Positions 1 to 63,688 of a stretch of DNA of 63,688 nucleotides are shown here, piece after piece. A program made the translations under genes and the position numbers. This stretch comes from Thermoanaerobaculia bacterium (GTDB lineage: Bacteria > Acidobacteriota > Thermoanaerobaculia > UBA5066 > Gp7-AA6): the NCBI GenBank assembly GCA_036505535.1, contig DASXTI010000097.1, positions 1-63,688 of the forward strand, read 5' to 3'. Numbering within the stretch: position 1 is the stretch's first letter; the number at the start of each line of letters is the position of its first letter. The notes below the pieces were generated by a model that was not told the origin of the DNA, searched no databases, and worked only from the letters and a program-made list of their open reading frames with translations.

Positions 1-31
1 TCCCTGGGGCGGCCGCAAGGGCCGCCCCTAC
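1..31 (-). repeat. GTAGGGGCGG-type GC-rich palindromic element at a gene 3' end
   Basis: ggggcggcc (6-14) pairs with ggccgcccc (20-28) as a perfect 9-bp stem with a 5-nt loop, followed by tac. On the minus strand it reads GTAGGGGCGGCC..., 17 nt after the stop of the aminopeptidase gene. Confidence 0.8.
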
Positions 32-47
32 GTCACCGCGTCACCGC

Positions 48-1481
48 TCACGACCCCAAAAAAACTCCCATGAACCGGTAGAAGTTCCAGACGTCGACCT
101 TCGACGACATCTCGAAGGGCGCATGCATCGACAGGAGCGGGACTCCCATGTCGATGACCTCCATTTCCTGCGCCGAGAGGAACTCGCCGATCGTCCCGCC
201 GCCTCCGACCTCGACTCTCGGCGTTTGCGTCTGCCAGGGAATGCCGTTCTTCTCGAGTAAGCCGCGGACCCTCGCCGTGTACTCCGAGTTGGCGTCGAAG
301 CCGCCGCCGTAGCGCTTGATCGTCACCCCGTAGCCGAGGCGCGCCGCGTTCGAGGATTCGCTGGTCTGGGGAAAGATCGGGTTGATGCCGTCGTTGGTGT
401 CGGCGGAGACGACCTCGGCGTTGCGGAGAGCCTGCCGCAGATCGAGGTCCGTATACGCCTTGCCGCGCTGGGCCGCGATAAGGCGCGCGAAGGTGGAATT
501 CAAGAGCTGGCTGCTTGCCCCCGTGTTGTTGACCGAGCCCACCTCCTCGAAATTGGAGAGATACGCCATGGCCGTGTGGCGCGGTGTTCCTTTCAGGTCG
601 AGCACGGCACGCGCCGCGCAGTACGAGGAGAGCCGGTCGTCCTGCCCGAAGGCCCCGACCAAACCCCGGTCTACGCCTACATCCGCGGGACGGGCGGCCG
701 GAACGAGGTGCAGCTCCGCGCTGACGAGGTCTTCCTCCCGGATTCCGTACGTGGAAGTCAGGGTCGAAAGAACCTGGGCGGTCACCGAGGAGGCCTGGCC
801 CGGAACGCTTCCGGCGACCGGATCGAGCTCCTCGCCGGCGAAGACTTTCGTATAGGTGCGCTCACGCAGCTCTTTGTCCGAGTGGGGAGCGTTGTCCGGA
901 ATGACGAAGACGGGGTCGCCTTCCTTGACCCCCATCGCGACGTCCACGCGCTTTCCATCGATGGTGTCGATGCGGCCGATCAACGCGAGCGGGAGATTGG
1001 CCCACTGATATTTCTTGATTCCGCCGTAGTAGATCGTCTTGAAGAGCGTGAAGCCGCTCGCGGCGTAGAGCGGCCGGCCCTTCAGCTCGATGTGCGGGCT
1101 GTCGTGATGCGTGCCGATAACGCGCGAGCCCGAGACGATGGGCTCGGACCCGACGACGACGAGAATGACGGCCCGGTCGTGCGCCGTAATCGCGAGCCGC
1201 GCCCCCGGCTTGACCTGGGCGGCGTCCGTCAACTCCGAAAACCCGGCCGCCTTCGCGAGCCGGTGCACCTCTCGGGTCGACGTCAGCGCGCTCTTGGAGA
1301 CCGCCAGATAGCTCTTGTAGTCCTCCCCGAACCGAAAGACCTCGTCTCTCTGGCCCGGACCGAGCAGCTCCCAGGCCGATTTCTTCGAGTCCCAGACGCT
1401 GCCGGTCTTCGATTCCTCGGCCGCAAGTCTCGAAGCCATCGCTATTCCCAACAGCACGGCCGCGAGCAAACGTGATTTCAT
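48..1481 (-). CDS. M18-family aminopeptidase, secreted
   Basis: 477-aa ORF with signal peptide MKSRLLAAVLLGIAMASRLAA. M18-like motifs VIGTHHDSPHIELK and LLSMHAPFE. Confidence 0.8.
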   Translation of the reverse strand: MKSRLLAAVLLGIAMASRLAAEESKTGSVWDSKKSAWELLGPGQRDEVFRFGEDYKSYLAVSKSALTSTREVHRLAKAAGFSELTDAAQVKPGARLAITAHDRAVILVVVGSEPIVSGSRVIGTHHDSPHIELKGRPLYAASGFTLFKTIYYGGIKKYQWANLPLALIGRIDTIDGKRVDVAMGVKEGDPVFVIPDNAPHSDKELRERTYTKVFAGEELDPVAGSVPGQASSVTAQVLSTLTSTYGIREEDLVSAELHLVPAARPADVGVDRGLVGAFGQDDRLSSYCAARAVLDLKGTPRHTAMAYLSNFEEVGSVNNTGASSQLLNSTFARLIAAQRGKAYTDLDLRQALRNAEVVSADTNDGINPIFPQTSESSNAARLGYGVTIKRYGGGFDANSEYTARVRGLLEKNGIPWQTQTPRVEVGGGGTIGEFLSAQEMEVIDMGVPLLSMHAPFEMSSKVDVWNFYRFMGVFLGS

Positions 1482-1514
1482 CCCGCCCCCCGTCTCCCGA
1501 CTTCTGACTCCTGA

Positions 1515-2894
1515 CTACGAGGTCACCTCGTAGCTCGCGCCCGTCCAGGCGGCCATTCCGCCCACAACGTTGGTCAACCGCCGGAATCCCAGCCGCTCGA
1601 GCACGCTCGTCGCAATCGAGGAGCGATAACCGCCCGCGCAGATCGCCGCGACGGGACGGTATCGATCGAGAGGCGCGGCGGCCTCCGCCAGGGCGTTCAG
1701 CGGCATGTGCACCGCTCTGGCGATGTGGCCCGACTGCCACTCCCCCGGCCGCCGCACGTCCACGAGCTGCAGATCTTTGTCCTCGCCGAGGCGCTCGCGC
1801 AGCTCGTCCACGCCGATCTGCTCGGTGCGTGCCAGAGGCCGCCCGGCCGCATCCCAGGTAAGGATCCCGCGATCGAGATAGCCGGCCACGCTCTCGAGCC
1901 CCACTCGAGCCAGGCGCGTCCGCGCCTCCGCGACCCGGCTCTCATCCTCCGTGACGAGGACGACCGGCGTTTCGGGCGCGATGAGGGTGCCGGCCCAAGA
2001 GGCGAACTGGCCCGAAAGACCGATATGGAGCGAGCCGGCGATGTGGCCGGCTCCGTATTCGGCGGCTGTTCTCGTGTCGAGGAGCCGGGCGCCGCCCCGA
2101 ATTTCCTCCTCGAGCCGCTCGGGTGAGAGAGGAGGAGGGGGCGGAAGGCTGGTCAGGCTCGACGGCCCCTCCCGGTTGATGCGGACATCGCGACCGAAGT
2201 ACGAAGGCGCCTCGGGCAGGTCGGTCGTCATCATCCGAACGAACTCCTCGCGAGGCATCGGACGCAGCGCATAGTTGAATCGTCGCTGCTCGCCGATCGT
2301 CGAGCTCGTCTCACTCGAGATGTTGCGCCCGCAGAGCGAGCCCGCCCCGTGAGCGGGATAGACCCCAACGGAGTCCGGCAGCGACAGGAGCTTGCCGTGC
2401 AGCGAGTCGTAGAGGAGCCCGGCGAGCTCTTGGGCGCTCATGCGCGCGCCGAGCAAGTCCGGCCGCCCCACGTCGCCGATGAAGAGAGTGTCGCCGGTCA
2501 AGACGGCCTGCGGCTCCTTCGACCTCTCGAGGTCGATGACGAGCACCGACACGGATTCGGGAGTGTGTCCCGGCGTTTCCAGGAAACGCAGGATGACTTC
2601 GCCCAACCGAATCTCGTCCCCTTCGGAGACGGGCACGTGGTCGAACGCGGCGCCGGCCTTCGCCCCGAAGTAGATCTTCGCCCCGGTCCTCTCGGCGAGC
2701 TCCCGATGACCCGATACGAAGTCGGCGTGCAGGTGCGTCTCGATTACGTGCTTGATCGTCAGCCCCCGCGCCCGCGCCTCGTCAAGGTACACGTCGACGT
2801 CCCGCCGCGGGTCGACGACCGCCGCCTCTCCTTCCGAGCCGATGAGATAGGACGCCTGCGCCAGGCAGCCGAGATAGAACTGTTTGAAGTACAT
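1515..2894 (-). CDS. MBL-fold persulfide dioxygenase fused to two rhodanese domains (CstB-like)
   Basis: The track ORF is 1515..2984. I moved the start to ATG 2894, which is preceded by GGAGG. MBL motif HLHADFVSGH. Two C-terminal rhodanese-like domains; the last carries the active-site loop CAGGYRS. Confidence 0.8.
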   Translation of the reverse strand: MYFKQFYLGCLAQASYLIGSEGEAAVVDPRRDVDVYLDEARARGLTIKHVIETHLHADFVSGHRELAERTGAKIYFGAKAGAAFDHVPVSEGDEIRLGEVILRFLETPGHTPESVSVLVIDLERSKEPQAVLTGDTLFIGDVGRPDLLGARMSAQELAGLLYDSLHGKLLSLPDSVGVYPAHGAGSLCGRNISSETSSTIGEQRRFNYALRPMPREEFVRMMTTDLPEAPSYFGRDVRINREGPSSLTSLPPPPPLSPERLEEEIRGGARLLDTRTAAEYGAGHIAGSLHIGLSGQFASWAGTLIAPETPVVLVTEDESRVAEARTRLARVGLESVAGYLDRGILTWDAAGRPLARTEQIGVDELRERLGEDKDLQLVDVRRPGEWQSGHIARAVHMPLNALAEAAAPLDRYRPVAAICAGGYRSSIATSVLERLGFRRLTNVVGGMAAWTGASYEVTS

Positions 2895-2980
2895 GGGAGC
2901 CTCCGCGATCTCAGAGGATGGCATTCTAATGGCGCGCCTCTGGGCGAGCCGAGTCATCCGCGCCCGACCGACACCGCAGC

Positions 2981-3967
2981 TCAAAATGTGTCGTCCTGGA
3001 GGGCGAGCTTCTCCCGGAGGAACTGCTCGGCGCTCGTCGGCGTCACCCCGAAGAGCCGCGCCGTCTCGGCGATCGAGAAGGGGCTGTCTGCGACGGCTAC
3101 CAGCCAGCTCATCGCCATCAGATTCGCCGCGGCCGGCGAGAAGGGGTCGAGCAGCGCCGACACCACGCGGTAGACGCCGGCCGGCGTGTGGACCGCTCGG
3201 ATTCTCCGGCCGAGCACTTTCTCGAAGATCACGACCACCTCGTTCCAGGAAAGGACCTCGGGGCCGCCGATGTCGTAGATCGCGCTTCCGGCCTCGTCGC
3301 GGTCGGCGGCCTTCGCGAGAAACGCAGCGACGTCTCCGAGAGCCACAAAGGCGTGCCGCGTCATTCCCCGGCCGGGCACGAGCGCCAGCCCGCGCCTCTC
3401 GATGGAGTGGCCGACCAGGCTCATGAAGGCGGTAGAAAACCAGAAGGGACGGCGGAGCGTGTGGGCCTCCGCTCCCCGGAGAGGAATGGAGCTTCCCATG
3501 AGCGCGAACCAGTCGTCCATAAACAGTGACCCGCGGAAGATCGTCGATGGGATCCCGCTGCGTTGGAGCTCCCGCTCGATCTCCCGTTTGACGCGAAAGG
3601 TCGTCACCTCGGTTTCGTGGGGCATGACGGGAACCGACATGAACACGAAGCGCTTGACATCGCTGCCGCGGCTGGCGTCGATCAGCTGCCGATATCCGAG
3701 TCTCTCGGTCTCTTCGAAGCTCGCGGAGCCCCGCGGCACGACGGCGTTGGCGGTCGCGATGACGGTCTCGACTCCCCGGCAGGCCGCCTCGACGCTTCCC
3801 GCGTCGCGGAGATCGCCGAAGGCCAGCTCCGCGCCAATCGCGTCGATCGCCCCGCGCGGCGAAGTGGGCCGGACGAACGCCCGCACCGCGCGTCCTGACT
3901 TCGCGAGGCGCTGCAGCACCGCCGTTCCAAGTTGACCCGTGGCTCCGACGACGAGGATCTTGCCCAC
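2981..3967 (-). CDS. NmrA-like / atypical SDR NAD(P)-binding protein
   Basis: N-terminal Rossmann motif MGKILVVGATGQLGTAV; 328 aa. Confidence 0.75.
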   Translation of the reverse strand: MGKILVVGATGQLGTAVLQRLAKSGRAVRAFVRPTSPRGAIDAIGAELAFGDLRDAGSVEAACRGVETVIATANAVVPRGSASFEETERLGYRQLIDASRGSDVKRFVFMSVPVMPHETEVTTFRVKREIERELQRSGIPSTIFRGSLFMDDWFALMGSSIPLRGAEAHTLRRPFWFSTAFMSLVGHSIERRGLALVPGRGMTRHAFVALGDVAAFLAKAADRDEAGSAIYDIGGPEVLSWNEVVVIFEKVLGRRIRAVHTPAGVYRVVSALLDPFSPAAANLMAMSWLVAVADSPFSIAETARLFGVTPTSAEQFLREKLALQDDTF

Positions 3968-3971
3968 GGGA

Positions 3972-4439
3972 CTAGTCCACGATCTCTACGGAGAAGTTTG
4001 GTGTCAAGCGCAAAGAGAGCTGCACGATCCGGCACGGCCAGTTCTCGCGCTCGATCCGCGCCGCGACGCGTTTCCATATCCAGACGGCGAGGTTCTCCGC
4101 GGTGGGAACGGTACCCACGAGCTCGGGAACGTCGCGATTCAAGCTCTTGTGATCGAGCGGTCGGTCGATTTCTTCCTTGAGCACGCGGTCGAGATCCGTG
4201 AGGTTGACGACCATGCCGGTCTCGGGATTCGTCCTCCCCTCCACGGAAACCTCCAGCTCGTAGTTGTGCCCATAGCCATGCGGACCTTCGTGGCCGTAGA
4301 TGGCGCGATTCTTCTCCGCCGTCCAATCCGGACGCCAGAGGCTACGCCCCGCATTGAAGTGGATCGTCCGAGAGAGTCGCATCACGCGGTGCCACGATCT
4401 TATCGAGATTCCATGACCCGTCGAGAACGGCGCCTGCAT
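3972..4439 (-). CDS. 6-pyruvoyl-tetrahydropterin synthase / QueD family protein
   Basis: Family motif GPHGYGHNYELEVSVEG. An alternative start is ATG 4382 (MRLSRTIHFNA...). Confidence 0.7.
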   Translation of the reverse strand: MQAPFSTGHGISIRSWHRVMRLSRTIHFNAGRSLWRPDWTAEKNRAIYGHEGPHGYGHNYELEVSVEGRTNPETGMVVNLTDLDRVLKEEIDRPLDHKSLNRDVPELVGTVPTAENLAVWIWKRVAARIERENWPCRIVQLSLRLTPNFSVEIVD

Positions 4440-4474
4440 TAGAATCCCGGGGCACTCAAGAACGGGGACGCATC

Positions 4475-5896
4475 ATGAATCTCTACTCGACATCGAACGA
4501 GCTCGAGGAAGCGCTCGCCTCCTCCGGAACCGTGCGCCGGGACGGCGCCGTCGTGGTGACCGACGCCGCGCTTTTCCGGGCCGATACGATCGATTCGCTC
4601 GTCTGGACCGCCGTCTTCGCACCCGGAGAGGCGCGCGAGACCGCGCGGGTTGCCATCCGCGAAGCCGCCGAATCCCTCGGCATCCTTCCGGCGTCGATCC
4701 TTCCGCTCTACCAGGCGCGAGGCCGCGGCGAAGTCTCCGGCTTCACGGTTCCCGCGATCAACGTGCGAATGATGTCCTACGACACGGCGCGCGCCGCCTG
4801 CTGCGCCGCAAAGGCGCTCGATGCCGGCGCCTTGATCTTCGAGATCGCGCGCAGCGAGATCGGCTATACGGAGCAGCGTCCTGCCGAGTACGCGGCGGTC
4901 ATGCTGGCGGCGGCGATTCGGGAAGGATGGGAAGGTCCCTTCTTCCTGCAGGGGGACCATTACCAGACAAACCCCAAGAAGATGAAGGAGAACGCCGAAA
5001 AGGAGATCGCCGCGATCGAGGCCTTGATCGACGAGGCGATCCCCGCGGGTTTCCTCCAGATCGACATCGACACCTCGACGCTCGTCGACCTCTCGAAGCC
5101 CACACTCGAGGAACAGCAGAAGGTCAACGCGGAGCTCTGCGCGCGGTTCACGAAGTTCATCCGCCGCCGCGAGCCGGAGGAGATGCCGATCTCCGTGGGG
5201 GGCGAGATCGGCGAGGTCGGCAAGGACAACTCCACACCGGAGGAGTTCCGCGCCTACATGGAGGTTTACAAGAAGGCCCTCGGCGCCGAGGCCGGCATCG
5301 CCAAAGTCTCCATCCAGACGGGCTCCTCCCACGGCGGCGTCGTCGGGCCGGACGGCTCCGTCGAGCGGGTCGCGATCGACTTCAACGTCATCAAGACGAT
5401 CTCGAAGGTCGCGCGCGAGGAGTACGGACTCGCCGGCGCGGTTCAGCACGGCGCCTCGACGCTGCCGCCCGAGTATTTCGGCCATTTCCCGGACCACGAC
5501 TGCGCCGAGATTCATCTGGCGACCGACTTCATGAACACGATCTACGATCACCCCGCTTTTCCCCTCCCCTTGAAGCGGGAGATCGAGCGATGGCTCGACG
5601 AGAACGCCGCCGGCGAGCGCAAGAAGGGGGAGACCCAACCGCAGTTCCTCTACAAGACGCGTAAGAAGGCGATCGGCCCTTACAAGGAACGCGTCTGGAA
5701 TCTCCCGGAGGGCACGCGGGGCGCGATTCGCGAGACCCTCGAGCAGAAGTTTCGCTTCCTCTTTCAGAAACTGCGGGCCGCTGGCACGCGGGACCTCGTT
5801 CATAGGTACGTCAGGCCCGCGTCGGTCCTCTCCGCCGCAGCGGTCACCGGCGGCCCTCGCGCCGGTTACGTGCGTGACGACCAGGCCGGGGACTGA
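4475..5896 (+). CDS. class II (ketose-bisphosphate) aldolase family protein
   Basis: 473-aa ORF with aldolase class II-like segments FFLQGDHYQ, SIQTGSSHGG and AVQHGASTLP. Confidence 0.65.
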   Translation: MNLYSTSNELEEALASSGTVRRDGAVVVTDAALFRADTIDSLVWTAVFAPGEARETARVAIREAAESLGILPASILPLYQARGRGEVSGFTVPAINVRMMSYDTARAACCAAKALDAGALIFEIARSEIGYTEQRPAEYAAVMLAAAIREGWEGPFFLQGDHYQTNPKKMKENAEKEIAAIEALIDEAIPAGFLQIDIDTSTLVDLSKPTLEEQQKVNAELCARFTKFIRRREPEEMPISVGGEIGEVGKDNSTPEEFRAYMEVYKKALGAEAGIAKVSIQTGSSHGGVVGPDGSVERVAIDFNVIKTISKVAREEYGLAGAVQHGASTLPPEYFGHFPDHDCAEIHLATDFMNTIYDHPAFPLPLKREIERWLDENAAGERKKGETQPQFLYKTRKKAIGPYKERVWNLPEGTRGAIRETLEQKFRFLFQKLRAAGTRDLVHRYVRPASVLSAAAVTGGPRAGYVRDDQAGD

Positions 5897-5903
5897 CGCC
5901 GTT

Positions 5904-5989
5904 GGGCGGTAAGCGAAAGACGGTAGACGGTAGACGAAGGTCTGTCGCGCCTTCTCGTCTCCCGTCTTCCGTCTCCCGTCTTCCGTCCC
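5904..5989. repeat. heptamer-array hairpin H1 (GACGGTA / TCTTCCG units)
   Basis: Left arm 5904-5940 gggcggtaagcgaaagacggtagacggtagacgaagg. Right arm 5950-5989 ccttctcgtctcccgtcttccgtctcccgtcttccgtccc. Period 7. It fills the aldolase-tdh spacer and ends 2 nt before the tdh ATG. Confidence 0.9.
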
Positions 5990-5991
5990 GC

Positions 5992-7077
5992 ATGACCGCC
6001 GTCGTGAAGACGAAGCCGGCGCCGGGGCCTGAAGCGACCGAAGTGAAGAGCGTGCCGGTCCCCAGCCCGGGACAAGCCGAAGTCTTGATTCGGGTCCTGG
6101 CGACGGCCGTCTGCGGATCCGACAAGCACATCTATCAGTGGGACCCGTCGATGGCCGGCATGTTCGAGCCGCCGCGGATCTACGGACACGAGTTCTGCGG
6201 GGAAATCGTCGCATTCGGCCCGGGCGGCAAGCGTCCGCATCTGGAAGAAGGACAGTACGTCTCGGCGGAGATGCACGTGACCTGCGGCGCGTGCCGCCCC
6301 TGCCTCACGGGACGGCGCCACATCTGCGAGAACACGCGCATCCTCGGGGTCCACGGCGACGGCTGTTTCGCCCAGTACGTCGTCGTGCCGGCCTTCAACG
6401 TCGTGCCGCTCGATCGGGCGATGATCCCCCCGCGCGTCGGAGCATTTCTCGACGCGCTCGGCAACGCCGTCCACACCACGCAGGTCGCGGATCTCTCGGG
6501 CAAGTCCGTTGCCGTCCTCGGCTACGGGCCGATCGGCGCGATGTGCGCGGAGATCGCGCGCATCTCCGGCGCGGCTCGGATCGCGATCACCGAGGTCAAC
6601 TCGTACGCGGCGGCGCACGCGCGGCGCTGGGCAGGATCGCGCGGCCTTGCCCACGTTTCCGTGATCGAGCTGCCGCGCACGAAGGATCACGTTGCAAGCC
6701 TGCGAGAGGCGACCGGAGGCGGCGCCGACGTCGTCCTGGAGCTCTCGGGTGCCGAGAGCTCCATCAATTTGGGCCTGGCCGCGTCGCGCCGCGGGGCGAC
6801 CCTTTCTCTGCTGGGACTACCGCGCGAAAAGGCGGTCACGATCCGCGACTACACCAACGACCTCGTCTTCAAAGGGCTGACTCTCCATGCGATCATCGGA
6901 CGGCGTATCTTCGACTCATGGATAAAGATGATCGATCTCCTTCGCGCCGGGCTCGACGTCGAGGATCTCGTCACCAACGAGTTCGATGGTCTCGAAGACT
7001 TCCACGAAGCCATGAAGCTGCTCGACGACCGGCGAGCGATGAAGGTCGTGTTTTATCCGAATGGGAGACCGAAGTGA
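5992..7077 (+). CDS. tdh: L-threonine 3-dehydrogenase
   Basis: Zn-dependent ADH fold (ATAVCGSDKHIYQWD, GHEFCGEIV). Start moved to ATG 5992 (MTAVVKTKP). Lies in the same cluster as kbl. Confidence 0.85.
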   Translation: MTAVVKTKPAPGPEATEVKSVPVPSPGQAEVLIRVLATAVCGSDKHIYQWDPSMAGMFEPPRIYGHEFCGEIVAFGPGGKRPHLEEGQYVSAEMHVTCGACRPCLTGRRHICENTRILGVHGDGCFAQYVVVPAFNVVPLDRAMIPPRVGAFLDALGNAVHTTQVADLSGKSVAVLGYGPIGAMCAEIARISGAARIAITEVNSYAAAHARRWAGSRGLAHVSVIELPRTKDHVASLREATGGGADVVLELSGAESSINLGLAASRRGATLSLLGLPREKAVTIRDYTNDLVFKGLTLHAIIGRRIFDSWIKMIDLLRAGLDVEDLVTNEFDGLEDFHEAMKLLDDRRAMKVVFYPNGRPK

Positions 7078-7146
7078 TTTTAGATTTTAGATTTTAGATT
7101 TGGCTGCGCCGTAGGCCTTAGTAATCCAAAATCCAAAATCTAAAAT
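7077..7146. repeat. heptamer-array hairpin H2 (TTTAGAT / AATCCAA units)
   Basis: Left arm 7077-7103 attttagattttagattttagatttgg. Right arm 7123-7146 aatccaaaatccaaaatctaaaat. The tdh TGA stop is immediately upstream of, and partly within, the first unit. Confidence 0.9.
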
Positions 7147-7155
7147 GGAGCATTC

Positions 7156-7629
7156 ATGCCGACCAACAGACCGCCGAAGCCCGACGCGACGCAGGGCGAG
7201 CTGACCGAGCGGCGCATCGCCGAGTTCGCGCTCGAGGAGTCGCGCCTTTCCAACGTCGCCTACCGGTTCCAACTGATGCCGCGCGAGCGCGTCTGGAAGA
7301 ACTGGGATCGCACGGAGTTTGAGCCGAACGGCTACCGGATCCTCGGTGTTGCGGGGGTCTGCCTTCGCCGCGACGAGGTCGAACGGGCGCATCGCGGGGT
7401 GTCGCGCGCGCTCGAAGACCTCGACGACGTCCTATTCATCGTCGGGGAGCCGGCCGAGGCGATCGTGGTTCGCGGAGAGACCGGTACTTCCGAGATCGTG
7501 CGCCGCCCGACCGTTTGCGCCGAGATCATGGCCAAGAGCGCCGCCGCGTTCGATCGGGCCGTGGAGGCTCTCGCGGCCGCCTTCCCCGGCGATCGCGTCG
7601 CCGGGAGAATCCTTTCGGAGGAGAAGTAG
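7156..7629 (+). CDS. hypothetical protein between tdh and kbl
   Basis: 157-aa ORF; GGAG 6 nt upstream of the ATG. I recognise no family. Confidence 0.55.
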   Translation: MPTNRPPKPDATQGELTERRIAEFALEESRLSNVAYRFQLMPRERVWKNWDRTEFEPNGYRILGVAGVCLRRDEVERAHRGVSRALEDLDDVLFIVGEPAEAIVVRGETGTSEIVRRPTVCAEIMAKSAAAFDRAVEALAAAFPGDRVAGRILSEEK

Positions 7630-7675
7630 GGGCGGGGCTCGTCCCCGCCCGCGGGTCGCCTGGGGGCCGCCCTAC
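7626..7675 (+). repeat. GTAGGGGCGG...CCGCCCTAC palindromic element
   Basis: gtaggggcgg (7626-7635) pairs with gccgccctac (7666-7675). Inner hairpin ggggcgggg-ctcgt-ccccgccc. The TAG inside the element is the stop codon of the 7156..7629 gene. Confidence 0.85.
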
Positions 7676-7693
7676 GGAACGGAGTCAGACACC

Positions 7694-8872
7694 ATGAACC
7701 TCGCCGAGCACCTCGCCGGCCAGATGGCCGAGCTCAAGAGGGCGGGCACTTACAAGGAAGAGCTGGTGCTCCAGTCTGCCCAGGGCCCGCGGGTTCGAGT
7801 CGGCGGCCGCGAGGTCGTCATGCTGACCTCGAATAACTACCTCGGCTTCGCCAACCACCCGCGGATCCGCGAGGCCCAAAGGAAGGCGATCGAGCGCTGG
7901 GGCGCAGGATTGGGCTCCGTGCGTTTCATCTGCGGCACGCAGGAGCTCCACAAGGAGCTGGAGGCCGAGATCGCCTCCTTCTTCGGCACCGACGACGCGA
8001 TCCTCTACATGACCTGCTGGTCGGCCAACGAAGGCCTCTTCGCCGCGGTGTTGGACGAGCCCGACGGACTCTACTCCGACGAGCTCAATCACGCTTCGAT
8101 CATCGACGGCGCGCGGCTCTGCAAGGCGAGGCGCTTCCGCGTGCCGCACAACGACACGAAGTCCTTCGAAAAGATGGTCGAGGAGGATGCGACCTCACGC
8201 TTCCGTCTCATGATCACCGACGGCGTGTTTTCGATGGAAGGAGAAGAGGCGAACCTGCCGGAGCTCGTTCGCATCAGCGAGAAGTATGGGGTCGTGCTGG
8301 CCGTCGACGATTCTCACGCCACCGGAGTGCTCGGCAAGACGGGCCGCGGTACGGCGGAAGAACAGGGCGTCTTCGACCGGATCCCCCTCACGACCGGAAC
8401 GCTCGGGAAGGCGATGGGCTCGGCGGCGGGGGGCTTCGTGACGGGGCCGAAGGCGCTGGTGGAGGCGCTGCGGCAACGAAGCCGCACGTACCTCTTCTCC
8501 AACTCGCTTCCTCCCGCCGTCGCCGCCGGCTCGCTCGAGGCATTCCGCATGCTCCGGGAAGACCCCGCTCCCGTCGCAAAGCTTCGCGACAACGCGGCAT
8601 ACTTCCGGAAGGCCATCTCCGATGCCGGCTTCCGGATCCCCCACGGCACGCATCCGATCGTCCCCGTCATCGTCGGGGACACGGCGAAGGCGCTCGCAAT
8701 AGGGAAAGCCCTCTTCGAGGAGGGCGTCTACGTCTCGGGCTTCGGGTTCCCGGTCGTCCCGCAGGGTCAGGCGCGGCTGCGCTGCCAGGTCTCGGCCGCA
8801 CACGAGCGGGGCGACCTGGACGAGGCAGTGGAAGCCTTTACGAGGGTCGGGCGGCGCTTCGGGGTGATCTAG
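7694..8872 (+). CDS. kbl: glycine C-acetyltransferase (2-amino-3-ketobutyrate CoA ligase)
   Basis: Start at ATG 7694 (MNLAEHLAGQMAELKRAGTYKEE). PLP-transferase family motifs DDSHATG and TLGKA. Partner of tdh. Confidence 0.9.
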   Translation: MNLAEHLAGQMAELKRAGTYKEELVLQSAQGPRVRVGGREVVMLTSNNYLGFANHPRIREAQRKAIERWGAGLGSVRFICGTQELHKELEAEIASFFGTDDAILYMTCWSANEGLFAAVLDEPDGLYSDELNHASIIDGARLCKARRFRVPHNDTKSFEKMVEEDATSRFRLMITDGVFSMEGEEANLPELVRISEKYGVVLAVDDSHATGVLGKTGRGTAEEQGVFDRIPLTTGTLGKAMGSAAGGFVTGPKALVEALRQRSRTYLFSNSLPPAVAAGSLEAFRMLREDPAPVAKLRDNAAYFRKAISDAGFRIPHGTHPIVPVIVGDTAKALAIGKALFEEGVYVSGFGFPVVPQGQARLRCQVSAAHERGDLDEAVEAFTRVGRRFGVI

Positions 8873-8874
8873 AA

Positions 8875-8986
8875 GAATTGCCGATTGGCGATTGGCGATT
8901 GGCGATTGGCGATTGGCGATTGGCGATTGGCGATTGGGATGGCTAAGTCTTCAATCGGCAATCTTCAATCGGCAATCGGCAATTTT
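8875..8986. repeat. heptamer-array hairpin H3 (GATTGGC / CGGCAAT units)
   Basis: Left arm 8875-8938 has about 9 units, 7 of them perfect GATTGGC. Right arm 8948-8986 tcttcaatcggcaatcttcaatcggcaatcggcaatttt. Lies between convergent kbl and the OPT gene. Confidence 0.95.
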
Positions 8987-8987
8987 C

Positions 8988-11006
8988 CTATTCGAGTCTC
9001 TTCTGGGCGTTTCGGTAGAGCAGCACGCAGAGAATTCCGAAGACGACCGCGCACAGGATCCCGCCGCTGACCAGCCCGTTCTTGAGCGCTGGGAATAACT
9101 TCTGGCCGAGGTCGAGCCTCTCGAGCAGCGTCGGAGCCTCCATGCGCAGGACGCGATCGCCGAAGAAGGCCACGAAGGCGATGAGCACTCCTCCGAGCGA
9201 TCCGCCGGCGACCAATCCGGTCGCGTAGAGCATACCGGAGGAGAGCTCGGACTCTTCCCGAGCGACACCTTGCTTCTTCCGGCGCATTTGGTCTACGAAC
9301 GACTTCACCATGCCGCCGATCCAGATCGGGGCCGTGGTCGAGACGGGCAGGTAAGCGCCCACGGCCCATGAGAGCGCGTGCGCGCCGGCGAGCTGCGCCA
9401 TGAAAGCGAGGAAGACGCCCACGAGCACGGGCGCCCAGGGGAGGTTCTGAGCCAGGAGTCCCTTGATGATCGTCGCCATCAGGGTCGCCTGCGGCGCCGC
9501 GAGCTTGGGACCTCCGATCCCGTGGGCCTCCGCGCCGCGGTACGTCTGGTCCAGCACGAAGAGCGTGATGGCGACGACGAACGCCGACGTCGCCACACCG
9601 ATGATGAAGCCGAGCTGCTGAGAGCGCGGCGTGGCGCCGACGATGTAGCCGGTCTTCAGGTCCTGCGAGGTCGCACCCGCGTTGGCGGCGGCCACGCACA
9701 CGATGGCGCCGACGCAGAGCGCGACCGCCTGGTAGACGTCCCCCTTCCATCCGATGACGACGAAGACGATGCAAGTCATCATGAGCGTCGCGATCGTCAT
9801 GCCCGAGATGGGATTCGACGAAGTCCCGATGATGCCGACGATGCGCGAGGAGACCGTCACGAAGAAGAAGCCGAAGATCACGATGAGCAGCGACATCAGC
9901 AGCGACTGGGGAAACGGTCCGTGCGGAAAGTTGGGAAGGATCGCGAGGACCACCACGATCGCCAGCGACCCGAGCAGCACGACTCCCATGCCCAGGTCCC
10001 TCTCCGTGCGCCGGGCCGGGCCCGCCGCGCCGCCGCCGCCGAAGCTCTTGACCGACTCGCGGAAGGCCGAGACGATCGTGGGAAGCGTCTTGATCAGCGT
10101 CATGACGCCGGCGCACGCCACGGCGCCCGCGCCGATGTAGCGGATGTAGGCGCGATAAATCCAATTCGCGTAGGAGTTGTTGGCCATCCAGGCGTCGGAG
10201 AACCCGAGGGCCTTCAGATCGGCGACCACGCGGCTCTCCGGCACGAAGATCGCGATCAGCGGGATCAAGGCCATCCAGGCCAGCAGACCTCCGGAGAAGA
10301 GCTCGGAGGAGATGCGCGGCCCGATGATGTAGCCGAGGCCCAGGTACTCCGGCGTGACGGCGACGTCCAGCGTCGCCGCGGGATAGGTCGATTCTTTCTT
10401 GGTACGAAACCAGATCGGTGCCTCGTTCCAGAGTCCCAGGACGCCATATAGGAACTTGTACAGGAGCGAGACGCCGACTCCGGCGAAGACCATCTTCGCG
10501 AGGTTGCCCCCCCGTTCCCCGGCGATCAAGACGTCCGCGCATGCGGTGCCCTCCGGATAGGGAAGCTTTCCGTGCTCCTTGACGATGAGCGCCCGGCGCA
10601 ACGGGATCATGAACAACACGCCGAGCGTGCCGCCGAAGATGGCGAGGACGGAGATCTGCAGGTAGCGAAAGTAGTTCTCGCCCCCCGAGAGAAAGAGCAA
10701 AGCTGGGACTGTGAAGACGGCGCCCGCGGCGACCGACTCGCCGGCGGAGCCGATCGTCTGGACGATGTTGTTCTCCAGAATGGTGGACTTGCCGAGCTTC
10801 TTGAAGACGGCGATCGCCAGCACGGCGATCGGCACCGAGGCCGAAACCGTCAATCCCGCGCGGAGCGCCAGATACACCGTTGCCGCGCCGAAGAGAATGC
10901 CGAAGAAGACCCCGAGCAAGATCGCCTTGGGTGTGAACTCGGGGATTTCCCTCTCGGGGGCGACGTACGGACGAAACTCCGACTCGGACGAGGCTTCGTG
11001 CGCCAT
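8988..11006 (-). CDS. OPT-family oligopeptide transporter
   Basis: 672-aa polytopic membrane protein with an OPT-like N-terminus EFTPKAILLGVFFGILFGAATVYLALRAGLTVSASVP. Confidence 0.9.
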   Translation of the reverse strand: MAHEASSESEFRPYVAPEREIPEFTPKAILLGVFFGILFGAATVYLALRAGLTVSASVPIAVLAIAVFKKLGKSTILENNIVQTIGSAGESVAAGAVFTVPALLFLSGGENYFRYLQISVLAIFGGTLGVLFMIPLRRALIVKEHGKLPYPEGTACADVLIAGERGGNLAKMVFAGVGVSLLYKFLYGVLGLWNEAPIWFRTKKESTYPAATLDVAVTPEYLGLGYIIGPRISSELFSGGLLAWMALIPLIAIFVPESRVVADLKALGFSDAWMANNSYANWIYRAYIRYIGAGAVACAGVMTLIKTLPTIVSAFRESVKSFGGGGAAGPARRTERDLGMGVVLLGSLAIVVVLAILPNFPHGPFPQSLLMSLLIVIFGFFFVTVSSRIVGIIGTSSNPISGMTIATLMMTCIVFVVIGWKGDVYQAVALCVGAIVCVAAANAGATSQDLKTGYIVGATPRSQQLGFIIGVATSAFVVAITLFVLDQTYRGAEAHGIGGPKLAAPQATLMATIIKGLLAQNLPWAPVLVGVFLAFMAQLAGAHALSWAVGAYLPVSTTAPIWIGGMVKSFVDQMRRKKQGVAREESELSSGMLYATGLVAGGSLGGVLIAFVAFFGDRVLRMEAPTLLERLDLGQKLFPALKNGLVSGGILCAVVFGILCVLLYRNAQKRLE

Positions 11007-11084
11007 GCGACCTCCGTTTTAAGAGGTGGTGGTCAATCTGCTGGCGGGGGATTATATGCGGCGCGCCCGAATCAGACGAGGTTC

Positions 11085-11166
11085 GGGAAGCGGTAGGCGG
11101 GAAACGGTAAACGAGATTTCTGAAGGCCGCCTCGGCTTCCGTTTTCCGTCTTCCGGCTTCCGGCGG
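11085..11166. repeat. heptamer-array hairpin H4 (CGGTAAG-like / CTTCCGN units)
   Basis: Left arm 11085-11115 gggaagcggtaggcgggaaacggtaaacgag. Right arm 11136-11166 cttccgttttccgtcttccggcttccggcgg. Same unit family as H1. Confidence 0.85.
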
Positions 11167-11190
11167 CCCTCCGGGCCGGCTTCACACCCC

Positions 11191-11406
11191 TCACGTTCCT
11201 CCGAAACCGACGGTGACCTTGCCGGCCTCGAGGATGACGGGCACCTCGCGTCCGCCCGAGAGGCGGATCATCCGCGAAAGCTCTTCGTTGTCCTGTTTGA
11301 CGTTGATGTATTGGACCGAGTATTTCCGGCGCGCGTAGTCCTCACGGGCCGCGGTCGTATAGGGTCATGTGTCTTTGCCGAAGATCTCGACGCGCTTCTG
11401 CACCAT
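11191..11406 (-). CDS. glutaredoxin-like (NrdH/YruB-type) protein with in-frame TGA at the redox position; candidate selenoprotein, or else a pseudogene
   Basis: Not in the ORF track. ATG 11406 is preceded by GGAGG with a 4-nt spacer. Translation is MVQKRVEIFGKDT-[TGA 11365-11367]-PYTTAAREDYARRKYSVQYINVKQDNEELSRMIRLSGGREVPVILEAGKVTVGFGGT, with the stop at 11191-11193. The TGA replaces the first Cys of a CPYC-type motif. Confidence 0.55.
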
Positions 11407-11457
11407 ACGGCCTCCGCAAATCGCGATGATACGCCGGCGCGGCGCGGCTCGAATGCT

Positions 11458-12150
11458 ATGATTTTTCGAGAACACATGGTGAGGCTCGCCACTGCGCTCG
11501 TATTGAGGCTTCTGGCTTCACCGCCCGTCGGCGCCGGCACAGTTTCGGGCAAGGTCGCTCTGATCCAGAACGGTGTCCCGCGCACCGACGCTTCCAACGC
11601 CGTCGTTTGGATCGAGGGGGTGCACCAGGGCGGAATCGGCGCGATGAAGGGGGAGATGAAAAGCTCCTCGAAACGCTTCCTCCCCCGGGTCGTGGCCATC
11701 CCGAAGAACGCCACCGTCGACTTCCCCAACGCCGATCCGATCTACCACAACGTCTTCTCGGTCTCCGGCGCCAACCGCTTCGATCTCGGCCTCTACCGCA
11801 GCGGCGCCTCCAAGTCGAAGCGCTTCGAGGAGGCGGGCCTGGTACGCATCTACTGCAACATTCATCCCCAGATGGTTGGCTTCGTCATGGTCGTCGATTC
11901 CGACCTCGTCGCGATCACGGGTCCGGATGGCTCGTTCAAGTTCGACGGAGTGCCGCCCGGATCGCATGTCGTGAAGGCCTGGCACGAAGAGGGGACCGAA
12001 GTCGCGCATCCGGTCGCCGTCAAGTCCGGCGGGGACGCGCCGCTCGCGTTGCGCATCGACGTCTCGGGTTTCAAGCCCGAGCCGCACAAGAACAAGTACG
12101 GCAAGGAATACCCGCCGAAGGCGGGCGAATCGGACGATGAGCGCTACTGA
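11458..12150 (+). CDS. secreted cupredoxin-like protein with carboxypeptidase-regulatory-like C-terminal domain
   Basis: Start ATG 11458 (or 11476) followed by a signal peptide. Type-1 copper-like ligand pattern YHNVFS ... YCNIHPQM (H...C-x2-H-x2-M). C-terminal segment ITGPDGSFKFDGVPPGSHVVKAW. Confidence 0.7.
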   Translation: MIFREHMVRLATALVLRLLASPPVGAGTVSGKVALIQNGVPRTDASNAVVWIEGVHQGGIGAMKGEMKSSSKRFLPRVVAIPKNATVDFPNADPIYHNVFSVSGANRFDLGLYRSGASKSKRFEEAGLVRIYCNIHPQMVGFVMVVDSDLVAITGPDGSFKFDGVPPGSHVVKAWHEEGTEVAHPVAVKSGGDAPLALRIDVSGFKPEPHKNKYGKEYPPKAGESDDERY

Positions 12151-14266
12151 GGCGCCCGCCTCGGTGGGGGTCACATCGGGGGAGCTGCGGCTGCGGGGAC
12201 TGAAGCTGCCACCCCCGGAGCCGCCCCGATTCTCGCTGACCCTGAAGATCTTCGCCGCGGCGGCACTGCTGATCTTGATCGCCGTCGGCGGCGCGGTCGC
12301 CGTCTCGGCCTACAGGGCGCGGGCCGTCGCGGACGCGAAGATCGCGGAGGACTTGAAGAAGTCCGGACCGGCCTGGGAATCGTTTCAGCAGAATCGCTAC
12401 GACGAGCTCCACCGCGCGCTTGCCGTCGTCGTCAACAACGCCGGCACCATCTCGATGATGTCGACGCTGGTTCCCGAAACCGGCCAGCCGGATCCAGCGA
12501 CGGTCTTCGATACGCTCAAGCGGGAGCAGGCTTCGAGCGCGCGCGCGGACTTCCTGATCGCCACGACGCCCCGAGGTATCGCACTCGCCCGCACCGACCG
12601 GCCGCTCCCCTACTCGGCCGACCTGTCGGGCGTGCCCACGATCGCCGGCGCGATACAGGGCGCCCAGACCGAGGGGATATGGCTTTCCGGCGGAAAGCTG
12701 TACCACGTCGTGGCCGCACCGGTCCTCGAGGGGGGGACGCGCCTGACCGGCGTGATCGCCGCCGCCTTCCAGATCGACGACGAAGTGGCGCGCAGCCTGG
12801 AGCGGCTCTTGAACACGCAGGTCGTGTTCGTGACCGATGCCGCGAAGCCGTCGGAGCCGGCGAAGGTCACACTCGCCGGATCCACCATGGGCCCGATCAG
12901 CGCGGCCGCCGTCGAGGCGATCCGGCGCCGGGATGACCTCGTTCAGGCCGTGCTGCGCCAGGGCAAGACGATCGGGCCGCTCGCGCTCGATCTCTCCGGC
13001 GAGACCTACCTGGCCTATCTGCTTCCGATTCGCTCGTCCACCGACCAGCTCGTGGGAGCCGCGGTGGCGCTGCGGAGCCGCGAGAAGGAGCTCGCGGCCT
13101 TTCACCAGATCCAGAACACCCTGATTCTCGTCGGGCTTGCGGCGCTCGTCTTCGCGTTCATCCTGTCGTTCTTCCTCGCCCGTCGGATCACCGGCCCCGT
13201 CGAGCGGCTCGTCCGAGCGACCGAAGCGGTCCGCGTCGGCAATCTCGACGCGCCGGACCTGCCCGTCGATTCGAAGGACGAGATCGGCATTCTGGCCCGC
13301 TCCTTCCGCGCCATGCTCGAGGAGCTGAAGGAAAAGGCGGCTCTGGAGCAATACGTCGCCTCGCTCAACCTCCACATGGGCACCGAGTCCGCCGAAACGT
13401 TGGTCGCCCGGCCCGCCGCCGCGGGCGCGGGGGGTAGCGCCGAGCCGCGCATCGGCCAGCTCTTCGCCTCCCGATACGACATCCAGGGAATGCTCGGCCG
13501 GGGAGGAATGGGCGTGGTCTATCGCGCGCACGACCGCGACTTGGACGACGTCGTCGCGATCAAGACGCTGCGCAGCGAAGCGCTCTCGGCGGATCCGACG
13601 CTGCTCGACCGGTTCAAGCAGGAGATCCGCCTTGCGCGCCGGATCACGCATCCGAACATCCTGCGGACGCACGACCTCGGCGAGTCCAGCGGGCTCCGCT
13701 ACCTCTCGATGGAGTTCGTCAAGGGCTTGACCCTAAAGCAACTCATCGACGCCGGAGACATTCTGCCCACACCCGTCGGGCTGCGCATCGCCAAGCAGAT
13801 CTGCGCGGGTCTCGCCGCCGCGCACGAGGTAGGCGTCATTCACCGGGACATCAAGCCCCAGAACATCCTCATCGAAGCAACGGGTGGCCTGAAGATCATG
13901 GACTTCGGAATCGCGCGGCTCCAGGAAGAGCGCGGAATGACGGCCGAAGGAACCGTCGTCGGCACGCCGGACTACATGTCGCCGGAGCAGGCGCGCGGCC
14001 TCGCGCTCGACTTCCGCTCCGACATCTACTCGACGGGCGTGGTCCTGTACGAGGTCTTCACCGGCACGGTTCCTTTCGAGGGGGAAACGCCGCTCGCCGT
14101 CGTCCTGAAGCACATCCAGGAGAATCCGCCCTCTCCCCAGACCCGCAATCCCAAGATCGATCCGAAGATCTCGCAGATCATCTTGAAGTGCATACAGAAG
14201 GACCCGCAGAACCGCTACCAATCCGTCAACGATCTCTATGAGGCGTTGACGCGGGTGACGGCGTAA
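12137..14266 (+). CDS. sensor Ser/Thr protein kinase (periplasmic sensor domain + HAMP + kinase)
   Basis: One TM segment, about 280 aa of extracytoplasmic domain, a second TM, then a HAMP-like segment (RITGPVERLVRATEAVRVGNL...DEIGILARSFRAML). Hanks kinase motifs GRGGMGVVY, VAIK, HRDIKPQN, DFGIA and GTPDYMSPE. Overlaps the upstream gene by 14 nt. Confidence 0.85.
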   Translation: MSATEAPASVGVTSGELRLRGLKLPPPEPPRFSLTLKIFAAAALLILIAVGGAVAVSAYRARAVADAKIAEDLKKSGPAWESFQQNRYDELHRALAVVVNNAGTISMMSTLVPETGQPDPATVFDTLKREQASSARADFLIATTPRGIALARTDRPLPYSADLSGVPTIAGAIQGAQTEGIWLSGGKLYHVVAAPVLEGGTRLTGVIAAAFQIDDEVARSLERLLNTQVVFVTDAAKPSEPAKVTLAGSTMGPISAAAVEAIRRRDDLVQAVLRQGKTIGPLALDLSGETYLAYLLPIRSSTDQLVGAAVALRSREKELAAFHQIQNTLILVGLAALVFAFILSFFLARRITGPVERLVRATEAVRVGNLDAPDLPVDSKDEIGILARSFRAMLEELKEKAALEQYVASLNLHMGTESAETLVARPAAAGAGGSAEPRIGQLFASRYDIQGMLGRGGMGVVYRAHDRDLDDVVAIKTLRSEALSADPTLLDRFKQEIRLARRITHPNILRTHDLGESSGLRYLSMEFVKGLTLKQLIDAGDILPTPVGLRIAKQICAGLAAAHEVGVIHRDIKPQNILIEATGGLKIMDFGIARLQEERGMTAEGTVVGTPDYMSPEQARGLALDFRSDIYSTGVVLYEVFTGTVPFEGETPLAVVLKHIQENPPSPQTRNPKIDPKISQIILKCIQKDPQNRYQSVNDLYEALTRVTA

Positions 14267-14269
14267 GAG

Positions 14270-14361
14270 GAATCGCTGATTTGTGATTGGTGATTTGTGA
14301 TCAACGCGAAGAATTGGCTTGGACGCTCTAATCACAAATCACAAATCACAATTCACAAATT
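14270..14361. repeat. heptamer-array hairpin H5 (GATTTGT / ATCACAA units)
   Basis: Left arm 14270-14302 gaatcgctgatttgtgattggtgatttgtgatc. 26-nt loop. Right arm 14329-14361 taatcacaaatcacaaatcacaattcacaaatt. Confidence 0.95.
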
Positions 14362-15421
14362 GTGCTGCCTCACCATCATCCTTCTCCTGAAGGTTCGGGA
14401 CGTCGCCGCTCAACAGGAGCAGTACTTCGAGGAGCCGGCGAAACCGCGTTTCTCGTTCCAGTGGGACTTTCTCGCCCGGTACGACCGCATCGACCATCTG
14501 GTGTTCCGCGAGGAGGTCGAACGGGGACGTTTCGAATTACGGCCGGAGGTCGACTTCGACCCTTCCGACCGGTTCCGGATCGGGGCGCGCGGTGTCTTCG
14601 ACTACGGCACCGAAGAGGACTACGAGAACTACATCAACTTCGACAATTACCGCTCGCGCGGCTCCATGCTCGAGCGCTACTACATCCTCGCGCGGCCCGG
14701 CACGTTCGCCATTCGCGCGGGAGCATTCGGGATGCCCCTGGCCGCCTCCGAGATGCTGTGGGATCGCGACATCCAGACTCTGGGCGCCGCCGTCGCGTGG
14801 GAGCGTCTTGGGGGCGCGCTGACGCTCGCGGCTGCCGGATTCTACGGGCCGCAGCGCAACCACGACCACTCCCGCATCGGCGTCGGCCAGGCGATCTGGC
14901 GGACCGGCGATGAGAACCGCTTGCAGCTCGAGGCCGCCGCTTCCTACTGGGGCTTCGACATGCGAAATCTGGATCCGGGCTTCATCCGCCAGAACACGCT
15001 TCGAATGGTCGACGGAGAAGCCGAGCTCGCATCGAAGTTCCACGTCGGCGATCTTCTCTTACGGCTGCGCTTCTCGGTCGGAACGCTGCCGGCCCTCGTC
15101 TCCCTCGATGGGATTCGTAATTTCGAGGGCGCGAGCGGGAAGAAGTCGGCGTTCGAGGGGGTCCTGGCGGTCGGCCGTTTGGGGACACCCGGCCACTGGC
15201 GTGTCTTCTACGCGTACCAGTACGTTGAGCGAGACGCCCTGGTGGGCGCCTACAACACGGACGACTGGTGGTTTCACACCTGGTATGAGGGGCACCGCGC
15301 GGGAGTGGCCGTGACCATTCTGCCGCAGGTGTACGTCCAATTCGCGGGGACGCTCCAGCGGCGTCTCGACCGCCCCAACTGGCTCAACCGCTACACGCTC
15401 GACCTAGTAAAGATGTTCTAG
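14360..15421 (+). CDS. putative outer-membrane beta-barrel / porin-like protein
   Basis: The track ORF starts at 14297, inside the repeat; TTG 14360 is a possible start. Alternating aromatic/Gly-rich beta-strand pattern and a terminal Phe (LDLVKMF). Confidence 0.5.
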   Translation: MCCLTIILLLKVRDVAAQQEQYFEEPAKPRFSFQWDFLARYDRIDHLVFREEVERGRFELRPEVDFDPSDRFRIGARGVFDYGTEEDYENYINFDNYRSRGSMLERYYILARPGTFAIRAGAFGMPLAASEMLWDRDIQTLGAAVAWERLGGALTLAAAGFYGPQRNHDHSRIGVGQAIWRTGDENRLQLEAAASYWGFDMRNLDPGFIRQNTLRMVDGEAELASKFHVGDLLLRLRFSVGTLPALVSLDGIRNFEGASGKKSAFEGVLAVGRLGTPGHWRVFYAYQYVERDALVGAYNTDDWWFHTWYEGHRAGVAVTILPQVYVQFAGTLQRRLDRPNWLNRYTLDLVKMF

Positions 15422-15749
15422 CTGTCGTTTCTCACGACGCTGTTCCACCAGAGAAGAGGACGCCGGTCCGCCTCCCGAGTCGGCACGCGGCGTCCGGCCG
15501 CCAAAGGGATAACCGGCCGCCGCTGAGGCTTCGTCGCAGAAATCGATGGCATCAGGTCAGTTGTGGTCCCATGCTGCTCAGCCATCACCTCCTTGGGGAG
15601 GCGGCCGGCGTCCGAGTCGGATGGAGCCGCGGCGTAAACACCCATTGAGAAATCACAAGACAGGTGCTGAACGTAAAACGTAGACGTTTCAGGGGGGACC
15701 GTTTTCCCTTCCCCGTTTGACGTCTCACGTCGGATACTATTAACCCCTT

Positions 15750-16154
15750 ATGAACAAGAGCCTGATCGCCTGCGTGGAGGATCTCTTCTTCCGCTCGAAG
15801 ATCGAGGCCACCGCACGGCATTTGAACGTGCCAGTCCGCTTCGTCGGCGCCAAAGACCTCGCGAAGGCCTGCGGAGCCGATACGGCGGCTGTGCTGCTGG
15901 AGCTGTCGTCTAACGGGGACAGCCTTGCGGCGGTACGCGACCTTCGGCGCGTAAAGGCGACGGCGGAACTCCCCGTGATCGGCTTCCTGTCCCACGTCGA
16001 CAAGCCCCTCGCTCGAGAGGCGGAGTCGGCGGGGGTCACGCGAGTCATGCCGCGCAGCGAGTTCTCGGAGACCTTGCCGGATCTCCTCATGGACCTGCTC
16101 GCGCCGGGCACGAAGCGCGAGATCCAGGAGGAGCCGGAGCTGCCGGACGAATAG
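15750..16154 (+). CDS. stand-alone receiver-like (CheY-fold) protein, atypical
   Basis: 134 aa with an alternating beta-alpha pattern. CVEDLFF is the acidic pair. VLLELSS sits where the phospho-acceptor DLxxP segment is expected, so Glu appears in place of Asp. Confidence 0.5.
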   Translation: MNKSLIACVEDLFFRSKIEATARHLNVPVRFVGAKDLAKACGADTAAVLLELSSNGDSLAAVRDLRRVKATAELPVIGFLSHVDKPLAREAESAGVTRVMPRSEFSETLPDLLMDLLAPGTKREIQEEPELPDE

Positions 16155-16156
16155 CG

Positions 16157-16265
16157 GTAGGGGCGGGGCTCGTTCCCGCCCGCGAGCGGCCGCAGCCGAC
16201 CACCAGGGGGAGACCCTCGGCAGTAGGCAACGCCGGCGGGCGCCGGCGGTTACGGCCGCCCCTAC
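16157..16265 (+). repeat. GTAGGGGCGG...CCGCCCCTAC palindromic element (long copy)
   Basis: gtaggggcgg at 16157-16166 and ccgcccctac at 16256-16265. The first 27 nt (gtaggggcggggctcgtYcccgcccgcg) are shared with the 7626 copy. It begins 3 nt after the stop codon. Confidence 0.85.
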
Positions 16266-16283
16266 GACCGTGGAGCCGAGCGC

Positions 16284-17378
16284 ATGAGCGGTCCGAGCCG
16301 TCGCGACGTCATCAAGAGCGCCGTGATGCTGCCTCTGGCGGCCCGGATCAAGACCACGACTCCCAGGTCCGTGCCCGCCTCGCGGCCGGTCGCGATCTCA
16401 TCCGCCAACGGGGTGCGGGCCGTCGAGAAGGCTTACGCGATCGTCGCGGCAGGCGGCGACCCGGTCGACGCGGTCGTTTCGGGCGTCGCCATCGTCGAGG
16501 ATGATCCCGACGATGTGACCGTCGGCTACGGCGGCATTCCGAACGAGGAGGGGATCGTCCAGCTCGACGCCTCGGTCATGGACGGCCGCACGATGAAGTG
16601 CGGCGCCGTCGGCGCGCTCGAGAACATCAAGAACCCCTCAAGGGTTGCACGGCTCGTGATGGAGCAGACGAACCGCATCTTTCTCGTGGGGCCGGGGGCG
16701 CTGAAGTTCGCGAAAGCCCACGGCTTCAAGGAAGAGAACCTCTCGACGGAGCGCAGCCGAAAGATTTGGCTTTACTGGAAGGAGAAGCTCTCCAAGAAGG
16801 ATGACTGGATCGAGCGCGGCGATGAGGAGGAGAAGGACCCCGAGATACGCTGGTACATCGAAAAGTATGGCGTCGAAGACTTCCGGCCGCAAGGCACGAT
16901 CAATTGCGACGTCGTCACGAAGGACGGAGCGCTCGCAGGGTGCACGACGACCTCGGGCCTCTTCTTCAAGATTCCGGGCCGCCTCGGCGACTCGCCGGTC
17001 ATCGGCGCGGGTCTCTATGTCGACGGCGAGGTCGGCGCGTGCGGATCGACGGGCTGGGGCGAAGGCAACCTGCGCTCATGCGGGTCGCACACCGTCATCG
17101 AGTATCTCCGGCAGGGCAAGTCCCCCGAGGAAGCGGCCTTGAAGACGCTCGAGCGCATCGTCGGCATGGCGAAGGACAGGCGCGATCCGAGTGGCCGGCC
17201 CAAGTTCGACCTGAACTTCTACGTCGTGAACAAGAAGGGGGAGCACGCGGGGGCCGCCGTGTGGTCGGGCAACTTCGGCGGGAGCGGAAAGTTCACGCCG
17301 GCGCGCTTCGCCGTCGCGGACGCCTCCGGGGCGCGGCTTCGGGAGTCGGCGTATCTCTACAAGCGTGAAAGGCCGTAA
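16284..17378 (+). CDS. N4-(beta-N-acetylglucosaminyl)-L-asparaginase / isoaspartyl peptidase family (Ntn hydrolase)
   Basis: Tat-like leader SRRDVIKSAVMLPLAA. Asparaginase-2 motifs GTINCDVV, TTTSG and GDSPVIGAGLYVD. Confidence 0.8.
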   Translation: MSGPSRRDVIKSAVMLPLAARIKTTTPRSVPASRPVAISSANGVRAVEKAYAIVAAGGDPVDAVVSGVAIVEDDPDDVTVGYGGIPNEEGIVQLDASVMDGRTMKCGAVGALENIKNPSRVARLVMEQTNRIFLVGPGALKFAKAHGFKEENLSTERSRKIWLYWKEKLSKKDDWIERGDEEEKDPEIRWYIEKYGVEDFRPQGTINCDVVTKDGALAGCTTTSGLFFKIPGRLGDSPVIGAGLYVDGEVGACGSTGWGEGNLRSCGSHTVIEYLRQGKSPEEAALKTLERIVGMAKDRRDPSGRPKFDLNFYVVNKKGEHAGAAVWSGNFGGSGKFTPARFAVADASGARLRESAYLYKRERP

Positions 17379-17413
17379 CGCGGCTGCCGTCCGCCGTTAG
17401 ACGAGTTCGTCCG

Positions 17414-18283
17414 ATGCGATCTCCCCGCCGCGTCGTCGCCGACTGGATCGTCCGCCGTCTCACGGAGCCGCGCAGGCGCTATCACCATTTCGTCTACAAC
17501 GTCCCCGAGAAGCTCAAGGCCACGATCCGGGCCGGCGACGTCCTGCTCGTCGACGGCGACCAGAGGATCTCGCAGGCCGTGAAGTATCTGACCATGTCGT
17601 CCTGGTCGCACAGCGCGCTCTACATCGGCGACGCGCTGCTGCGCCGCGACGCCGCGACCCGAGCCGACGTCCAGAGGCGGTTCGGGCGCGAGGCGAAACA
17701 CCTGATCGTGGAGGCGCTGGTCGAGAAGGGCGTCGTCGTCTCGCCCCTGATGAAGTACATCGACTACAACATCCGGATTTGCCGACCCGTGGGATTGAAG
17801 GCCGAGGATCTCGAGATCGTTCTCGACTACGTCATCGCACGGATCGGCTTACAATACGACCGGCGCAACTTCCTGGACCTCACCCGCTATAGTTTCCTGG
17901 ACCTCACGCGCTTTTTCCTCCCCTTTCAGATCATTCCGCAGGACCTGCGGGAGGACGCGCTTCATTTCGGCAGCGGCCGCGCGACCGAAACGATCTGTTC
18001 TTCGCTTCTGGCCGAAGCGTTCGGTCAGATCCGGTTTCCCATTCTGCCGGTTTCCGTGCGCCAGAAGCCGCGCACGCTCGGCGAAAAGCTTCGCCAGCAG
18101 ATCCTGGGCCGCCCGACGCGCCGCGCATACAGCGGCCTCCTGCGAGCGAGGCATCCGACCCTCTGCGTCCCGCGTGACTTCGACCTCTCCCCATACTTCG
18201 ACATCGTGAAGTTCAACGCACGCGAGATCGCCGCCTTCGATTACCGCCGGCTGACCTGGGAAGAGGTGAAGACGAGAGATTGA
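17414..18283 (+). CDS. YiiX-like permuted papain-fold (NlpC/P60 superfamily) protein
   Basis: 289 aa. The segment GDVLLVDGDQRISQAVKYLTMSSWSHSALYIG resembles the YiiX/lipo-like family. Assigned by motif memory only. Confidence 0.45.
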   Translation: MRSPRRVVADWIVRRLTEPRRRYHHFVYNVPEKLKATIRAGDVLLVDGDQRISQAVKYLTMSSWSHSALYIGDALLRRDAATRADVQRRFGREAKHLIVEALVEKGVVVSPLMKYIDYNIRICRPVGLKAEDLEIVLDYVIARIGLQYDRRNFLDLTRYSFLDLTRFFLPFQIIPQDLREDALHFGSGRATETICSSLLAEAFGQIRFPILPVSVRQKPRTLGEKLRQQILGRPTRRAYSGLLRARHPTLCVPRDFDLSPYFDIVKFNAREIAAFDYRRLTWEEVKTRD

Positions 18284-18355
18284 CGATTGGCAATTGACCG
18301 GGACTCACATCAATCGGCAATCTTCAATCGGCAATCGGCAATTTCACGATTCGGC
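18277..18355. repeat. heptamer-array hairpin H6 (GATTGAC/GATTGGC / CGGCAAT units)
   Basis: Left arm 18277-18299 agattgacgattggcaattgacc. Right arm 18308-18355. Positions 18310-18344 are identical to 8951-8985. Lies between convergent genes and contains both stop codons. Confidence 0.9.
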
Positions 18356-18715
18356 CGGACGACCTCCGGACAGAATCCCGTTGACCGCGGCGACCCGCTG
18401 CTCCAGAACGCGCCGCAGCTTGCCGACCTCGGCGTCGGAGGCGGCGAAGCGGACCGTATCGCCCTGGAACTCGAAGCGCAGGACCGCCTCGCGATCCTCG
18501 GGCAGCAGGCCCAGGAGACCGGCCCGGTACGCGCGCATCCACTCGGGAGAAGGCTCACCGTCCAAGCGAAGACGGAAGTAGGACTTTCCTTCCGTCGCCG
18601 GACCTTCGCGGTAGGGCTGATCGGGAGACAGCCAGACCCGGTGGGTGGGAGGAGCCTCCCCCGGACGACGGCGCATGGGACGGCGGTGCTGAGGACGTCT
18701 CATTGGCGACGGCAT
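18344..18715 (-). CDS. hypothetical protein downstream of the M16 peptidase pair
   Basis: C-terminal part of ORF 18344..18844. Candidate starts are ATG 18715, 18703 and 18676. No family recognised. Confidence 0.4.
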   Translation of the reverse strand: MPSPMRRPQHRRPMRRRPGEAPPTHRVWLSPDQPYREGPATEGKSYFRLRLDGEPSPEWMRAYRAGLLGLLPEDREAVLRFEFQGDTVRFAASDAEVGKLRRVLEQRVAAVNGILSGGRPAES

Positions 18716-18755
18716 TCTTTCATGTTCCGTGAGCGGGTTCCAAGCAAATCGAGAG

Positions 18756-20054
18756 CTAAAAGCTGCCCGCGCTAACGACCGTGAACGCTTCCGGCCGTAC
18801 CCGACGCGCGAAGGCGGCGTCGGCCTGCTCCTTGGTGACGGCATCGACTTCGGCGGAGAAACGGTCCAGGTACGACACTCCGAAGCCGTAATAGATCGCG
18901 GAATCGAGCGCGTGGGCGATGCCGCCGTTGGAAGCCAAATCGACTTTGAAGCGCCCGACGCGGGAGCTCTTTTCCTCGGCGAGCTCCTTCTCGGTGATGC
19001 CGCTCTTCAGAAACGATCCGATCTCGTCTAAGGTGGAGGCGATCGCGGCATCGCGGCTCTCCGGCTTGACCGTCACGCTGACGACGAACGGTCCCGCCAC
19101 GTGGGTGGCCGAGAAGCTCGAGTGGATTCCGTAGGTCAAGCCTTCCGTGTCGCGCACGCGCACGCCGAGGCGAGAGGTCAGCGAGGATTGTCCCAGCGCC
19201 GAGTTCGCGAGGAAGCAGGCGATGTAGTCCGGATCGGTTCGCTTCAGGTCCGCCGGCTGCGCCAGGATGACGTCCGCGCTCGCCTTGTCGGGCATGACGA
19301 CCGTCTCCTCGCCCGGCGCGGGCGCGGGCACCCCCACTTCCGAAATCGACGGCGAGGGACCGCTCTTCCACGTCTCCAGGTTCTTCTCGAGCCGATCGAG
19401 AACCCGCTCGGACTCGACGTCGCCGACGACGACGAGAATCAGGGAGCCGGCGCCATAGTGGGCCTCGTGGAAGGCGGCGAGCTCCTCGCGGCGGAGCGCC
19501 TCGACGCGCGCGATGCGTTCCTCCCCCGTGAGACGATGCAGCGGATGCGCGTTCGGATAGATCCGGCGCATCGCCTGCTCGTACGCCCGGATGGAGGTCT
19601 GATCCTGCTGCTGGCGGATGGCTCCGACCAGGCGTTTCTTCTCCTTGTCGAGCTCTTCCTCCGGAAAGACCGGTGTCTGGAGCACTTCCACGAGCGTGTC
19701 GAGGAGTAAGTCCGTATCGCGGGACAAGGCCGCCCCGGACACGTCCACTCCGACCGGGTCGGAGGCGTCGGACACGAACGATAGGCTTGCCGCCCGGCTC
19801 TCCAGGTCCTCGGCGAGCTGGAGCTTCGTGCGCCGCGTGGTCCCCTTCATCAGCTCGCCGGCGGTCAAAGAGGCGATGAGCCGGCGCTCGGACGGGGCGT
19901 ACAGTCGGCCGGCGTTCAAGGAGCCAGAGATCGCCAGCGTCGGATTGAAGTGATTCTCGACGACGTAGAGGCGCGCGCCGTTCTCGAGCGCTCGGTGGGC
20001 GACGATCTCGACGAACGGGAGCCGGCGGCGCACGGGTGTCGAGATCCCTGTCAT
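18756..20054 (-). CDS. M16-family peptidase, non-catalytic subunit type
   Basis: Start ATG 20054 overlaps the upstream stop (ATGA). Insulinase fold without an HxxEH motif. Confidence 0.8.
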   Translation of the reverse strand: MTGISTPVRRRLPFVEIVAHRALENGARLYVVENHFNPTLAISGSLNAGRLYAPSERRLIASLTAGELMKGTTRRTKLQLAEDLESRAASLSFVSDASDPVGVDVSGAALSRDTDLLLDTLVEVLQTPVFPEEELDKEKKRLVGAIRQQQDQTSIRAYEQAMRRIYPNAHPLHRLTGEERIARVEALRREELAAFHEAHYGAGSLILVVVGDVESERVLDRLEKNLETWKSGPSPSISEVGVPAPAPGEETVVMPDKASADVILAQPADLKRTDPDYIACFLANSALGQSSLTSRLGVRVRDTEGLTYGIHSSFSATHVAGPFVVSVTVKPESRDAAIASTLDEIGSFLKSGITEKELAEEKSSRVGRFKVDLASNGGIAHALDSAIYYGFGVSYLDRFSAEVDAVTKEQADAAFARRVRPEAFTVVSAGSF

Positions 20055-21433
20055 GCCTCCTCCTCTCCAGCGGCTTCCACCGAGTCGCCGCCGCCCGGCT
20101 TTGGAATGTAGAGGCCGACGGTCAGAGCGTCGTCGTGCAGGTAAGTCAGTACGGCGCGGCGCACGCCCTCCGGCGTGACTCTCCGGATCATCGACGGGTA
20201 ATCCGCGTACCATTGCCAATCCGCCACTGCGATCGCTTCGGAGAGCGAAGCGGCGATCTGATCGGTCGAGTCGCGGTCGAAGATCACCTCGGCCTCGATC
20301 TGCGTCCTAGCTTTTTCGCACTCGGCCTCGGTCACCGCGTCGGCGGCAACACGCGCGACTTCCCGCCGAATGATCGATTCGACCTCCGAGGTTTCCACAC
20401 CCGGCCGAACCGGCGCGAAGACCGAAAAGAGAGCCGGATCGCGCAGCTGCCACGGGACGACCGAGGCCGAGAGCGCCAGGCTCTTCTCGACCAAGGCCTG
20501 ATAGAGCCGCGAAGTGACGCCTCCGCCGAGGATGTTGCCGAGGACGGCGAGCGTCGGTGTGTCGGGATGGCGTGCCTCGATCGTCCGCCAGGAGAGCCCG
20601 CACCACGCGACCTGTCCGGCCCGGCGGACGACGAAGCGCCGCTCCCCTTCTTGCGGCGGCTCCACGGTGTACACCCTCGGGATCGGCCGCGCCGAGGGGG
20701 GAATTACGCCGAAGTGACGCGCGATCACGTCGAGCGCCTCCGCTTCCTCGAAGTCCCCGATGATCATCGCGGTCGCGTTGTTGGGTTGATAGAAGGTATC
20801 GTAGAACTCCCGCAGCCTTTCCGTCGTGACCTCTTCGATGTCGCTACGCCAACCGATCGTGGGATGGTGGTACGGGTGCTCGCGAAAGGCCGTGGCGAAG
20901 GTCAGCTTGTAGAGCACCTGGAAGGGGGAGTTCTCGCCCCGCTCGAACTCGTTGCGCACGACCGTCATTTCCGGCACGCGGTCCTCGTCCCGCAGAAGCG
21001 CCCTCCGCATGCGGGAAGCCTCGATCGAGACGGCGACCTCGAGGCGGTCGGATGGCAGCGTCTCGTAGTAGTTGGTTCGGTCGAACCAAGTCGTGGCGTT
21101 GAAGCGGGCGCCGAGCGCCTCGAGAACCGCGGCGACCGCCGTCCCCTTTGCGCGCTCGAACTCCGGCGTGCCCTTGAACATGAGGTGCTCGAGTAAGTGC
21201 GTGGCTCCCGTGTGGCCGACCGCCTCGTTGCGGCTGCCGACCTGGTAGACGACCGCGAAGGTCGCAACCGGCGCGACCCGGTTCTGCAGAAGAAGAAGGC
21301 TCAAGCCGTTGGACGCGAGGCGGAACTCCCGGATGCCCGCCTTCTCTCTGACAAACTCGAAGGCATCCGTATTTTGGATTTTGGATTTTGGATTTTGGAT
21401 TGGGGCGTCGGACGGCAGGCTCTCGGATTTCAA
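20051..21433 (-). CDS. M16-family zinc peptidase (pitrilysin-like), catalytic subunit type
   Basis: HxxEH motif in GATHLLEHLMFKGT. TTG start at 21433, 6 nt after the upstream stop. Codons 11-22 are encoded by heptamer array H7, so the true start is uncertain. Confidence 0.8.
   Translation of the reverse strand: MKSESLPSDAPIQNPKSKIQNTDAFEFVREKAGIREFRLASNGLSLLLLQNRVAPVATFAVVYQVGSRNEAVGHTGATHLLEHLMFKGTPEFERAKGTAVAAVLEALGARFNATTWFDRTNYYETLPSDRLEVAVSIEASRMRRALLRDEDRVPEMTVVRNEFERGENSPFQVLYKLTFATAFREHPYHHPTIGWRSDIEEVTTERLREFYDTFYQPNNATAMIIGDFEEAEALDVIARHFGVIPPSARPIPRVYTVEPPQEGERRFVVRRAGQVAWCGLSWRTIEARHPDTPTLAVLGNILGGGVTSRLYQALVEKSLALSASVVPWQLRDPALFSVFAPVRPGVETSEVESIIRREVARVAADAVTEAECEKARTQIEAEVIFDRDSTDQIAASLSEAIAVADWQWYADYPSMIRRVTPEGVRRAVLTYLHDDALTVGLYIPKPGGGDSVEAAGEEEA
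21369..21405. repeat. single-arm heptamer array H7 (ATTTTGG x4)
   Basis: gtattttggattttggattttggattttggattgggg. No inverted partner within about 100 nt. Confidence 0.9.
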
Positions 21434-21439
21434 ACGCGG

Positions 21440-22252
21440 CTACCTTCCGCCCGCGATGTCCTCGGCGCCGTCGACGCCGATCACGTTGCCGCTGACCCAC
21501 CCCACGGAGTCCCCGCACAGCGCCACGAGCGCGTTGGCGACGTCCGAGGGAGAAGTCAGCCGGCCCGCCGGGTGCATCGCGAGGACGCGCGCGATCATCG
21601 CCTCGTTGCCCGGAATCTTCCGAAGCGCCGGCGTATCCGTCACACCGGCGCGCAGCGCGTTGACCGCGACCTTGTGCGGCGCGAGCTCAACGGCCAGTTG
21701 TCGAACGTACGACTCGAGCGCCGACTTGGCGGCGGAGACGGCGCCGTAGGCAGGCCAGACGATGTGGTCGCCCGCGGAGGTCATGGCAAAAATATGGGCG
21801 CCGGGGGCGAGCAGCTTGCCAAAGAAGAGATCTTGAGTCCAGTAGACCAGCGAATTCGCCATGACGTCCAGAGTCATCTCGATCTGAGGCTTCGCGATGG
21901 CCTTCTCCCGCGGTTCGGCGAAGAAAGGCTTGAGCGTGCCGAAAGCGAGCGAGTGAAGAAGGACCGATACGCGCGACTCGGGCGGTTCGCTCCCGCACGC
22001 CTGCCGGATCGCCGCGACGACCTCGGCGCGCTTGGCGTCGTCGGCCGCGTTGACGTTGAAGAACTCGGCGTGGCGCCCGGACGCTCGGATCTCGCCCACG
22101 ATGCGGTCGACGTTGGGCTGAGTGGCCTTGCGGTCGAGGTGCACGCCAAAGACGTTCCAGCCCGCGTTCGCGAGAGCGAGGGAGCAAGCCTCCCCAAATC
22201 CCGAGGAGGCACCCAGGACCAGAGCCCAGCGGGTGCGCGTTTCGGCTGCCAA
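21440..22252 (-). CDS. SDR-family oxidoreductase (FabG/FabL-like)
   Basis: ALVLGASSGFGEA cofactor motif and YGAVSAAKSAL catalytic Y-x3-K. The track ORF extends to 22363 through repeat H8. I prefer TTG 22252 (M-AAETRTRWALVLG), but the start is uncertain. Confidence 0.65.
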   Translation of the reverse strand: MAAETRTRWALVLGASSGFGEACSLALANAGWNVFGVHLDRKATQPNVDRIVGEIRASGRHAEFFNVNAADDAKRAEVVAAIRQACGSEPPESRVSVLLHSLAFGTLKPFFAEPREKAIAKPQIEMTLDVMANSLVYWTQDLFFGKLLAPGAHIFAMTSAGDHIVWPAYGAVSAAKSALESYVRQLAVELAPHKVAVNALRAGVTDTPALRKIPGNEAMIARVLAMHPAGRLTSPSDVANALVALCGDSVGWVSGNVIGVDGAEDIAGGR

Positions 22253-22284
22253 AGCGGCGGGAATCTTAGCAGGAGTCAGGAGAA

Positions 22285-22388
22285 GAGATTGGTGATTTGT
22301 GATTGGCGATTTGTGATCGTGGCGAATGAGGTAATGCCTTGGCATTTTCGCCTTGATCAGCAATCACCAATCTCCAATCACCAATTCC
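22285..22388. repeat. heptamer-array hairpin H8 (GATTTGT/GATTGGY / CAATCAC units) in a divergent spacer
   Basis: Left arm 22285-22319 gagattggtgatttgtgattggcgatttgtgatcg. Right arm 22355-22388 gatcagcaatcaccaatctccaatcaccaattcc. The loop contains a nested hairpin ggcgaa..aatgcc-tt-ggcatt..ttcgcc. Confidence 0.9.
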
Positions 22389-22406
22389 TCTAGACTCCGC
22401 CCAACA

Positions 22407-24062
22407 GTGATCGGAGCCGCGAACGCGAAGTCGCCCCGGGACGAGCGGATTCTCTCGGCCGCGCTTCTTCTCCTTCTCGCGGTCGTCTGGCTCGAGCCGG
22501 CGGGCTCGGGGCTCGCCGAGCCGGACGAGACGCGATACGCCGAGATCCCCCGAGAAATGCTCGCCGCTGGAGACCTGCTCGTTCCGCGCCTGAACGGCGT
22601 TCCGTACTTCGAGAAGCCCCCGTTGCTCTACTGGCTCAATGCCGCGTCGCTGCGTTCCTTCGGGCAGACGCCCTGGGCGGCGCGACTGCCGACCCGCTGC
22701 GCGAGCCTTGGCACCACGCTTCTCGTCATCCTCGCCGCCGCGCGGAGGATGGGGCGCCGCGGCGGCCTCTCCGCGGGAATTCTCTTTCTCGCCAGCCCGA
22801 TGGGGTTTCTGTTCTCCCGTGCGAATTTGACCGACGGCCTCCTGACTTTTTTCTTCACCGCGACCGTGCTCGCCGGGAATGCGGCGGTCCGCGGGCGCGA
22901 GGCGGGACATCACTGGAAGCTCGCGGCGGCCGCGGCAGGCGCCGGCGCCGCAGGAGCCTTCCTCTCCAAGGGGCTCATCGGCCTCGTCCTGCCGGGACTG
23001 ATACTGCTCCTGTGGTGTCTCGCCACCGGCCGCTTCGTCCATTTCATACCGACATTTCTCTTTTCCTCCGCTCTTCCGGTCTTTCTCGGACTGTCGGTTC
23101 CCTGGTTTCTTCTCGTCGAGAGCCGCCACCCCGGGTTCCTACAGTTCTTCTTCGTCCAAGAGCACTTTCAGAGGTTCGCCACGACGGCGGCCAAACGCCC
23201 CGGCCCGATCTTCTACTTCGTTCCCGTGTTTCTTCTGGGCTTCCTGCCCGGGCTTCCGTTCTTTTTCTCGGCGGTCAAACGCTTCCGCGGCGCCCGCCGG
23301 GAGGACGAGGATCTCCTCTTCCTTCTTCTCTGGTTCGCGGTCGTCTTCGTCTTCTTCTCGCTATCGAGAAGCAAGCTGCCCCCCTACCTGTTTCCGGCGA
23401 TACCGGCGGCGGCGGCCCTCTCCGCCCGCGGCATTCCGGTGCCGGAAGGAGGCTCGCGCCGTCTCTGGAGCATTCAGGCGATTCTCGCCACGGCGCTCGT
23501 TCTGGGCATCCTGGCGCACCCGGGTCTGCGCGCGTCGATGGCGAAGCTCCATTTGGGCACGATTCTGATACCGACTCTTGCCGGTCTTCTCGCGGGCTCC
23601 TGGATCGCGGCGGTTCTGGCGCGCCGCGGGACGGCTCTCGCGCTCGCGGCAGTCGCCGCCGGATGGGCGAGTCTGCTCGCCGGCGTGGCTCTCGGCTGGC
23701 CGAAACTCCCTCAGGCGAAGTTTACGGCGGAGCTCGCAGCCGCCGCGCAGTCGGCCGCCGTCCCGCGCGGCGCTCCGATCGTGGCATACCGCGACTACGT
23801 CAACGGGATCTCATGGGAGCTCAAGAGTCCGATCCCGGTCGCCGCCTACCGCGGCGAGCTCGAGCCGGAGTTCGAAGAGCATTCCGCCGTGCGCGAGGCG
23901 CTCTTCTGGTCCGATGAGACGTTCTGGGCGAGCTGGGGCAGCCGGCCCCTGGTCGCTCTCGTCCGGACGAAGGACCTCTCGACGTTTGCGCGAGCCGTCC
24001 CCGCCGCCCGCATCGTCCGTCAGGCCGAAGGGCACGCGATCGTGGCGAACTTCAGCGACTGA
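22407..24062 (+). CDS. glycosyltransferase family 39 (ArnT/PMT-like) membrane protein
   Basis: Motif EPDETRYAEIPREMLAAGDLLVPRLNGVPYFEKPPLLYW; polytopic. The track ORF starts at 22353, inside the repeat. GTG 22407 is a possible start. Confidence 0.8.
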   Translation: MIGAANAKSPRDERILSAALLLLLAVVWLEPAGSGLAEPDETRYAEIPREMLAAGDLLVPRLNGVPYFEKPPLLYWLNAASLRSFGQTPWAARLPTRCASLGTTLLVILAAARRMGRRGGLSAGILFLASPMGFLFSRANLTDGLLTFFFTATVLAGNAAVRGREAGHHWKLAAAAAGAGAAGAFLSKGLIGLVLPGLILLLWCLATGRFVHFIPTFLFSSALPVFLGLSVPWFLLVESRHPGFLQFFFVQEHFQRFATTAAKRPGPIFYFVPVFLLGFLPGLPFFFSAVKRFRGARREDEDLLFLLLWFAVVFVFFSLSRSKLPPYLFPAIPAAAALSARGIPVPEGGSRRLWSIQAILATALVLGILAHPGLRASMAKLHLGTILIPTLAGLLAGSWIAAVLARRGTALALAAVAAGWASLLAGVALGWPKLPQAKFTAELAAAAQSAAVPRGAPIVAYRDYVNGISWELKSPIPVAAYRGELEPEFEEHSAVREALFWSDETFWASWGSRPLVALVRTKDLSTFARAVPAARIVRQAEGHAIVANFSD

Positions 24063-24067
24063 TCAGC

Positions 24068-24095
24068 AGATATATAAGTATTTACTTATGTATCT
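24068..24095. terminator. AT-rich hairpin between convergent genes
   Basis: agatatataagta-tt-tacttatgtatct forms a 13-bp stem with one T.G position. It is an AT-rich island in GC-rich DNA. There is no U-tract, so a terminator role is inferred. Confidence 0.45.
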
Positions 24096-24103
24096 CGGCC
24101 GAG

Positions 24104-24134
24104 CCCAATCCAAAATCTAAAATCCAAAATCAGG
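24104..24134. repeat. single-arm heptamer array H9 (AATCCAA/AATCTAA)
   Basis: cccaatccaaaatctaaaatccaaaatcagg. It is the complement type of H2/H7 and has no G-rich partner. It overlaps the stop of the VWA gene. Confidence 0.85.
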
Positions 24135-26025
24135 GAATGTATCCCTTGATCGTCCTCGCCGTGATCCCCGGCTTCGCAACGGCCACATTGACCGCGCGAT
24201 ATTCGCCGTCGGGCTTTTGCGAATCGGTACGGAAGGCCAGGATGTACTGGGAGCGCAGCTCCTCCTCGATGCGTTGCGTGACCTCGCGGATCTTCGCCGC
24301 GCTCCCGAGGTGGAAGACCTCTCCGCCGGACTCGCGGGCGATCTCGTTGATCGCCTTGCGGATTCCGAAGTCCGTGATCGGAATTCCGACCGCGATGAAG
24401 TAGATCGGCGAACCGGCCGAGCGCGCGTAGCGCAACAGCGTGCCGTAGTCGATGTGGGAGTGGTTGTCCGCGCCGTCCGTAACGACGACCAGCGCCTTGC
24501 GCCCCTGAAGCGTGCGGAACTGGTAGAGGCCCAGCACGATCGAGTCGTAGAGCGCGGTCGCGCCCCGGGCCTGCGACTCGCGCGCCGCGCGCTGCAGCGC
24601 CGTCGATTCTCCCGTCAGCTCTTGGAGAAAGCGCGGCTGCTCCCGGAACTCGATGACGAAGCCTTTGTCCTTTTCCCGGATCAGGCTCTTGAACAGCTCG
24701 GCGGACGCCTCGTGCACGAACGGCATCGACTTTTCCATCGAGCCCGACCCATCCACGACGAGACCGATCGTCAGTGGCAGCTTCTCGGCGACTTCGAAGC
24801 CGGTGACCTTCTGCGGGCGTCCGTCCTCCTGCACCGAAAAGTCCGTCTCAGACAGTCCCTTGACGAAATGGCCGTCCTTGTCGAGAGCAGAGATGTGGAG
24901 CTGCACGACGTCCACCCGCACGCTCTCGATCGTCGTGTTCGCCCCTTTCAGATATCGGATGTCGTTGGCCTCTCTGCCGTCCTCGGCGATGGCCGTCGCC
25001 CTCAGGTAGCTCGATTTCGAATAGTCCGTGAAGGGAATCGTCACCTCGTACGGTCCCGACGAGGAGGTCCAGCTCTTGACCTTCTTATCATCGAGGAAGA
25101 GCTCCACGAGCTTCGCGACGCCGCCCGCGATCGACTGGACCGCAATCTTCACTCGGACCTTTCCGGCAGAGGGATCCGGCTGCGGCAGGATCTTGACCGC
25201 CAGGCGGGCGTTGCCCTGGTTGATCGCCCAGGCATCCTCGTCGATGAGCCTCCCGCTCGAGTCGTATCCGACGGCCCGTACCGTCTGCTTGCGCGGCAGG
25301 TCGCCGAGATCGATCTCGACGGAGTAGGGGGGCTTGGTCCGGCGCACGAGCAGCTTGTCTTCCAGATAGAACTCGACTTTCGTGATCGGAGGCAGCACTT
25401 CCGCCTCCAGACGCAGCAGACCGATCGGCGCCTCGCGCGAGGGGGGCAGGATCTTCAGCCGGGGCTCTTCCGCCGAGGCCGCGGCGCCGCCGGCCTCGTC
25501 CGCGATGACGACGGCTTCGGCGGAAGGAAGGGTGCTCGCTTCGGAGGGCGCCATGTCGGGCGAGAAAGGCGTGCCGACTTCGGGAACCGACAGATCGATG
25601 GCCGCTTCGCCCACCGGGCGGCCGCCGGGAGCCGCGAGGATGAGCTTGAGCTTGTAGGAGCCGGGCTGGATCGCCCGGAGGAATGCGTATTGGAAGGTCA
25701 CCCTTTCGCCCACATCGCCCGAGACCGGGTACTTGAAGGCTTCGACCATCTGCTCGCCGCGAGTGAAGCTCCCCTGCAGCTCGCCCGAGAAGCTCCGCAG
25801 GCCGCGTTTGGCCGCCGCCATGGACAGCTCGGGCGCCGCGAGGCGGATTCGGACGACGGTCTTCACGCCCGCCATGCCGAGATACTCCGCGGTCACGTAG
25901 AGCGGGAACTGTCCGCCCGCCGTCGAGAGGTCCGTCTGCTGCGTCTGCATCTGAGCGAAGCTCACCGCCGGAAACACGAGCGCCAGAGCCAGCACGACGA
26001 CCGGTAGAGGAGATCGGGATCTCAT
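24130..26025 (-). CDS. secreted VWA-domain protein (acidobacterial VWFA-related type)
   Basis: Start ATG 26025 (MRSRSPLPVVVLALALVFPAVSFAQ signal). C-terminal VWA domain with MIDAS-like VVDGSGSM. Confidence 0.8.
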   Translation of the reverse strand: MRSRSPLPVVVLALALVFPAVSFAQMQTQQTDLSTAGGQFPLYVTAEYLGMAGVKTVVRIRLAAPELSMAAAKRGLRSFSGELQGSFTRGEQMVEAFKYPVSGDVGERVTFQYAFLRAIQPGSYKLKLILAAPGGRPVGEAAIDLSVPEVGTPFSPDMAPSEASTLPSAEAVVIADEAGGAAASAEEPRLKILPPSREAPIGLLRLEAEVLPPITKVEFYLEDKLLVRRTKPPYSVEIDLGDLPRKQTVRAVGYDSSGRLIDEDAWAINQGNARLAVKILPQPDPSAGKVRVKIAVQSIAGGVAKLVELFLDDKKVKSWTSSSGPYEVTIPFTDYSKSSYLRATAIAEDGREANDIRYLKGANTTIESVRVDVVQLHISALDKDGHFVKGLSETDFSVQEDGRPQKVTGFEVAEKLPLTIGLVVDGSGSMEKSMPFVHEASAELFKSLIREKDKGFVIEFREQPRFLQELTGESTALQRAARESQARGATALYDSIVLGLYQFRTLQGRKALVVVTDGADNHSHIDYGTLLRYARSAGSPIYFIAVGIPITDFGIRKAINEIARESGGEVFHLGSAAKIREVTQRIEEELRSQYILAFRTDSQKPDGEYRAVNVAVAKPGITARTIKGYIP

Positions 26026-26100
26026 GCTGAGTTGACGAACCCCAAAACGAGACCCCGGAATTCCCGTCACGGCGGCCGCGGGCGGAGACAAGCCCCACCC

Positions 26101-27105
26101 CTACGAAGCGAGGGCCTCTTCGGGCGCCCCGATCGCCTCCAGACCCTCGAAAAACTCGACGACGGCTGCGCGGAAGTCGGCCGGCGTCTGAAGCTCCGAG
26201 ATCCGGATCCGCAACGCGCGCCCGTGAGGCAGCCCGTTGGTGTACCAGCCGGTCATCGTCCGCAGTTTGTGCAGCGCTTCCCTGGGCTCGGCGGCCGTCG
26301 ACTCGATCGCGGCAAAGTGCGCGAGCATCAGGTCGCGGCGCTCGGCCAGCGTCGCCGCGGCAACGGGCCGGCCAGCCATGTGGTCCGCGATCTGCCGAAA
26401 GATCCAGGGGTTTTTCATCGTGGCGCGACCGATCATGACGCCGTCGCAGCCGGTCTCGGCCAGCAACTCCAGCGCATCCTCGGGCGAGGCCACGTCCCCG
26501 TTCCCGATGACGGGAATCGAGACGCGGCGCTTCAGCTCGGCGATGCGCTGGCGGTCCGCGTGCCCGGTATACATCTGCCTCGCCGTGCGCGCGTGCATGG
26601 CGACGGCGGCCACTCCCTCGTCCTCGCACATCTTGCCGAGGTCCAGAAAATTCAGGCGGCCGTCGTCCAAGCCCAGACGGAACTTGACCGTCAGCGGAAT
26701 CGAGAGGCGCTTCCGAACCGACCGGACGATCTCGCGCGCGAGAGGCAAGTCCCCCATCAGCGCCGCGCCGGCGCATCCTTTCAGAACCTTGTTGGCCGGA
26801 CACCCCATGTTGATGTCGCAGGCGTCCGGCGCGAGCTCCTCGACGATGTCGGCGGCCGCCGCCATGCGCTCGGCGTCGGAGCCATAGATCTGAATGGAAA
26901 GTGGCCGCTCCTCGTCGGAAAACACCATCTTCCGGAGTTGGCGGGCATTGCCGCGGGTGATCGCTTCGGAGGAGATGAATTCCATCGTCACCAGACCCAC
27001 CCCGCCGATCCGGCGGAGCATCAGCCGGTAGACGTGGTCCGTGATGCCCGCCATGGGAGCGAGCACGAGAGGCGGATCGATCTGGACCGGGCCCAGTTGT
27101 AGCAT
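26101..27105 (-). CDS. dusB: tRNA-dihydrouridine synthase
   Basis: Start ATG 27105. Motifs LAPMAGITD, DINMGCP and a FMN-binding TIM-barrel pattern. Confidence 0.85.
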   Translation of the reverse strand: MLQLGPVQIDPPLVLAPMAGITDHVYRLMLRRIGGVGLVTMEFISSEAITRGNARQLRKMVFSDEERPLSIQIYGSDAERMAAAADIVEELAPDACDINMGCPANKVLKGCAGAALMGDLPLAREIVRSVRKRLSIPLTVKFRLGLDDGRLNFLDLGKMCEDEGVAAVAMHARTARQMYTGHADRQRIAELKRRVSIPVIGNGDVASPEDALELLAETGCDGVMIGRATMKNPWIFRQIADHMAGRPVAAATLAERRDLMLAHFAAIESTAAEPREALHKLRTMTGWYTNGLPHGRALRIRISELQTPADFRAAVVEFFEGLEAIGAPEEALAS

Positions 27106-27205
27106 GAGATTGATAATCTTAACGTCGCCGGGTTTCCGGCACGGTTCCCGCATGCACCGGCTTCGCGGGATTGGTAGGATTGGGTTCGAGTTCAGGGAGG
27201 TTCTG

Positions 27206-28285
27206 ATGCCGGCGACCGCCGCGACGGTTCCCCCCGGGGAATCCGAGCTCTGGATTCACAGCAAGCGGTTTGACCTCCTCTTCCTGACTCTGTCGGGGGC
27301 GCTCGTTTTCTTTCCCTATCTCTCGTATGGGCTCCTCCAGAGGCTGGGCATTTCGGAGGCCACCTCGAGTCTCATCGTGGGCCTGTCGGTGACGCTGCTG
27401 GTGGGCGGGCCCCACATGTACTCGACTTTCCTCCGGACGGCGCTCGAGCCGCGGTTCCGGGAACGCTACGGCGTGCTCGCCTATCTTCCGCTCGTCCTGA
27501 TCCCGACACTCGTCGTGTTCGGCTCGATGTACGCGTTTCTGTTGCTTCTGACCGGCTTCTTCTTCTGGGCCTCGGTCCACGTGACGCACCAGGCCCAGTA
27601 CATCTCGGAGACGTATCGCATCCGCGCCGGCGCCCCCGTCCGGGCGCTCGATCGGTGGCTCGATGGCGGCGTGATCCTGGGCGCCCTCTACACGATGGCG
27701 ATGTACAAGTTCGTGGAAGGCCGCTTCACCCTCGGCGACAGCGCTCTGCTCTTTCCGGAGTTCTTACGGCACCGGTGGGTCGCCGTCGCGTTCACCGCGG
27801 GCTACGCGATCTTTTTCCTGTTCTACTTCGCACGCACGCTGGGCGAGGTCCGGCGGGGAGAGACGCGCTGGCCGCGCCTGCTCTTCATGACGACGACCGT
27901 CGCGATGGCCTTCATCGTGCCGATCTTCGACAATCTCGACGTCTCCTTTCAGGGCTTCAACACGTGGCACTCGCTTCAATATCTCGCGTTGACCTGGTTC
28001 ATCCTCGGCCGCGAGGCCGACATGGGCCGGATCGGCAGCGGTCTCTCCCGCGGGCTTGCGGGACCCGAGAAGACGCGGAAGTTCTACTTCGCCATGGTCG
28101 GCGCCACGCTGTCCGCCGGCATCATCTACCTGATCCTCTGGAAGGGGCTCCACTTTCCGCAGGACAAGAGTTACTACGTGGTCGTGTTGTCGTTTCTCCT
28201 GGTGCACTACTTCTACGACCACATCCTGTTTCGCGACTTCGCGCCGCTCGCACCGATCCGCGGACGAGAGAGGGCGGCGGCATGA
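27206..28285 (+). CDS. polytopic membrane protein of unknown function with His-rich motifs
   Basis: ATG 27206 preceded by AGGGAGG. About 8 hydrophobic segments. Motifs GGPHMY, HVTHQAQY, NTWHSLQY and HYFYDH. Confidence 0.6.
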   Translation: MPATAATVPPGESELWIHSKRFDLLFLTLSGALVFFPYLSYGLLQRLGISEATSSLIVGLSVTLLVGGPHMYSTFLRTALEPRFRERYGVLAYLPLVLIPTLVVFGSMYAFLLLLTGFFFWASVHVTHQAQYISETYRIRAGAPVRALDRWLDGGVILGALYTMAMYKFVEGRFTLGDSALLFPEFLRHRWVAVAFTAGYAIFFLFYFARTLGEVRRGETRWPRLLFMTTTVAMAFIVPIFDNLDVSFQGFNTWHSLQYLALTWFILGREADMGRIGSGLSRGLAGPEKTRKFYFAMVGATLSAGIIYLILWKGLHFPQDKSYYVVVLSFLLVHYFYDHILFRDFAPLAPIRGRERAAA

Positions 28286-28286
28286 A

Positions 28287-28410
28287 GGAATTGTCGATTG
28301 ACGATTGGCGATTGATGGCCTAGGACCTAACCGGCAATCGGCAATCGGCAATCACCAATCGGCAATCGGCAATCACGAATCGGCAATCACGAATCGGCAA
28401 TCGGCAATTT
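28287..28410. repeat. heptamer-array hairpin H10 (GATTGNC / CGGCAAT units), asymmetric
   Basis: Left arm 28287-28318 has about 4.5 units. Right arm 28331-28410 has about 11 units of cggcaat/caccaat/cacgaat. Lies between convergent genes. Confidence 0.95.
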
Positions 28411-28416
28411 TCTCTG

Positions 28417-29040
28417 TTACCTCAGGAGCTCCTCATAGCTACTGATCTTGGTGTAGCCCTTCGGTAACTCGAAGAGTTTTGGATCCGCCCCCGCGCGAAC
28501 GTCGAGCAGCTCGGTCGTCGTGAAGGGCTGGTACTCGTCATTCCGGTCCCTTTTCGCGTGCCCGATCTTGACGACGAGCTTGTCTAAGTCCCGCGCGACC
28601 CAGATCATCACGAGATCGCCGGAGGGAAGACGCAACTCATAGCGGTCGCAGGGGTGGAGGCCGTGAGCGTCGTCGCCGATGCGACGGATCTGGCCTCCGA
28701 ACCGGTCCGCGTAGGCCTCCGGATCGAAGCCGGGATCGAGCGGATAGCCGGGCACGATTTCTTCCGTCGGCGTCCAGGCGGACTCCATCAGCCTCTTCGT
28801 CGCGGGACGGACCTGCCACACCTTTCGGAGGTCGGGCCGCATGATCTTGATCAGCGGCGCGCCATTGACGACCGCCTCGACGCGCTTGGACTCGCCGCGG
28901 ACGGCGACCTGGAAGCGCTCGTTCGGAGAAAAGGAGAGCACGGCGCGATACCCGTCCTTCGCAATCGTCTTCAATCCCCCGCCGCAGCCGACCGCCAAGA
29001 GCAGGAGTCCCGTCAGGATCCCCCGCCGCGACCTCCTCAT
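28417..29040 (-). CDS. lipoprotein of unknown function
   Basis: Lipobox LLLAVGC after MRRSRRGILTG; 207 aa. Confidence 0.6.
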   Translation of the reverse strand: MRRSRRGILTGLLLLAVGCGGGLKTIAKDGYRAVLSFSPNERFQVAVRGESKRVEAVVNGAPLIKIMRPDLRKVWQVRPATKRLMESAWTPTEEIVPGYPLDPGFDPEAYADRFGGQIRRIGDDAHGLHPCDRYELRLPSGDLVMIWVARDLDKLVVKIGHAKRDRNDEYQPFTTTELLDVRAGADPKLFELPKGYTKISSYEELLR

Positions 29041-30362
29041 CGCGCGGCGGGAATGAGGATCAAGGCTTCCTGCGGCGTGCCGAGCGGCTCGCTGCCGGTC
29101 TCGGTCACGACGTAATCCTCTTCGAGGCCGAAACCGACCTTCCCCCCCAGCATCCAGGGGAGCTCGACTTCGAGCGAAGGCTCGACGGCGAAGGTCTGGT
29201 CCTTTTCGATCGCGTACGATCCCGCCTTACCGTAGCGATCCGGCCAGTCGGGCGCGAGACCCGGCCCCAGATCGTGCGTGAAGAAGCCGATGGGGTGTCC
29301 CGTGGCGTGCTTGAACTCGGGGTACCCCGCGTCGGTGATGACCTTCCGGCCTGCCGCGTCCACCGCGGTCCCTGTGGCGCCGGGCTTGAGCGCCGCGGCG
29401 GCCGCGCGATTGGCGGCCTTGACCGTCTCGAACGCCTTCTGAACCTCCGGCGGCGCTTCCTTCTCCCCGGGACGAAGCACGTAGGCGAGCCGCTGAATGT
29501 CGGTCTTGTAGCCGTCTTCGTCCGCGCCCGCGTCGATACGGATGACGGTCCCCGGCTGAATCACCGCTTCGGAGGCGGCGGAGTGTCCTCGCGCGAGACC
29601 CGCCATGACGTTCGGGTCCTGGTCCTCCTCCCACGATGGGCCGAGGCCCATCTCCCTTCTCCGCTTGCGAATGAAGTCCGCGACGTCCTTCTCCGCCGTC
29701 TTTCCAGCGACGATGACCGCCGGCGAGAGAGCCTCGGCCAGAATCTGCTCCGTTTTCTTCACCGCCCCGCGCATCTTCGCGATCTCCGCCGGCGTCTTGC
29801 GACTGCGATACGAGGTCAGCATCGCCTCCGCGGAGACGAACCGTTTCGAGAAGTCCGGGCCGAGCGTGTCACGCAGCCACTGGAGATTTCCGGAAGTCAG
29901 GCCGTCCGCGAGTGGCACGTCCTTGGACGTGTCCAGGGCGATCGCCTTCGGGGAGAACTTTTCGATCTCCGCCTTCAGCGCCGGTCCGGCGCCTTCCTTG
30001 CCATAGGGGACAACCCGCGTGTAGAGTCCCGACTTCTCGAAGGGATCCGTGTCGAAGCTCGCGACGACCGCGACGCGCTCGAGATGGTCGCCGCGGTCCA
30101 CGAAGAGGCAGGCCGCGCGGAGGACCGCGTGCTCGGCCGCGACGTCGAAGGAGATCGGATCGCGCGCTCCCTCGCGGGTCACGACGAGCCAGGAGTCGAC
30201 ACCCGCGCGGCGCATGGCGGCCAGAAGGTAACGATCCATCCGCTCCTTGCGCGCCCGAAACTTCAGCGGCGCCGCCGAAGCCACCGGTGTTGATCCCGGC
30301 GTCGGCTTCGGCGTGACGGGAATGGCCCAGAGCGCTGCCACCAGCAGAGCGAAGAGCTTCAT
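29037..30362 (-). CDS. secreted M24-family Xaa-Pro aminopeptidase
   Basis: Start ATG 30362 (MKLFALLVAALWAIPV signal). The rest of track ORF 29037..31160 is antisense to the methyltransferase. Creatinase-like N domain plus M24 motifs (HATGHPIG, AVEP, LEEDYVVT). Confidence 0.8.
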   Translation of the reverse strand: MKLFALLVAALWAIPVTPKPTPGSTPVASAAPLKFRARKERMDRYLLAAMRRAGVDSWLVVTREGARDPISFDVAAEHAVLRAACLFVDRGDHLERVAVVASFDTDPFEKSGLYTRVVPYGKEGAGPALKAEIEKFSPKAIALDTSKDVPLADGLTSGNLQWLRDTLGPDFSKRFVSAEAMLTSYRSRKTPAEIAKMRGAVKKTEQILAEALSPAVIVAGKTAEKDVADFIRKRRREMGLGPSWEEDQDPNVMAGLARGHSAASEAVIQPGTVIRIDAGADEDGYKTDIQRLAYVLRPGEKEAPPEVQKAFETVKAANRAAAAALKPGATGTAVDAAGRKVITDAGYPEFKHATGHPIGFFTHDLGPGLAPDWPDRYGKAGSYAIEKDQTFAVEPSLEVELPWMLGGKVGFGLEEDYVVTETGSEPLGTPQEALILIPAAR

Positions 30363-30410
30363 CGCCGCAACTCTATCCCCGCCGACCCCTCTGCCATAAT
30401 CGCCCGCCGT

Positions 30411-31148
30411 ATGACGTGGTGGGAGTCCTGGTTCGGCGAGGAGTACCTCGACCTCTACCCGCACCGCGACCTCGAATCGGCCCGCCGAGAAGCCGCCTTC
30501 GCTCTGGCCCATCTGCCCGCGGAGCCCACGCCGCTGCTCGACCTCTGTTGCGGGTCGGGACGGCACTCGGTTCCGCTCGCCGAGGCGGGCTTTCCGCCGA
30601 TCGGCCTCGATTACTCGGCGCCCCTTCTCGAGCTCGCCCACCGGCGCCACCGTCGTCTGCTGCTCGTGCGGGGTGACATGCGCTCGCTCCCCTTTCGCGA
30701 CGCATCCTTTCGCGCGGTCGTGAATTTCTTCACGAGCTTCGGCTACTTCCTCCGCGAAGTCGAGAATGTCTCGGTCGTCGCGGAGATCGAGCGCGTGCTT
30801 CGGCCCCGCGGGGCCTTCCTGTGCGACACGTTCGGGCGGGACTACGTTCTGGCGCGCCTGGTCCCGCAAGAGGAGCGCCGATGTCCTGGCGAGAAGGAGT
30901 ATCGGATCCGCCGGTGGTGGAACGCGGAGACGCAGCGCCTCGAGAAGGAGATCGAGGTCCGGCGCGCCGGGTCGACCGAGATCTTCCGGGAGAGCGTGCG
31001 CGCTTATACCGCCGACGAGCTCGCCGCGCTGCTCCAGGGGGCCGGCCTGCGCATCGAATCGGTGTGGGGGGACTTCGACGAGGCTCCCGCCGGGCCCGAT
31101 TCGCCACGCTTGATCGTTCTCGCCCGAAAGCCCGAAAGGCCCTCGTGA
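30411..31148 (+). CDS. class I SAM-dependent methyltransferase
   Basis: SAM motif I LLDLCCGSGRH. Its stop overlaps the GTG start of bshC (GTGA). Confidence 0.8.
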   Translation: MTWWESWFGEEYLDLYPHRDLESARREAAFALAHLPAEPTPLLDLCCGSGRHSVPLAEAGFPPIGLDYSAPLLELAHRRHRRLLLVRGDMRSLPFRDASFRAVVNFFTSFGYFLREVENVSVVAEIERVLRPRGAFLCDTFGRDYVLARLVPQEERRCPGEKEYRIRRWWNAETQRLEKEIEVRRAGSTEIFRESVRAYTADELAALLQGAGLRIESVWGDFDEAPAGPDSPRLIVLARKPERPS

Positions 31149-32692
31149 TTCCGTACGCAAAATATCCCGGCCTCTCGCCGCTCTTCCTCGATTTTCTGCG
31201 CGGGCTTCCCGAGTTCTTTCCCGACCCCCCTTCGATCGATGCCGCGGCCGAGCGCGGCCGACGGCTGATCGCCTCCGGCCGGGGCGCTCGAATTCCGGCG
31301 TCGGCCTTTCGATCTCGGGGCGCGGAAGCGGCGCGGCTCGCCCAAGAGCTGGCCGCGGGCCGCGCGGTCGGTGTCGGGGCGGGCCACCAGGTCGGCCTCT
31401 TCACCGGGCCGCTTTTCACGTTCGTCAAAGCACTCGACGCGATCCGGGTTGCGCGCGAGCTCACGCGGCGCGGCGTCCCTGCCGTGCCCGTTTTCTGGGC
31501 ACTGACCGACGATCACGATCTGCAGGAAGTCGCCCGCACCGCCAAGCCGGGCCCCGAGGGGCCGCAGGTACTCGTTCTCGACGGGGCCGACCGCCAGAAC
31601 CGGCATCCCGTGGGAAGACTTCGGATCTCCGAGGCCATCTGCGGAATCGTCGACGCATTCCGTCCCGACGCGCAGACCGAAGAGGCCGCAAAAACCCTCG
31701 AGGCGTTCGCGAGCCGCAGCGCTCCGGGAACCTTCTACGGCGACGCTTTCATCGAGACGCTTCTCGATCTCGTCGATCCCGATCCCTTTCTCGTGCTGGA
31801 TCCGCTGGGCGCGGAGCTTCGCTCCCCTACCGTCGAGCTTTTTCTCGAAGCCGCGCGCCGGAAGGTCGCCCTGCGCGAGACGCTTGAGGCCACGGAGGAG
31901 AAACTGCGCCGTGCCGGCAAGCCCGTGCCCGTGCCTCTTCCCGACGGCTTTTCTTTCTTCACCATCGACTCGGACGAACGCCGGCGGATCGAAGACCTGC
32001 CGGCGGCGATCGCCCGCGTCGAAGCCGGAGTGGCCTGGCCGTCCGCGGATGTGCTAACCCGGCCGGTCTTGAAATCGTATGTCTTTCCGATGGCGGCCAG
32101 CGTTCTCGGGGCGGCGGAGATCGCGTACCATGCGCAGAGCCTCCCGCTCTTTCCGCTGCTCGGAATCACGGCGCCGGTCCTGATTTCCCGGACTCACGTC
32201 GTTCTGCGGGGGCCCGTCGAACGCCGGCTGAGCGCCCAGCTTAACCTCCCGGAGGAGGACTTGCTCTCGCCTCCCGCGGATATGCCGTCGAGCCGGGTGC
32301 CCGAGGCCGACGAGCTCGCGCGCCTGGCGAAATCCATGGAAAGCCGCCTCGCCTCCCTCGGCCCTCCGCTCGAGGAGCTCGATGCCTCGCTCGCCGGGGC
32401 GCTCGAGACCGCGCGCAAGAAGATCGCCTACCAATTCGAGCATCTGGCGGACCGGGCACGCAGGGCGGCCGAGCGCAAGGAAGGCGTCGCCGCCAACCGG
32501 CGGCTGCGTCTGGAGCGCGCGCTCTTGCCGGGCGGTGTTCCGGCGGAGCGGATCTACCCGCCGCTGACGGCGATGATGGCGTGGGGGCGCGGCGCCGTGG
32601 GCGACGCCCTGCGGCGCGCGGTTTGCGGATCGAGAGAGGGTGCGGTCGTCGTCGACCTCGGGTTAACGGAAGGAGAGACGCATGCCCGTTGA
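31145..32692 (+). CDS. bshC: bacillithiol biosynthesis cysteine-adding enzyme BshC
   Basis: GTG 31145 (VIPYAKYPGLSPLFLDFL...). About 515 aa with BshC-like N-terminal and coiled-coil C-terminal organisation. Adjacent to bshB and bshA. Confidence 0.75.
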   Translation: MIPYAKYPGLSPLFLDFLRGLPEFFPDPPSIDAAAERGRRLIASGRGARIPASAFRSRGAEAARLAQELAAGRAVGVGAGHQVGLFTGPLFTFVKALDAIRVARELTRRGVPAVPVFWALTDDHDLQEVARTAKPGPEGPQVLVLDGADRQNRHPVGRLRISEAICGIVDAFRPDAQTEEAAKTLEAFASRSAPGTFYGDAFIETLLDLVDPDPFLVLDPLGAELRSPTVELFLEAARRKVALRETLEATEEKLRRAGKPVPVPLPDGFSFFTIDSDERRRIEDLPAAIARVEAGVAWPSADVLTRPVLKSYVFPMAASVLGAAEIAYHAQSLPLFPLLGITAPVLISRTHVVLRGPVERRLSAQLNLPEEDLLSPPADMPSSRVPEADELARLAKSMESRLASLGPPLEELDASLAGALETARKKIAYQFEHLADRARRAAERKEGVAANRRLRLERALLPGGVPAERIYPPLTAMMAWGRGAVGDALRRAVCGSREGAVVVDLGLTEGETHAR

Positions 32693-33404
32693 CGTCCTCG
32701 CCATCTCGGCGCACGCCGACGACATCGAGCTGTCCTGCGCGGGCACGCTCGTGCAGTTGAAGACTCTCGGCTACCGTTTCGGGATCCTCGACTTGACGCG
32801 CGGGGAGATGGGAACCCGCGGAACCGTGGAGACCCGAGCGCGGGAGGCCGCACGGGCGGCGGAGATTCTCGGCGCCGACTTCCGGGAGACACTCGATTTG
32901 GGCGACGGAGGGCTGCGCACCGGGCGCGAGGAGGAGCTTGCCGTCATCGATGCCATCCGGCGCGCCCGACCCCGCCTGATCCTGACGCCTTACCCGGAGG
33001 ACCGCCATCCGGATCACCGCCGCACCGGCGCGCTCGTCACCGACGCGGCTTTCTACGCGGGACTGCGAAAGATCGAGACCCCGCACCCGGCCCACCGGCC
33101 GCAGCAGACGATCTACTTTTCGGCCTTCCAGCTCCATCCGCCCAATCTCGTCGTGGACGTGACATCGGCGATGGAGCGACGGCGAGCCGCAATCCTCGCG
33201 TACGAGAGCCAGTTCCACAATCCGGGATCTTCGGAGCCCGCAACCGTTTTGTCCCAGAGGAACTTCCTCGACAGGGTCGAGGCGCGCGCCCGCGGTTTCG
33301 GAGGGCTGATCGGCGTGGAGTTCGGCGAGGGCTTCGTTTCGAAGCGCCCGCCGCGAATTCCGGATCTCGTGAAGGCCTTCGAGGGATTCGAGCCGGGATT
33401 TTAG
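32682..33404 (+). CDS. bshB: bacillithiol biosynthesis deacetylase BshB (PIG-L family)
   Basis: MPVDVLAISAHADDIELSCAGTLV ... DLTRGEMGTRG ... HPDH motifs. Confidence 0.85.
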   Translation: MPVDVLAISAHADDIELSCAGTLVQLKTLGYRFGILDLTRGEMGTRGTVETRAREAARAAEILGADFRETLDLGDGGLRTGREEELAVIDAIRRARPRLILTPYPEDRHPDHRRTGALVTDAAFYAGLRKIETPHPAHRPQQTIYFSAFQLHPPNLVVDVTSAMERRRAAILAYESQFHNPGSSEPATVLSQRNFLDRVEARARGFGGLIGVEFGEGFVSKRPPRIPDLVKAFEGFEPGF

Positions 33405-33513
33405 GAGGTTTGTAGTCTGTAGTTCGGAGTTTGTGGTTTGGGCTCGGCGAGGCTCGACAGACCACAAACCACAAGCCAAAGACCACAGACCACAGACCAC
33501 AAACCACAGACCC
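33404..33513. repeat. heptamer-array hairpin H11 (GTAGTCT/GTGGTTT / ACCACAR units)
   Basis: Left arm 33404-33442 ggaggtttgtagtctgtagttcggagtttgtggtttggg. Right arm 33461-33513 (accacaa/accacag units) ends at the base before the bshA ATG. Confidence 0.9.
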
Positions 33514-34641
33514 ATGAAGATCGGCATCACCTGCTATCCCACCTTCGGCGGCAGCGGCGTCGTCGCGACGGAGCTGGGGATCGCTTTGGCGGAGCGCGGC
33601 GACGAGGTCCACTTCATTTCGTACGCGCTGCCGTCGCGTCTGGACTTGCCGCGCGAGCGCGTGCACTTTCACGAAGTCGTCGCCCCGTCGTACCCGCTCT
33701 TCGTCTCCCCTCCGTACACGCTCGCCCTCGCGACGAAGATGGCCGAGGTCGCGAGGCACGCGCGCCTCGACCTGCTCCACGTGCATTATGCCCTGCCCCA
33801 TGCAATCTCCGCGATCCTCGCCCGGGAGATGAGCAACGGCAACGGCGTGCGCCTCAAGGTCGTGACGACGCTTCACGGAACCGACATCACGATCGTCGGC
33901 CAGGATCGCTCCTACCTGCCGATCACACGCTGGGGCATCGAACAGAGCGACGCAGTGACGGCCGTATCCCGCTATCTGCGGGACGTGACGATCAAGGAGT
34001 TTGGCGTGCGGCGGCCGATCGAGATCCTTCCGAACTTCGTCGACGCCCAGCAATATCGCCCGGACGGCGCCTCCTCCTTCGCCCGCGCGCTTTCGCGAAG
34101 CGGCGAGACGCTCCTCGTGCACGTCTCCAATTTCCGTCCGGTCAAGCGCATTCCGGACGTCCTCGCGATTTTCGACCGCGTCCGACGCGAAGTCCCCGCA
34201 CGGCTGCTTCTGATCGGCGACGGTCCCGACCGTTCGCTCGCCGAGCGTCTCACCCGCCAGGGAGGCCTCGAGGACCGGACGACGTTTCTGGGAAACGTGG
34301 CCGCCGTCGAAACGATCTTGCCCGCCGCGCAATTGATGCTTCTTCCGTCGGATGCGGAATCGTTCGGCCTCGCGGCGCTCGAAGCGATGGCCTGCGGCGT
34401 GCCGGTCATCGGCACTTCGGCCGGGGGTCTGCCCGAGGTCGTCGAGGATGGCCGAAGCGGGTTTCTCCTTCCCGTGGGAGACGTCGAAGGGATGGCGAAG
34501 GCCGCGCTCCGGCTGCTCCACGACCCCGTGCTCTGGCGCCGCTTCTCGGCCGACTCCCGCCGGCGCGCCGAGCATCAGTTCCCGACCGCCGGCCTGGTCG
34601 AGCGCTACCGCGCCCTCTACGAAGCCACGCTCCGAGGATGA
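33514..34641 (+). CDS. bshA: N-acetyl-alpha-D-glucosaminyl L-malate synthase BshA (GT4)
   Basis: MKIGITCYPTFGGSGVVATELG N-terminus typical of BshA. GT4 E-x7-E region (ESFGLAALEAMACGVPV). Confidence 0.85.
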   Translation: MKIGITCYPTFGGSGVVATELGIALAERGDEVHFISYALPSRLDLPRERVHFHEVVAPSYPLFVSPPYTLALATKMAEVARHARLDLLHVHYALPHAISAILAREMSNGNGVRLKVVTTLHGTDITIVGQDRSYLPITRWGIEQSDAVTAVSRYLRDVTIKEFGVRRPIEILPNFVDAQQYRPDGASSFARALSRSGETLLVHVSNFRPVKRIPDVLAIFDRVRREVPARLLLIGDGPDRSLAERLTRQGGLEDRTTFLGNVAAVETILPAAQLMLLPSDAESFGLAALEAMACGVPVIGTSAGGLPEVVEDGRSGFLLPVGDVEGMAKAALRLLHDPVLWRRFSADSRRRAEHQFPTAGLVERYRALYEATLRG

Positions 34642-35277
34642 ATGAGGAGAGCGAGGAGTGGCGCGAACGAGGAGAGCGACGAGCGGCGGGTTCCCGCCTC
34701 TCGCGGCCGCGGAGAGGTCCGGGAGAAGGCTTCGCGCTTCCTGGGCTTCGCGGCACGCGCGGATTCGACGCGGGCCGCGGAAGAGATCCTCGAAAGTCTG
34801 CGCCGGGAATATCACGACGCGACACACGTCGCGTTCGCCTGGAAGATCGGAGCCGGGCCGGACGCTTCCCGGCGCTTCTCGGATGCCGGAGAGCCGGCGG
34901 GAACCGCAGGCAAGCCGATCGCCGGCGCGATCGAGGCGTCGGACGTAACCGACGTCGTCGCCGCGGTCGTGCGCTACTTCGGGGGAACCCGGCTGGGGAC
35001 GGGAGGTCTTGCCCGCGCCTACCGCCTCGCGGCCGCGCGGGCCATTGCGGCGGCGGGAACGGAGAGGGTCTTCGACACCGTCGGCGTCGAGGTCCGCTCT
35101 CCTTACGACAGGGTGGGACGGGTGCGGCGTCTGCTCGAGCCCCCCTCGGTGCGGCTCAAATCCGAGCGGTTCACCCCCGAGCCCGTCTTCGAGCTGGAGG
35201 TCCGAAGATCGCGTCTGCCATCGCTCCTGGCGGCACTGAAAGAGGGGCGACTGAGCTACCGGATTTGTGATTTGTGA
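34642..35277 (+). CDS. YigZ / IMPACT-family protein
   Basis: Motifs ATHVAFAW and DAGEPAGTAGKPI ... VVRYFGGTRLGTGGLARAY. The start follows the bshA stop directly (TGAATG). Confidence 0.75.
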   Translation: MRRARSGANEESDERRVPASRGRGEVREKASRFLGFAARADSTRAAEEILESLRREYHDATHVAFAWKIGAGPDASRRFSDAGEPAGTAGKPIAGAIEASDVTDVVAAVVRYFGGTRLGTGGLARAYRLAAARAIAAAGTERVFDTVGVEVRSPYDRVGRVRRLLEPPSVRLKSERFTPEPVFELEVRRSRLPSLLAALKEGRLSYRICDL

Positions 35278-35343
35278 TCGCTGATTTGTGATTGGGCTAC
35301 TTATCCACCCTGATCACCAATCACAAATCTCCAATCACCAACC
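35261..35343. repeat. heptamer-array hairpin H12 (GATTTGT / ATCACMA units)
   Basis: Left arm 35261-35296 contains the yigZ-like stop. Right arm 35312-35343 contains the add stop on the other strand. Confidence 0.95.
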
Positions 35344-36340
35344 CCTTCAGTCCCTTCTCCCTCTCCTCCTTCGAGCAGAAGGCGGCGTGCCACGCGTTGC
35401 CCGCGATGCGGCGAAGCTCTTCGTCGCCCACGCCCAGCTTCTCGCGCGCCAGACGGTACTCGCCGCGCGTCGTTGTCGCGAAGAGAATCGGATCGTCGGC
35501 CGAGAGGGTGACCCGAACGCCCGCGTCCAAGAGCTTCTTCAAAGGGTGCGCGGCAACATGCGCGACGGCGCCGGTCTGGAGATTGCCCGTCGGGGCGACG
35601 CACAGAATCGTGTCCTCTTCGGCCAGACGTTCCATCAGACGCGGATCTTGCGCCGCGGCGATGCCGTGATCGAGCCGATCGGGACGCAGGGCATCGAGGA
35701 CCTCGCGGACCGAAGCGGCGTCCGTCCACTCCCCGGCATGTACCGACGTACGCAGCCCCAGCGCCCTCGCCCGCAGATAAACCCCCGCGAACGCGGTCGC
35801 CGGCGCCGCCTTCTCGTCCCCGCCCAGCCCGAAGCCGACGATCGAGGGGAGCGGCATCTGCTCGTAGAGGTCGAGCACGCGTTCGGCGGACTCGGGTCCC
35901 CAATGCCGCACGGCGTCGAGCAGGATCCGGCAAAGAATCCCACGGGTCTCGAGCGACTCGCGGAAGCCGGCGTCGATGGCTTCCAGGCAGGCGGCCCGGT
36001 CGAGGCCCATCCGCGTGAATACCTCGGGCGACACGTAGATCTCGGCATAACGGACCCCGTCGTCGGACAGCGACTCCGCCATGCCGAGCGCCGCCTGCAG
36101 ATAGTCCTCGGGCCGGCGAAAAAGCCGGCAGATCTCGGCGTAGAGAAGCAGAAACGCCTCCGGATCGCGCGCGGAACGCCGCGCCGTTTCAAAGACGGCC
36201 GGATCCGCGAAGGGATGCTTCGCGCGGCCGGCCAGCCGCCCGATCTCGGAGGCCGGAAGGCAGCCCTCGAAGTGAAGGTGACAGTCCGCCAGGAATTGAG
36301 AATGGAGAATGGAGAATGGAGAATCGGGGTCGCCGCTCAT
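35321..36340 (-). CDS. add: adenosine deaminase
   Basis: Metal-binding CHLHFEG, SVHAGE and SADDP motifs. The N-terminal codons SPFSILHSQF are encoded by the H13 left arm. Confidence 0.85.
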   Translation of the reverse strand: MSGDPDSPFSILHSQFLADCHLHFEGCLPASEIGRLAGRAKHPFADPAVFETARRSARDPEAFLLLYAEICRLFRRPEDYLQAALGMAESLSDDGVRYAEIYVSPEVFTRMGLDRAACLEAIDAGFRESLETRGILCRILLDAVRHWGPESAERVLDLYEQMPLPSIVGFGLGGDEKAAPATAFAGVYLRARALGLRTSVHAGEWTDAASVREVLDALRPDRLDHGIAAAQDPRLMERLAEEDTILCVAPTGNLQTGAVAHVAAHPLKKLLDAGVRVTLSADDPILFATTTRGEYRLAREKLGVGDEELRRIAGNAWHAAFCSKEEREKGLKGLVIGDL

Positions 36341-36413
36341 GGTTCACCATTCAGACTTCGCGATTTTTGATTCCCCATTCTCAATTCTCAATTCTCGATT
36401 CACAATTCTCTCC
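36292..36413. repeat. heptamer-array hairpin H13 (GAATGGA / CATTCTC units) enclosing the add start codon
   Basis: Left arm 36292-36329 ggaattgagaatggagaatggagaatggagaatcgggg. Right arm 36373-36413 ccccattctcaattctcaattctcgattcacaattctctcc. The add ATG (36340-36338) lies in the 43-nt loop. Confidence 0.95.
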
Positions 36414-36421
36414 AACTCTAT

Positions 36422-36814
36422 ATGCGCCGGGCCCGCTTGATCGCGTTCTTTCTCGACATGCTCGTCTGCGCGGCCTCGGCAGACCTGGCAGGGCTGATCC
36501 TGACCGCCCTTCTCTGGCGTTTCTTCCCGGCGACGCATGCGGCGATCCCATGGATCTGGGTTGGCCTGGCTCTGGCCGCGGTGCTCGCCTTTCTGCTTCG
36601 CGACGCCCGCGGCGGGCGCGCGCGCCGCTGGCTGGCACTCGAGGTTCGGCGCGGCGACGGCAGGCCGCCCGGGGCCTGGGGCTCGATCCGCCGCAATCTT
36701 CCCCTTCTCGTGCCCGGCTGGAACCTCTATGACGCCTGGCCGATCCTCCGGGACGGCGAAGGTCCCCGACGTGCCGACCTACGGAGCGAAACGCGTATCC
36801 TGTGGGTAGCATGA
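36422..36814 (+). CDS. RDD-family membrane protein
   Basis: 130 aa with two TM segments and an RDD-like pattern (RRARLIAFFLDMLV ... LRDARGG). Confidence 0.6.
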   Translation: MRRARLIAFFLDMLVCAASADLAGLILTALLWRFFPATHAAIPWIWVGLALAAVLAFLLRDARGGRARRWLALEVRRGDGRPPGAWGSIRRNLPLLVPGWNLYDAWPILRDGEGPRRADLRSETRILWVA

Positions 36815-36898
36815 GGGATGAAGCCCGGGCGGGCTTGCGCAAATCCGCACCGCATGAACCTTTTGGCCAGGATTCCGTTGTTAAGATTCGGATGAAGC

Positions 36899-37660
36899 AT
36901 GCGTAAGGTCTTCCTTGCCTTCCTTCTTGCTGCCCTGGCCGTCCCCCTCCGGGGGGGCAGTGATCAGGAGGTCTTCGAGAAGGCGTACTCGATGGAGGGA
37001 ATCTCCAAGATCTCTGTCGAGAACGTTAACGGCCACATCGAGGCCACCGCCTGGGAGAAGCCCTACTTCAAGCTTCGCGCCGTCAAGAAGGCCGAGGGGA
37101 GCCGCGCGGAAGAAACTCTTCGCCTAACGGAGATTCGCGTCAAGAAAGTCGGCGATTCAATCAAGGTCGAGACCGTCAATCCGAAGCGCCGCCGGCTGTT
37201 CGGTTTCCTCGACTTCGGCTGGCCGAACGCCCACGTCGACTACGTCCTGCAGATCCCGGCGAAGACGGAAGTTCGATTCGAGACCTGCAACGGCAAGCTT
37301 GCCGCCCGCGGTTTTTCCGGTTTGCTCTCCGGCGACGCGGTCAACGGCTCGATCGAGCTCTCCGAAATCGAGGGCCCGACGAGCGCGACGACGGTCAACG
37401 GCTCGGTGCGTGTCACGTTCAAGGGGCAGCTCAAGAAGAGCCGAATCGAGACCGTCAACGGCTCGATCGAGGTTGCCTTCGACAAGAGCTCCTCGATCCG
37501 TTACGACCTGGAGACCGTCAACGGCCACATCGAAGGAGACTTCGATCTGCCCGTCGAGGGCAAGTTTGGGCCCAAGGAAGCGCGCGGCAGCTACAACGGT
37601 GGTACCGAGCCGCTCCACTGCGAGACGGTCAACGGCACGATCCGACTGAAGACGAGATAG
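36899..37660 (+). CDS. DUF4097-type beta-strand repeat protein (putative adhesin)
   Basis: Signal peptide. Repeated xxVNGxIE motifs (VENVNGHIEA, ETVNGSIEV, ETVNGHIEG, ETVNGTIRL). Confidence 0.75.
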   Translation: MRKVFLAFLLAALAVPLRGGSDQEVFEKAYSMEGISKISVENVNGHIEATAWEKPYFKLRAVKKAEGSRAEETLRLTEIRVKKVGDSIKVETVNPKRRRLFGFLDFGWPNAHVDYVLQIPAKTEVRFETCNGKLAARGFSGLLSGDAVNGSIELSEIEGPTSATTVNGSVRVTFKGQLKKSRIETVNGSIEVAFDKSSSIRYDLETVNGHIEGDFDLPVEGKFGPKEARGSYNGGTEPLHCETVNGTIRLKTR

Positions 37661-37697
37661 TCGGGAGTCGACAGTCGGGAGTCGACAGTCGACAGTT
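37657..37697. repeat. heptamer array H14 (AGTCGAC/AGTCGGG), self-complementary core
   Basis: atagtcgggagtcgacagtcgggagtcgacagtcgacagtt. GTCGAC is its own complement. The first unit contains the TAG stop of the upstream gene. Confidence 0.9.
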
Positions 37698-37711
37698 ATA
37701 TTCTCGGCGGC

Positions 37712-38056
37712 ATGACCGCCGCGGGCTCTTCCCCGATGCGTCCGTGGTTTCTCGTCCTCGCCTATCTCGCCTTCCTCGGCTTCATCCCCTTGCTCCTGGA
37801 GCCGCACGACCCGGAGGTTCGGTGGCACGCGCGCAATGGACTGTGGCTCTTCGGCACGGTTCTCGCCGCGGGAATGGCGGCGACATTCATCGGGATTGCC
37901 GTTCCCTCGCTGACCTGCCTCTACGTGGTCGCGATGGCGATCGCCTCCCTCGCCTACGTGATGATTGCAGTCCTCGCCATCGTGAAAGCTCTCGAGGGAC
38001 AGCGATTGATCATCCCCGGAATCTCAAGCCATGCCGGCCCCTCGGAACCGGACTGA
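37712..38056 (+). CDS. small membrane protein (DUF4870-like)
   Basis: 114 aa with 3 hydrophobic segments. N-terminal [13 protein letters not shown] pattern. Confidence 0.55.
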
Positions 38057-38117
38057 CCCCCAGGCGGCGCCGGCGAGCCGGAGAGCCTCTCTGGCCGCTC
38101 CCCTCCTGGCGGCGGCA

Positions 38118-38402
38118 ATGGGACTCTTCGTCGGCGACTCGCTCAAGCCGGCGGCCGATCAGGTCGGCGCGCGCCTGGCGATCGGCGCCATCGATCTGTA
38201 TCGGGCGACTCTGTCTCCGGCGCTCGCGCGCAGCGGGATCGTGACGTGCCGATTCCAGCCGACCTGTTCCATCTACGGCCGAGAGGCGATCGCGCGCTAC
38301 GGCAGCCCCCGCGGATTCCTCTTAGCCGCTCGGCGGATCCTGCGCTGTCATCCCTGGGCGCGCGGCGGGTATGACCCGGTGCCAGGAAGTCGTAGTCTGT
38401 AG
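38118..38402 (+). CDS. yidD: membrane protein insertion efficiency factor YidD
   Basis: Motif [11 protein letters not shown]...[19 protein letters not shown]...RRILRCHPW. Start ATG 38118 preferred over 38031. The TAG stop lies inside the first GTAGTCT units of H15. Confidence 0.85.
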
Positions 38403-38489
38403 TCTGTAGTCTGTGGTTTGTGGTTTGGGTTTGTGGTTTGTGGTTCCAACTACAGACTACAGACAACAAACTACAAACTCCAAACTCCC
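38389..38489. repeat. heptamer-array hairpin H15 (GTAGTCT x3 + GTGGTTT x5 / ACTACAR units)
   Basis: Left arm 38389-38445. Right arm 38446-38489, with essentially no loop. Lies between convergent yidD and a secreted-protein gene. Confidence 0.95.
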
Positions 38490-39319
38490 TACGGGCTCTG
38501 CCTCTGCCCCACGAACGCAAAGGCATCCTGCGTCCGATTGTCGAGCGTGTAGGCCGCGGCGAGAATCCCGCCGGATCCCACCGACGTTCCTTCCGTGATC
38601 GCGACGGTGATACGGAGACCGTCTTCGAGCGGCGCTCCCACGGTCGTGAGAATCTGGCCGAGACGCATGAGCGACCCCGCAGCGACGCTGAAGAACTGCG
38701 TTCCCCCATAGATCACGGAGGTCGCTGGATCGATGACGCGGACCTCCACGGGAAGCGTGACGCTCGACGTGTTCGTGATGTCGAGATTCGAACGAAAGTT
38801 CGTATCACCGGAGTTCATTCCATAAAGCTGCAGAACATGGGCGCTGTCGCTTGCGTTCGCCTTGGCAGTCATCGACTCCGACTGCGGTACCGCCGGCAGG
38901 AAGAAACCGTAGGTGCCGGTGGGCGTGAAAGTGTAGATGCGTCCCGCACCCATGACCGGACCGGTCGACTGCCACTCCAGCGCGCCGACGACCCCGTCGC
39001 CGGCCGGCACGGTCGAGAGCGTCACGTCGGAGAGAAAGCGGGTCTCGCGCGGTGCGAGCGCGATCGGGCTCGACGAGATGGGCCCCGCGGCCGCCTGGCC
39101 GCTGTCGACCGCCGGATGAAACAGAAGCGTGAGCGTGACCGTCGCGCTGTCGTCCGGATTGAAGAGCCATATGTCTGTCCGGAAGAGCGCGCCCCCCTGG
39201 CCGGCGACGCGCCCGGAGGTGATGAACCAGCCGCTGGTCGTGGCCGGCGAATAGGCGGCGAGAGCGCACACGGCGGAGAGCATCAGCGCAAACGCGAGTA
39301 CGGATAGGCGGCGCTTCAT
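38489..39319 (-). CDS. secreted protein of unknown function (paralogue of 51611..52597)
   Basis: Signal peptide MKRRLSVLAFALMLSAVCALA. Shares motifs with the 51611 gene: G-x-FRTD/S, RIYT..PTG, FRSNL.I.N. Confidence 0.6.
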   Translation of the reverse strand: MKRRLSVLAFALMLSAVCALAAYSPATTSGWFITSGRVAGQGGALFRTDIWLFNPDDSATVTLTLLFHPAVDSGQAAAGPISSSPIALAPRETRFLSDVTLSTVPAGDGVVGALEWQSTGPVMGAGRIYTFTPTGTYGFFLPAVPQSESMTAKANASDSAHVLQLYGMNSGDTNFRSNLDITNTSSVTLPVEVRVIDPATSVIYGGTQFFSVAAGSLMRLGQILTTVGAPLEDGLRITVAITEGTSVGSGGILAAAYTLDNRTQDAFAFVGQRQSP

Positions 39320-39371
39320 GGAAGGACCTCCCTAATGCGTCAGACGCCGGGAGGCGTGAAGTGGTTTACAA

Positions 39372-39439
39372 GGAATTGGCGATTGCCGATTGCCGATTGG
39401 CGATTGGCCCAATCATCAATCTTCAATCTTCAATTTTTT
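39372..39439. repeat. heptamer-array hairpin H16 (GATTGSC / CAATCWT units) just downstream of tRNA-Leu
   Basis: ggaattggcgattgccgattgccgattggcgattggcc pairs with ccaatcatcaatcttcaatcttcaatttttt, with almost no loop. It starts 5 nt from the tRNA 3' end. Confidence 0.9.
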
Positions 39440-39443
39440 CTAT

Positions 39444-39528
<85 letters not shown>

Positions 39529-39540
39529 ATCATGAGAATC

Positions 39541-39963
39541 CTAAGGCTTCGACGGGCTCCTCGTGGAAGGCGCCGCCTCCTTTCCGGTCGCCGGCTGCGC
39601 GGGCGCTGCCGGGGCGGGCTGCGCCGAGGAGGTGCCCGGGGGAGCCGGTTGACCCGGAGGAACGGCTGGAGGCGGAGCCGGGGCGTTCTGCGGCGCCGCC
39701 TTCGCCGGAAGCGTCTTGATGACCGAAGACTTCGGCCGGGCCTCCAGGATGGAGAGAAGGAGTGAAATCAGAACGAATCCCACGAAGGCGCCCGTCGTCA
39801 GCTTATGGAGGAAGGTCGTCGCGCCGCGGGCGCCGAAGGCGGTCTGACTGCCTCCGCCGCCGAAGGCGCCGGCTATGTCCGCGCCCTTGCCCTGCTGGAG
39901 GAGGACTACCAGGATCAGGAAAAAACAGATGATGACGTAGATGACGACCAGGGCGATGTACAC
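39541..39963 (-). CDS. secG: preprotein translocase subunit SecG with long Pro/Ala-rich C-terminal tail
   Basis: VLLQQGKGADIAGAFGGGGSQTAFGARG core. Followed by tRNA-Leu, as in the secG-leuU arrangement of E. coli. Confidence 0.85.
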   Translation of the reverse strand: MYIALVVIYVIICFFLILVVLLQQGKGADIAGAFGGGGSQTAFGARGATTFLHKLTTGAFVGFVLISLLLSILEARPKSSVIKTLPAKAAPQNAPAPPPAVPPGQPAPPGTSSAQPAPAAPAQPATGKEAAPSTRSPSKP

Positions 39964-40011
39964 GGAGCCTCCACGAAAGGGGGGGAAGTTTACGCATCCC
40001 GCCGGGAGGCG

Positions 40012-40725
40012 TCAAGCGCGAGCGATCGATTCGAACGCCGCCACGGAGAGGCTCGCCCCGCCGATCAAGAACCCGTCCATACCACTTTCGTCGAGAAGCG
40101 CCGCCGCGTTCTCGGGCGTGACCGAGCCGCCGTAGAGGATGCGAAGGTTGGGGCGCGCCGACAGGAGCTCGGCCAAGTGCACGCGCGCGGAGGCGGCGTC
40201 CTCGGGTGTTGCCGCCTTGCCCGTTCCGATCGCCCATACCGGCTCATAGGCGACAACGAGAGAGGAGTTCTTGGGATCCTTTTCGAGAGTCTCGACCTGA
40301 CGGACGAGAGTCGCCGAAGTCAAACCCGCCTCGCGCTCGTCATCCGTCTCACCGAGGCAGTAGATCGGCGTCAGCCCGGCCTCCCGGCAGCGCTGTAGCT
40401 TCCGGGAGAGCATCGGGCCGTCCTCGCCGAAGAGGCGCCGGCGCTCGGAGTGGCCGATGATCGCGTAGCGGCATCCCGCCTCCGCGGCCATTCGCGCCGA
40501 GACCTCACCCGTGAAAGCGCCGGACGATTCGGCGGAGACGTTCTGGCAGGCCAGCGACCAGCGTTCTCCCGGATCACGCGCGGCGTCGAGAGCCGTGAAA
40601 GCAGGAGCCAGCACGAGCTCGCGTCCCGGAATTTTCTCGCCGATTCGCGCGCCGAGGTCAGCCGCGTAGGCCCTCGCTTCCGCGCGGGTCTTGTTCATCT
40701 TCCAGTTGGCGACGAAGAGAAGCAT
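40012..40725 (-). CDS. tpiA: triose-phosphate isomerase
   Basis: Motifs ANWKMN, IGHSERR and AYEPVWAIGTG. ATG 40725 preferred over the track TTG 40734. Confidence 0.9.
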   Translation of the reverse strand: MLLFVANWKMNKTRAEARAYAADLGARIGEKIPGRELVLAPAFTALDAARDPGERWSLACQNVSAESSGAFTGEVSARMAAEAGCRYAIIGHSERRRLFGEDGPMLSRKLQRCREAGLTPIYCLGETDDEREAGLTSATLVRQVETLEKDPKNSSLVVAYEPVWAIGTGKAATPEDAASARVHLAELLSARPNLRILYGGSVTPENAAALLDESGMDGFLIGGASLSVAAFESIARA

Positions 40726-40804
40726 GAGTGTCAACAGTCAAGAGTCGACAGTCGAGACTCCGTTTCCCCACTCTTGACTGTTGACTGTCGACTCTCGACT
40801 CTTC
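40726..40804. repeat. heptamer-array hairpin H17 (AGTCRAC family)
   Basis: Left arm 40726-40760 gagtgtcaacagtcaagagtcgacagtcgagactc. Right arm 40771-40804 ctcttgactgttgactgtcgactctcgactcttc. It fills the pgk-tpiA spacer exactly. Confidence 0.9.
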
Positions 40805-41972
40805 ATTCCAGCGCCTCTATCCCCGGCAGTCTTCCCTCGGCCAGAAACTCCAACGAGGCCCCGCCGCCCGTCGACACGTGCGTGAACTTCTCCGCGACGC
40901 CGGCTTCGTGAGCGGCCTGGACGCTTTCTCCTCCGCCGACGACGGTGACCGCCGTCGACGCGGCGACGAGCCTTGCGAGCGACTTGGTTCCCTGGTCGAA
41001 GGGGGGCTTCTCGAAGACGCCCATCGGTCCATTCCAGAAGATCGTTTTCGCCGGCGCCAGCAGGCGCTGGAACTGTTCCAGAGTCTTCGGACCGATGTCG
41101 AGGGCCATGTGATCGTCCGGAATCTTGTTGATGGCCACGGTCTTCGCGTTGGCACCATCTTCGGGCGACTTCGCGACGACGAAATCGGAGGGGAGCGCGA
41201 TCATCTTGCCTGCTCCCTTGCAGAAGTCGAGAATCTCGCGCGCGAGAGGAACCTTGTCCTCTTCGAGAAGCGAGCGCCCCACCGGGAGGCCCAGGGCGCG
41301 CACGAAGTGGTTCGCCATCCCGCCGCCGATGAGCAGCACGTCCGCGCGCCGCGACAGGACGCGCAGGGTGTCGATCTTGCCCGAGATCTTGGCTCCGCCG
41401 AGGACCGCCGCGAAGGGAATCTCCGGATCGAGCAGACGCGACAACTCCTTGACTTCCTTCTCCAGAAGCAATCCCGCCCCCTTCTCCTCGACGAGCTTCG
41501 GCACCCCGACGACCGATGCGTGGGCGCGATGGGCCGCGCCGAAGGCGTCGTCCGCGTAGACCTCGGCGAAGGCCGCGAGCTCCCGGGCGAACCCGGGATC
41601 GTTCGCCTCCTCGCCGGCGTGGAAGCGCAGATTTTCCAGCAGCAGGACCTCGCCCCGATGCAGTGCCTCGGCGGCCCTTGCGGCCTCGGGGCCGACACAA
41701 TCTTCGACGAAGCGCACCGGTTTGCCGAGCCGCTCGGCGAAGCGGACGGCCACCGGCGCCAACGACAGCTCGGGTTTCCTTTTGCCTTTGGGCTTGCCGA
41801 GGTGAGATGCACAGATCACGCGCGCGCCGCGCTCGATCGCCAGGCGCAAGGTCGGAAGCGTTTCGACGATCCGAGTGTCATCGGATACGCTGCCGTTTTC
41901 CAGCGGGACGTTGAAATCGACTCGTAGAAAGAGCTTGCGTCCCTGCAGAGGCAGGTCTCGGATGGATTTCAT
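40803..41972 (-). CDS. pgk: phosphoglycerate kinase
   Basis: Motifs RVDFNVPL, ASHLGKPKG and GGGDS-like GGGESV; 389 aa. Confidence 0.95.
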   Translation of the reverse strand: MKSIRDLPLQGRKLFLRVDFNVPLENGSVSDDTRIVETLPTLRLAIERGARVICASHLGKPKGKRKPELSLAPVAVRFAERLGKPVRFVEDCVGPEAARAAEALHRGEVLLLENLRFHAGEEANDPGFARELAAFAEVYADDAFGAAHRAHASVVGVPKLVEEKGAGLLLEKEVKELSRLLDPEIPFAAVLGGAKISGKIDTLRVLSRRADVLLIGGGMANHFVRALGLPVGRSLLEEDKVPLAREILDFCKGAGKMIALPSDFVVAKSPEDGANAKTVAINKIPDDHMALDIGPKTLEQFQRLLAPAKTIFWNGPMGVFEKPPFDQGTKSLARLVAASTAVTVVGGGESVQAAHEAGVAEKFTHVSTGGGASLEFLAEGRLPGIEALE

Positions 41973-41992
41973 CGGGCCGGTAGAATAGCGCA

Positions 41993-43674
41993 GTGAAAAA
42001 GGTTCTTGCCGCGATCCTTCTGCTTCTATGGACGCCGATTCTCTCCGGGCTCGAATCTCCGCGCGTCTCCCGCGGCACCGGGGGCGCCGTCGCAGCCGCC
42101 GAGGAAAACGCCGCGCGGGAGGGCATCGAAATCCTGAAGAGGGGGGGAAACGCCGGGGACGCGGCCGTGGCCGTCGCCTTCGCTCTCGCGGTGACCTGGC
42201 CCGAGGCGGGAAACATCGGAGGCGGCGGTTTCTGGACTTCGCGCGACGCGCGAGGCAAGGTCCTGACGTTTGATTTTCGCGAGGTCGCTCCGCGTCTCGC
42301 GCGGCGAGACCTGTTCATTCGAAGCGCCGAAGGCGGCGTCCCTCCATCGTCGACAGAGGGGCCCTTCGCCTCGGGCGTCCCCGGGTCGGTCGCGGGCCTG
42401 GCACTGGCCCATCGGCGTACGGGCCGACTTCCCTGGAAAACGGTTCTCGAGCCCGCCGTGCGCCTCGCCCGCGACGGATTCGTAATGACGCAGGCAGTCT
42501 CCGAGTCGATCGCCGGCGAGCGCGGGCGCCTCGGCGCCGACGCCGAGACAGCGCGCCTGTTCCTGCCGGGCGGCGCTCCTCCCGCGCCGGGCACGCTCTT
42601 CCGGCAGCCCGAGCTGGCCCGCACGCTCGAGGCGATCCGCGATCGCGGCGAAGACGGTTTCTACCGCGGGCACGTCGCACGCGCCATCGAAGAGGGACAG
42701 AAACAGAGCGGCGGCTTGATCTCCCGCGGTGACCTCGCGCGCTACGAGGCAAAGATCCGCAAGCCCCTCCGTTTCCGCTTCCAGGGCACCGAGGTGATCA
42801 CGACGCCGGCGCCTTCCTCGGGGCCGGTGCTCGCCGAAATGGCGCTGGTTGCCGAGCTGATCGGCCGGGAGAAACTCCTGGCCTCGGACGCAAGCTCCGC
42901 CCACTGGCTCGCCGAGATCGAGAAGCGCGCGTTTCGGGATCGCAACCGTTTTCTGGGTGATCCCGCGTTCGGCGGCGTGAACCAGAATCTCTTCACCAAT
43001 CCGGCCCGGCTCAAGCTCGTCGCCGCTTCGATCAATCCGAATCACGCCACGCCGACCGGCCGAATCTCGCTGGCGGAGGGAGAAAGGCCGACGACGACCC
43101 ACTTCTCCGTCATGGACGGTAAGGGGATGGCGGTCGCGGTGACGACCACGCTGAACGATTCCTTCGGCAACGCGCGCGCCGCGCCGGGTCTCGGCTTCCT
43201 GTGGAACAACGAGATGGACGACTTCGCCACGCGTCCCGGCGAAATGAACATGTACGGGCTGGTGCAGGGCGAGGTCAACGCGGTCGCGCCGGGCAAACGA
43301 ATGCTCTCCTCGATGTGCCCCTCGATCGCCGTGTCGGGTGGCAGGAACGTTCTCGTCTGGGGGACTCCCGGAGGATCGACGATCCCAACGACGAATCTTC
43401 AGGTGATGCTCCATCGCCTTCTGCGCACCGAGACTCTCGAGTCGGCCGTCGCGGCGCCCCGCTTCCATCAGCAGGATCTGCCCGACGAGATTCAGATCGA
43501 AAGGGACCGGTACGACGACGCCTGGATCGAGGTCCTCAAGAAGATGGGCCATACGCTCACCGAGCGCGGTTCGATCGGACGCGTTCACGCGATCGCCGTC
43601 GAGGCCGACGGGACGTTGACTGCCGTCGCCGACTCGCGCGGCGGCGGCGCCGCCTTCGTCGTCCGCGAATCGAA

Positions 43675-43678
<4 letters not shown>
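41993..43678 (+). CDS. ggt: gamma-glutamyltransferase
   Basis: Signal peptide. Motifs GGGGFW and the autoprocessing TTHFSVMD. Confidence 0.9.
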
Positions 43679-44713
<1,035 letters not shown>

Positions 44714-44736
<23 letters not shown>

Positions 44737-44806
44737 AGATTGATGATTGATCGGTGACAGCGGCGCTCATCCCAATCGGCAATCGCCAATCGGAAATCGA
44801 CAATCC
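44714..44806. repeat. heptamer-array hairpin H18 (GATTGCC/GATTGAW / CAATCGN units)
   Basis: Left arm 44714-44754. Right arm 44771-44806 ends at the base before the tsaD ATG. Positions 44717-44742 are the reverse complement of part of the 35-mer shared by H3 and H6. Confidence 0.9.
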
Positions 44807-45850
44807 ATGATCGTCCTCGGAATCGAAACCTCTTGCGACGAAACCTCCGTCGCCCTCCTCGACGGCGAGGGGCGCATTCTCTCCAACGTCATCTCCTCCC
44901 AAATGCAGGCGCACGCGCTCTACGGGGGTGTCGTTCCCGAGGTCGCCGCGCGCGCCCACCTCGAGAACTTGCCGGGAGTCCTGGATGAGGCGCTGCAGCG
45001 CGCCGGGGTGCCGATCGAAGATGTCCGCCTCGTCGCCGCCACCGCGGGACCGGGGCTCGTGGGGGCGCTTCTGGTGGGTCTCTCGGCCGGGAAGGCGATC
45101 GCCTTCGCGCGTGAGATCCCGCTCGTACCGGTCAATCACCTCGAAGGTCACCTCTACTCCGCTTTCCTTCGCCCGCAACCGGACACGCCGCTGCTCGTGG
45201 CTTATCCGTTTCACGGCCTCGTCGTGTCCGGTGGCCATGCCGAGCTCGTGCGCGTGGAGGAGGGGCGCATCGTTCCTCTGGCGAGGACCCGAGACGACGC
45301 GCCGGGCGAAGCCTTCGACAAGATCGCGCGGCGAGCGGGCCTGAGCTACCCGGGCGGACCCGTCATCGATCGAATCGCGGCTCGCGGGCGCGGCGATCGG
45401 TACCCCTTTCCCGTCGGCCGTCCCGGCGACGGTTCCTACGACTTCTCCTTCTCGGGCCTCAAGACGGCGATGCTGCGCGAGCTCTCCCGCCGCGGCATCG
45501 ACGGGTCGCCCCTCGATCCCGATCGGCTCGACGACGATCTGGTCGATCTCCTCGCCTCCTTTCAGCGCGCCATCGTCACGGCGCTCGCCGAACGCGTCGC
45601 CGCCGTCCATCAGAGCGAGGGGATTCGCCTTCTCGCCGTGTCGGGAGGCGTGGCGGCGAACTCGGAGTTACGCGCGACCCTCGCGGCCTGGGGAGAAGAG
45701 CACGGTGTCCCCGTGCTCCTGCCCGACCGGTCGCTGACGACCGACAACGCCGCCATGATCGGATGGGCGGGGCTGATTCGCTTCCGGCGCGAAGGGCCTT
45801 CCGACTTTCTCTCCGTCAACGCACGATCGCGCTGGCCCCTGGGAACGTGA
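44807..45850 (+). CDS. tsaD: tRNA N6-adenosine threonylcarbamoyltransferase
   Basis: MIVLGIETSCDETSVA N-terminus. Motifs HLEGH and SGGVAAN. Confidence 0.95.
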   Translation: MIVLGIETSCDETSVALLDGEGRILSNVISSQMQAHALYGGVVPEVAARAHLENLPGVLDEALQRAGVPIEDVRLVAATAGPGLVGALLVGLSAGKAIAFAREIPLVPVNHLEGHLYSAFLRPQPDTPLLVAYPFHGLVVSGGHAELVRVEEGRIVPLARTRDDAPGEAFDKIARRAGLSYPGGPVIDRIAARGRGDRYPFPVGRPGDGSYDFSFSGLKTAMLRELSRRGIDGSPLDPDRLDDDLVDLLASFQRAIVTALAERVAAVHQSEGIRLLAVSGGVAANSELRATLAAWGEEHGVPVLLPDRSLTTDNAAMIGWAGLIRFRREGPSDFLSVNARSRWPLGT

Positions 45851-45875
45851 GACCCTATAAGATTCCCCGTCCCCA

Positions 45876-47675
45876 ATGACCGATCCCCATTTCATACGCA
45901 ACTTTTCGATCGTGGCGCACATCGACCACGGCAAGACCACGCTCTCGGACCGGATCCTTCAGCGCTGCGGCGCCGTGGCCGAACGCGAAATGCACGAGCA
46001 GATGCTCGATGACATGGAGCTCGAGCAGGAGCGCGGCATCACGATCAAGGCCCGGGCAGTCACTCTGCAATATGCGGCACGCGACGGCAACCCGTACGTG
46101 CTCAACCTGATTGACACTCCCGGACACGTCGATTTCTCCTACGAGGTTTCGCGGTCGCTGGCGGCCTGCGAGGGAGCGGTGCTCGTCGTCGACGCGACAC
46201 AGGGGGTCGAGGCTCAGACGCTCGCCAATGCGTACCTCGCCACGCACCACAACCTCGTCATCATCCCCGTGATCAACAAGATCGATCTGCCTTCGGCCGA
46301 GCCGGAGAAGGCGCGGGAGCAGATCGAGCAGGTCGTGGGAATTCCGGCCGACGACGCCGTGCTGACCTCCGCCAAGATGGGCATCGGAATCGACGAGCTG
46401 CTCGAGCGCATCGTCCGCGACGTGCCGGCCCCAAAGGGTGATCCGAACGCTCCGCTGAAGGCGCTGCTCTTCGATTCCTGGTACGACCCGTACCGCGGCG
46501 TGACCTCGCTCGTGCGGATCGTGGACGGCCGCCTCGCACCGCACATGAAAATCCGCGCGATGGGCACCGGCCTGGAGACCGAGGTCGAAGCGGTTGGCGT
46601 TTTTCGGCCGCATCCCGAGGCGGTGCCCCTCCTCTCGGTGGGCGAGGTGGGTTCCTTCTGGGGCAACATCAAGGATCTGCACTCCACGCGCATCGGAGAC
46701 ACCATCACCGAGGCGAGCCGTCCCACCGCGAAGCCCCTGCCGGGGTTTGCCGAGGCCAAGCCGATGGTCTTCGCCGGACTCTTCCCAACCGACGCGGACG
46801 CTTACGCGAACCTGCGCGACGCGATGGAGAAACTGCGTTTGAACGACGCCTCCTTCTCGTTTACGCCGGAGAACTCGACCGCGCTGGGCTTCGGGTTCCG
46901 GTGCGGCTTCCTGGGGCTGCTTCATATGGAGATCGTTCAGGAACGGCTGGAGCGCGAGTTCGACCTGGACCTGATCACGACGGCCCCGGGCGTGAATTAC
47001 CGGGTGACAACCGCGCGGGGGGAAGTTCTCGACATCGTCAACCCCAATCACTTACCCGCGCCCAATCACATCGAGCGGGTCGAGGAGCCATACATCACCG
47101 CGACGATCATCACGCGGGACGAGTTTCTCGGCGGCCTGCTCAAGCTCTGCGAGGAGAGACGCGGAAACCAGAAGTCGATGGAGTACCTGGCCGCCAACCG
47201 CGTCGTCCTCGTCTACGACTTTCCCTTGAACGAAGTCGTCCTCGATTTCTACGACAAGCTCAAGTCGATCTCGAAGGGATATGCGTCGTTCGACTACGAG
47301 TTTGCGGGCTACCGGGAGGGGGACCTCGTCAAGCTCGACCTCCTCGTCAATGGGGAGCCCGTCGACGCCCTGTCGCTGATCGTCCACCGGGAAGAGGCCG
47401 CCGCCAAGGGGCGGCTGCTGGCCGCAAAGATGAAAGAAATCATCCCCCGCCAGATGTTCGAAGTGGTGATCCAGGCGGCGATCGGCTCGAAGATCATCGC
47501 GCGGGAGCAGGTCTCCGCGATCCGGAAAAACGTGCTTGCCAAGTGCTACGGCGGCGACATCACCCGGAAGAGAAAGTTGCTTGAAAAACAGAAGGAGGGC
47601 AAGAAACGGATGAAGCGGGTTGGTCGCGTCGACATCCCGCAGGAAGCGTTTCTCGCCGTGCTGAAGGTCGAATGA
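45876..47675 (+). CDS. lepA: translation elongation factor 4
   Basis: Motifs [24 protein letters not shown] and NKID. C-terminal LepA-specific end; 599 aa. Confidence 0.95.
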
Positions 47676-48406
47676 AAGAACGCACCGAGTCCTCCGAAGG
47701 AAGCCCGAGGCCCCACTCGACCGGCCGGGAATGGTACGAGTCTCTGCTGGTGGCCGGCATCTTCGTGCTGTTCGTGCGAACCTTCGTCGTCCAGACCTAC
47801 CAGGTGCCGACCGGCTCGATGGAGCGAACGATCCTCGTCGGCGATCATCTTCTGGTCAACAAGTTCGCCTACGCGCCCCGGCTTCCGGCGCTATCGCGAC
47901 TGCTCCCGTACCGCAACGTGCGTCCCGGGGATGTGATCGTCTTCAAGAAGCCAGGGGACGACGTCAACCCAGGCAACGTCCTCGTCAAGCGCGCGGTCGC
48001 GAAAGGGGGGGACCTCGTCGCGGTCAAGGACAAGCGCCTCTACGTGAACGGTCGGCCCTACGACGTGCCGTCGGTCCAGCACATCGACCCCGAGACCTAC
48101 CCCGACAGTCCCGCCGTCCCCGAGATGGCGCGCCGGCGGGATCAGTTCGGGTCCTTCAAGGTTCCTCCGGACTCCTTCTTCGGAATGGGGGACAATCGGG
48201 ACAACTCACTCGACAGCCGATTCTGGGGAGCCATTCCGCGAAGCAACATCTTCGGGCGTCCGGTGATCCTGTACTGGTCCTACGAGGCGGAGCCGAACTC
48301 GCACATCTGGCACGGGCCGGTCGCCAAGCTCCGACAGCTCGCCGACATCGCCATCCACTTCTTCTCGCGAACGCGATGGGATCGGATGTTTACCCTGGTC
48401 CGGTAA
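47672..48406 (+). CDS. lepB: signal peptidase I
   Basis: Motifs [23 protein letters not shown] and [14 protein letters not shown]. Its start overlaps the lepA stop. Confidence 0.9.
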
Positions 48407-48429
48407 CCAGCCGGGCCTCGCCGACGCCG

Positions 48430-49092
48430 ATGCGCGAGCATGCCGATCCCCTGCTAGCGGCCGTGGTGTTCGCGCTCTTCGCGAGAGCGTTCCTCTTTCA
48501 GGCATTCGAGGTCCCGAGCCGGTCGATGGAGAAGAACGTGCTGACGGGCGATCACCTGCTCGTCAACAAGTTTCTCTTCGCGCCCCACCGCGACGCTCCC
48601 GCCGCCTGGCTCCTGCCATCGCGGGCGGTCCGGCGGGGCGACATCATCGTCTTCAAATACCCGGAGGACCCGAGACGCGACTTCATCAAACGCGTGGTCG
48701 CGCTTCCCGGCGAGATCGTGGCGATAAGAGACAAGCGCGTCTTCGTCGACGGGCGGCTCTTGGACGAGCCCTACGCCTTCCACTCCGATGATCGTGTATG
48801 GCCCGACGATCCGGCGGTGCCCGAAGAGGGCCGGCGGCGGGATCAGCTCCCGCCTCGCACCGTTCCCCAAGACTCCTATTTCGTGATGGGCGACAACCGT
48901 GACGACTCCCGCGACAGCCGTTTCTGGGGTCCCGTTCCCTCGCGCAATCTGGAAGGACGAGCGATGTTCGTCTACTGGTCCCTTCCGCCCCGCTCCTCCG
49001 ACGCCCGGCGGGGCTGGCGCGAACTTCTGCGGCTTCCTCTGGAGATCATCCGCCGGACTCGCTGGGACCGCGCATTCCTCCCGGTGCGCTAG
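48430..49092 (+). CDS. lepB: signal peptidase I (second tandem copy)
   Basis: Start ATG 48430. Motifs [23 protein letters not shown] and GDNRDDSRDSRFWG. Confidence 0.9.
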   Translation: MREHADPLLAAVVFALFARAFLFQAFEVPSRSMEKNVLTGDHLLVNKFLFAPHRDAPAAWLLPSRAVRRGDIIVFKYPEDPRRDFIKRVVALPGEIVAIRDKRVFVDGRLLDEPYAFHSDDRVWPDDPAVPEEGRRRDQLPPRTVPQDSYFVMGDNRDDSRDSRFWGPVPSRNLEGRAMFVYWSLPPRSSDARRGWRELLRLPLEIIRRTRWDRAFLPVR

Positions 49093-49184
49093 CAAAATGG
49101 AATCGGCCGCGTCGTGTGCTCGAATTGCGCTCCCGATCGTGGATCGGGGTTAGAATCTCTCGGAAACTCCTGGGAGGAAAACGC

Positions 49185-49559
49185 ATGAGACGGACACGGG
49201 GGAACCGCGGAGCCGCCAACTTCGGATGCATCGTCTGGCTCGTCATCCTGGGGCTGGTTGGCTACGTCCTCTACAAGGTCGTGCCCGTGAAGATCGCGAC
49301 CTCCGAGTTCTACGACACGATGCAGGAGCAGGCGGCGTTCGGTTCGATCAAGGACCCGAAGTTCATCGAGTTCGAGATCCTGAGGAAGGCCGACGAGTTG
49401 AGGCTTCCGGTCAAGAAGGAAAACCTCAAGATCACCAAGACGCACCAGTCGATTACGGTCGAAGCGCATTACGAGGTTACGATCGACTTCTTCGGCGGAG
49501 CCTACAAGTACCTCTGGAAGTTTGACCCCGTCGTCATCCGGCCGCTCTTCGCGGTGTAG
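49185..49559 (+). CDS. membrane-anchored hypothetical protein
   Basis: ATG 49185 preceded by GGGAGG. One N-terminal TM segment (FGCIVWLVILGLVGYVLY); 124 aa. Confidence 0.55.
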   Translation: MRRTRGNRGAANFGCIVWLVILGLVGYVLYKVVPVKIATSEFYDTMQEQAAFGSIKDPKFIEFEILRKADELRLPVKKENLKITKTHQSITVEAHYEVTIDFFGGAYKYLWKFDPVVIRPLFAV

Positions 49560-49569
49560 AACGGAGGAA

Positions 49570-49631
49570 AAGGTTTCTGGTTTCTCGTTTCTGGTTTCTC
49601 GTTGGGAACCAGAAACCAGAGACCAAGAACC
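49570..49631. repeat. heptamer-array hairpin H19 (GGTTTCT / ACCAGAR units)
   Basis: aaggtttctggtttctcgtttctggtttctcgttggg pairs with aaccagaaaccagagaccaagaacc, with no loop. Ends 9 nt before the merR-like ATG. Confidence 0.95.
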
Positions 49632-49640
49632 TCTTCTCCG

Positions 49641-50051
49641 ATGGCTCGTGATCCCGCAACGCTGACGATCTCGCAGGTCGCGCGGCGCACCGGCATTCCG
49701 GTCACCACCCTGCGCTTCTACGAGCGGGAGCTGCCAGGACTCTTTCGTATTCGCAAGACCTCGGGCGGGCATCGCCGTTACGGTGAGACGGAGGTGGGGC
49801 GGTTTGTCACGGTGCGGCGGCTGACGCACGTCGAAGGGCTGGGCTTGGCTCGGGTCCGCCGCGTCCTGACTCCGCGCGGAGAGGGGGAGGCGATTCGCGA
49901 CGAGCTCGATTCCTTACGCGAGGCGCATACCGCGGAAATCGAGGCGCTTCACGCCCTGACGCGCCGGGTGGCCGAGCTCGAAGGGCGCCTCGCCGCGCTC
50001 GAGTCTGCCCCGCCGCGCCGGCGGCGCTGGCTCAAGAGGCGAGAGCCCTGA
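49641..50051 (+). CDS. MerR-family transcriptional regulator
   Basis: HTH motif LTISQVARRTGIPVTTLRFYERE followed by a C-terminal coiled coil. Confidence 0.8.
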   Translation: MARDPATLTISQVARRTGIPVTTLRFYERELPGLFRIRKTSGGHRRYGETEVGRFVTVRRLTHVEGLGLARVRRVLTPRGEGEAIRDELDSLREAHTAEIEALHALTRRVAELEGRLAALESAPPRRRRWLKRREP

Positions 50052-50123
50052 GCCAAGAGGATCAATGAAAGGGAATTTTTCCGCTACCGCGGCGCTTGCG
50101 GAACGCTTGAGGAGAGACGAGCG

Positions 50124-50708
50124 ATGAAATTCCTACGTACCGCTATCAGTCTTGTCATGCTCGTCGCGGCGGCCCGCTCGGCCTTTGCGGCGGCCCCCGC
50201 GATAGGATCTTCGGCTCCATCCTTCACTCTGACGACGCTCGACGGCAAGTCCTTCTCGCTCGCCGAAGCCGCGAAGAGCCACAAGCTCGTCGTCGTCATG
50301 TTCATCGCGACCAAGTGTCCGTACTCCAACGCCTACAACGACCGGATGCGGCAGATGGCCCAGGATTACGGGAAGAAGGACGTGCTCTTCGTGGGCGTCA
50401 ACAGCAACAACACCGAGCCCGCGGAAGAGGTCGGCGCACACGCGAAGGAGCACCGCTTCACCTTTCCGCTCATGAAGGACCCCGGCAACAAGGTGGCCGA
50501 TCTCTACGACGCGCGACGGACACCGGAGGTCTACATCATCGACAGAGAGGGGAAGCTCCAGTACCACGGCCGCATCGACGAGAACTACGAGGATGCCTCG
50601 AAGGTCGCTTCCCCCGATCTGAGGAATGCTCTCGATGCGCTCCTCGCGGGTCAGCAGGTCGCGAAGGCGGAGACAAAGGCATTCGGCTGCACGATCAAAC
50701 GAGCCTGA
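50124..50708 (+). CDS. secreted thioredoxin-fold (redoxin/AhpC-TSA-like) protein, CPYS motif
   Basis: Signal peptide. VVMFIATKCPYSNAY shows a single Cys in the CxxC position. Confidence 0.75.
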   Translation: MKFLRTAISLVMLVAAARSAFAAAPAIGSSAPSFTLTTLDGKSFSLAEAAKSHKLVVVMFIATKCPYSNAYNDRMRQMAQDYGKKDVLFVGVNSNNTEPAEEVGAHAKEHRFTFPLMKDPGNKVADLYDARRTPEVYIIDREGKLQYHGRIDENYEDASKVASPDLRNALDALLAGQQVAKAETKAFGCTIKRA

Positions 50709-50763
50709 AGAAGATTGCCGATTGGCGATTGGCGATTGGCGATTGGCGATTTGTGATTGGTGG
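50709..50763. repeat. single-arm heptamer array H20 (GATTGGC x5 then GATTTGT/GATTGGT)
   Basis: agaagattgccgattggcgattggcgattggcgattggcgatttgtgattggtgg. No C-rich partner downstream. Confidence 0.9.
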
Positions 50764-51259
50764 ATGCTCGAGGACGGCGGTGGCCGTCCTTTTCTTTCTG
50801 GGAGCGGGCGCAAGCTTCGCGGCGGATGCGATCCGACTCTCCGGCGAGCTCGACGCAAGAGGACTCACCCGCGCGATCACCCGGGAGAAGGGGCGCGTCG
50901 TTCTCGTCAACTTCTGGGCTACGTGGTGCGTGCCATGCCGCGAAGAGTTTCCCGATCTCGTGCGGCTCGAAAAAGCCTACCGCCCCCGCGGCCTGAGAGT
51001 CCTCGGAGTGTCGACGGACCTTGCGAAGGAGCTGCCCGCCGTCGAAAAGTTCCTCGCCGCTTCCCAACCCGCCTTTGCCAACTATCGAAAGAAGAGTGGC
51101 GGGGACGATCAGGAGTTCATCGAGTCCGTGGACGCGAACTGGGGAGGTGAGCTCCCCTTCTCGGTTCTCTACGACCGTGACGGAAAGAAGGCGCGCGTCC
51201 TCTCCGGCAAGCAGTCCTACGCCGACTTCGAGCGCGAGGTGACGAAGCTGCTGAGGTAG
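50753..51259 (+). CDS. TlpA-family thiol:disulfide oxidoreductase
   Basis: WATWCVPC redox motif. Probable GTG 50753 start gives a signal peptide (IGGCSRTAVAVLFFLGAGASFAA). The start is uncertain because it lies in H20. Confidence 0.75.
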   Translation: MIGGCSRTAVAVLFFLGAGASFAADAIRLSGELDARGLTRAITREKGRVVLVNFWATWCVPCREEFPDLVRLEKAYRPRGLRVLGVSTDLAKELPAVEKFLAASQPAFANYRKKSGGDDQEFIESVDANWGGELPFSVLYDRDGKKARVLSGKQSYADFEREVTKLLR

Positions 51260-51306
51260 GGGCGGCGTTACGTTCGCCGGCGGGAGGCCTCGAGGGGCCC
51301 CCCTAC
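51256..51306 (+). repeat. GTAGGGGCGG...CCCCCCTAC palindromic element
   Basis: gtaggggcgg at 51256-51265 and ggcccccctac at 51296-51306. The TAG within the element is the stop codon of the TlpA gene. Confidence 0.8.
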
Positions 51307-51610
51307 GCGCGGCGCAGACGTGGTCGTCGGCGTAGCCGCGCATCCAGACCCCAGACTTTCCCGGCGTCCACTGCGAAGGACATGGCCCGCGAAGCGTTCC
51401 CGAGCAATCAGGTTAGGATGCGAAGACGGCGGCGGTACGCACCGTGAGGACGTCTTACAACGGGATCTGCCGCCTTTCGAGGACATGAAAGCCCACTGCC
51501 GGACAATCATTGGCTCCGATCCATACGGAATGCGGCCCCCGGCGGACTGGACCGGATCTTGCTAGTGTTGCCCTGCGGGTCCGGAAAGTCCGGAGAGGAG
51601 AAAAGAGCTC

Positions 51611-52597
51611 ATGAAACGACTCCACGCCTTAGTCCTCGTTTCGGCCGTCCTCCCCCTCCTTGCGGCACCGATTCTCGGCCAGACCGCCCCGGTCAAGCGC
51701 ATGAGCATCGCCCGCGTCGAGAGTGCGCGCACGGGAGTCGCGCACAAGAGCACAAGCGCGCTGTGCAACGGTATCTGTTACTCGGCGGAGGTCGCGGTCG
51801 TTACGCGCGTGCAAGGCACTGCATTCTTCCGCACCTCAATCGACATCTCCAACAACACGACCCAGCCCATCACCGCGACCTTCCAGTACACGTACGTGTT
51901 CAACAACCAGGTCTTCCACACCGCGGCGCAGACCATCCAGCTCGCGGCGGTGGACAATTTCCATCAGGATGACATCGTCCAGTATCTCGGCGTGCTGGGT
52001 CTCTTGCAGCCGGGCGCCGATCAGAGCTCTTTTGGCACTTTCCTGGTGACCTTCGATAACCTTCCCTCCAAGGTTGGCTGGGAAGGAACCATCACCGCCC
52101 GCACGTATAGCCCTGACCCCACGGGAATCGGAACCAACGGGATCGCCTATCCCGGAACGCTGTTCTTCGAATCGGCCAATCAGACCCTCGTCGGCACAAT
52201 TCACGACACTCGCCCGGCGCCGACGATCGCTGGAGCCCTGCGCACCAATCTTGGCGTTCGCAACACGGATTTGAACAGTCTCGGCGATGCGAACCCGGTG
52301 ACCGTGCAGGTCTCCTTCTTTGACGTCACCGAGGGGTCGGCGACCAATGGCCAGCAGGTCGGGCAGACCCTTCAGATCGCGGGACTCCTGCCCGGAGAAG
52401 TGCACCAGATCAACGACGTGTTCACCACGGCGCAGATTCCGGCTAACGTCACCGCTTGCATTGTGTTCGTCGACGTGATCGCACCGACAACGGGCTTCCC
52501 CACGGTCGAGGGATACATCAACATCTTAGACGACGACACCAAGGACGGGTCTTACTTCGAGATGAAGTGCACCGACACAGACGGTTGCGCCAACTGA
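51611..52597 (+). CDS. secreted protein of unknown function (paralogue of 38489..39319)
   Basis: GGAGAGGAG upstream of the ATG. Signal peptide. Motifs GTAFFRTSIDISN, ARTYSPDPTG and LRTNLGVRN parallel those of the 38489 gene. Cys-containing C-terminus. Confidence 0.6.
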   Translation: MKRLHALVLVSAVLPLLAAPILGQTAPVKRMSIARVESARTGVAHKSTSALCNGICYSAEVAVVTRVQGTAFFRTSIDISNNTTQPITATFQYTYVFNNQVFHTAAQTIQLAAVDNFHQDDIVQYLGVLGLLQPGADQSSFGTFLVTFDNLPSKVGWEGTITARTYSPDPTGIGTNGIAYPGTLFFESANQTLVGTIHDTRPAPTIAGALRTNLGVRNTDLNSLGDANPVTVQVSFFDVTEGSATNGQQVGQTLQIAGLLPGEVHQINDVFTTAQIPANVTACIVFVDVIAPTTGFPTVEGYINILDDDTKDGSYFEMKCTDTDGCAN

Positions 52598-52666
52598 ACG
52601 CCGCGTCGTAGTCCGGGATCCCTCGCTTCGCTCGGGATGACTTCGCCGGCGATATCGCCGGCGAAG

Positions 52667-53950
52667 TCAGATTCGGCTGGGCCTCACGCCGCCTGCGGCG
52701 ATGTCACGCCGGAGGTGCTTGCCTTCGAACTGGATCCGATCGGCGGCCTCATAGGCGCGCGCGGCGGCATCGCTCATCGAGTGGGCAGTCGCCGTCACGA
52801 CGAGCACCCGCCCTCCCGCCGTCACGAGACGGTCTCCATCGCGGGCGGTCCCGGCATGGAAGAGCTCGACGCCCGGCATCCCCGCGGCCTCCGGCAGGCC
52901 CGTGATCGGCCGGCCGCGCTCATGGTTGCCCGGGTAGCCGTTGGCGCAGAGCACCACGCCCACGCAGGCCTCGTTCTTCACCTCGAGCGGTAAAAAGCGC
53001 TCGAGCCCGCCACGACAAGCCGCGAGCAGGACTTCCGCCATGTCGGAGGTCACGCGGGGAAGAATCACCTCGGTTTCCGGATCGCCGAACCGAGCGTTGT
53101 ATTCGAGGACCTTCGGGCCGGTATCGGTGACGATGAGCCCGGCGTAGAGCACGCCCCGAAACGCACGCCCCTCGGCCTGCAGCCCTCGGAACGTGGGCCA
53201 GAGAATGTCCTTCAAGACCTCGGATGCCATCTCGGCGTTCAAGACGCCGGCCGGAGAGTGCGCGCCCATGCCTCCGGTGTTGGGACCCCGGTCGCCGTCG
53301 TAGACCTTCTTGTAGTCGCGCGCCGTCGGGAGCGGAACGGCGACCTCGCCGTCGAAGAGCGTGAGGAAGGAGGCTTCCTGTCCGCGCAGGAACTCTTCGA
53401 CCAAGATCCGGTCGCCGGCCGCGCCGAAGACGCGTTCCTGGAAGAAGAGCCGCAGCGCCCGCTCGGCATCCTCGTCCGACTCGACGATGAGCACGCCCTT
53501 GCCGCCGGCTAGCCCGTCGGCTTTCAGCACGACGGGGAAATCGAATCGCTTGATCGCCTTTCGGGCCTCGTCGGCGGACTGGCAGATTGTCGCTTCGGCC
53601 GTCGGGATGTTGTGGCGCCGGAAGAATTCCTTCGAGAAAACCTTCGAAGACTCGATCTGCGCCGCAAGCCGCGTGGGCCCGAAGATCGGAAGCTGCCGCT
53701 TGATGAACTCGTCCGCGATTCCGAGCGAGAGAGGCAGCTCCGGGCCCACGACCGTCAGATCGACGTGGAGCTTCTCGGCGAGATCGGCAATCTCGACGAT
53801 GTCGCCCGGCGACACGGGGATGCAGTCGGCCACCTCCGCGATCCCCGGATTTCCGGGGGCGCAGAAGATCTCCTCGACCAAGGGACTCCGGTGAAGCGAC
53901 CAGCAGAGAGAATGCTCCCGGCCACCTCCTCCGATGACGAGGATGTTCAT
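52667..53950 (-). CDS. purD: phosphoribosylamine--glycine ligase
   Basis: MNILVIGGGGREH N-terminus. ATP-grasp motifs; 427 aa. Confidence 0.95.
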   Translation of the reverse strand: MNILVIGGGGREHSLCWSLHRSPLVEEIFCAPGNPGIAEVADCIPVSPGDIVEIADLAEKLHVDLTVVGPELPLSLGIADEFIKRQLPIFGPTRLAAQIESSKVFSKEFFRRHNIPTAEATICQSADEARKAIKRFDFPVVLKADGLAGGKGVLIVESDEDAERALRLFFQERVFGAAGDRILVEEFLRGQEASFLTLFDGEVAVPLPTARDYKKVYDGDRGPNTGGMGAHSPAGVLNAEMASEVLKDILWPTFRGLQAEGRAFRGVLYAGLIVTDTGPKVLEYNARFGDPETEVILPRVTSDMAEVLLAACRGGLERFLPLEVKNEACVGVVLCANGYPGNHERGRPITGLPEAAGMPGVELFHAGTARDGDRLVTAGGRVLVVTATAHSMSDAAARAYEAADRIQFEGKHLRRDIAAGGVRPSRI

Positions 53951-53988
53951 GCGGCGCCATTCTACCTAAGCCTCTCCGCGGTGTTCGC

Positions 53989-54390
53989 TCAGCGTCGGCG
54001 CGTGCTGCGTTTGCGGCCGCCTGTCTTCTTCCGAGGCTTCTTCGGACGGTCATGGCCCGACGCGCGGGAGGAGGTCCACTCGACGGCGAAGCGATCGTGG
54101 CGTCCCGGCAACGCGATGAGAGTCTCGAGCGAGCCGTAAGGCGCAAGCTCCAGACCAAACCGGCCGCGTTCCCGGATCACGCCGCCTCCGTCGAGGGCCC
54201 GGGCCTCGAAGACGAGCTTTCGCCCCTGCCAGCTCCGACTGCCCCGATTGATCGCGCGGACGCGGCACAGCGTGACGTGATCGCTCGAGGAATACGGGTC
54301 CCGGACGATCGTAAGAATGATTTCCGGCCCGGGCGATTCGGCCGAAGCGCCCGCGGCGAGACAGAGAGACAGGACGATCGAGGGATGCAT
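53989..54390 (-). CDS. small secreted protein with strongly basic C-terminal tail
   Basis: ATG 54390 preceded by AGGAG. Signal MHPSIVLSLCLAAGASA. The tail is RPKKPRKKTGGRKRSTRRR. It is the C-terminal part of the spurious 908-aa track ORF. Confidence 0.5.
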   Translation of the reverse strand: MHPSIVLSLCLAAGASAESPGPEIILTIVRDPYSSSDHVTLCRVRAINRGSRSWQGRKLVFEARALDGGGVIRERGRFGLELAPYGSLETLIALPGRHDRFAVEWTSSRASGHDRPKKPRKKTGGRKRSTRRR

Positions 54391-54486
54391 TTTCGGCTCC
54401 TTTCGAGGAGCCGACGGGAAGACCCGATCGGACCCGTGAGGACTACCGGATCTTAACCCGCCCGGGTGGAAGGGTGCTATTGACAA

Positions 54487-54515
54487 TTGACACACGCCGG
54501 TTCCGCGACTACTGT
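54487..54515 (+). promoter_or_regulatory. putative sigma70-type promoter for the SAM-riboswitch transcript
   Basis: TTGACA at 54487-54492 (a second TTGACA at 54480-54485), a 17-nt spacer, then TACTGT at 54510-54515. Lies about 45 nt upstream of the riboswitch. Confidence 0.4.
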
Positions 54516-54558
54516 GGGCGGCAGTTCTTTGAGCCCGGCCGGATCTTCCGCGTTCCGG

Positions 54559-54677
54559 CCGCATCCAGAGTGGGTGAGGGACCGGCCCGATGACCCCACG
54601 GCAACCGGGATCGCGCGTCGCGGCGCGACTCGACAGGTGCCAATTCCGGAATTCTCCGTTCGGAGAAGAAGATGGGG
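54559..54677 (+). promoter_or_regulatory. SAM-I (S-box) riboswitch
   Basis: CCGCAUCCAGAGUGGGUGAGGGACCGGCCCGAUGACCCCACGGCAACC...AGGUGCCAAUUCCGGA...GAAGAUGGGG matches the conserved S-box core (AUC.AGAG.GG..GAGGGA..GGCCC.AUGA..CC.GCAACC ... GGUGC.AA.UCC ... AGAUG). Confidence 0.85.
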
Positions 54678-54707
54678 GGTGACGCGACGAGGTCCTCGCG
54701 GGCCCGC

Positions 54708-54732
54708 GCCTCTCGCCTCGAGAGGCTTTTTT
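54708..54732 (+). terminator. intrinsic terminator (riboswitch expression platform)
   Basis: gcctctcg-cct-cgagaggc stem followed by TTTTTT, 10 nt before the ATG at 54742. Confidence 0.8.
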
Positions 54733-54741
54733 GTTGCGCCA

Positions 54742-56619
54742 ATGAAGAAAGACTTTCGAAAGACGATCGCCGAGGAGGTCCTGCTGGCCGATGGCGCCAT
54801 CGGGACCCTGCTGACTTCGCGCGGCGCCTCGCCGGAGCAGGCGCGGTCGCCGCTGAACCTCTCCGATCCGGAATCCGTCAGGGAAGTCCACGACGACTAC
54901 CTCGAGGCGGGAGCGCGGATCTTGACGACCAACACCTGGGACGCCAACCGCGTCAAGCTCACCATCCACGAGTGGGCCGACTCGCTCGAGAAGATCAATC
55001 GGGAAGGGGTGCGCCTGGCGAAGGAGGCGGCGGCCGGCGAGATCGTCTATGTCGCCGGATCGATCGGGCCGCTCGGCGCGCTCGTGCGCCCGTACGGATC
55101 GCTTCATCTTTCTCAGGTGCGCGAGATCTTCGAAGAGCAGGCTCGCGCTCTTTTGGAGTCGGGAGTCGATCTGATTCTTCTCGAAACCTTCGGTAGCCTT
55201 CTCGAAGCGGCCGAGGCGGTCCGGGCCGTGCGTGGTTTGTCTTCCGAGGTCCCGATCGTCGCCGAGATGACCTTTCTCGCCGACGGACGCACCGCTTTCG
55301 GAGAAGCGGTGTCGCACGCGCTCTCGACTCTGGCTCTGGCGGGAGCGGATGCCGTCGGCATGAACTGCACGCTGGGACCGCAGGAGACCCACGACCTCTT
55401 CACCCGGCTTCCCGCGACGATCTCGGCACCGCTGTCCGTCATGCCCAACGCCGGCTATCCGAGCCTCGTGCACGGCCGCAACGTCTATCTGTCCTCGCCC
55501 GACTACCTGCGGGGGTACGCCGCCGCATTCGTCGAGGCCGGCGCCGCGATCGTGGGCGGCTGCTGCGGCACCACGCCCGAGCACATTCGCGCCATGGCGC
55601 GCGAGGTCGCCGGCAAGAAGAGGGCCCGCGTCTCCCGTCCCGTGTCGGTCGTCGTCGAAGCCGAGGTCGAGCACGTCGGAGAGACCCCGATCGAGACCTC
55701 GCGTTTGAAGCGCAAGCTCTCCGGCGCGGACGAGCTCGTGATCACGAGCGAAGTCGAGCCTCCCAAGGGAGCCGACTCCTCCGCCGCCATCGAGGGGGCG
55801 CGGCTGCTCAAGTCCTGTGGCGTCGACGCGATCAACGTGACGGATAACCCGATGGCCCGTCTGCGGATGTCCTCGATAGCCGTCGCAGCACTGATCCAGC
55901 GGGAAGTGGGCCTGGATGCCGTCGTGCAAATCACCACTCGGGACCGCAACGTGCTCGGCCTTCAGTCCGACTTGCTCGGCGCCGCCGGCCTCGGCGTCAA
56001 GGCGATCCTTTGCCTCGGCGGGGATCCGCTGAAGATCGGCGACTATCCTCAGGCCAAACAGGTCTCCGAGGTCGACGTCCTCGGTTTGCTGCGGATGGCC
56101 AAAGGGCTCAATGCCGGAGCGGACCTCGCGGGCAACGCGATCGGAGCGCCAACACGCTTCGCCATCGCGTGTGCGGCCAATCCGGCGGCGGCGGATCAGG
56201 AGGTCGAGCTCTCCAAGCTCCGCGCCAAGATCGAGGCCGGCGCGAGCTTCGCGCAGACGCAGCCCGTCTACGATCTGGAGGCCCTCGCGCGGTTTCTCGA
56301 GCGCCCCGAAACGCGAGCGATCCCGATCCTCGTCGGGCTGATTCCGCTCCTTTCGCTCAAGCAGACCCTCTTCTTCGCCAACGAAGTCCCGGGCGTCGTC
56401 GTGCCGCCCGCCATTCAGGAGCGCATGCGCCGCGCGGCCGAGCGCGGGCCCGATCACGAGAAGGCCGAAGGTCTCGCGATCGCGCGGGAGCTCGCGGTGG
56501 GGATCGCGAAGGTCGCGCGCGGCATCCACATCATGCCGATGGGCCGGTACAAGACGGCCGGCGCAATCCTCGAGGCCGTCCCCCGGCAGCCCGCGCCGGG
56601 GAGACGCGCGCCGGCGTAG
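54742..56619 (+). CDS. bifunctional homocysteine S-methyltransferase / 5,10-methylenetetrahydrofolate reductase (YitJ-like)
   Basis: Start ATG 54742 (MKKDFRKTIAEEVLLADGAIGT). N-terminal Hcy-binding domain with GGCCGTTPEHI. C-terminal MTHFR-like domain (EVEPPKG ... TDNPMA ... QTQPVYD). Confidence 0.85.
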   Translation: MKKDFRKTIAEEVLLADGAIGTLLTSRGASPEQARSPLNLSDPESVREVHDDYLEAGARILTTNTWDANRVKLTIHEWADSLEKINREGVRLAKEAAAGEIVYVAGSIGPLGALVRPYGSLHLSQVREIFEEQARALLESGVDLILLETFGSLLEAAEAVRAVRGLSSEVPIVAEMTFLADGRTAFGEAVSHALSTLALAGADAVGMNCTLGPQETHDLFTRLPATISAPLSVMPNAGYPSLVHGRNVYLSSPDYLRGYAAAFVEAGAAIVGGCCGTTPEHIRAMAREVAGKKRARVSRPVSVVVEAEVEHVGETPIETSRLKRKLSGADELVITSEVEPPKGADSSAAIEGARLLKSCGVDAINVTDNPMARLRMSSIAVAALIQREVGLDAVVQITTRDRNVLGLQSDLLGAAGLGVKAILCLGGDPLKIGDYPQAKQVSEVDVLGLLRMAKGLNAGADLAGNAIGAPTRFAIACAANPAAADQEVELSKLRAKIEAGASFAQTQPVYDLEALARFLERPETRAIPILVGLIPLLSLKQTLFFANEVPGVVVPPAIQERMRRAAERGPDHEKAEGLAIARELAVGIAKVARGIHIMPMGRYKTAGAILEAVPRQPAPGRRAPA

Positions 56620-56732
56620 AACGCCGCCCAGAAGAATTTCTACGAGCGGCGGGCCGTTACCCGGTGCGGCCCGAAGTCCAATAGAATCCGGACCAAGGGG
56701 GCGGTGACGGACCAATCGCCCCCGGAGGCGAT

Positions 56733-57683
56733 ATGAAGAAGACGATCGGGATGGCCGCGGCGCTGATCGCGCTGCTGGTGGCCGGGTGGCTTTCCGCAGG
56801 CGCGCAGTGTCGCCTGTTGGGAACGGTGACCGACTCCAGCGGAAATGGGATCGAGGGAGTGTCGATTCTGGTTACGACGCCGAACCTGACGACCTTCAAG
56901 TTGACGGTCAAAACGGACAAGAAGGGACAGTACGGCACCATCTTGAACGACTGCACGATGCCCTACCACTTGAGATTCGAGAAAGAGGGCTACTCCGCGG
57001 CGGACGCCGACAAGAAGATCCCAATCAACGATCAGGGAGTCGTCGACATGAAGCTGTCGAAGACTTCCGAGAGTCCGGCAAAGGCCGGCCCCGCCGCCGC
57101 GCCAGCGGCGCCGTCGAGCAGCGAGCAGGCCGTCGCCGCATTCAACGCGGGTGTCCAGGCTCTCAACGCAGGCGACAAGCCGGGCGCCGAGGCCAAGTTC
57201 ATGCAGGCGGTCGATAAGAACCCCGACCTTCCCGCCGGCTGGCAGGCGCTGACGCAGATCGCTTACGAAAAGAAGGACTGGGGGAAGGTCATCGAGTACG
57301 GCCAGAAAGCCACGGATCTGGATCCCTCGCTGTCGAATCTCTACACGATGATGGCCGAGGCCTCCCGGCAGATGGGGGATAAGAAGGGAGCCGCCGAATG
57401 GACGGCGAAGTACGCGGAAGCGAACCCCGAGTCTCCCGAGATCCTCTACAACAAGGGGATCGACGCCTACAACAAAGGCAAGATGAAGGACGCCGAAGCG
57501 GCTCTATCCAAGGTCGTCGAGGTCAAGCCCGACTTCGCGAACGCTCACTTCTGGCTCGGCATGGCGGCTTTCAACCAGAACAAGAAGGGGGCCGCCCGGG
57601 AGCACCTGCAGAAGTATCTAGAGCTCGATCCGAACGGCAAAGAGGCAGGGACGGCCAAGGAGATCCTCCCGCTTCTGAAGTAG
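56733..57683 (+). CDS. secreted carboxypeptidase-regulatory-like domain + TPR-repeat protein
   Basis: Signal peptide. GTVTDSSGNGIEGVSILV Ig-like domain followed by TPR-like repeats (A-x3-F-x2-A pattern). Confidence 0.7.
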   Translation: MKKTIGMAAALIALLVAGWLSAGAQCRLLGTVTDSSGNGIEGVSILVTTPNLTTFKLTVKTDKKGQYGTILNDCTMPYHLRFEKEGYSAADADKKIPINDQGVVDMKLSKTSESPAKAGPAAAPAAPSSSEQAVAAFNAGVQALNAGDKPGAEAKFMQAVDKNPDLPAGWQALTQIAYEKKDWGKVIEYGQKATDLDPSLSNLYTMMAEASRQMGDKKGAAEWTAKYAEANPESPEILYNKGIDAYNKGKMKDAEAALSKVVEVKPDFANAHFWLGMAAFNQNKKGAAREHLQKYLELDPNGKEAGTAKEILPLLK

Positions 57684-57736
57684 GCTGACAGTCGAGGTCT
57701 TACGTCAGGCGCCGCCCGGCGTGACCGAACCGCCGC

Positions 57737-57967
57737 CTAGCGGCGAGGGTGGGCCTGGTGGCCGGCTTCGAGGCGGCGAATCATCCGGAACGCCCACTGC
57801 AGGAAAGCATCGAAGACGTCCGGCTTCCTCGGACCCTCGCTCCTCGAGGCCGAGTACGGCTCCCGAAGAGCGACCGCTCGCACGGCGACCGTCGGTCGGT
57901 TCTCGACGAACTCGAGATCGTAGGGGATTTGCATGTCGTTGGCTTTCAGGAGCAATTCTCGAGCCAT
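57737..57967 (-). CDS. hypothetical small protein divergent from the WYL regulator
   Basis: 76 codons from ATG 57967 (MARELLLKANDMQIPYDLEFVENRP...). No family recognised, so coding status is uncertain. Confidence 0.3.
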   Translation of the reverse strand: MARELLLKANDMQIPYDLEFVENRPTVAVRAVALREPYSASRSEGPRKPDVFDAFLQWAFRMIRRLEAGHQAHPRR

Positions 57968-58084
57968 CGCGGCGGCCGCGGAAGCCTTTGATCGCAATCG
58001 GCTTGCGGCTTGTGATCGGACTCACTATGACAGCGTGGGACCTTGCGGCCGCCACGGAAGGACACTTTCTGACGCGCTTCCGCG

Positions 58085-59188
58085 TTGCGCCTGAGGCACT
58101 CGCGGAAAGAGAATGCGGCCGTGGGTCGCCGGGGAGCCTTCAAGGATCGACCTCTTTGGCGGCGCCTCCAAACCATTCATCACGAGATCAAGGAAGGGCG
58201 CCATCCCAACACCAGTTCGCTCGCGGCCTCGCTCGGCGTGTCTTCGAAGACCGTTCAGCGCGACATCGACTACCTGCGTGACGAGCTCGGTGCGCCGATC
58301 GAATTCCACCGGGAAGAAAACGGCTATGCCTACGCGCGCGACGACTACGTCCTCCCGTTTCTTCCGGTCGACGGCCAGGATCTCTTCTCGATCGGGGTCG
58401 CGGCTCAGGTGCTGGCGCTGCTCGGCGGGACGCCGCTGGCGCGAAGTCTTCGATCCTGCTACGAGAGACTCGCTCGTCTGATGCCTCCGGCCGTGCGCCT
58501 GCGCCCGGAAATCGTGCGCGAAAAGCTCACGCTGCGGGCGGCGGCATTTCGGCCGGTGCGCGAGGAGATCTGGCAGGCGGTCTCCGAGTCGCTGCAGAAG
58601 GGGATCGCCCTTTCGATCTGCTACCGGCGCCCGGGCGAAGGGCCGGGAGATCCGCGGACTATTCGCCCGTACGCCTTCGTTCTGGCCGGCCGGGATTGGA
58701 TGGTGCTCGCCGAAGATCAGACGCAGGGGCAGATCAAGAATTTCTACCTCGCCCGCATCCAGAGCGCCCGCTCGACGAAAGAGCGCTATGCGATCCCCAG
58801 GGACTTCGATGCCGAATCCTTCTTCCGCAATACTTTCGGGCTCTTCGTCGGTAAAGGCCGGGCATTTCGCTTTCGAGTGCGGTTTTCTCCGGAGATCTCC
58901 GACGAGGTCCGGGAAATGGTCTGGCACCCGCGGCAGAAGATCGAGACCGGCCCCAACGGCGAGGCAATCCTGGAGCTGCCGGCCGAGTCGCTGCGGGAGG
59001 CCCGCCGATTCATCCTCGCGTATGGACGCCACGCGACGGCGTTGTCTCCGCCTGAGCTCGTCGCCGATCTGCGCGACGAGATTGCCGAGCTCACGCGCCA
59101 ATATGGCCCGCGCAAAACCCGGGCTGGCGAAAGACCCAAGGCCTCCGGAGGCAAGAGGAACAAGTCCGCCGCCCCTTTGCGTTCCTGA
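58085..59188 (+). CDS. HTH + WYL-domain transcriptional regulator
   Basis: HTH segment SSLAASLGVSSKTVQRDIDYLRDELGAPIEF. Central WYL-like segment and C-terminal WCX-like region. Start is TTG 58085 or GTG 58121. Confidence 0.75.
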   Translation: MRLRHSRKENAAVGRRGAFKDRPLWRRLQTIHHEIKEGRHPNTSSLAASLGVSSKTVQRDIDYLRDELGAPIEFHREENGYAYARDDYVLPFLPVDGQDLFSIGVAAQVLALLGGTPLARSLRSCYERLARLMPPAVRLRPEIVREKLTLRAAAFRPVREEIWQAVSESLQKGIALSICYRRPGEGPGDPRTIRPYAFVLAGRDWMVLAEDQTQGQIKNFYLARIQSARSTKERYAIPRDFDAESFFRNTFGLFVGKGRAFRFRVRFSPEISDEVREMVWHPRQKIETGPNGEAILELPAESLREARRFILAYGRHATALSPPELVADLRDEIAELTRQYGPRKTRAGERPKASGGKRNKSAAPLRS

Positions 59189-59195
59189 GTCTGCG

Positions 59196-59768
59196 GTGTC
59201 TCGATTTGCGATCGTCACGGTTCTCCTCCTCATCGGCGCGGCAAGCTGCGGTCCGCCCAGCGTGCGTCCGGTCTCCTATGCCGATCCGGAGATTCCCTGT
59301 CCCGGCGGCCATCTCGTCTGGGATCTCTCGATCGTCGATCAACGTGCTTCCCGGGAAGGAGGAGACAAGACGATCTCCGCCGTGCGCGATGGCATCCAGA
59401 AATCCTTTCCCGGATGCCGGTGGGCGGCGCCCGGAGAGTCCGGCACCCCGACGATCGCGATCGAGATCCACCGCTTCGCTTCGATCTTCGATGGCGGATC
59501 CTGGGAGGCCGCCGTAGAGTGGACCGTATCCGCCCGGGATGCCGGAGGAAGAAGGGTCACCGAGTTCGAGGCGAACGAAGAAGTTTCCAGACCGAACTAT
59601 CGGGGCACAGACAACGAGAAGGAGTCCTTGAGTGAAGCGTTTCGGCGCGCGCTGGAACGAACGGTCAAGGGACTCGCCGGAATGTCGAGGTTCGGCGCCC
59701 TTCGTCCTCGCGAGGGGACGCCAGGCGGCGAGGCAACTCTGCCGTTCTTCGAGGCCCACCCTATCTAA
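59196..59768 (+). CDS. lipoprotein of unknown function
   Basis: GTG 59196, 7 nt after the WYL gene stop. Lipobox LLIGAASC. Confidence 0.5.
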   Translation: MSRFAIVTVLLLIGAASCGPPSVRPVSYADPEIPCPGGHLVWDLSIVDQRASREGGDKTISAVRDGIQKSFPGCRWAAPGESGTPTIAIEIHRFASIFDGGSWEAAVEWTVSARDAGGRRVTEFEANEEVSRPNYRGTDNEKESLSEAFRRALERTVKGLAGMSRFGALRPREGTPGGEATLPFFEAHPI

Positions 59769-59863
59769 GCTAGTGAGAAGGCATAGCTTATCTCCCGCAA
59801 GGCTTCCTTTGCCCTGCCCCGGGAGATGGAACGGATCTCGCAGTAAGAGGAATCGGAGGATTT

Positions 59864-60424
59864 ATGAAAAGGCTCTTGTTGGCCGTCACCATCGCGGGAT
59901 TGACCTTAACCCCGGCGCTCTTCGCCGCATCCCCGGACAAGGTCTACGACATTGCCGCGGTTCTCTCGGGAACCTTCGAGGGCTCCACGCCGGGTAATCA
60001 CCTCACCCTCGATTTGCGCCCGGTCTCGATTGACCCTGCGCATCCTCACGACCTTTTCCTTCAGGTGACCGGAAAGTTCGAGAACGACAACATCCGACAG
60101 CAGGGGGTCGTTCGGCTCGAGCAACAGGGCCAGGACATCTACTTCACCTACATCCCGCACTTCAATCCGGCGGTCACCGCCCTTTCCAACGATGCCGGAA
60201 GATTCACGGAGAGCGAGCTTTCCTCGGCCTGCAGTTTCGTGCTGAAGCCGAGAGGGGATGGATTCTTCGGAGACACGCTCGGCTCGGCGACCTGCGCGAG
60301 GGCGATGCGCGGGGCGATCGGAAAGTGGACCGTGGAGCTCGAGCCCGGAAACTTGCGCGTCCGCAACACGGACAGCGGAGAGACGCTCCGTTTCCGGCAG
60401 GTCGGGAAGGCAGAGAAGAAGTAG
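59864..60424 (+). CDS. secreted protein, possibly CpcT/CpeT-like lipocalin fold
   Basis: Signal peptide MKRLLLAVTIAGLTLTPALFA. The family guess comes from overall pattern only (LSGTFEG ... IYFTYIPH ... C..V...G.GF.G......C). Confidence 0.45.
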   Translation: MKRLLLAVTIAGLTLTPALFAASPDKVYDIAAVLSGTFEGSTPGNHLTLDLRPVSIDPAHPHDLFLQVTGKFENDNIRQQGVVRLEQQGQDIYFTYIPHFNPAVTALSNDAGRFTESELSSACSFVLKPRGDGFFGDTLGSATCARAMRGAIGKWTVELEPGNLRVRNTDSGETLRFRQVGKAEKK

Positions 60425-60495
60425 AGGCGATTCGGCCAGCGGGAGGAACAGGAGGTAGGTAATTTTTCGCTAGCGGGAGGAGACAAGCCCCTCCC

Positions 60496-61272
60496 CTACT
60501 CCCCCTCCGGCGGCAAAAACTTTTTCGCCACGGCCTTTACCGGCTCGGAGAAGTCCCCCTTGAGAATCCAACGGAGGAAGCCCGGCTCGTCCCGGCTCAT
60601 CTCTCGTAGCGTCCGTCCTCGATTCTTTCCGAAGTTGACGGTCGGCTCGCCGTTGACGAGACGGATTCGTCCTTCGGGGTCGAGATCCTGGTCGATCCCC
60701 GCGCAGAAGAGATCGTGCAGATCGGAAACCGAGCGCGGCAGCTCGGCGTAGCGCTGAAGCTGCCCCACCAGGACGCGCAGGGTCATCTCCGCATCCGCGA
60801 GGGCGCCGTGCGCTCCGTCATGCTCGCTCTGGCAGTAGAACCGGGCGGCCGCGGACAGATGTCGCGGCTCTCGGGAGAAGAAGATGCGCTGGGCGTCGAC
60901 GAGCCTCCGCTCGGACACCTCGAACGGTATGCCGGCCCGCAGGAACTCGACCCGCAGAACCGGCAAGTCGAAGCCGGCGATGTTGTAGCCGGCGAGGTCG
61001 CAACCGGCGAGAAACGCCGCGAGCTCCGCGGCGACGTCGCGAAAGCACGGCTCGCCGGTCACATCGGCGTCGGAGATCCCATGAATCGCAGTCGAAGCCG
61101 GCGGGATCGGGATGCCGGGATTCATCCGCCGCACCCACTGCTCCCGGCGCCCGTCCGGATGAATCTTCAGACAGGCGATCTCGATGATCCGGTCGGCCCG
61201 GGGATTCGTTCCCGTCGTTTCGGTGTCGAAAACGACGAGGGGACGATCGAGAAGCAGGAGCTGTTCCAACAC
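60496..61272 (-). CDS. DEDDh 3'-5' exonuclease (DnaQ-like) with DUF3820-like C-terminal domain
   Basis: Exo motifs VVFDTETTG, GYNIAGFDLPVL and HGALADAEMT. C-terminal FGKNRGRTLREMSRDEPGFLRWIL. Confidence 0.8.
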   Translation of the reverse strand: MLEQLLLLDRPLVVFDTETTGTNPRADRIIEIACLKIHPDGRREQWVRRMNPGIPIPPASTAIHGISDADVTGEPCFRDVAAELAAFLAGCDLAGYNIAGFDLPVLRVEFLRAGIPFEVSERRLVDAQRIFFSREPRHLSAAARFYCQSEHDGAHGALADAEMTLRVLVGQLQRYAELPRSVSDLHDLFCAGIDQDLDPEGRIRLVNGEPTVNFGKNRGRTLREMSRDEPGFLRWILKGDFSEPVKAVAKKFLPPEGE

Positions 61273-61294
61273 TGAGAGAAAATCCTACTCTGAA

Positions 61295-61401
61295 GAATCG
61301 GTGATTTGTGACTGGTGATTCGTGATTTGTGATCGAGGCAACCCGATCACTCTTCAGTTGTGATCACAAATCACAAATCTCCAATCCCAATTATCTTCAA
61401 T
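61295..61401. repeat. heptamer-array hairpin H21 (GATTTGT/GATTCGT / ATCACAA units)
   Basis: Left arm 61295-61335 gaatcggtgatttgtgactggtgattcgtgatttgtgatcg. Right arm 61344-61401 contains the cls stop. Confidence 0.9.
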
Positions 61402-62740
61402 AGTTCTCCGAAAAGATCCAGAAGAACAATTCGCCCATCCGCGAAAAGAAACCCCGTTTCTTCCAGCCTTCCTTCGTCAGGACGTCGCACCCGGCCAGGT
61501 CGGCAAGCACCATCCGTTCCACGCGAGCGGCGAAGTCCCGGTCGTAAACCGCGATGTTGACTTCCGCGTTCCTCTTCATCGAGCGATTGACGAAATTGAT
61601 CGATCCGACGGTCGACCAGATGCCATCGACCACCATGACCTTGTTGTGCATCATGGTTGGCCGGTATTCGTAGATCGCCACTCCCGAGTCCAGAAGATCT
61701 CCGTAGTGGAATCGCGACGCCAGCCGCACGTTGGGGGCATCGGTATGAGCGCCCGGGACGATGATCTTCACGTCCACGCCGCGGTGGGCCGCGGCGATGA
61801 GCCCCTCGCGGATCTGCCGGTCCGGCACGAAGTACGCGTTTTCGATCCAAATGCTTCGGCGCGCCGCCTGGATCGCCATGTAGAGCAGGAGCTTCGACAT
61901 GGAGATCGCGTCGGCGCGCGAGGCCGCGATTGCCTGAGACAGCATGGATCCCGCTCCCCCGATGGGCGGAAACTGACGGTCGCCATTCAAGACCTCACCG
62001 GTCGTATGGACCCAGTCTTGCGCAAATATGTGCTGGAGCTGCGCGACGACCGGTCCTTCGACCTCGATCACCGTGTCCCGCCATTCCGACGGATTGCGCG
62101 CATTACCCTTCCACCGATCGTCGATTCCGACGCCGCCGCAGAAGCCGATGCGGCCGTCGACGGCCAAGATTCGGCGGTGCGTGCGATGGCCGACGCGATC
62201 GATCGAATAGATCTTGAGCGGCTTGTAGATCCGGACCCGGACGCCGGCCTCCTCGAGCTCCGCTTGTAAGGGGCCGAGATGCGATCCAAAGCCGTCGACG
62301 AGGAGCCGTACTTCGACGCCGGCTCTCGCGCGATCGGCGAGAGCTCGGGCAAACCGGGTCCCCATCTCGCCGCTGTTGAAGATGTAGAGCTCCAGATTGA
62401 TCGAGAGCTTCGCTCTCCCGATCGCCGATAACATCGCCGGGAAGATTCCCTCGCCGTTCTCGAGCAGTTCGGCGCGGTTGTCGGGAACCATCTCCGTCCC
62501 AAGCGCGTCCAGAGAGCGGAGAAACTCCGGACTGTCGACGCCATAGGTGGGATCGAACTGATAGACCGTACGCTTTTCCGAAAAAACATAGGAGCAGTTG
62601 GCGGCGGTCAGCATCGCCACAAGCACAGCGGCGACGAGCACCCCACGACCGCCAAAAGGGGGCGCGGGTTGAGCCGGCCGGCTGTTAGGCCGGGCCGATC
62701 TGGAAAATTGTCGTAACTGAACGATCCAGGGACTTGACAA
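61397..62740 (-). CDS. cls: cardiolipin synthase (phospholipase D superfamily)
   Basis: Two PLD/HKD-type motifs (HRRILAVDGRIGFCGGVGIDD and HNKVMVVDGIWSTVGSINF). N-terminal TM segment. Confidence 0.85.
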   Translation of the reverse strand: MSSPWIVQLRQFSRSARPNSRPAQPAPPFGGRGVLVAAVLVAMLTAANCSYVFSEKRTVYQFDPTYGVDSPEFLRSLDALGTEMVPDNRAELLENGEGIFPAMLSAIGRAKLSINLELYIFNSGEMGTRFARALADRARAGVEVRLLVDGFGSHLGPLQAELEEAGVRVRIYKPLKIYSIDRVGHRTHRRILAVDGRIGFCGGVGIDDRWKGNARNPSEWRDTVIEVEGPVVAQLQHIFAQDWVHTTGEVLNGDRQFPPIGGAGSMLSQAIAASRADAISMSKLLLYMAIQAARRSIWIENAYFVPDRQIREGLIAAAHRGVDVKIIVPGAHTDAPNVRLASRFHYGDLLDSGVAIYEYRPTMMHNKVMVVDGIWSTVGSINFVNRSMKRNAEVNIAVYDRDFAARVERMVLADLAGCDVLTKEGWKKRGFFSRMGELFFWIFSENY

Positions 62741-62872
62741 TTCTCGTCACCCCACAGGTCCGCCGGAATTGTAAGTTATTGTGATGCAATAGCTTTTTCG
62801 AGGTCGCCGGGCTGGCCGCTCGCTTGCTATTCCATCTCCCCGAGCAAAGGAACCTCTCAACCTCCTCCTTTC

Positions 62873-62912
62873 GCCCCCCGGGCGGCCCCACCCCGACCCG
62901 GGGCTTTTTTTT
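62873..62912 (+). terminator. intrinsic terminator of an unannotated plus-strand transcript
   Basis: ccccggg (62876-62882) pairs with cccgggg (62897-62903), with a 14-nt loop, followed by T8 (62905-62912). No plus-strand CDS lies upstream. Confidence 0.7.
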
Positions 62913-63103
62913 ATTCGGGCCGTTCCGAGCGCGCGCGAACCGCTTGTGGATATCGGCATGGTGCCGGTCGCAACTGTAAGGCACAAGACCTTCCCGGCCA
63001 GCTCCCCGTCTCGCGTCGAGCGAGTCGTCGATCTTCACCGCACGAGAAGAAGAAGTCGACCGCTCTCTCCGTGATCCCGGGATCGCGGTGGTAGTTTCCC
63101 CGC

Positions 63104-63688
63104 GTGCGTCTGCTCGCGGGAGACATCGGGGGAACCAAGACCGCGCTCGCGATCGTCGAGGCTCACGACCATCGGATTTCGGTCGTCCGAATGAAACGTT
63201 TTCCGAGCGGCGCATATGCGGGACTCTCCGAAATCGTCGAGGAGTTCCTGGCATCCGAAAAACTTCGGCTCGGCGCGGCAGCCTTCGGGGTGGCCGGTCC
63301 CGTGCGCGCCGGACGGGCCAAGGTCACCAAGCTACCCTGGCGGCTGGATGAGCGTCGCCTCGCGCGGGCGATCGGCATCCCCCGAGTGCGTCTCGTGAAC
63401 GACTTCGTCGCCGCCGCCCTCGGCCTGCGTTACGTTCGTCCCGGACATCTCGCCACGCTCTGCCGCGGACGCGCCGAAGTCGGAGCGCCGATCGGAATCC
63501 TCGGCGCGGGCACGGGTCTGGGTCAGGCCGTCGTACTCCGCCGCGGTAAGACCGACGAAATCGTCGCCTCCGAGGGGGGGCACGTGGACTTCGGCCCCCG
63601 CCGTCCCGTGGAAGATCGTCTGGTCCTGTTCCTGCGCGAACGGTTTGCCCGCGCGACGCGTGACCGAATTCTTTCGGGAAGCGGCCTG
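63104..63688 (+). CDS. glk: glucokinase (3'-truncated by window end)
   Basis: Not in the ORF track. GTG 63104 opens a frame that stays open to the window end: VRLLAGDIGGTKTALAIV ... NDFVAAALG ... LGAGTGLGQA ... SEGGHVDFGP. Confidence 0.8.
   Translation, partial: MRLLAGDIGGTKTALAIVEAHDHRISVVRMKRFPSGAYAGLSEIVEEFLASEKLRLGAAAFGVAGPVRAGRAKVTKLPWRLDERRLARAIGIPRVRLVNDFVAAALGLRYVRPGHLATLCRGRAEVGAPIGILGAGTGLGQAVVLRRGKTDEIVASEGGHVDFGPRRPVEDRLVLFLRERFARATRDRILSGSGL

Follow-up and report, generated by a model that had tools for sequence, protein, structure and literature searches.

Tandem heptanucleotide arrays forming G-first hairpins at gene boundaries of a Thermoanaerobaculia contig

A contig of 63,688 nt from an uncultured Thermoanaerobaculia (Acidobacteriota) metagenome, analysed here over its whole length (the window), carries tandem 7-nt arrays at many of its gene boundaries, which raises the question of what these arrays are and whether they represent a new system. 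Tandem Repeats Finder (TRF) and our own autocorrelation scan both recovered the arrays at the places originally predicted. At a looser threshold, the autocorrelation scan of the window gave 37 period-7 runs vs 2–5 runs for each of periods 5, 6, 8, 9 and 10; at a stricter one, it gave 15 period-7 runs and none for any other period from 4 to 12, in line with the original prediction of a period fixed at 7 with many unit families. The runs cluster into 22 loci, i.e., the 21 predicted and a weak C/T-rich array at 1482–1516, with a total of 1,644 nt (approximately 2.6% of the whole window, or 28% of the non-coding sequence in it). Seventeen loci are two-armed, one is self-complementary (37659–37696, AGTCGAC) and three are single-armed (21371, 24107 and 50713), in addition to the weak array (1482); this matches the predicted division exactly once the degenerate partner arms at 11085–11115 and 18277–18299 are counted. 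The loci are listed below (no strand assigned unless stated; detected by TRF and autocorrelation unless one is named).

1482–1516: weak single-armed array of C/T-rich, GACTYCT-like heptamers, flanked by the M18 aminopeptidase gene (48–1469, -) and the rhodanese/MBL gene (1515–2924, -); outside the range first described.
5918–5987: two-armed hairpin, AGACGGT x2.7 (5918–5936) and CGTCTYC x5 (5951–5987), occupying the whole co-directional spacer from an aldolase-like gene (stop 5896) to a Zn-ADH gene (start 5992).
7076–7146: two-armed hairpin, GATTTTA x3.7 and AATCCAA/AATCTAA x3.4; the first unit overlaps the ADH stop codon (TGA, 7075–7077), and directly 3' lie a GGAG motif and the start codon (ATG) of the following gene.
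8877–8983: two-armed hairpin, (GATTGGC)x8 and CAATCGG/CAATCTT x4.6 (autocorrelation; folding z -7.8), occupying the convergent spacer between an aminotransferase gene (stop 8872) and an OPT transporter gene (stop 8988).
11085–11164: two-armed degenerate hairpin, GGAAGCG/GTAGGCG/GGAAACG (G-rich arm, about 11085–11115) and CCGTTTT/CCGTCTT/CCGGCTT (11137–11164), where the OPT gene (-) and a 374-aa gene (+) diverge.
14277–14360: two-armed hairpin, TGATTTG/TGATTGG and AATCACA, between a Ser/Thr kinase gene (stop 14266) and a porin-like gene (start 14360).
18277–18342: two-armed hairpin, GATTGAC/GATTGGC/AATTGAC (18277–18299) and CAATCGG/CAATCTT (18311–18342), in a convergent spacer, with the C92 peptidase stop inside the short arm.
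21371–21401, strand +: single arm, (GATTTTG)x4.4, adjoining or within the doubtful N-terminus of an M16 peptidase gene (-), 38 nt from the adh_short stop.
22287–22385: two-armed hairpin, GATTGGT/GATTTGT and CAATCAC/CAATCTC, with a small central hairpin, in the spacer from which adh_short (-) and a PMT glycosyltransferase gene (+) diverge.
24107–24131, strand -: single arm, (GATTTTG/GATTTTA)x3.6, abutting the stop of a VWA gene (24130, -); nearby, at about 24068–24095, is an AT-rich palindrome unrelated to the array.
28290–28408: two-armed hairpin, GATTGWC x3.7 and (GGCAATC/ACSAATC)x11 (autocorrelation), occupying a convergent spacer with stops at 28285 and 28417.
33408–33512: two-armed hairpin, GTTTGTA/GTCTGTA x4.7 and ACAGACC/ACAAACC x8 (TRF), between PIG-L (BshB-like) and GT4 (BshA-like) genes, likely inside a bacillithiol operon.
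35262–35341: two-armed hairpin, GATTTGT and CAATCAC, convergent, with the ends of the UPF0029 and adenosine deaminase genes both extending into the arms.
36293–36410: two-armed hairpin, GAATGGA x4.6 and ATTCTCA x4.9, in the divergent spacer between the adenosine deaminase gene (-) and an RDD-family gene (+).
37659–37696: self-complementary array, AGTCGAC/AGTCGGG x4.4 (H14 in the original prediction), flanked by a DUF4097 gene and a 114-aa gene.
38388–38488: two-armed hairpin, GTAGTCT x3 with GTGGTTT x5, and AACTACA/GACTACA/AACTCCA x5.6 (z -5.0), occupying the convergent spacer between YidD (stop 38402) and a 276-aa gene (stop 38489).
39375–39434: two-armed hairpin, GATTGSC x4.9 and CAATCWT x3.6, 9 nt off the 3' end of tRNA-Leu(gag) (39444–39528, -).
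40730–40802: two-armed hairpin, GTCAACA/GTCGACA and GACTGTT/GACTCTC (z -4.2), occupying the 77-nt pgk-tpiA spacer within the conserved pgk-tpiA-secG operon.
44718–44805: two-armed hairpin, GATTGCC/GATTGAW and CAATCGS; the IF-2B-like gene stops within the first arm and tsaD starts 7 nt 3' of the second.
49572–49625: two-armed hairpin, GGTTTCT x4.6 and AACCAGA x2.7 (z -7.5), between a 124-aa gene and a MerR gene, with pairing continuing into the flanks.
50713–50762, strand +: single arm, (GATTGGC/GATTTGT)x7, beginning 4 nt past the stop of the first redoxin gene.
61301–61390: two-armed hairpin, GTGATTT and ATCACAA, between an RNase T-like exonuclease gene (-) and a PLD-like gene (-).

With genes mapped from JGI calls and a self-trained codon model, all 22 loci lie at gene or tRNA boundaries, one of them abutting tRNA-Leu, and several overlap gene termini; no array was found in any well-supported gene interior of the window, and the predicted restriction to boundaries was thus borne out. 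Four arrays contain stop codons, namely those of the IF-2B-like (44734–44736), UPF0029 (35275–35277), YidD (38400–38402) and C92 peptidase (18281–18283) genes, and three overlap doubtful annotated start regions. The arrays run close up to coding sequence, at -19 to +21 nt from a stop codon and 0 to 17 nt from a start codon. With regard to spacer type, arrays are present in 6 of 8 convergent, 12 of 38 co-directional and 2–3 of 9 divergent spacers, and most array-free co-directional spacers are shorter than 30 nt.

The paired-array architecture was confirmed at the 17 two-armed loci, and so was the claim that the G-rich arm always comes 5'. G exceeded C in the 5' arm and C exceeded G in the 3' arm at all 15 tabulated loci, and two further loci are likewise G-first (17/17; two-sided binomial p ~1.5e-5). 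Since T exceeded A in the 5' arm at only 12 of the 15, the invariant is the G/C skew rather than a G-rich and T-rich composition. A similar bias was observed at loci of many phyla (34 G-first vs 6 C-first pairs) and in viral contigs (25 vs 4). Stems show a periodic pattern of six pairs and one mismatch, with unit variants that are specific to one arm, and five of six hairpins tested were far more stable than shuffled sequence (z -2.8 to -7.8). No sense-strand preference was seen when G-U pairs and folding energies were compared between sense and antisense.

Comparison with relatives, including the comparison of unit numbers at orthologous spacers suggested originally, showed that the arrays are lineage-specific, fast-turning insertions or expansions in otherwise tiny spacers. 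A single polymorphic array was seen: contig L001 has exactly one GATTGGC unit fewer at 8877–8937, in surrounding DNA that is 99.9% identical. At syntenic positions, array-poor relatives (L005, L131 and L129) have spacers of 0–30 nt where the window and L007 bear hairpins of 70–160 nt, and the hairpins of these two at shared spacers are built from different units. The spacers concerned are pgk/tpiA, IF2B/tsaD, tsaD/lepA, pgk/ggt and yidD/next gene, some of which sit within conserved operons. Array density among relatives was 1–11 loci per 21.8 kb, compared with 22 per 63.7 kb in the window. The redoxin spacer carries a single-arm GATTNNN array in the window and in four relatives (five genomes), array-poor ones included, and the unit families GATTTGT, GATTTTG, TTGTGAA and GACGGKA recur at non-orthologous spacers of different genomes.

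The reading that we favour, and consider somewhat probable, is that these are heptanucleotide simple-sequence-repeat arrays, made by slippage, kept only between genes and forming long imperfect hairpins once transcribed. Array length changes in 7-nt steps, arrays survive only where a 7-nt indel leaves reading frames intact, and the arms are homogenised separately, hence the stems with about six paired bases and one mismatch per unit. Strand slippage in a 7-nt register would give rise to the arrays and resize them, and either intrastrand template switching or selection for pairing may account for the second, inverted arm. The transcript of a two-armed locus would fold into a long imperfect hairpin reaching from just past one stop codon to just short of the next start, a likely barrier to 3' exonucleases and read-through; between co-directional genes, it would sequester the downstream initiation region, which could be opened by a ribosome as it finishes translating the upstream gene (translational coupling). 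The G-rich strand appears to point, in its 5' to 3' sense, away from the ORF closest to it. This orientation may bear the mark of the mechanism that makes the arrays, or it may act as a selective filter, under which mRNA would stay poor in G ahead of start codons and rich in G behind stop codons.

Slippage alone accounts for neither the period of 7, nor the inverted second arm, nor the polarity, and selection on the sense transcript left no sign in G-U pairs, folding energies or post-hairpin T-richness. The recurrence of unit families at non-orthologous spacers is not predicted by purely local slippage, and the retention of the single-arm redoxin array in five genomes hints at sequence-level selection, which the slippage model does not predict either.

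An unlikely but still credible alternative is that the genome uses the hairpins as its intrinsic terminators of transcription, often in both directions, with the heptamer stems being incidental. Their frequency in convergent spacers (6/8), their very high predicted stability and the A-rich 5' and T-rich 3' flanks of the GATTG-type loci at 8877, 28290 and 39375 (GAAGAATTG ... CAATTTTCCT) would fit, and canonical terminator-like sites are not commoner than in shuffled sequence, so that something else might terminate. However, the 8-nt tails contain 2.8 T in the direction in which a gene ends vs 3.1 in the other; U-tails are therefore unlinked to gene direction, a general terminator role is not supported, and the earlier view that the arrays are not simply terminators stands. 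Moreover, many hairpins lie within conserved operons (pgk-tpiA, IF2B-tsaD, bshB-bshA), at junctions where the spacers of array-poor relatives are just 0–13 nt, so no ancestral terminator existed there; 2–3 loci occupy divergent spacers, and a normal terminator with a GC stem and U7 is in use at the organism's SAM riboswitch.

Slightly more doubtful is the possibility that the arrays are lattices for a single-strand nucleic-acid-binding protein with a 7-nt footprint, e.g., a cold-shock-domain protein, whose binding to the first-transcribed G/U-rich arm would decide whether the hairpin forms and thereby regulate read-through or translation. Bacillus CspB is reported to bind to heptamer repeats, one protein per heptamer, in the summary given by PMC4679880. 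A lattice would also suit a period constant at 7 while the unit sequence changes across loci and phyla, a G-rich arm that emerges first from whichever strand, the conserved single-arm redoxin array and the limited unit repertoire recurring at non-orthologous sites. Nevertheless, the protein is hypothetical, no such gene was found in the window by Pfam scans, the units are very diverse, and fast gain and loss between close relatives is ill-suited to regulatory sites. The polarity rule also extends to cyanobacteria, which, to our knowledge, lack CspA-type proteins.

We regard as improbable that the arrays are mobile palindromes akin to REP/BIME elements or MITEs that a transposase, e.g., a RAYT, has dispersed. 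They are dispersed, extragenic, palindromic and inserted relative to array-poor relatives, and they share unit families at non-orthologous sites of different genomes; in addition, a toxin-antitoxin pair is inserted beside the IF2B/tsaD array in L130, and a rearrangement breakpoint falls at the 8877 array in the strain variant L003. Yet they have no shared full-length consensus, terminal inverted repeats or target-site duplications, every locus is a tandem array with its own unit, and lengths differ in steps of a full unit. Pfam scans of 40 window proteins detected neither a transposase nor a RAYT-like domain, and Rfam gave no match.

G-quadruplex or i-motif elements, as proposed for the G-rich heptamers of Xanthomonas and Nostoc, agree with the window arrays in class, architecture and their G-rich 5' arm (PMC4692102) but are a very improbable explanation here: GGG is nearly absent from the units (GATTGGC, GATTTGT, GATTTTG, GTAGTCT, GGTTTCT, GAATGGA), so four G-tracts are not available and quadruplexes cannot explain the arrays, which are 3–11 units long and not centred on four. 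Artefacts of short-read metagenome assembly were a concern raised originally; repeats can mislead assemblers, and contigs frequently end in such arrays according to a passage of PMC4679880. Such artefacts can be practically dismissed, as assemblies made independently from three samples (L001–L004, L128) give the same array sequences to the base except for one clean 7-nt unit, and like arrays are present both in relatives, on contigs of 2–4.5 Mb, and in isolate genomes from other phyla.

The window arrays have known counterparts. In its summary, PMC4679880 credits Mrazek 2007 with the over-representation of heptamers between bacterial genes; it also relates his proposal of 7-nt slippage, with 7 nt matching a polymerase footprint, and indels in 7-nt steps that distinguish Cyanothece strains. 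In Xanthomonas, Rehm et al. 2015 (PMC4692102) described 70–75 convergent pairs of heptamer arrays per genome, in which a plus-strand G-rich array precedes a minus-strand G-rich array, the same G-first polarity as in the window; these arrays lie near the 5'-neighbouring ORF and differ in length between species, and the class, the convergent pairing and the 5'-ORF proximity were reported for both Xanthomonas and Nostoc. We observed the two-array architecture directly in Lysobacter, Nostoc, Pirellulaceae and other Acidobacteriota loci. The comparison with cyanobacterial STRRs drawn in the original prediction was apt; we place the window arrays in one class with the STRRs, the GGGAATC repeats of Xanthomonas and the GGGGATT repeats of Nostoc. 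While the predicted architecture, period, polarity, placement and non-terminator view hold, the arrays fall in an already reported bacterial heptamer-repeat class, with convergent pairs already described, and are therefore not the undescribed system proposed. What is new here is the lineage (Thermoanaerobaculia), the very high density and units without G-tracts.

Tandem Repeats Finder recovered period-7 arrays at every place named in the original prediction, and the constant period of seven claimed there was also evident by autocorrelation, which returned 37 period-7 runs versus 2–5 each for periods 5, 6, 8, 9 and 10. With a stricter threshold, 15 period-7 runs were retained versus 0 for any other period from 4 to 12. 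Grouping of the runs yielded 22 loci, i.e., the 21 loci of the prediction plus a weak array at 1482-1516, and array coverage amounted to 1,644 nt, around 28% of the non-coding DNA of the window according to our own gene map. Degenerate partner arms were found at 11085-11115 and 18277-18299, in two loci that first seemed single-armed, and with both of them counted, the predicted tally of 17 two-armed loci (two inverted arrays forming a hairpin), one self-complementary locus and three single arms was exact. The predicted G-first polarity, with the G-rich arm 5' and the C-rich arm 3', also held, as G exceeded C in the 5' arm of 17/17 two-armed loci. T exceeded A in the 5' arm of only 12/15 loci; since this relation fails in three of 15 loci and the G/C relation in none, it is the G/C skew that is invariant.

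The units observed in the window (GATTGGC, GATTTGT, GATTTTG, GTAGTCT, GGTTTCT, GAATGGA, AGACGGT and AGTCGAC) harbor no G3 tracts. They belong to at least nine unrelated families, and no flank-to-flank sequence is common to all copies. An assembly artefact was ruled out, because contigs from three separate JGI samples matched base for base, with the exception of one clean 7-nt difference.

By its LepA protein, this metagenomic window is nearest to MAGs that bear the name Thermoanaerobaculia bacterium (Acidobacteriota). The position of the arrays with respect to genes was determined on a map composed of the JGI gene calls on overlapping contigs and a codon model trained on those calls, with a Pfam check. 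In line with the boundary-only placement originally proposed, 22/22 loci were located at gene or tRNA boundaries and none in the interior of a supported gene. Arrays occupied 6 of the 8 convergent spacers, 12 of the 38 co-directional ones and 2–3 of the 9 divergent ones, the other co-directional spacers being mostly shorter than 30 nt. The spacer was usually filled by the array, with the first arm starting between -19 and +21 nt from the stop codon and the second one ending 0–17 nt 5' of the next start codon; four stop codons were inside arrays. Single G-rich arms were closer to the ORF on their 5' side in all three window cases, in any ORF orientation, and in about 10 of 12 cases when those of the relatives were included (hand tabulation). 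In the genes at 21440-22363, 20051-21433, 35321-36340 and 11026-12150, start codons taken from JGI or from the longest ORF were inside or upstream of arrays; translation probably begins 3' of the arrays in these genes, so that start-site calling was misled by the repeats. In practical terms, array hairpins confuse both gene-start calling and contig assembly in metagenomes of this kind.

Several neighborhoods in the window deserve a separate mention. An array hairpin (33408-33512) lies within a likely bacillithiol biosynthesis cluster (31145-34641), between the second and the third of the following genes:

31145-32692, BshC-like gene
32682-33404, PIG-L/BshB-like gene
33514-34641, GT4/BshA-like gene

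A tRNA-Leu(gag) gene (39444-39528, minus strand) was found between secG and a gene for a 276-aa protein, with an array (39375-39434) that begins 9 nt past its 3' end; beside this tRNA gene, the syntenic relative L007 carries a different single-arm array (ACAATTC) and the relative L005 none. The region 58085-62641, comprising an HTH-WYL-WCX regulator (58085-59188), two ORFs that match no Pfam family, an RNase T-like exonuclease (60496-61272, minus strand) and a PLD-like protein (61397-62641, minus strand), could be a defence-type neighborhood. Outside the arrays, the window differed from the near-identical contig L128 at 50037-50065 by a 1-nt indel and clustered differences at the 3' end of a MerR-family gene, whose reading frame ends at 50051 in the window and at 50069 (window coordinates) in L128.

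The predicted folds of the two-armed loci consisted of around six pairs followed by one mismatch, a pattern recurring every 7 nt, in stems 20–45 pairs long. Unit variants were arm-specific (e.g., GATTGGC in the 5' arm opposite GGCAATC/TTCAATC in the 3' arm), and pairing was often perfect at the outermost units. Such stems with arm-specific variants are the expected product of slippage that homogenises the arms independently. Of six RNA hairpins tested, five were predicted to be far more stable than their shuffled counterparts (z -2.8 to -7.8). Unit degeneracy within arms, analyzed for a gradient from old outer to new inner units with the break-repair origin discussed below in mind, revealed higher-order patterns and no clear gradient. 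Small hairpins were also present in the 'loops' of some window loci (22287, 36293). In the locus of a Lysobacter MAG (L021, 4503-4666), the arms CGGGATT and CGAATCC surround a short GC-rich stem-loop with a T-rich stretch after it, and this center looks like an ordinary terminator embedded mid-hairpin. Long-range pairing between the single arms at 21371 (GATTTTG) and 24107 (CAAAATC), 2.7 kb apart, was discarded, as each of them abuts its own ORF like other single arms. Adjoining the latter, and directly 3' of the stop codon of a PMT glycosyltransferase gene, an AT-rich near-perfect palindrome with a stem of around 12 bp (AGATATATAAGTA/TACTTATGTATCT, 24068-24095) was observed in this 65% GC genome.

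The comparison with six syntenic loci from related genomes revealed a rapidly changing landscape. Array density was 1–3 loci per 21.8 kb in the relatives L129, L005, L131 and L130, 11 per 21.8 kb in L007, and 22 per 63.7 kb in the window. Five spacers that are tiny in the array-poor L005 contained a hairpin of 70–160 nt in the window and/or L007, with units differing between genomes:

pgk to tpiA: 11 nt in L005, array hairpin in the window and/or L007
yidD to the next gene: 6 nt in L005, array hairpin in the window and/or L007
IF2B to tsaD: overlapping genes in L005, array hairpin in the window and/or L007
tsaD to lepA: 27 nt in L005, array hairpin in the window and/or L007
pgk to ggt: 20 nt in L005, array hairpin in the window and/or L007

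These tiny spacers show that the arrays are recent, lineage-specific insertions or expansions and not inherited terminators; some of them are situated within conserved operons. No remnants of the ancestral spacer were recognised in the hairpin loops when these were compared with the array-poor relatives. At the IF2B-tsaD spacer, the window and L007 harbor unrelated arrays, and in L130 (8097-8911) a GACGGGA/GACGGTA hairpin, whose units are of the family seen at 5918-5987 in the window, directly precedes an inserted PhdYeFM-type antitoxin gene pair; this spacer may be an insertion hot spot.

The orthologous spacers of the relatives differed in unit sequence and length, and unit-number polymorphism, the comparison proposed in the original prediction, was found in one within-species case: the GATTGGC array of the hairpin at 8877-8983, in the convergent spacer between an aminotransferase and an OPT transporter gene, has 7 units in the overlapping contig L001 and 8 in the window and in L002. 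Allele diversity of this array was judged from three or four contigs. A metagenome scan with its left flank as query yielded no further alleles, in a collection that evidently lacks the JGI contigs carrying that sequence. In another near-identical contig, L003, positions 1-515 depart from the window (before 8992) exactly at the 3' edge of this array, with no array and a different neighboring gene, and L003 and the window are 99.9% identical across the OPT gene. This divergence could stem from a chimeric assembly or from a rearrangement between strains that had its breakpoint at the array. A single-arm GATTNNN array was kept in the spacer between two redoxin genes in the window, L005, L006, L007 and L131, and the GATTTGT, GATTTTG, GATTGGT, TTGTGAA and GACGGKA families recurred at non-orthologous spacers of different genomes.

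A survey with the GATT-seeded pattern (GATTNNN)4GATT, applied to one genome per species, extended these features to other lineages. The matches listed include Acidobacteriota, Cyanobacteria, Bacteroidota, Planctomycetota, Verrucomicrobiota, Desulfobacterota, Chloroflexota, Xanthomonadaceae and Patescibacteria. Among them, period 7 was dominant (at least 339 runs versus 0–41 for other periods), and at least 34 inverted pairs were G-first versus 6 with the opposite, C-first polarity (p = 8e-6). GATT-core arrays were also common among the matches listed for IMG/VR contigs, giant-virus MAGs included; here, G-first pairs accounted for 25 of 29 and C-first pairs for 4, in contigs (L132-L250) that may be viruses, prophages or host fragments. 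The Lysobacter, Nostoc and Pirellulaceae examples that were fetched resemble the window loci, those of Lysobacter and Nostoc being paired hairpins of G-first polarity. The presence of this polarity across phyla and in viral contigs points to a general cause at the nucleic-acid level, away from a lineage-specific element.

The arrays show all three features of the heptanucleotide LSSR/STRR class, i.e., an excess of head-to-tail 7-nt units, a non-coding location and whole-unit variation. The proposal that they represent an undescribed system was not sustained, given that convergent heptamer pairs with identical polarity are already on record for Xanthomonas (PMC4692102). Instead, the window very probably contains a new, particularly dense instance of a known, unexplained heptamer class. 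With regard to its origin, we lean towards a joint explanation, in which slippage in a 7-nt register would generate the arrays, these would be tolerated between genes only, and each arm would be homogenised on its own. Once transcribed, a two-armed locus would adopt a very stable, long imperfect hairpin, at whose base the nucleotides just 3' of one stop codon would pair with those just 5' of the next start codon. Judging from its structure, this hairpin should hinder 3' exonucleases and read-through, and in co-directional pairs, downstream initiation should depend on its opening. The G-first rule may be due to a selective filter that keeps leaders G-poor and trailers G-rich, or else be the mark of the generating process.

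The kept redoxin array, the recurring units and the divergence of L003 point beyond purely local slippage. An alternative that we regard as improbable is that the arrays are not passive slippage products and result from a single process, conserved across phyla, in which a strand polarity is built in. In one version, the arrays would be in-register lattices for a single-strand binder that covers 7 nt; its loading on the G/U-rich arm, which is transcribed first, would gate the formation of the hairpin. In the other, the arrays would be scars of break repair: G-rich 7-nt repeats would be added to the two 3' ends at an intergenic break before these are joined, which, by analogy with fused telomeres, would yield a head-to-head (G-rich)n-(C-rich)n layout. 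If true, either version would explain by one and the same mechanism the constant period of seven and the course of the G-rich strand, which in bacteria of many phyla and in viral contigs leads away from the flanking ORFs in the 5'-to-3' direction. The syntenic sisters constitute a natural experiment: their array density ranges from about 1 to 11 loci per 22 kb and several have megabase contigs, so whole-genome comparison could reveal the gene or mutational regime that drives the arrays. Besides the lineage of the window, the 4.46-Mb contig_25364 of ERZ25039533 is array-rich, and GCA_038224325.1, contig_18256 (4.28 Mb) and a 141-kb ENA contig are array-poor.

A role as intrinsic (Rho-independent) terminators was not supported, as the arrays lack a directional U-tract and have long stems with periodic mismatches. 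Tails downstream of gene ends contained 2.8 T per 8 nt versus 3.1 in the opposite direction, canonical terminator-like sites at gene ends were as numerous as in shuffled sequence, and the terminator scan picked up no locus whole, flagging two short sub-stems within 37659-37696 and 40730-40802. A gene for a homocysteine S-methyltransferase fused to MTHFR (54742-56619) is preceded by a SAM riboswitch (54558-54678, plus strand; Rfam RF00162, 66 bits) with a canonical terminator of GC-stem and U7 (54708-54726) after it, which shows that this organism uses ordinary intrinsic terminators. No Rfam family matched the arrays. Selection on the sense transcript was not apparent either, as neither the G-U versus A-C asymmetry nor the sense versus antisense folding energy revealed a sense-strand preference. 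Rho avoidance was judged insufficient as the cause of the polarity, because G-first also holds in cyanobacterial loci and cyanobacteria, to our knowledge, have no Rho.

REP/BIME elements of enterobacteria are dispersed imperfect palindromes between genes, often transcribed in operons and found at convergent gene ends, which can stabilise upstream mRNA; they share a conserved sequence of around 35 nt, are mobilised by RAYT and have no internal period. The window arrays, in contrast, have no common sequence, with at least nine unrelated unit families in place of a single conserved imperfect-palindrome consensus, and no RAYT in view: no transposase, the IS200/IS605-like TnpA domain included, was found (Pfam) in 40 proteins of the 64-kb window. 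Quadruplex formation cannot apply in the absence of G3 tracts, and the window units thus do not qualify as the quadruplex-type GGGAATC/GGGGAYT unit (criterion of Rehm et al. 2015). MITEs were dismissed, as copies are alike in the 7-nt unit at most and there are no terminal inverted repeats, duplicated flanks or near-identical copies, and CRISPR arrays likewise, since the units are 7 nt, contiguous and spacerless versus repeats of 24–48 nt with unique spacers.

The cause and role of intergenic repeats of exactly seven bases have been in question since STRR were reported in 1990 and genomes were surveyed in 2007. The STRR, reportedly defined by Mazel and coworkers in 1990 as short tandemly repeated repetitive heptamers, resemble the window arrays in that several heptamer families coexist per genome and in being tandem, mostly intergenic and variable in copy number. 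They differ in lineage and in having few fixed sequences per genome, and we know of no paired inverted arrays or polarity rule in their definition. Base composition is about 41% GC in STRR cyanobacteria versus 65% in the window. Among heterocystous cyanobacteria, STRR heptamers were described for Calothrix PCC 7601 (cited in PMC4692102).

The TAACTGA direct repeats of Beggiatoaceae, cyanobacteria and Bacteroidetes, patchy in distribution, show 7-nt-step indels between strains, and cold-shock proteins were suggested as binders of one heptamer each (MacGregor 2015; PMC4679880). They share with the window arrays intergenic tandem 7-nt units abutting start or stop codons and whole-unit indels between strains, and differ in having one dominant unit, mostly in 2–6 copies directly upstream of start codons, with 169 direct sets versus one inverted set in the Guaymas filament (PMC4679880). 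According to the summary of Mrazek 2007 in the same paper, heptanucleotides outnumber the other classes of long SSR in the majority of prokaryotic genomes, and slippage was proposed to be favored by a polymerase footprint of 7 nt. In Geobacter metallireducens, heptamers (GGACCGG, MTYCTGA) repeated four or five times in tandem form multicopy elements that carry an annotation as putative regulatory sites (Aklujkar et al. 2009; PMC2700814). Unlike the window arrays, these have a fixed sequence and copy number and are also found inside genes, and the account of them in PMC2700814 describes no paired hairpin. Our literature search found no description of such heptamer repeats in Acidobacteria.

The closest likeness is to the GGGAATC repeats of Xanthomonas and the GGGGA(C/T)T repeats of Nostoc, which are likewise intergenic tandem heptamers in G-first convergent pairs with proximity to the 5' ORF. 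Arrays of these repeats have 2–26 units and are distributed across the genome (Rehm et al. 2015; PMC4692102). In Xanthomonas campestris, 186 GGGAATC arrays were reported, about 90% of them intergenic, and 70–75 times per genome two arrays form a convergent inverted pair. They are near the 5' ORF, stop-codon overlap included, and scarce between divergent genes; at a given spacer, their length and sequence differ among close species. No function was found for them (PMC4692102). The window differs from both in its phylum, Acidobacteriota, in the absence of G3-4 tracts, in the coexistence of at least nine unit families versus one dominant unit, and in arrays that usually fill the whole spacer. It has one locus per around 3 kb versus around 27 kb in Xanthomonas (our own estimate, taking 186 arrays and around 5 Mb of genome). 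The full architecture of period 7, inverted pairs, G-first polarity and ORF-hugging therefore occurs with units incapable of forming G-quadruplexes, which removes the leading structural explanation for the Xanthomonas and Nostoc repeats.

Follow-up and report, generated by a model that had tools for sequence, protein, structure and literature searches.

Gene and reading frame

The window (by which we mean the whole stretch of DNA analysed, 63.7 kb) carries on its minus strand a small glutaredoxin-like gene with two in-frame TGA codons, both of which very probably encode selenocysteine (Sec, U). As read directly from the window, the minus-strand frame from 11406 to 11191 translates as MVQKRVEIFGKDT, a TGA, PYTTAAREDYARRKYSVQYINVKQDNEELSRMIRLSGGREVPVILEAGKVTVGFGGT and another TGA. 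The in-frame GC content of the gene at the three codon positions (GC1/2/3 of 0.61/0.42/0.80) is typical for coding sequence in the window. An earlier note on this DNA, made from the letters alone, had reported the open reading frame, the in-frame TGA at 11367-11365 and a GGAGG 4 nt before the ATG at 11406, and all three are present. It had also closed the frame at 11191, after 71 codons; the true end is at 11182, after 74 residues, and 11193-11191 is the second Sec codon. Taking this TGA for a stop, the note missed the C-terminal U-X-X-stop motif that defines the family. Beyond the codons GGA ACG the DNA reads TGA GGG GTG TGA (11193-11182), that is, U-G-V-stop, and the complete product has the architecture M1...U14-P-Y-T...GFGG-T71-U72-G73-V74 (Table 1).

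Table 1. Coordinates of the selenoprotein gene and its signals in the window
Feature	Position	Strand	Basis and remarks
Shine-Dalgarno-like GGAGG	11411..11415	-	Direct reading; 4-nt spacer ccgt, then ATG at 11406
Full CDS, UXX-star family 1 glutaredoxin-like selenoprotein, 74 aa	11182..11406	-	Sequence, NF041114 and homologous loci
Probable first Sec codon UGA, residue 14	11365..11367	-	Nucleophilic position of the glutaredoxin active site, U-P-Y-T
SECIS-like hairpin 1, inside the CDS	11332..11353	-	CGCG-GC-CC[GUGA]GG-ACUA-CGCG
Probable second Sec codon UGA, residue 72	11191..11193	-	TGA in 80/82 loci; equivalent to NF041114 profile position 68
Tail GGG GTG (Gly73-Val74) and true stop TGA	11182..11190	-	Stop codon at 11184-11182
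SECIS-like hairpin 2, 3' UTR	11164..11178	-	CGGCCC[GGA]GGGCCG

The gene is divergent from a CarboxypepD_reg-like gene, a HAMP Ser/Thr kinase and a porin-like gene, and is followed downstream by an OPT-family transporter and an aminotransferase. Some 55 of the related loci with Sec at position 14 show synteny over this five-gene block, within one clade, and adjacency to the OPT transporter is kept in 56 loci; forms with Cys at position 14 in other clades have different neighbours. Because the whole block is syntenic in a single clade, and because the neighbours of the Cys14 forms differ, we did not take the adjacency as a sign of a functional link to the transporter.

The opposite strand has been annotated differently. 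JGI calls a 374-aa plus-strand gene, corresponding to 11026-12150, on the identical contigs Ga0376053_0006695 and Ga0376048_0001272, and if that call were the real gene, then the glutaredoxin-like frame would be fortuitous. We find this almost inconceivable. The 5' extension of the call (11026-11481) has GC1/2/3 of 0.71/0.51/0.62, which is not coding-like, versus 0.63/0.45/0.85 for the remaining 11482-12150; a signal-peptide-like start, MVRLATAL..., is found at 11476; homology to CarboxypepD_reg-like proteins begins approximately 140-360 nt away from the glutaredoxin-like gene in 59 loci; and the glutaredoxin-like frame scores 113 bits against the model of a curated family. The 5' third of the JGI call (11026-11481 on the plus strand; also in loci L005 and L006) thus lies antisense across the selenoprotein gene, and the real start of the plus-strand gene is near 11476.

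Two other features of the window are recorded here. Tandem repeats with a period of 7 nt, in 3-11 copies, occupy about 25 intergenic sites, for example 7076-7146, 8877-8983, 11070-11164, 14277-14360, 22287-22385, 28290-28408, 33408-33512, 36293-36410, 38412-38486 and 61301-61390. Usually they consist of two adjacent arrays of complementary heptamers, which could form long hairpins. One such array follows the 3' hairpin of the selenoprotein gene, and different heptamer arrays are found at the same place in L001, L009, L015, L027, L045 and L056. These repeats could be terminators, or else a lineage-wide repeat class. A SAM riboswitch (RF00162) is located at 54558-54678 on the plus strand, with a score of 66 bits against the gathering score of 44.4, and falls within the 5' part of the stop-to-stop open frame 54484-56619.

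Family membership and known relatives

When the first TGA is read as Cys, the product matches the Pfam Glutaredoxin domain at 36.1 bits (cut-off 22.9). A much more specific match is to NF041114, the NCBIfam model "UXX-star selenoprotein family 1", which has a curated equivalog cut-off of 72 bits. Without the tail, the frame scores 103.8 bits and covers only profile positions 1-67 of 70; with the tail, and both TGAs read as Cys, it scores 112.9 bits and covers positions 1-70 of 70. The stretch TGA GGG GTG TGA supplies the three missing profile positions, which indicates that the gene spans 11406..11182 and encodes 74 amino acids with two Sec codons. The product thus combines an equivalog-level score and full-length coverage with the C-terminal U-X-X-star and the N-terminal U/C-x-x-T of the family, and relatives of it recovered from NCBI in our protein search are named UXX-star. 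Models of the classical glutaredoxin-like families are matched far below their cut-offs: the score is 33.4 bits against 90 for the Grx3-type TIGR02181, where the second motif position is Thr17, and, for NrdH and YruB, 22.0 against 85.75 bits (TIGR02194) and 33.9 against 88.55 bits (TIGR02196).

Among solved structures, the best sequence match is E. coli glutaredoxin 3 (E = 0.002). VEIFGKDT-C-PYT in the window aligns with VEIYTKET-C-PYC, so that the TGA falls on the nucleophilic Cys11 and the second Cys of the CPYC motif is replaced by Thr. Like the window protein, Grx3, NrdH and YruB have the thioredoxin/glutaredoxin fold, with the nucleophile in the same place and a V-P (cis-Pro) loop; the window protein differs in that it lacks the second Cys of CxxC and in that its chain ends right after β4, without a C-terminal helix. 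Glutaredoxin 1 of Clostridium oremlandii (PDB structures 7c10 and 7c12, both Cys forms) is likewise a small glutaredoxin-fold protein of about 73 aa with an N-terminal nucleophilic Sec. The clostridial protein, however, has a dithiol-type UxxC motif, a single Sec and no C-terminal Sec tail, whereas the window protein has Thr at the second active-site position and a second Sec three residues from the C-terminus. UXX-star family 1 itself shares with the window protein the UxxT motif, the C-terminal U-X-X-stop, two Sec, a length of about 70-74 aa and the glutaredoxin fold. We detected no difference between them, other than that the copy in the window is unannotated and the opposite strand is over-called.

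The gene is therefore of a kind already known; it is mis-annotated and does not found a new family, even though the earlier note had presented it as a new candidate. NF041114 is tabulated with the UxxT motif and two Sec in a 2026 review (PMC13188914), and the same family appears as "Distant Grx-like protein 1", with UxxT, in a 2022 review (PMC9312934). According to the 2026 review, the family was first detected in the ocean-metagenome study by Zhang & Gladyshev 2008, the main text of which does not name UXX-star family 1 explicitly, and credit for further families of the UXX-star type, namely family 2 and the HUGP/GUXX-star fusion, goes to Haft & Tolstoy 2025 (PMC13188914). Our literature search found no protein-level evidence of Sec for any member of UXX-star family 1. 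Nor did the search, the coverage of which did not extend to Haft & Tolstoy 2025, find a comparative description of the two SECIS-like hairpins discussed below.

Homologous loci and the two TGA codons

We collected 79 relatives in a protein search and 394 in a scan of one genome per species, and took 80 loci from the latter for comparison at the DNA level. Acidobacteriota MAGs carrying the labels Thermoanaerobaculia or Vicinamibacterales account for almost all of these 80; Deltaproteobacteria and Eisenbacteria contribute a few. The complete comparison set consists of 82 non-redundant loci, the window included.

The active-site codon 14 is TGA in 68 of the 82 loci and TGC or TGT in the other 14, and the motif at this place is accordingly U (68) or C (14) followed by P-Y/H-T. 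The column of the first TGA is thus a Cys column, and the same column holds Cys11 of E. coli Grx3, which bears out the earlier proposal of a glutaredoxin-like protein with Sec in place of the nucleophilic Cys; passage of the NF041114 cut-off and the covarying hairpin described below point the same way. Codon 72, which follows GFGGT, behaves differently: TGA is found there in 80 of 82 loci, and the exceptions are one GGA (Gly) and one TCA (Ser). Since codon 72 is not Cys in any of the 82 loci, pairing of a Sec UGA with Cys, a general criterion for bacterial selenoprotein genes, applies to site 14 only.

The case for codon 72 comes from what follows it. The distance from this codon to the real stop is exactly two codons in all 82 loci, the stop itself being TGA in 45, TAG in 34 and TAA in 3. 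The two intervening residues are Gly-Val in 76 loci, and each of them is encoded by four synonymous codons, with the major codon accounting for a fraction of only 0.52-0.54, a diversity equal to that of the Gly codons just upstream of the second TGA. Synonymous variation in a conserved tail indicates selection on amino acids, and hence that the tail is translated. Both loci with a sense codon at position 72 still read ...GV-stop.

Several loci have a sense codon at one of the Sec positions: GTA in L087 (340-342), TTA in L088 (196-198) and L089 (514-516), GGA in L020 (531-533) and TCA in L055 (10220-10222). Two of these five cases are single G-to-T changes; the SECIS-like sequence adjacent to the codon is retained in L087, L088 and L020 despite the sense codon; and L087, L088 and L089 are short contigs from single samples. 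These may be real alleles that have lost Sec, or they may be errors. Two MAGs have two copies of the gene each, on different contigs (L007 and L033 in JBBQKV01; L020 and L034 in QHVV01). The neighbours within the available flanks are similar, which suggests mixed strains in a bin, not paralogues.

SECIS-like hairpin inside the coding region

In the window, hairpin 1 occupies positions +14 to +35 counted from the T of the first TGA; a gap of 11 nt separates the UGA from the base of the stem, and one of 19 nt separates it from the GUGA loop (11345-11342). Its consensus is N-GCG-GC-CC[GUGA]GG-ACUA-CGC-N'. Codons 20-22 form the top of this hairpin and read GCC CGT GAG in every one of the 68 Sec forms, whereas all three are free to vary among the 14 Cys forms (GCG/GCC/GCT/GCA, CGC/CGA/CGG/CGT and GAC/GAT/GAG/GAA). 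CGT is one of six codons for Arg, and among the 34 columns with a conserved amino acid in the 68 Sec forms, GCC, CGT and GAG are the only ones that use a single codon. Confinement of this invariance to the Sec forms implies a constraint at the RNA level that is tied to the TGA.

The stem is supported by covariation. Its outer pair, 11353/11332, joins the third positions of Thr18 and Ala25, both synonymous sites, and is CG in 24, GC in 8, UA in 6, AU in 2 and UG in 2 of the 51 distinct rows. Taking the helix as a whole, pairing is found in 95.5% of cells, versus at most 52% when the partner strand is slid, and the covariation score was reached by none of 500 shuffles.

Published rules for bacterial SECIS elements (bSECIS) call for a loop of 3-9 nt with a G among the first two positions, an upper stem of 4-16 bp, a spacing of 16-37 nt from UGA to loop, and a minimum free energy (MFE) of -7.5 kcal/mol or lower (PMC13188914, Figure 2). 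Both hairpins of the gene fit these rules with respect to the loop G and the 16-37 nt spacing. Hairpin 1 of the window has seven pairs, split by an internal loop with 2-3 pairs above it, and its MFE of -6.7 kcal/mol (z = 0.36) is just weaker than the threshold. The earlier note had suggested folding the RNA 3' of the TGA; folding of single sequences gives z near 0 after either TGA in the 65% GC context, which is uninformative, and the comparative evidence was used instead. The imperfect stem CCGCGGC...GCGCCGG that the note had pointed out does exist, and is in fact the MFE fold of the window; it is not a conserved element, and we rejected it as a SECIS because codons 26-27, needed for its pairing, are not constant among the loci.

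These observations bear on the possibility that the gene is a pseudogene, or that TGA stands at 11367-11365 in place of TGC or TGT through a mistake in sequencing or assembly. Variants or errors do exist in this family, as the GTA and TTA codons in L087, L088 and L089 attest. But 68 loci, almost every one from a different species-level genome, share TGA at this codon; the 13 codons upstream of it (VEIFGKDT) are kept as protein, with synonymous variation; and a dedicated RNA element follows it in the TGA forms only. In addition, two independent JGI assemblies agree on the protein of the neighbouring OPT transporter, a check that concerns the neighbour and not the TGA codon. Decay or error at this codon is, in our judgement, extremely improbable.

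Hairpin in the 3' untranslated region

Hairpin 2 lies directly 3' of the real stop and is GC-rich. In the window it has 6 bp, a G-first loop GGA, 18 nt between UGA-72 and the loop, and an MFE of -11.2 kcal/mol, and so conforms to the bSECIS rules, although the single-sequence z-score is only -0.6 in this GC-rich context. Aligned with MAFFT, the 3' UTR hairpins did not fall into structural register, and that alignment was discarded in favour of a positional test and a loop-anchored subset. In this subset, compensatory changes are seen at all 7 stem pairs and 96.7% of cells are paired, with the reservation that the alignment was fitted to the structure; the positional test with controls is the fairer of the two. 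For that test a hairpin counted as strict when it had 6 or more perfect pairs, a 3-5 nt loop with a G among the first two positions, and a spacing of 16-24 nt. Of 81 loci, 60 (74%) have such a hairpin; the corresponding rate is 4.2% for shuffled sequences, and among the stops of five neighbouring genes 14 of 233 (6%) are followed by one. The remaining 21 loci fail the strict definition through shorter or mismatched stems. Loop starts fall between +19 and +23 in 69 of the 81 loci, and GUC, GGC, GGA, GGUC, CGUGC and GGU are the most frequent loop sequences. Rfam has no match at the gathering threshold near the gene, and returns only chance-level matches at E up to 10.

A GC-rich hairpin just 3' of a gene could also be a transcription terminator, in which case only the first TGA would be recoded, 11193-11191 would be a real stop, and the protein would have 71 aa. 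The NCBI record of one homologue (P0039, 73 aa) does end at GFGGT, and a T-run follows the hairpin in 6 of 81 loci. Such a run is missing from the other 75, however, which makes hairpin 2 unlike a typical intrinsic terminator. The terminator explanation also leaves unaccounted for the constant two codons before the stop; the Gly-Val tail, where the use of four synonymous codons each betrays selection on amino acids, not nucleotides; the retention of ...GV-stop in the loci with GGA or TCA at codon 72; the three tail positions of the NF041114 profile, which add 9 bits to the score; and the narrow range of distances from TGA to loop, together with the scarcity of comparable hairpins after neighbouring stops. 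We regard a single recoded TGA as improbable.

Decoding and selenocysteine machinery

We infer that both UGA codons are decoded by SelB and Sec-tRNA(Sec). Translation would begin at ATG 11406; at UGA-14, the hairpin 11353-11332 within the coding region, with its GUGA loop, would recruit SelB with Sec-tRNA(Sec), and Sec would be placed at the position of the glutaredoxin nucleophilic Cys to give U-P-Y-T, without a second active-site Cys. Translation would then go on to UGA-72, where the 3' UTR hairpin 11178-11164 would direct a second insertion of Sec, and the protein would end in U-G-V.

The earlier note had found no sel genes in the window, and neither did we: no tRNA-Sec and no SelA, SelB or SelD motifs were detected across the 63.7 kb. 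ARAGORN likewise found no tRNA-Sec in 60 related loci, and the motif search, run over 1.26 Mb of sequence flanking 80 related loci, found none of the three proteins. This negative result says little, because only 10-kb flanks of the related loci were covered. Sec-using Acidobacteriota are on record.

Could the TGAs be decoded without selenium, either in a reassigned code (TGA as Trp or Gly, tables 4/25) or by near-cognate read-through with Trp or Cys? The failure to detect Sec machinery in the sequence covered would suit such a scheme, and the JGI gene calls for P0001, P0002 and P0005 print W at both positions. But TGA is the commonest ordinary stop in the window, where it closes 21 of the 38 long ORFs that look coding, which shows that the standard genetic code is in use. 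W in the gene calls is simply TGA translated as W, the final codon included, and the DNA of L001 has TGA at both positions. Moreover, the position pairs with Cys in homologues, not with Trp or Gly, and hairpins with a G-first loop at the SECIS distance are specific to the TGA forms. We therefore hold decoding without selenium to be very improbable. The JGI entries P0001, P0002, P0005 and P0011 all have W at both Sec positions and end on W; in L001 the corresponding TGAs are at 8043-8045 and 8217-8219.

Other selenoprotein genes in the window were sought in two ways. A scan for coding potential on both sides of a TGA gave only one other case, the minus-strand TGA at 40012-40014, which has coding-like sequence in frame on both sides; judging from the translation, it appears to be the junction between a tpiA-like and a secG-like gene, and it does not resemble a Sec site. 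A scan of the window for SECIS-like hairpins returned only the second TGA of the present gene and frames that are not coding-like.

On this evidence, we are highly confident that the 74-aa gene is real, functional and unannotated, and that it encodes a glutaredoxin-fold selenoprotein of UXX-star family 1 with two selenocysteines.

Fold and possible chemistry

The AlphaFold2 model of a Cys homologue (P0022; mean pLDDT 83.5) has the glutaredoxin topology β1-α1-β2-α2-β3-β4 and no C-terminal helix; residues 71-74 form a low-confidence, disordered tail. Its best matches in PDB are glutaredoxins, including the Cys form of C. oremlandii Grx1 (TM 0.75), and also NrdH. The tail bearing Sec72 would, by this model, take the place of the usual C-terminal helix of glutaredoxins.

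Since the second active-site Cys is Thr, and since the other Sec is carried on a flexible tail, the simplest mechanism, which we propose tentatively from topology alone, is that Sec72 may resolve the Sec14 nucleophile by forming a diselenide within the molecule, or a selenenylsulfide where position 14 is Cys; we put this at somewhat short of an even chance. Mammalian thioredoxin reductase, which ends in -Gly-Cys-Sec-Gly, uses a Sec on a flexible tail as a mobile redox centre, and Sec insertion into this enzyme in E. coli can be supported by a SECIS placed after the stop, in untranslated RNA. The resemblance to the window protein consists in a Sec few residues from the C-terminus and in a layout, with the SECIS after the stop, like that of hairpin 2. 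The reductase, however, is unrelated in fold and size, its Sec has an adjacent Cys as the partner, and its natural SECIS is of the eukaryotic type. The main alternative to a Sec14-Sec72 redox pair is that the two selenolates make up a binding site for a metal or metalloid, in line with the suggestions of reviews; on the function of the family, the 2026 review goes no further than to mention metal binding as a possibility, or a substrate yet to be identified (PMC13188914).

Implications

For annotation, the real 74-aa gene is missing, and a gene on the opposite strand is over-extended across it. Public protein sets contain members of the family that are truncated, or that have W, L or V at the Sec positions. 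A stop right after a conserved C-terminal motif is worth checking for a U-X-X-stop extension. None of these findings alters the present picture of selenoproteins.

For the family, the two Sec positions behave differently over the 82 loci: the C-terminal Sec is nearly obligate and never replaced by Cys, while position 14 switches between Sec and Cys. Such switching at the active site, against a near-obligate Sec at the C-terminus, is a testable clue to mechanism. In addition, the 9-nt block GCCCGUGAG does not vary between loci labelled as Acidobacteriota, Vicinamibacterales or Deltaproteobacteria and those that are unclassified. A joint reading of these facts, which we consider possible but doubtful, is that the two Sec form a natural diselenide centre within the protein, linking the glutaredoxin active site to a mobile C-terminal tail. 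If this were true, GCCCGUGAG would be a SelB-recognition motif common across phyla, or one spread with the gene; the C-terminal Sec would be the indispensable one, with the "catalytic" position 14 free to be Sec or Cys; and the protein would rank as a natural diselenide oxidoreductase of very small size and unusually low redox potential.
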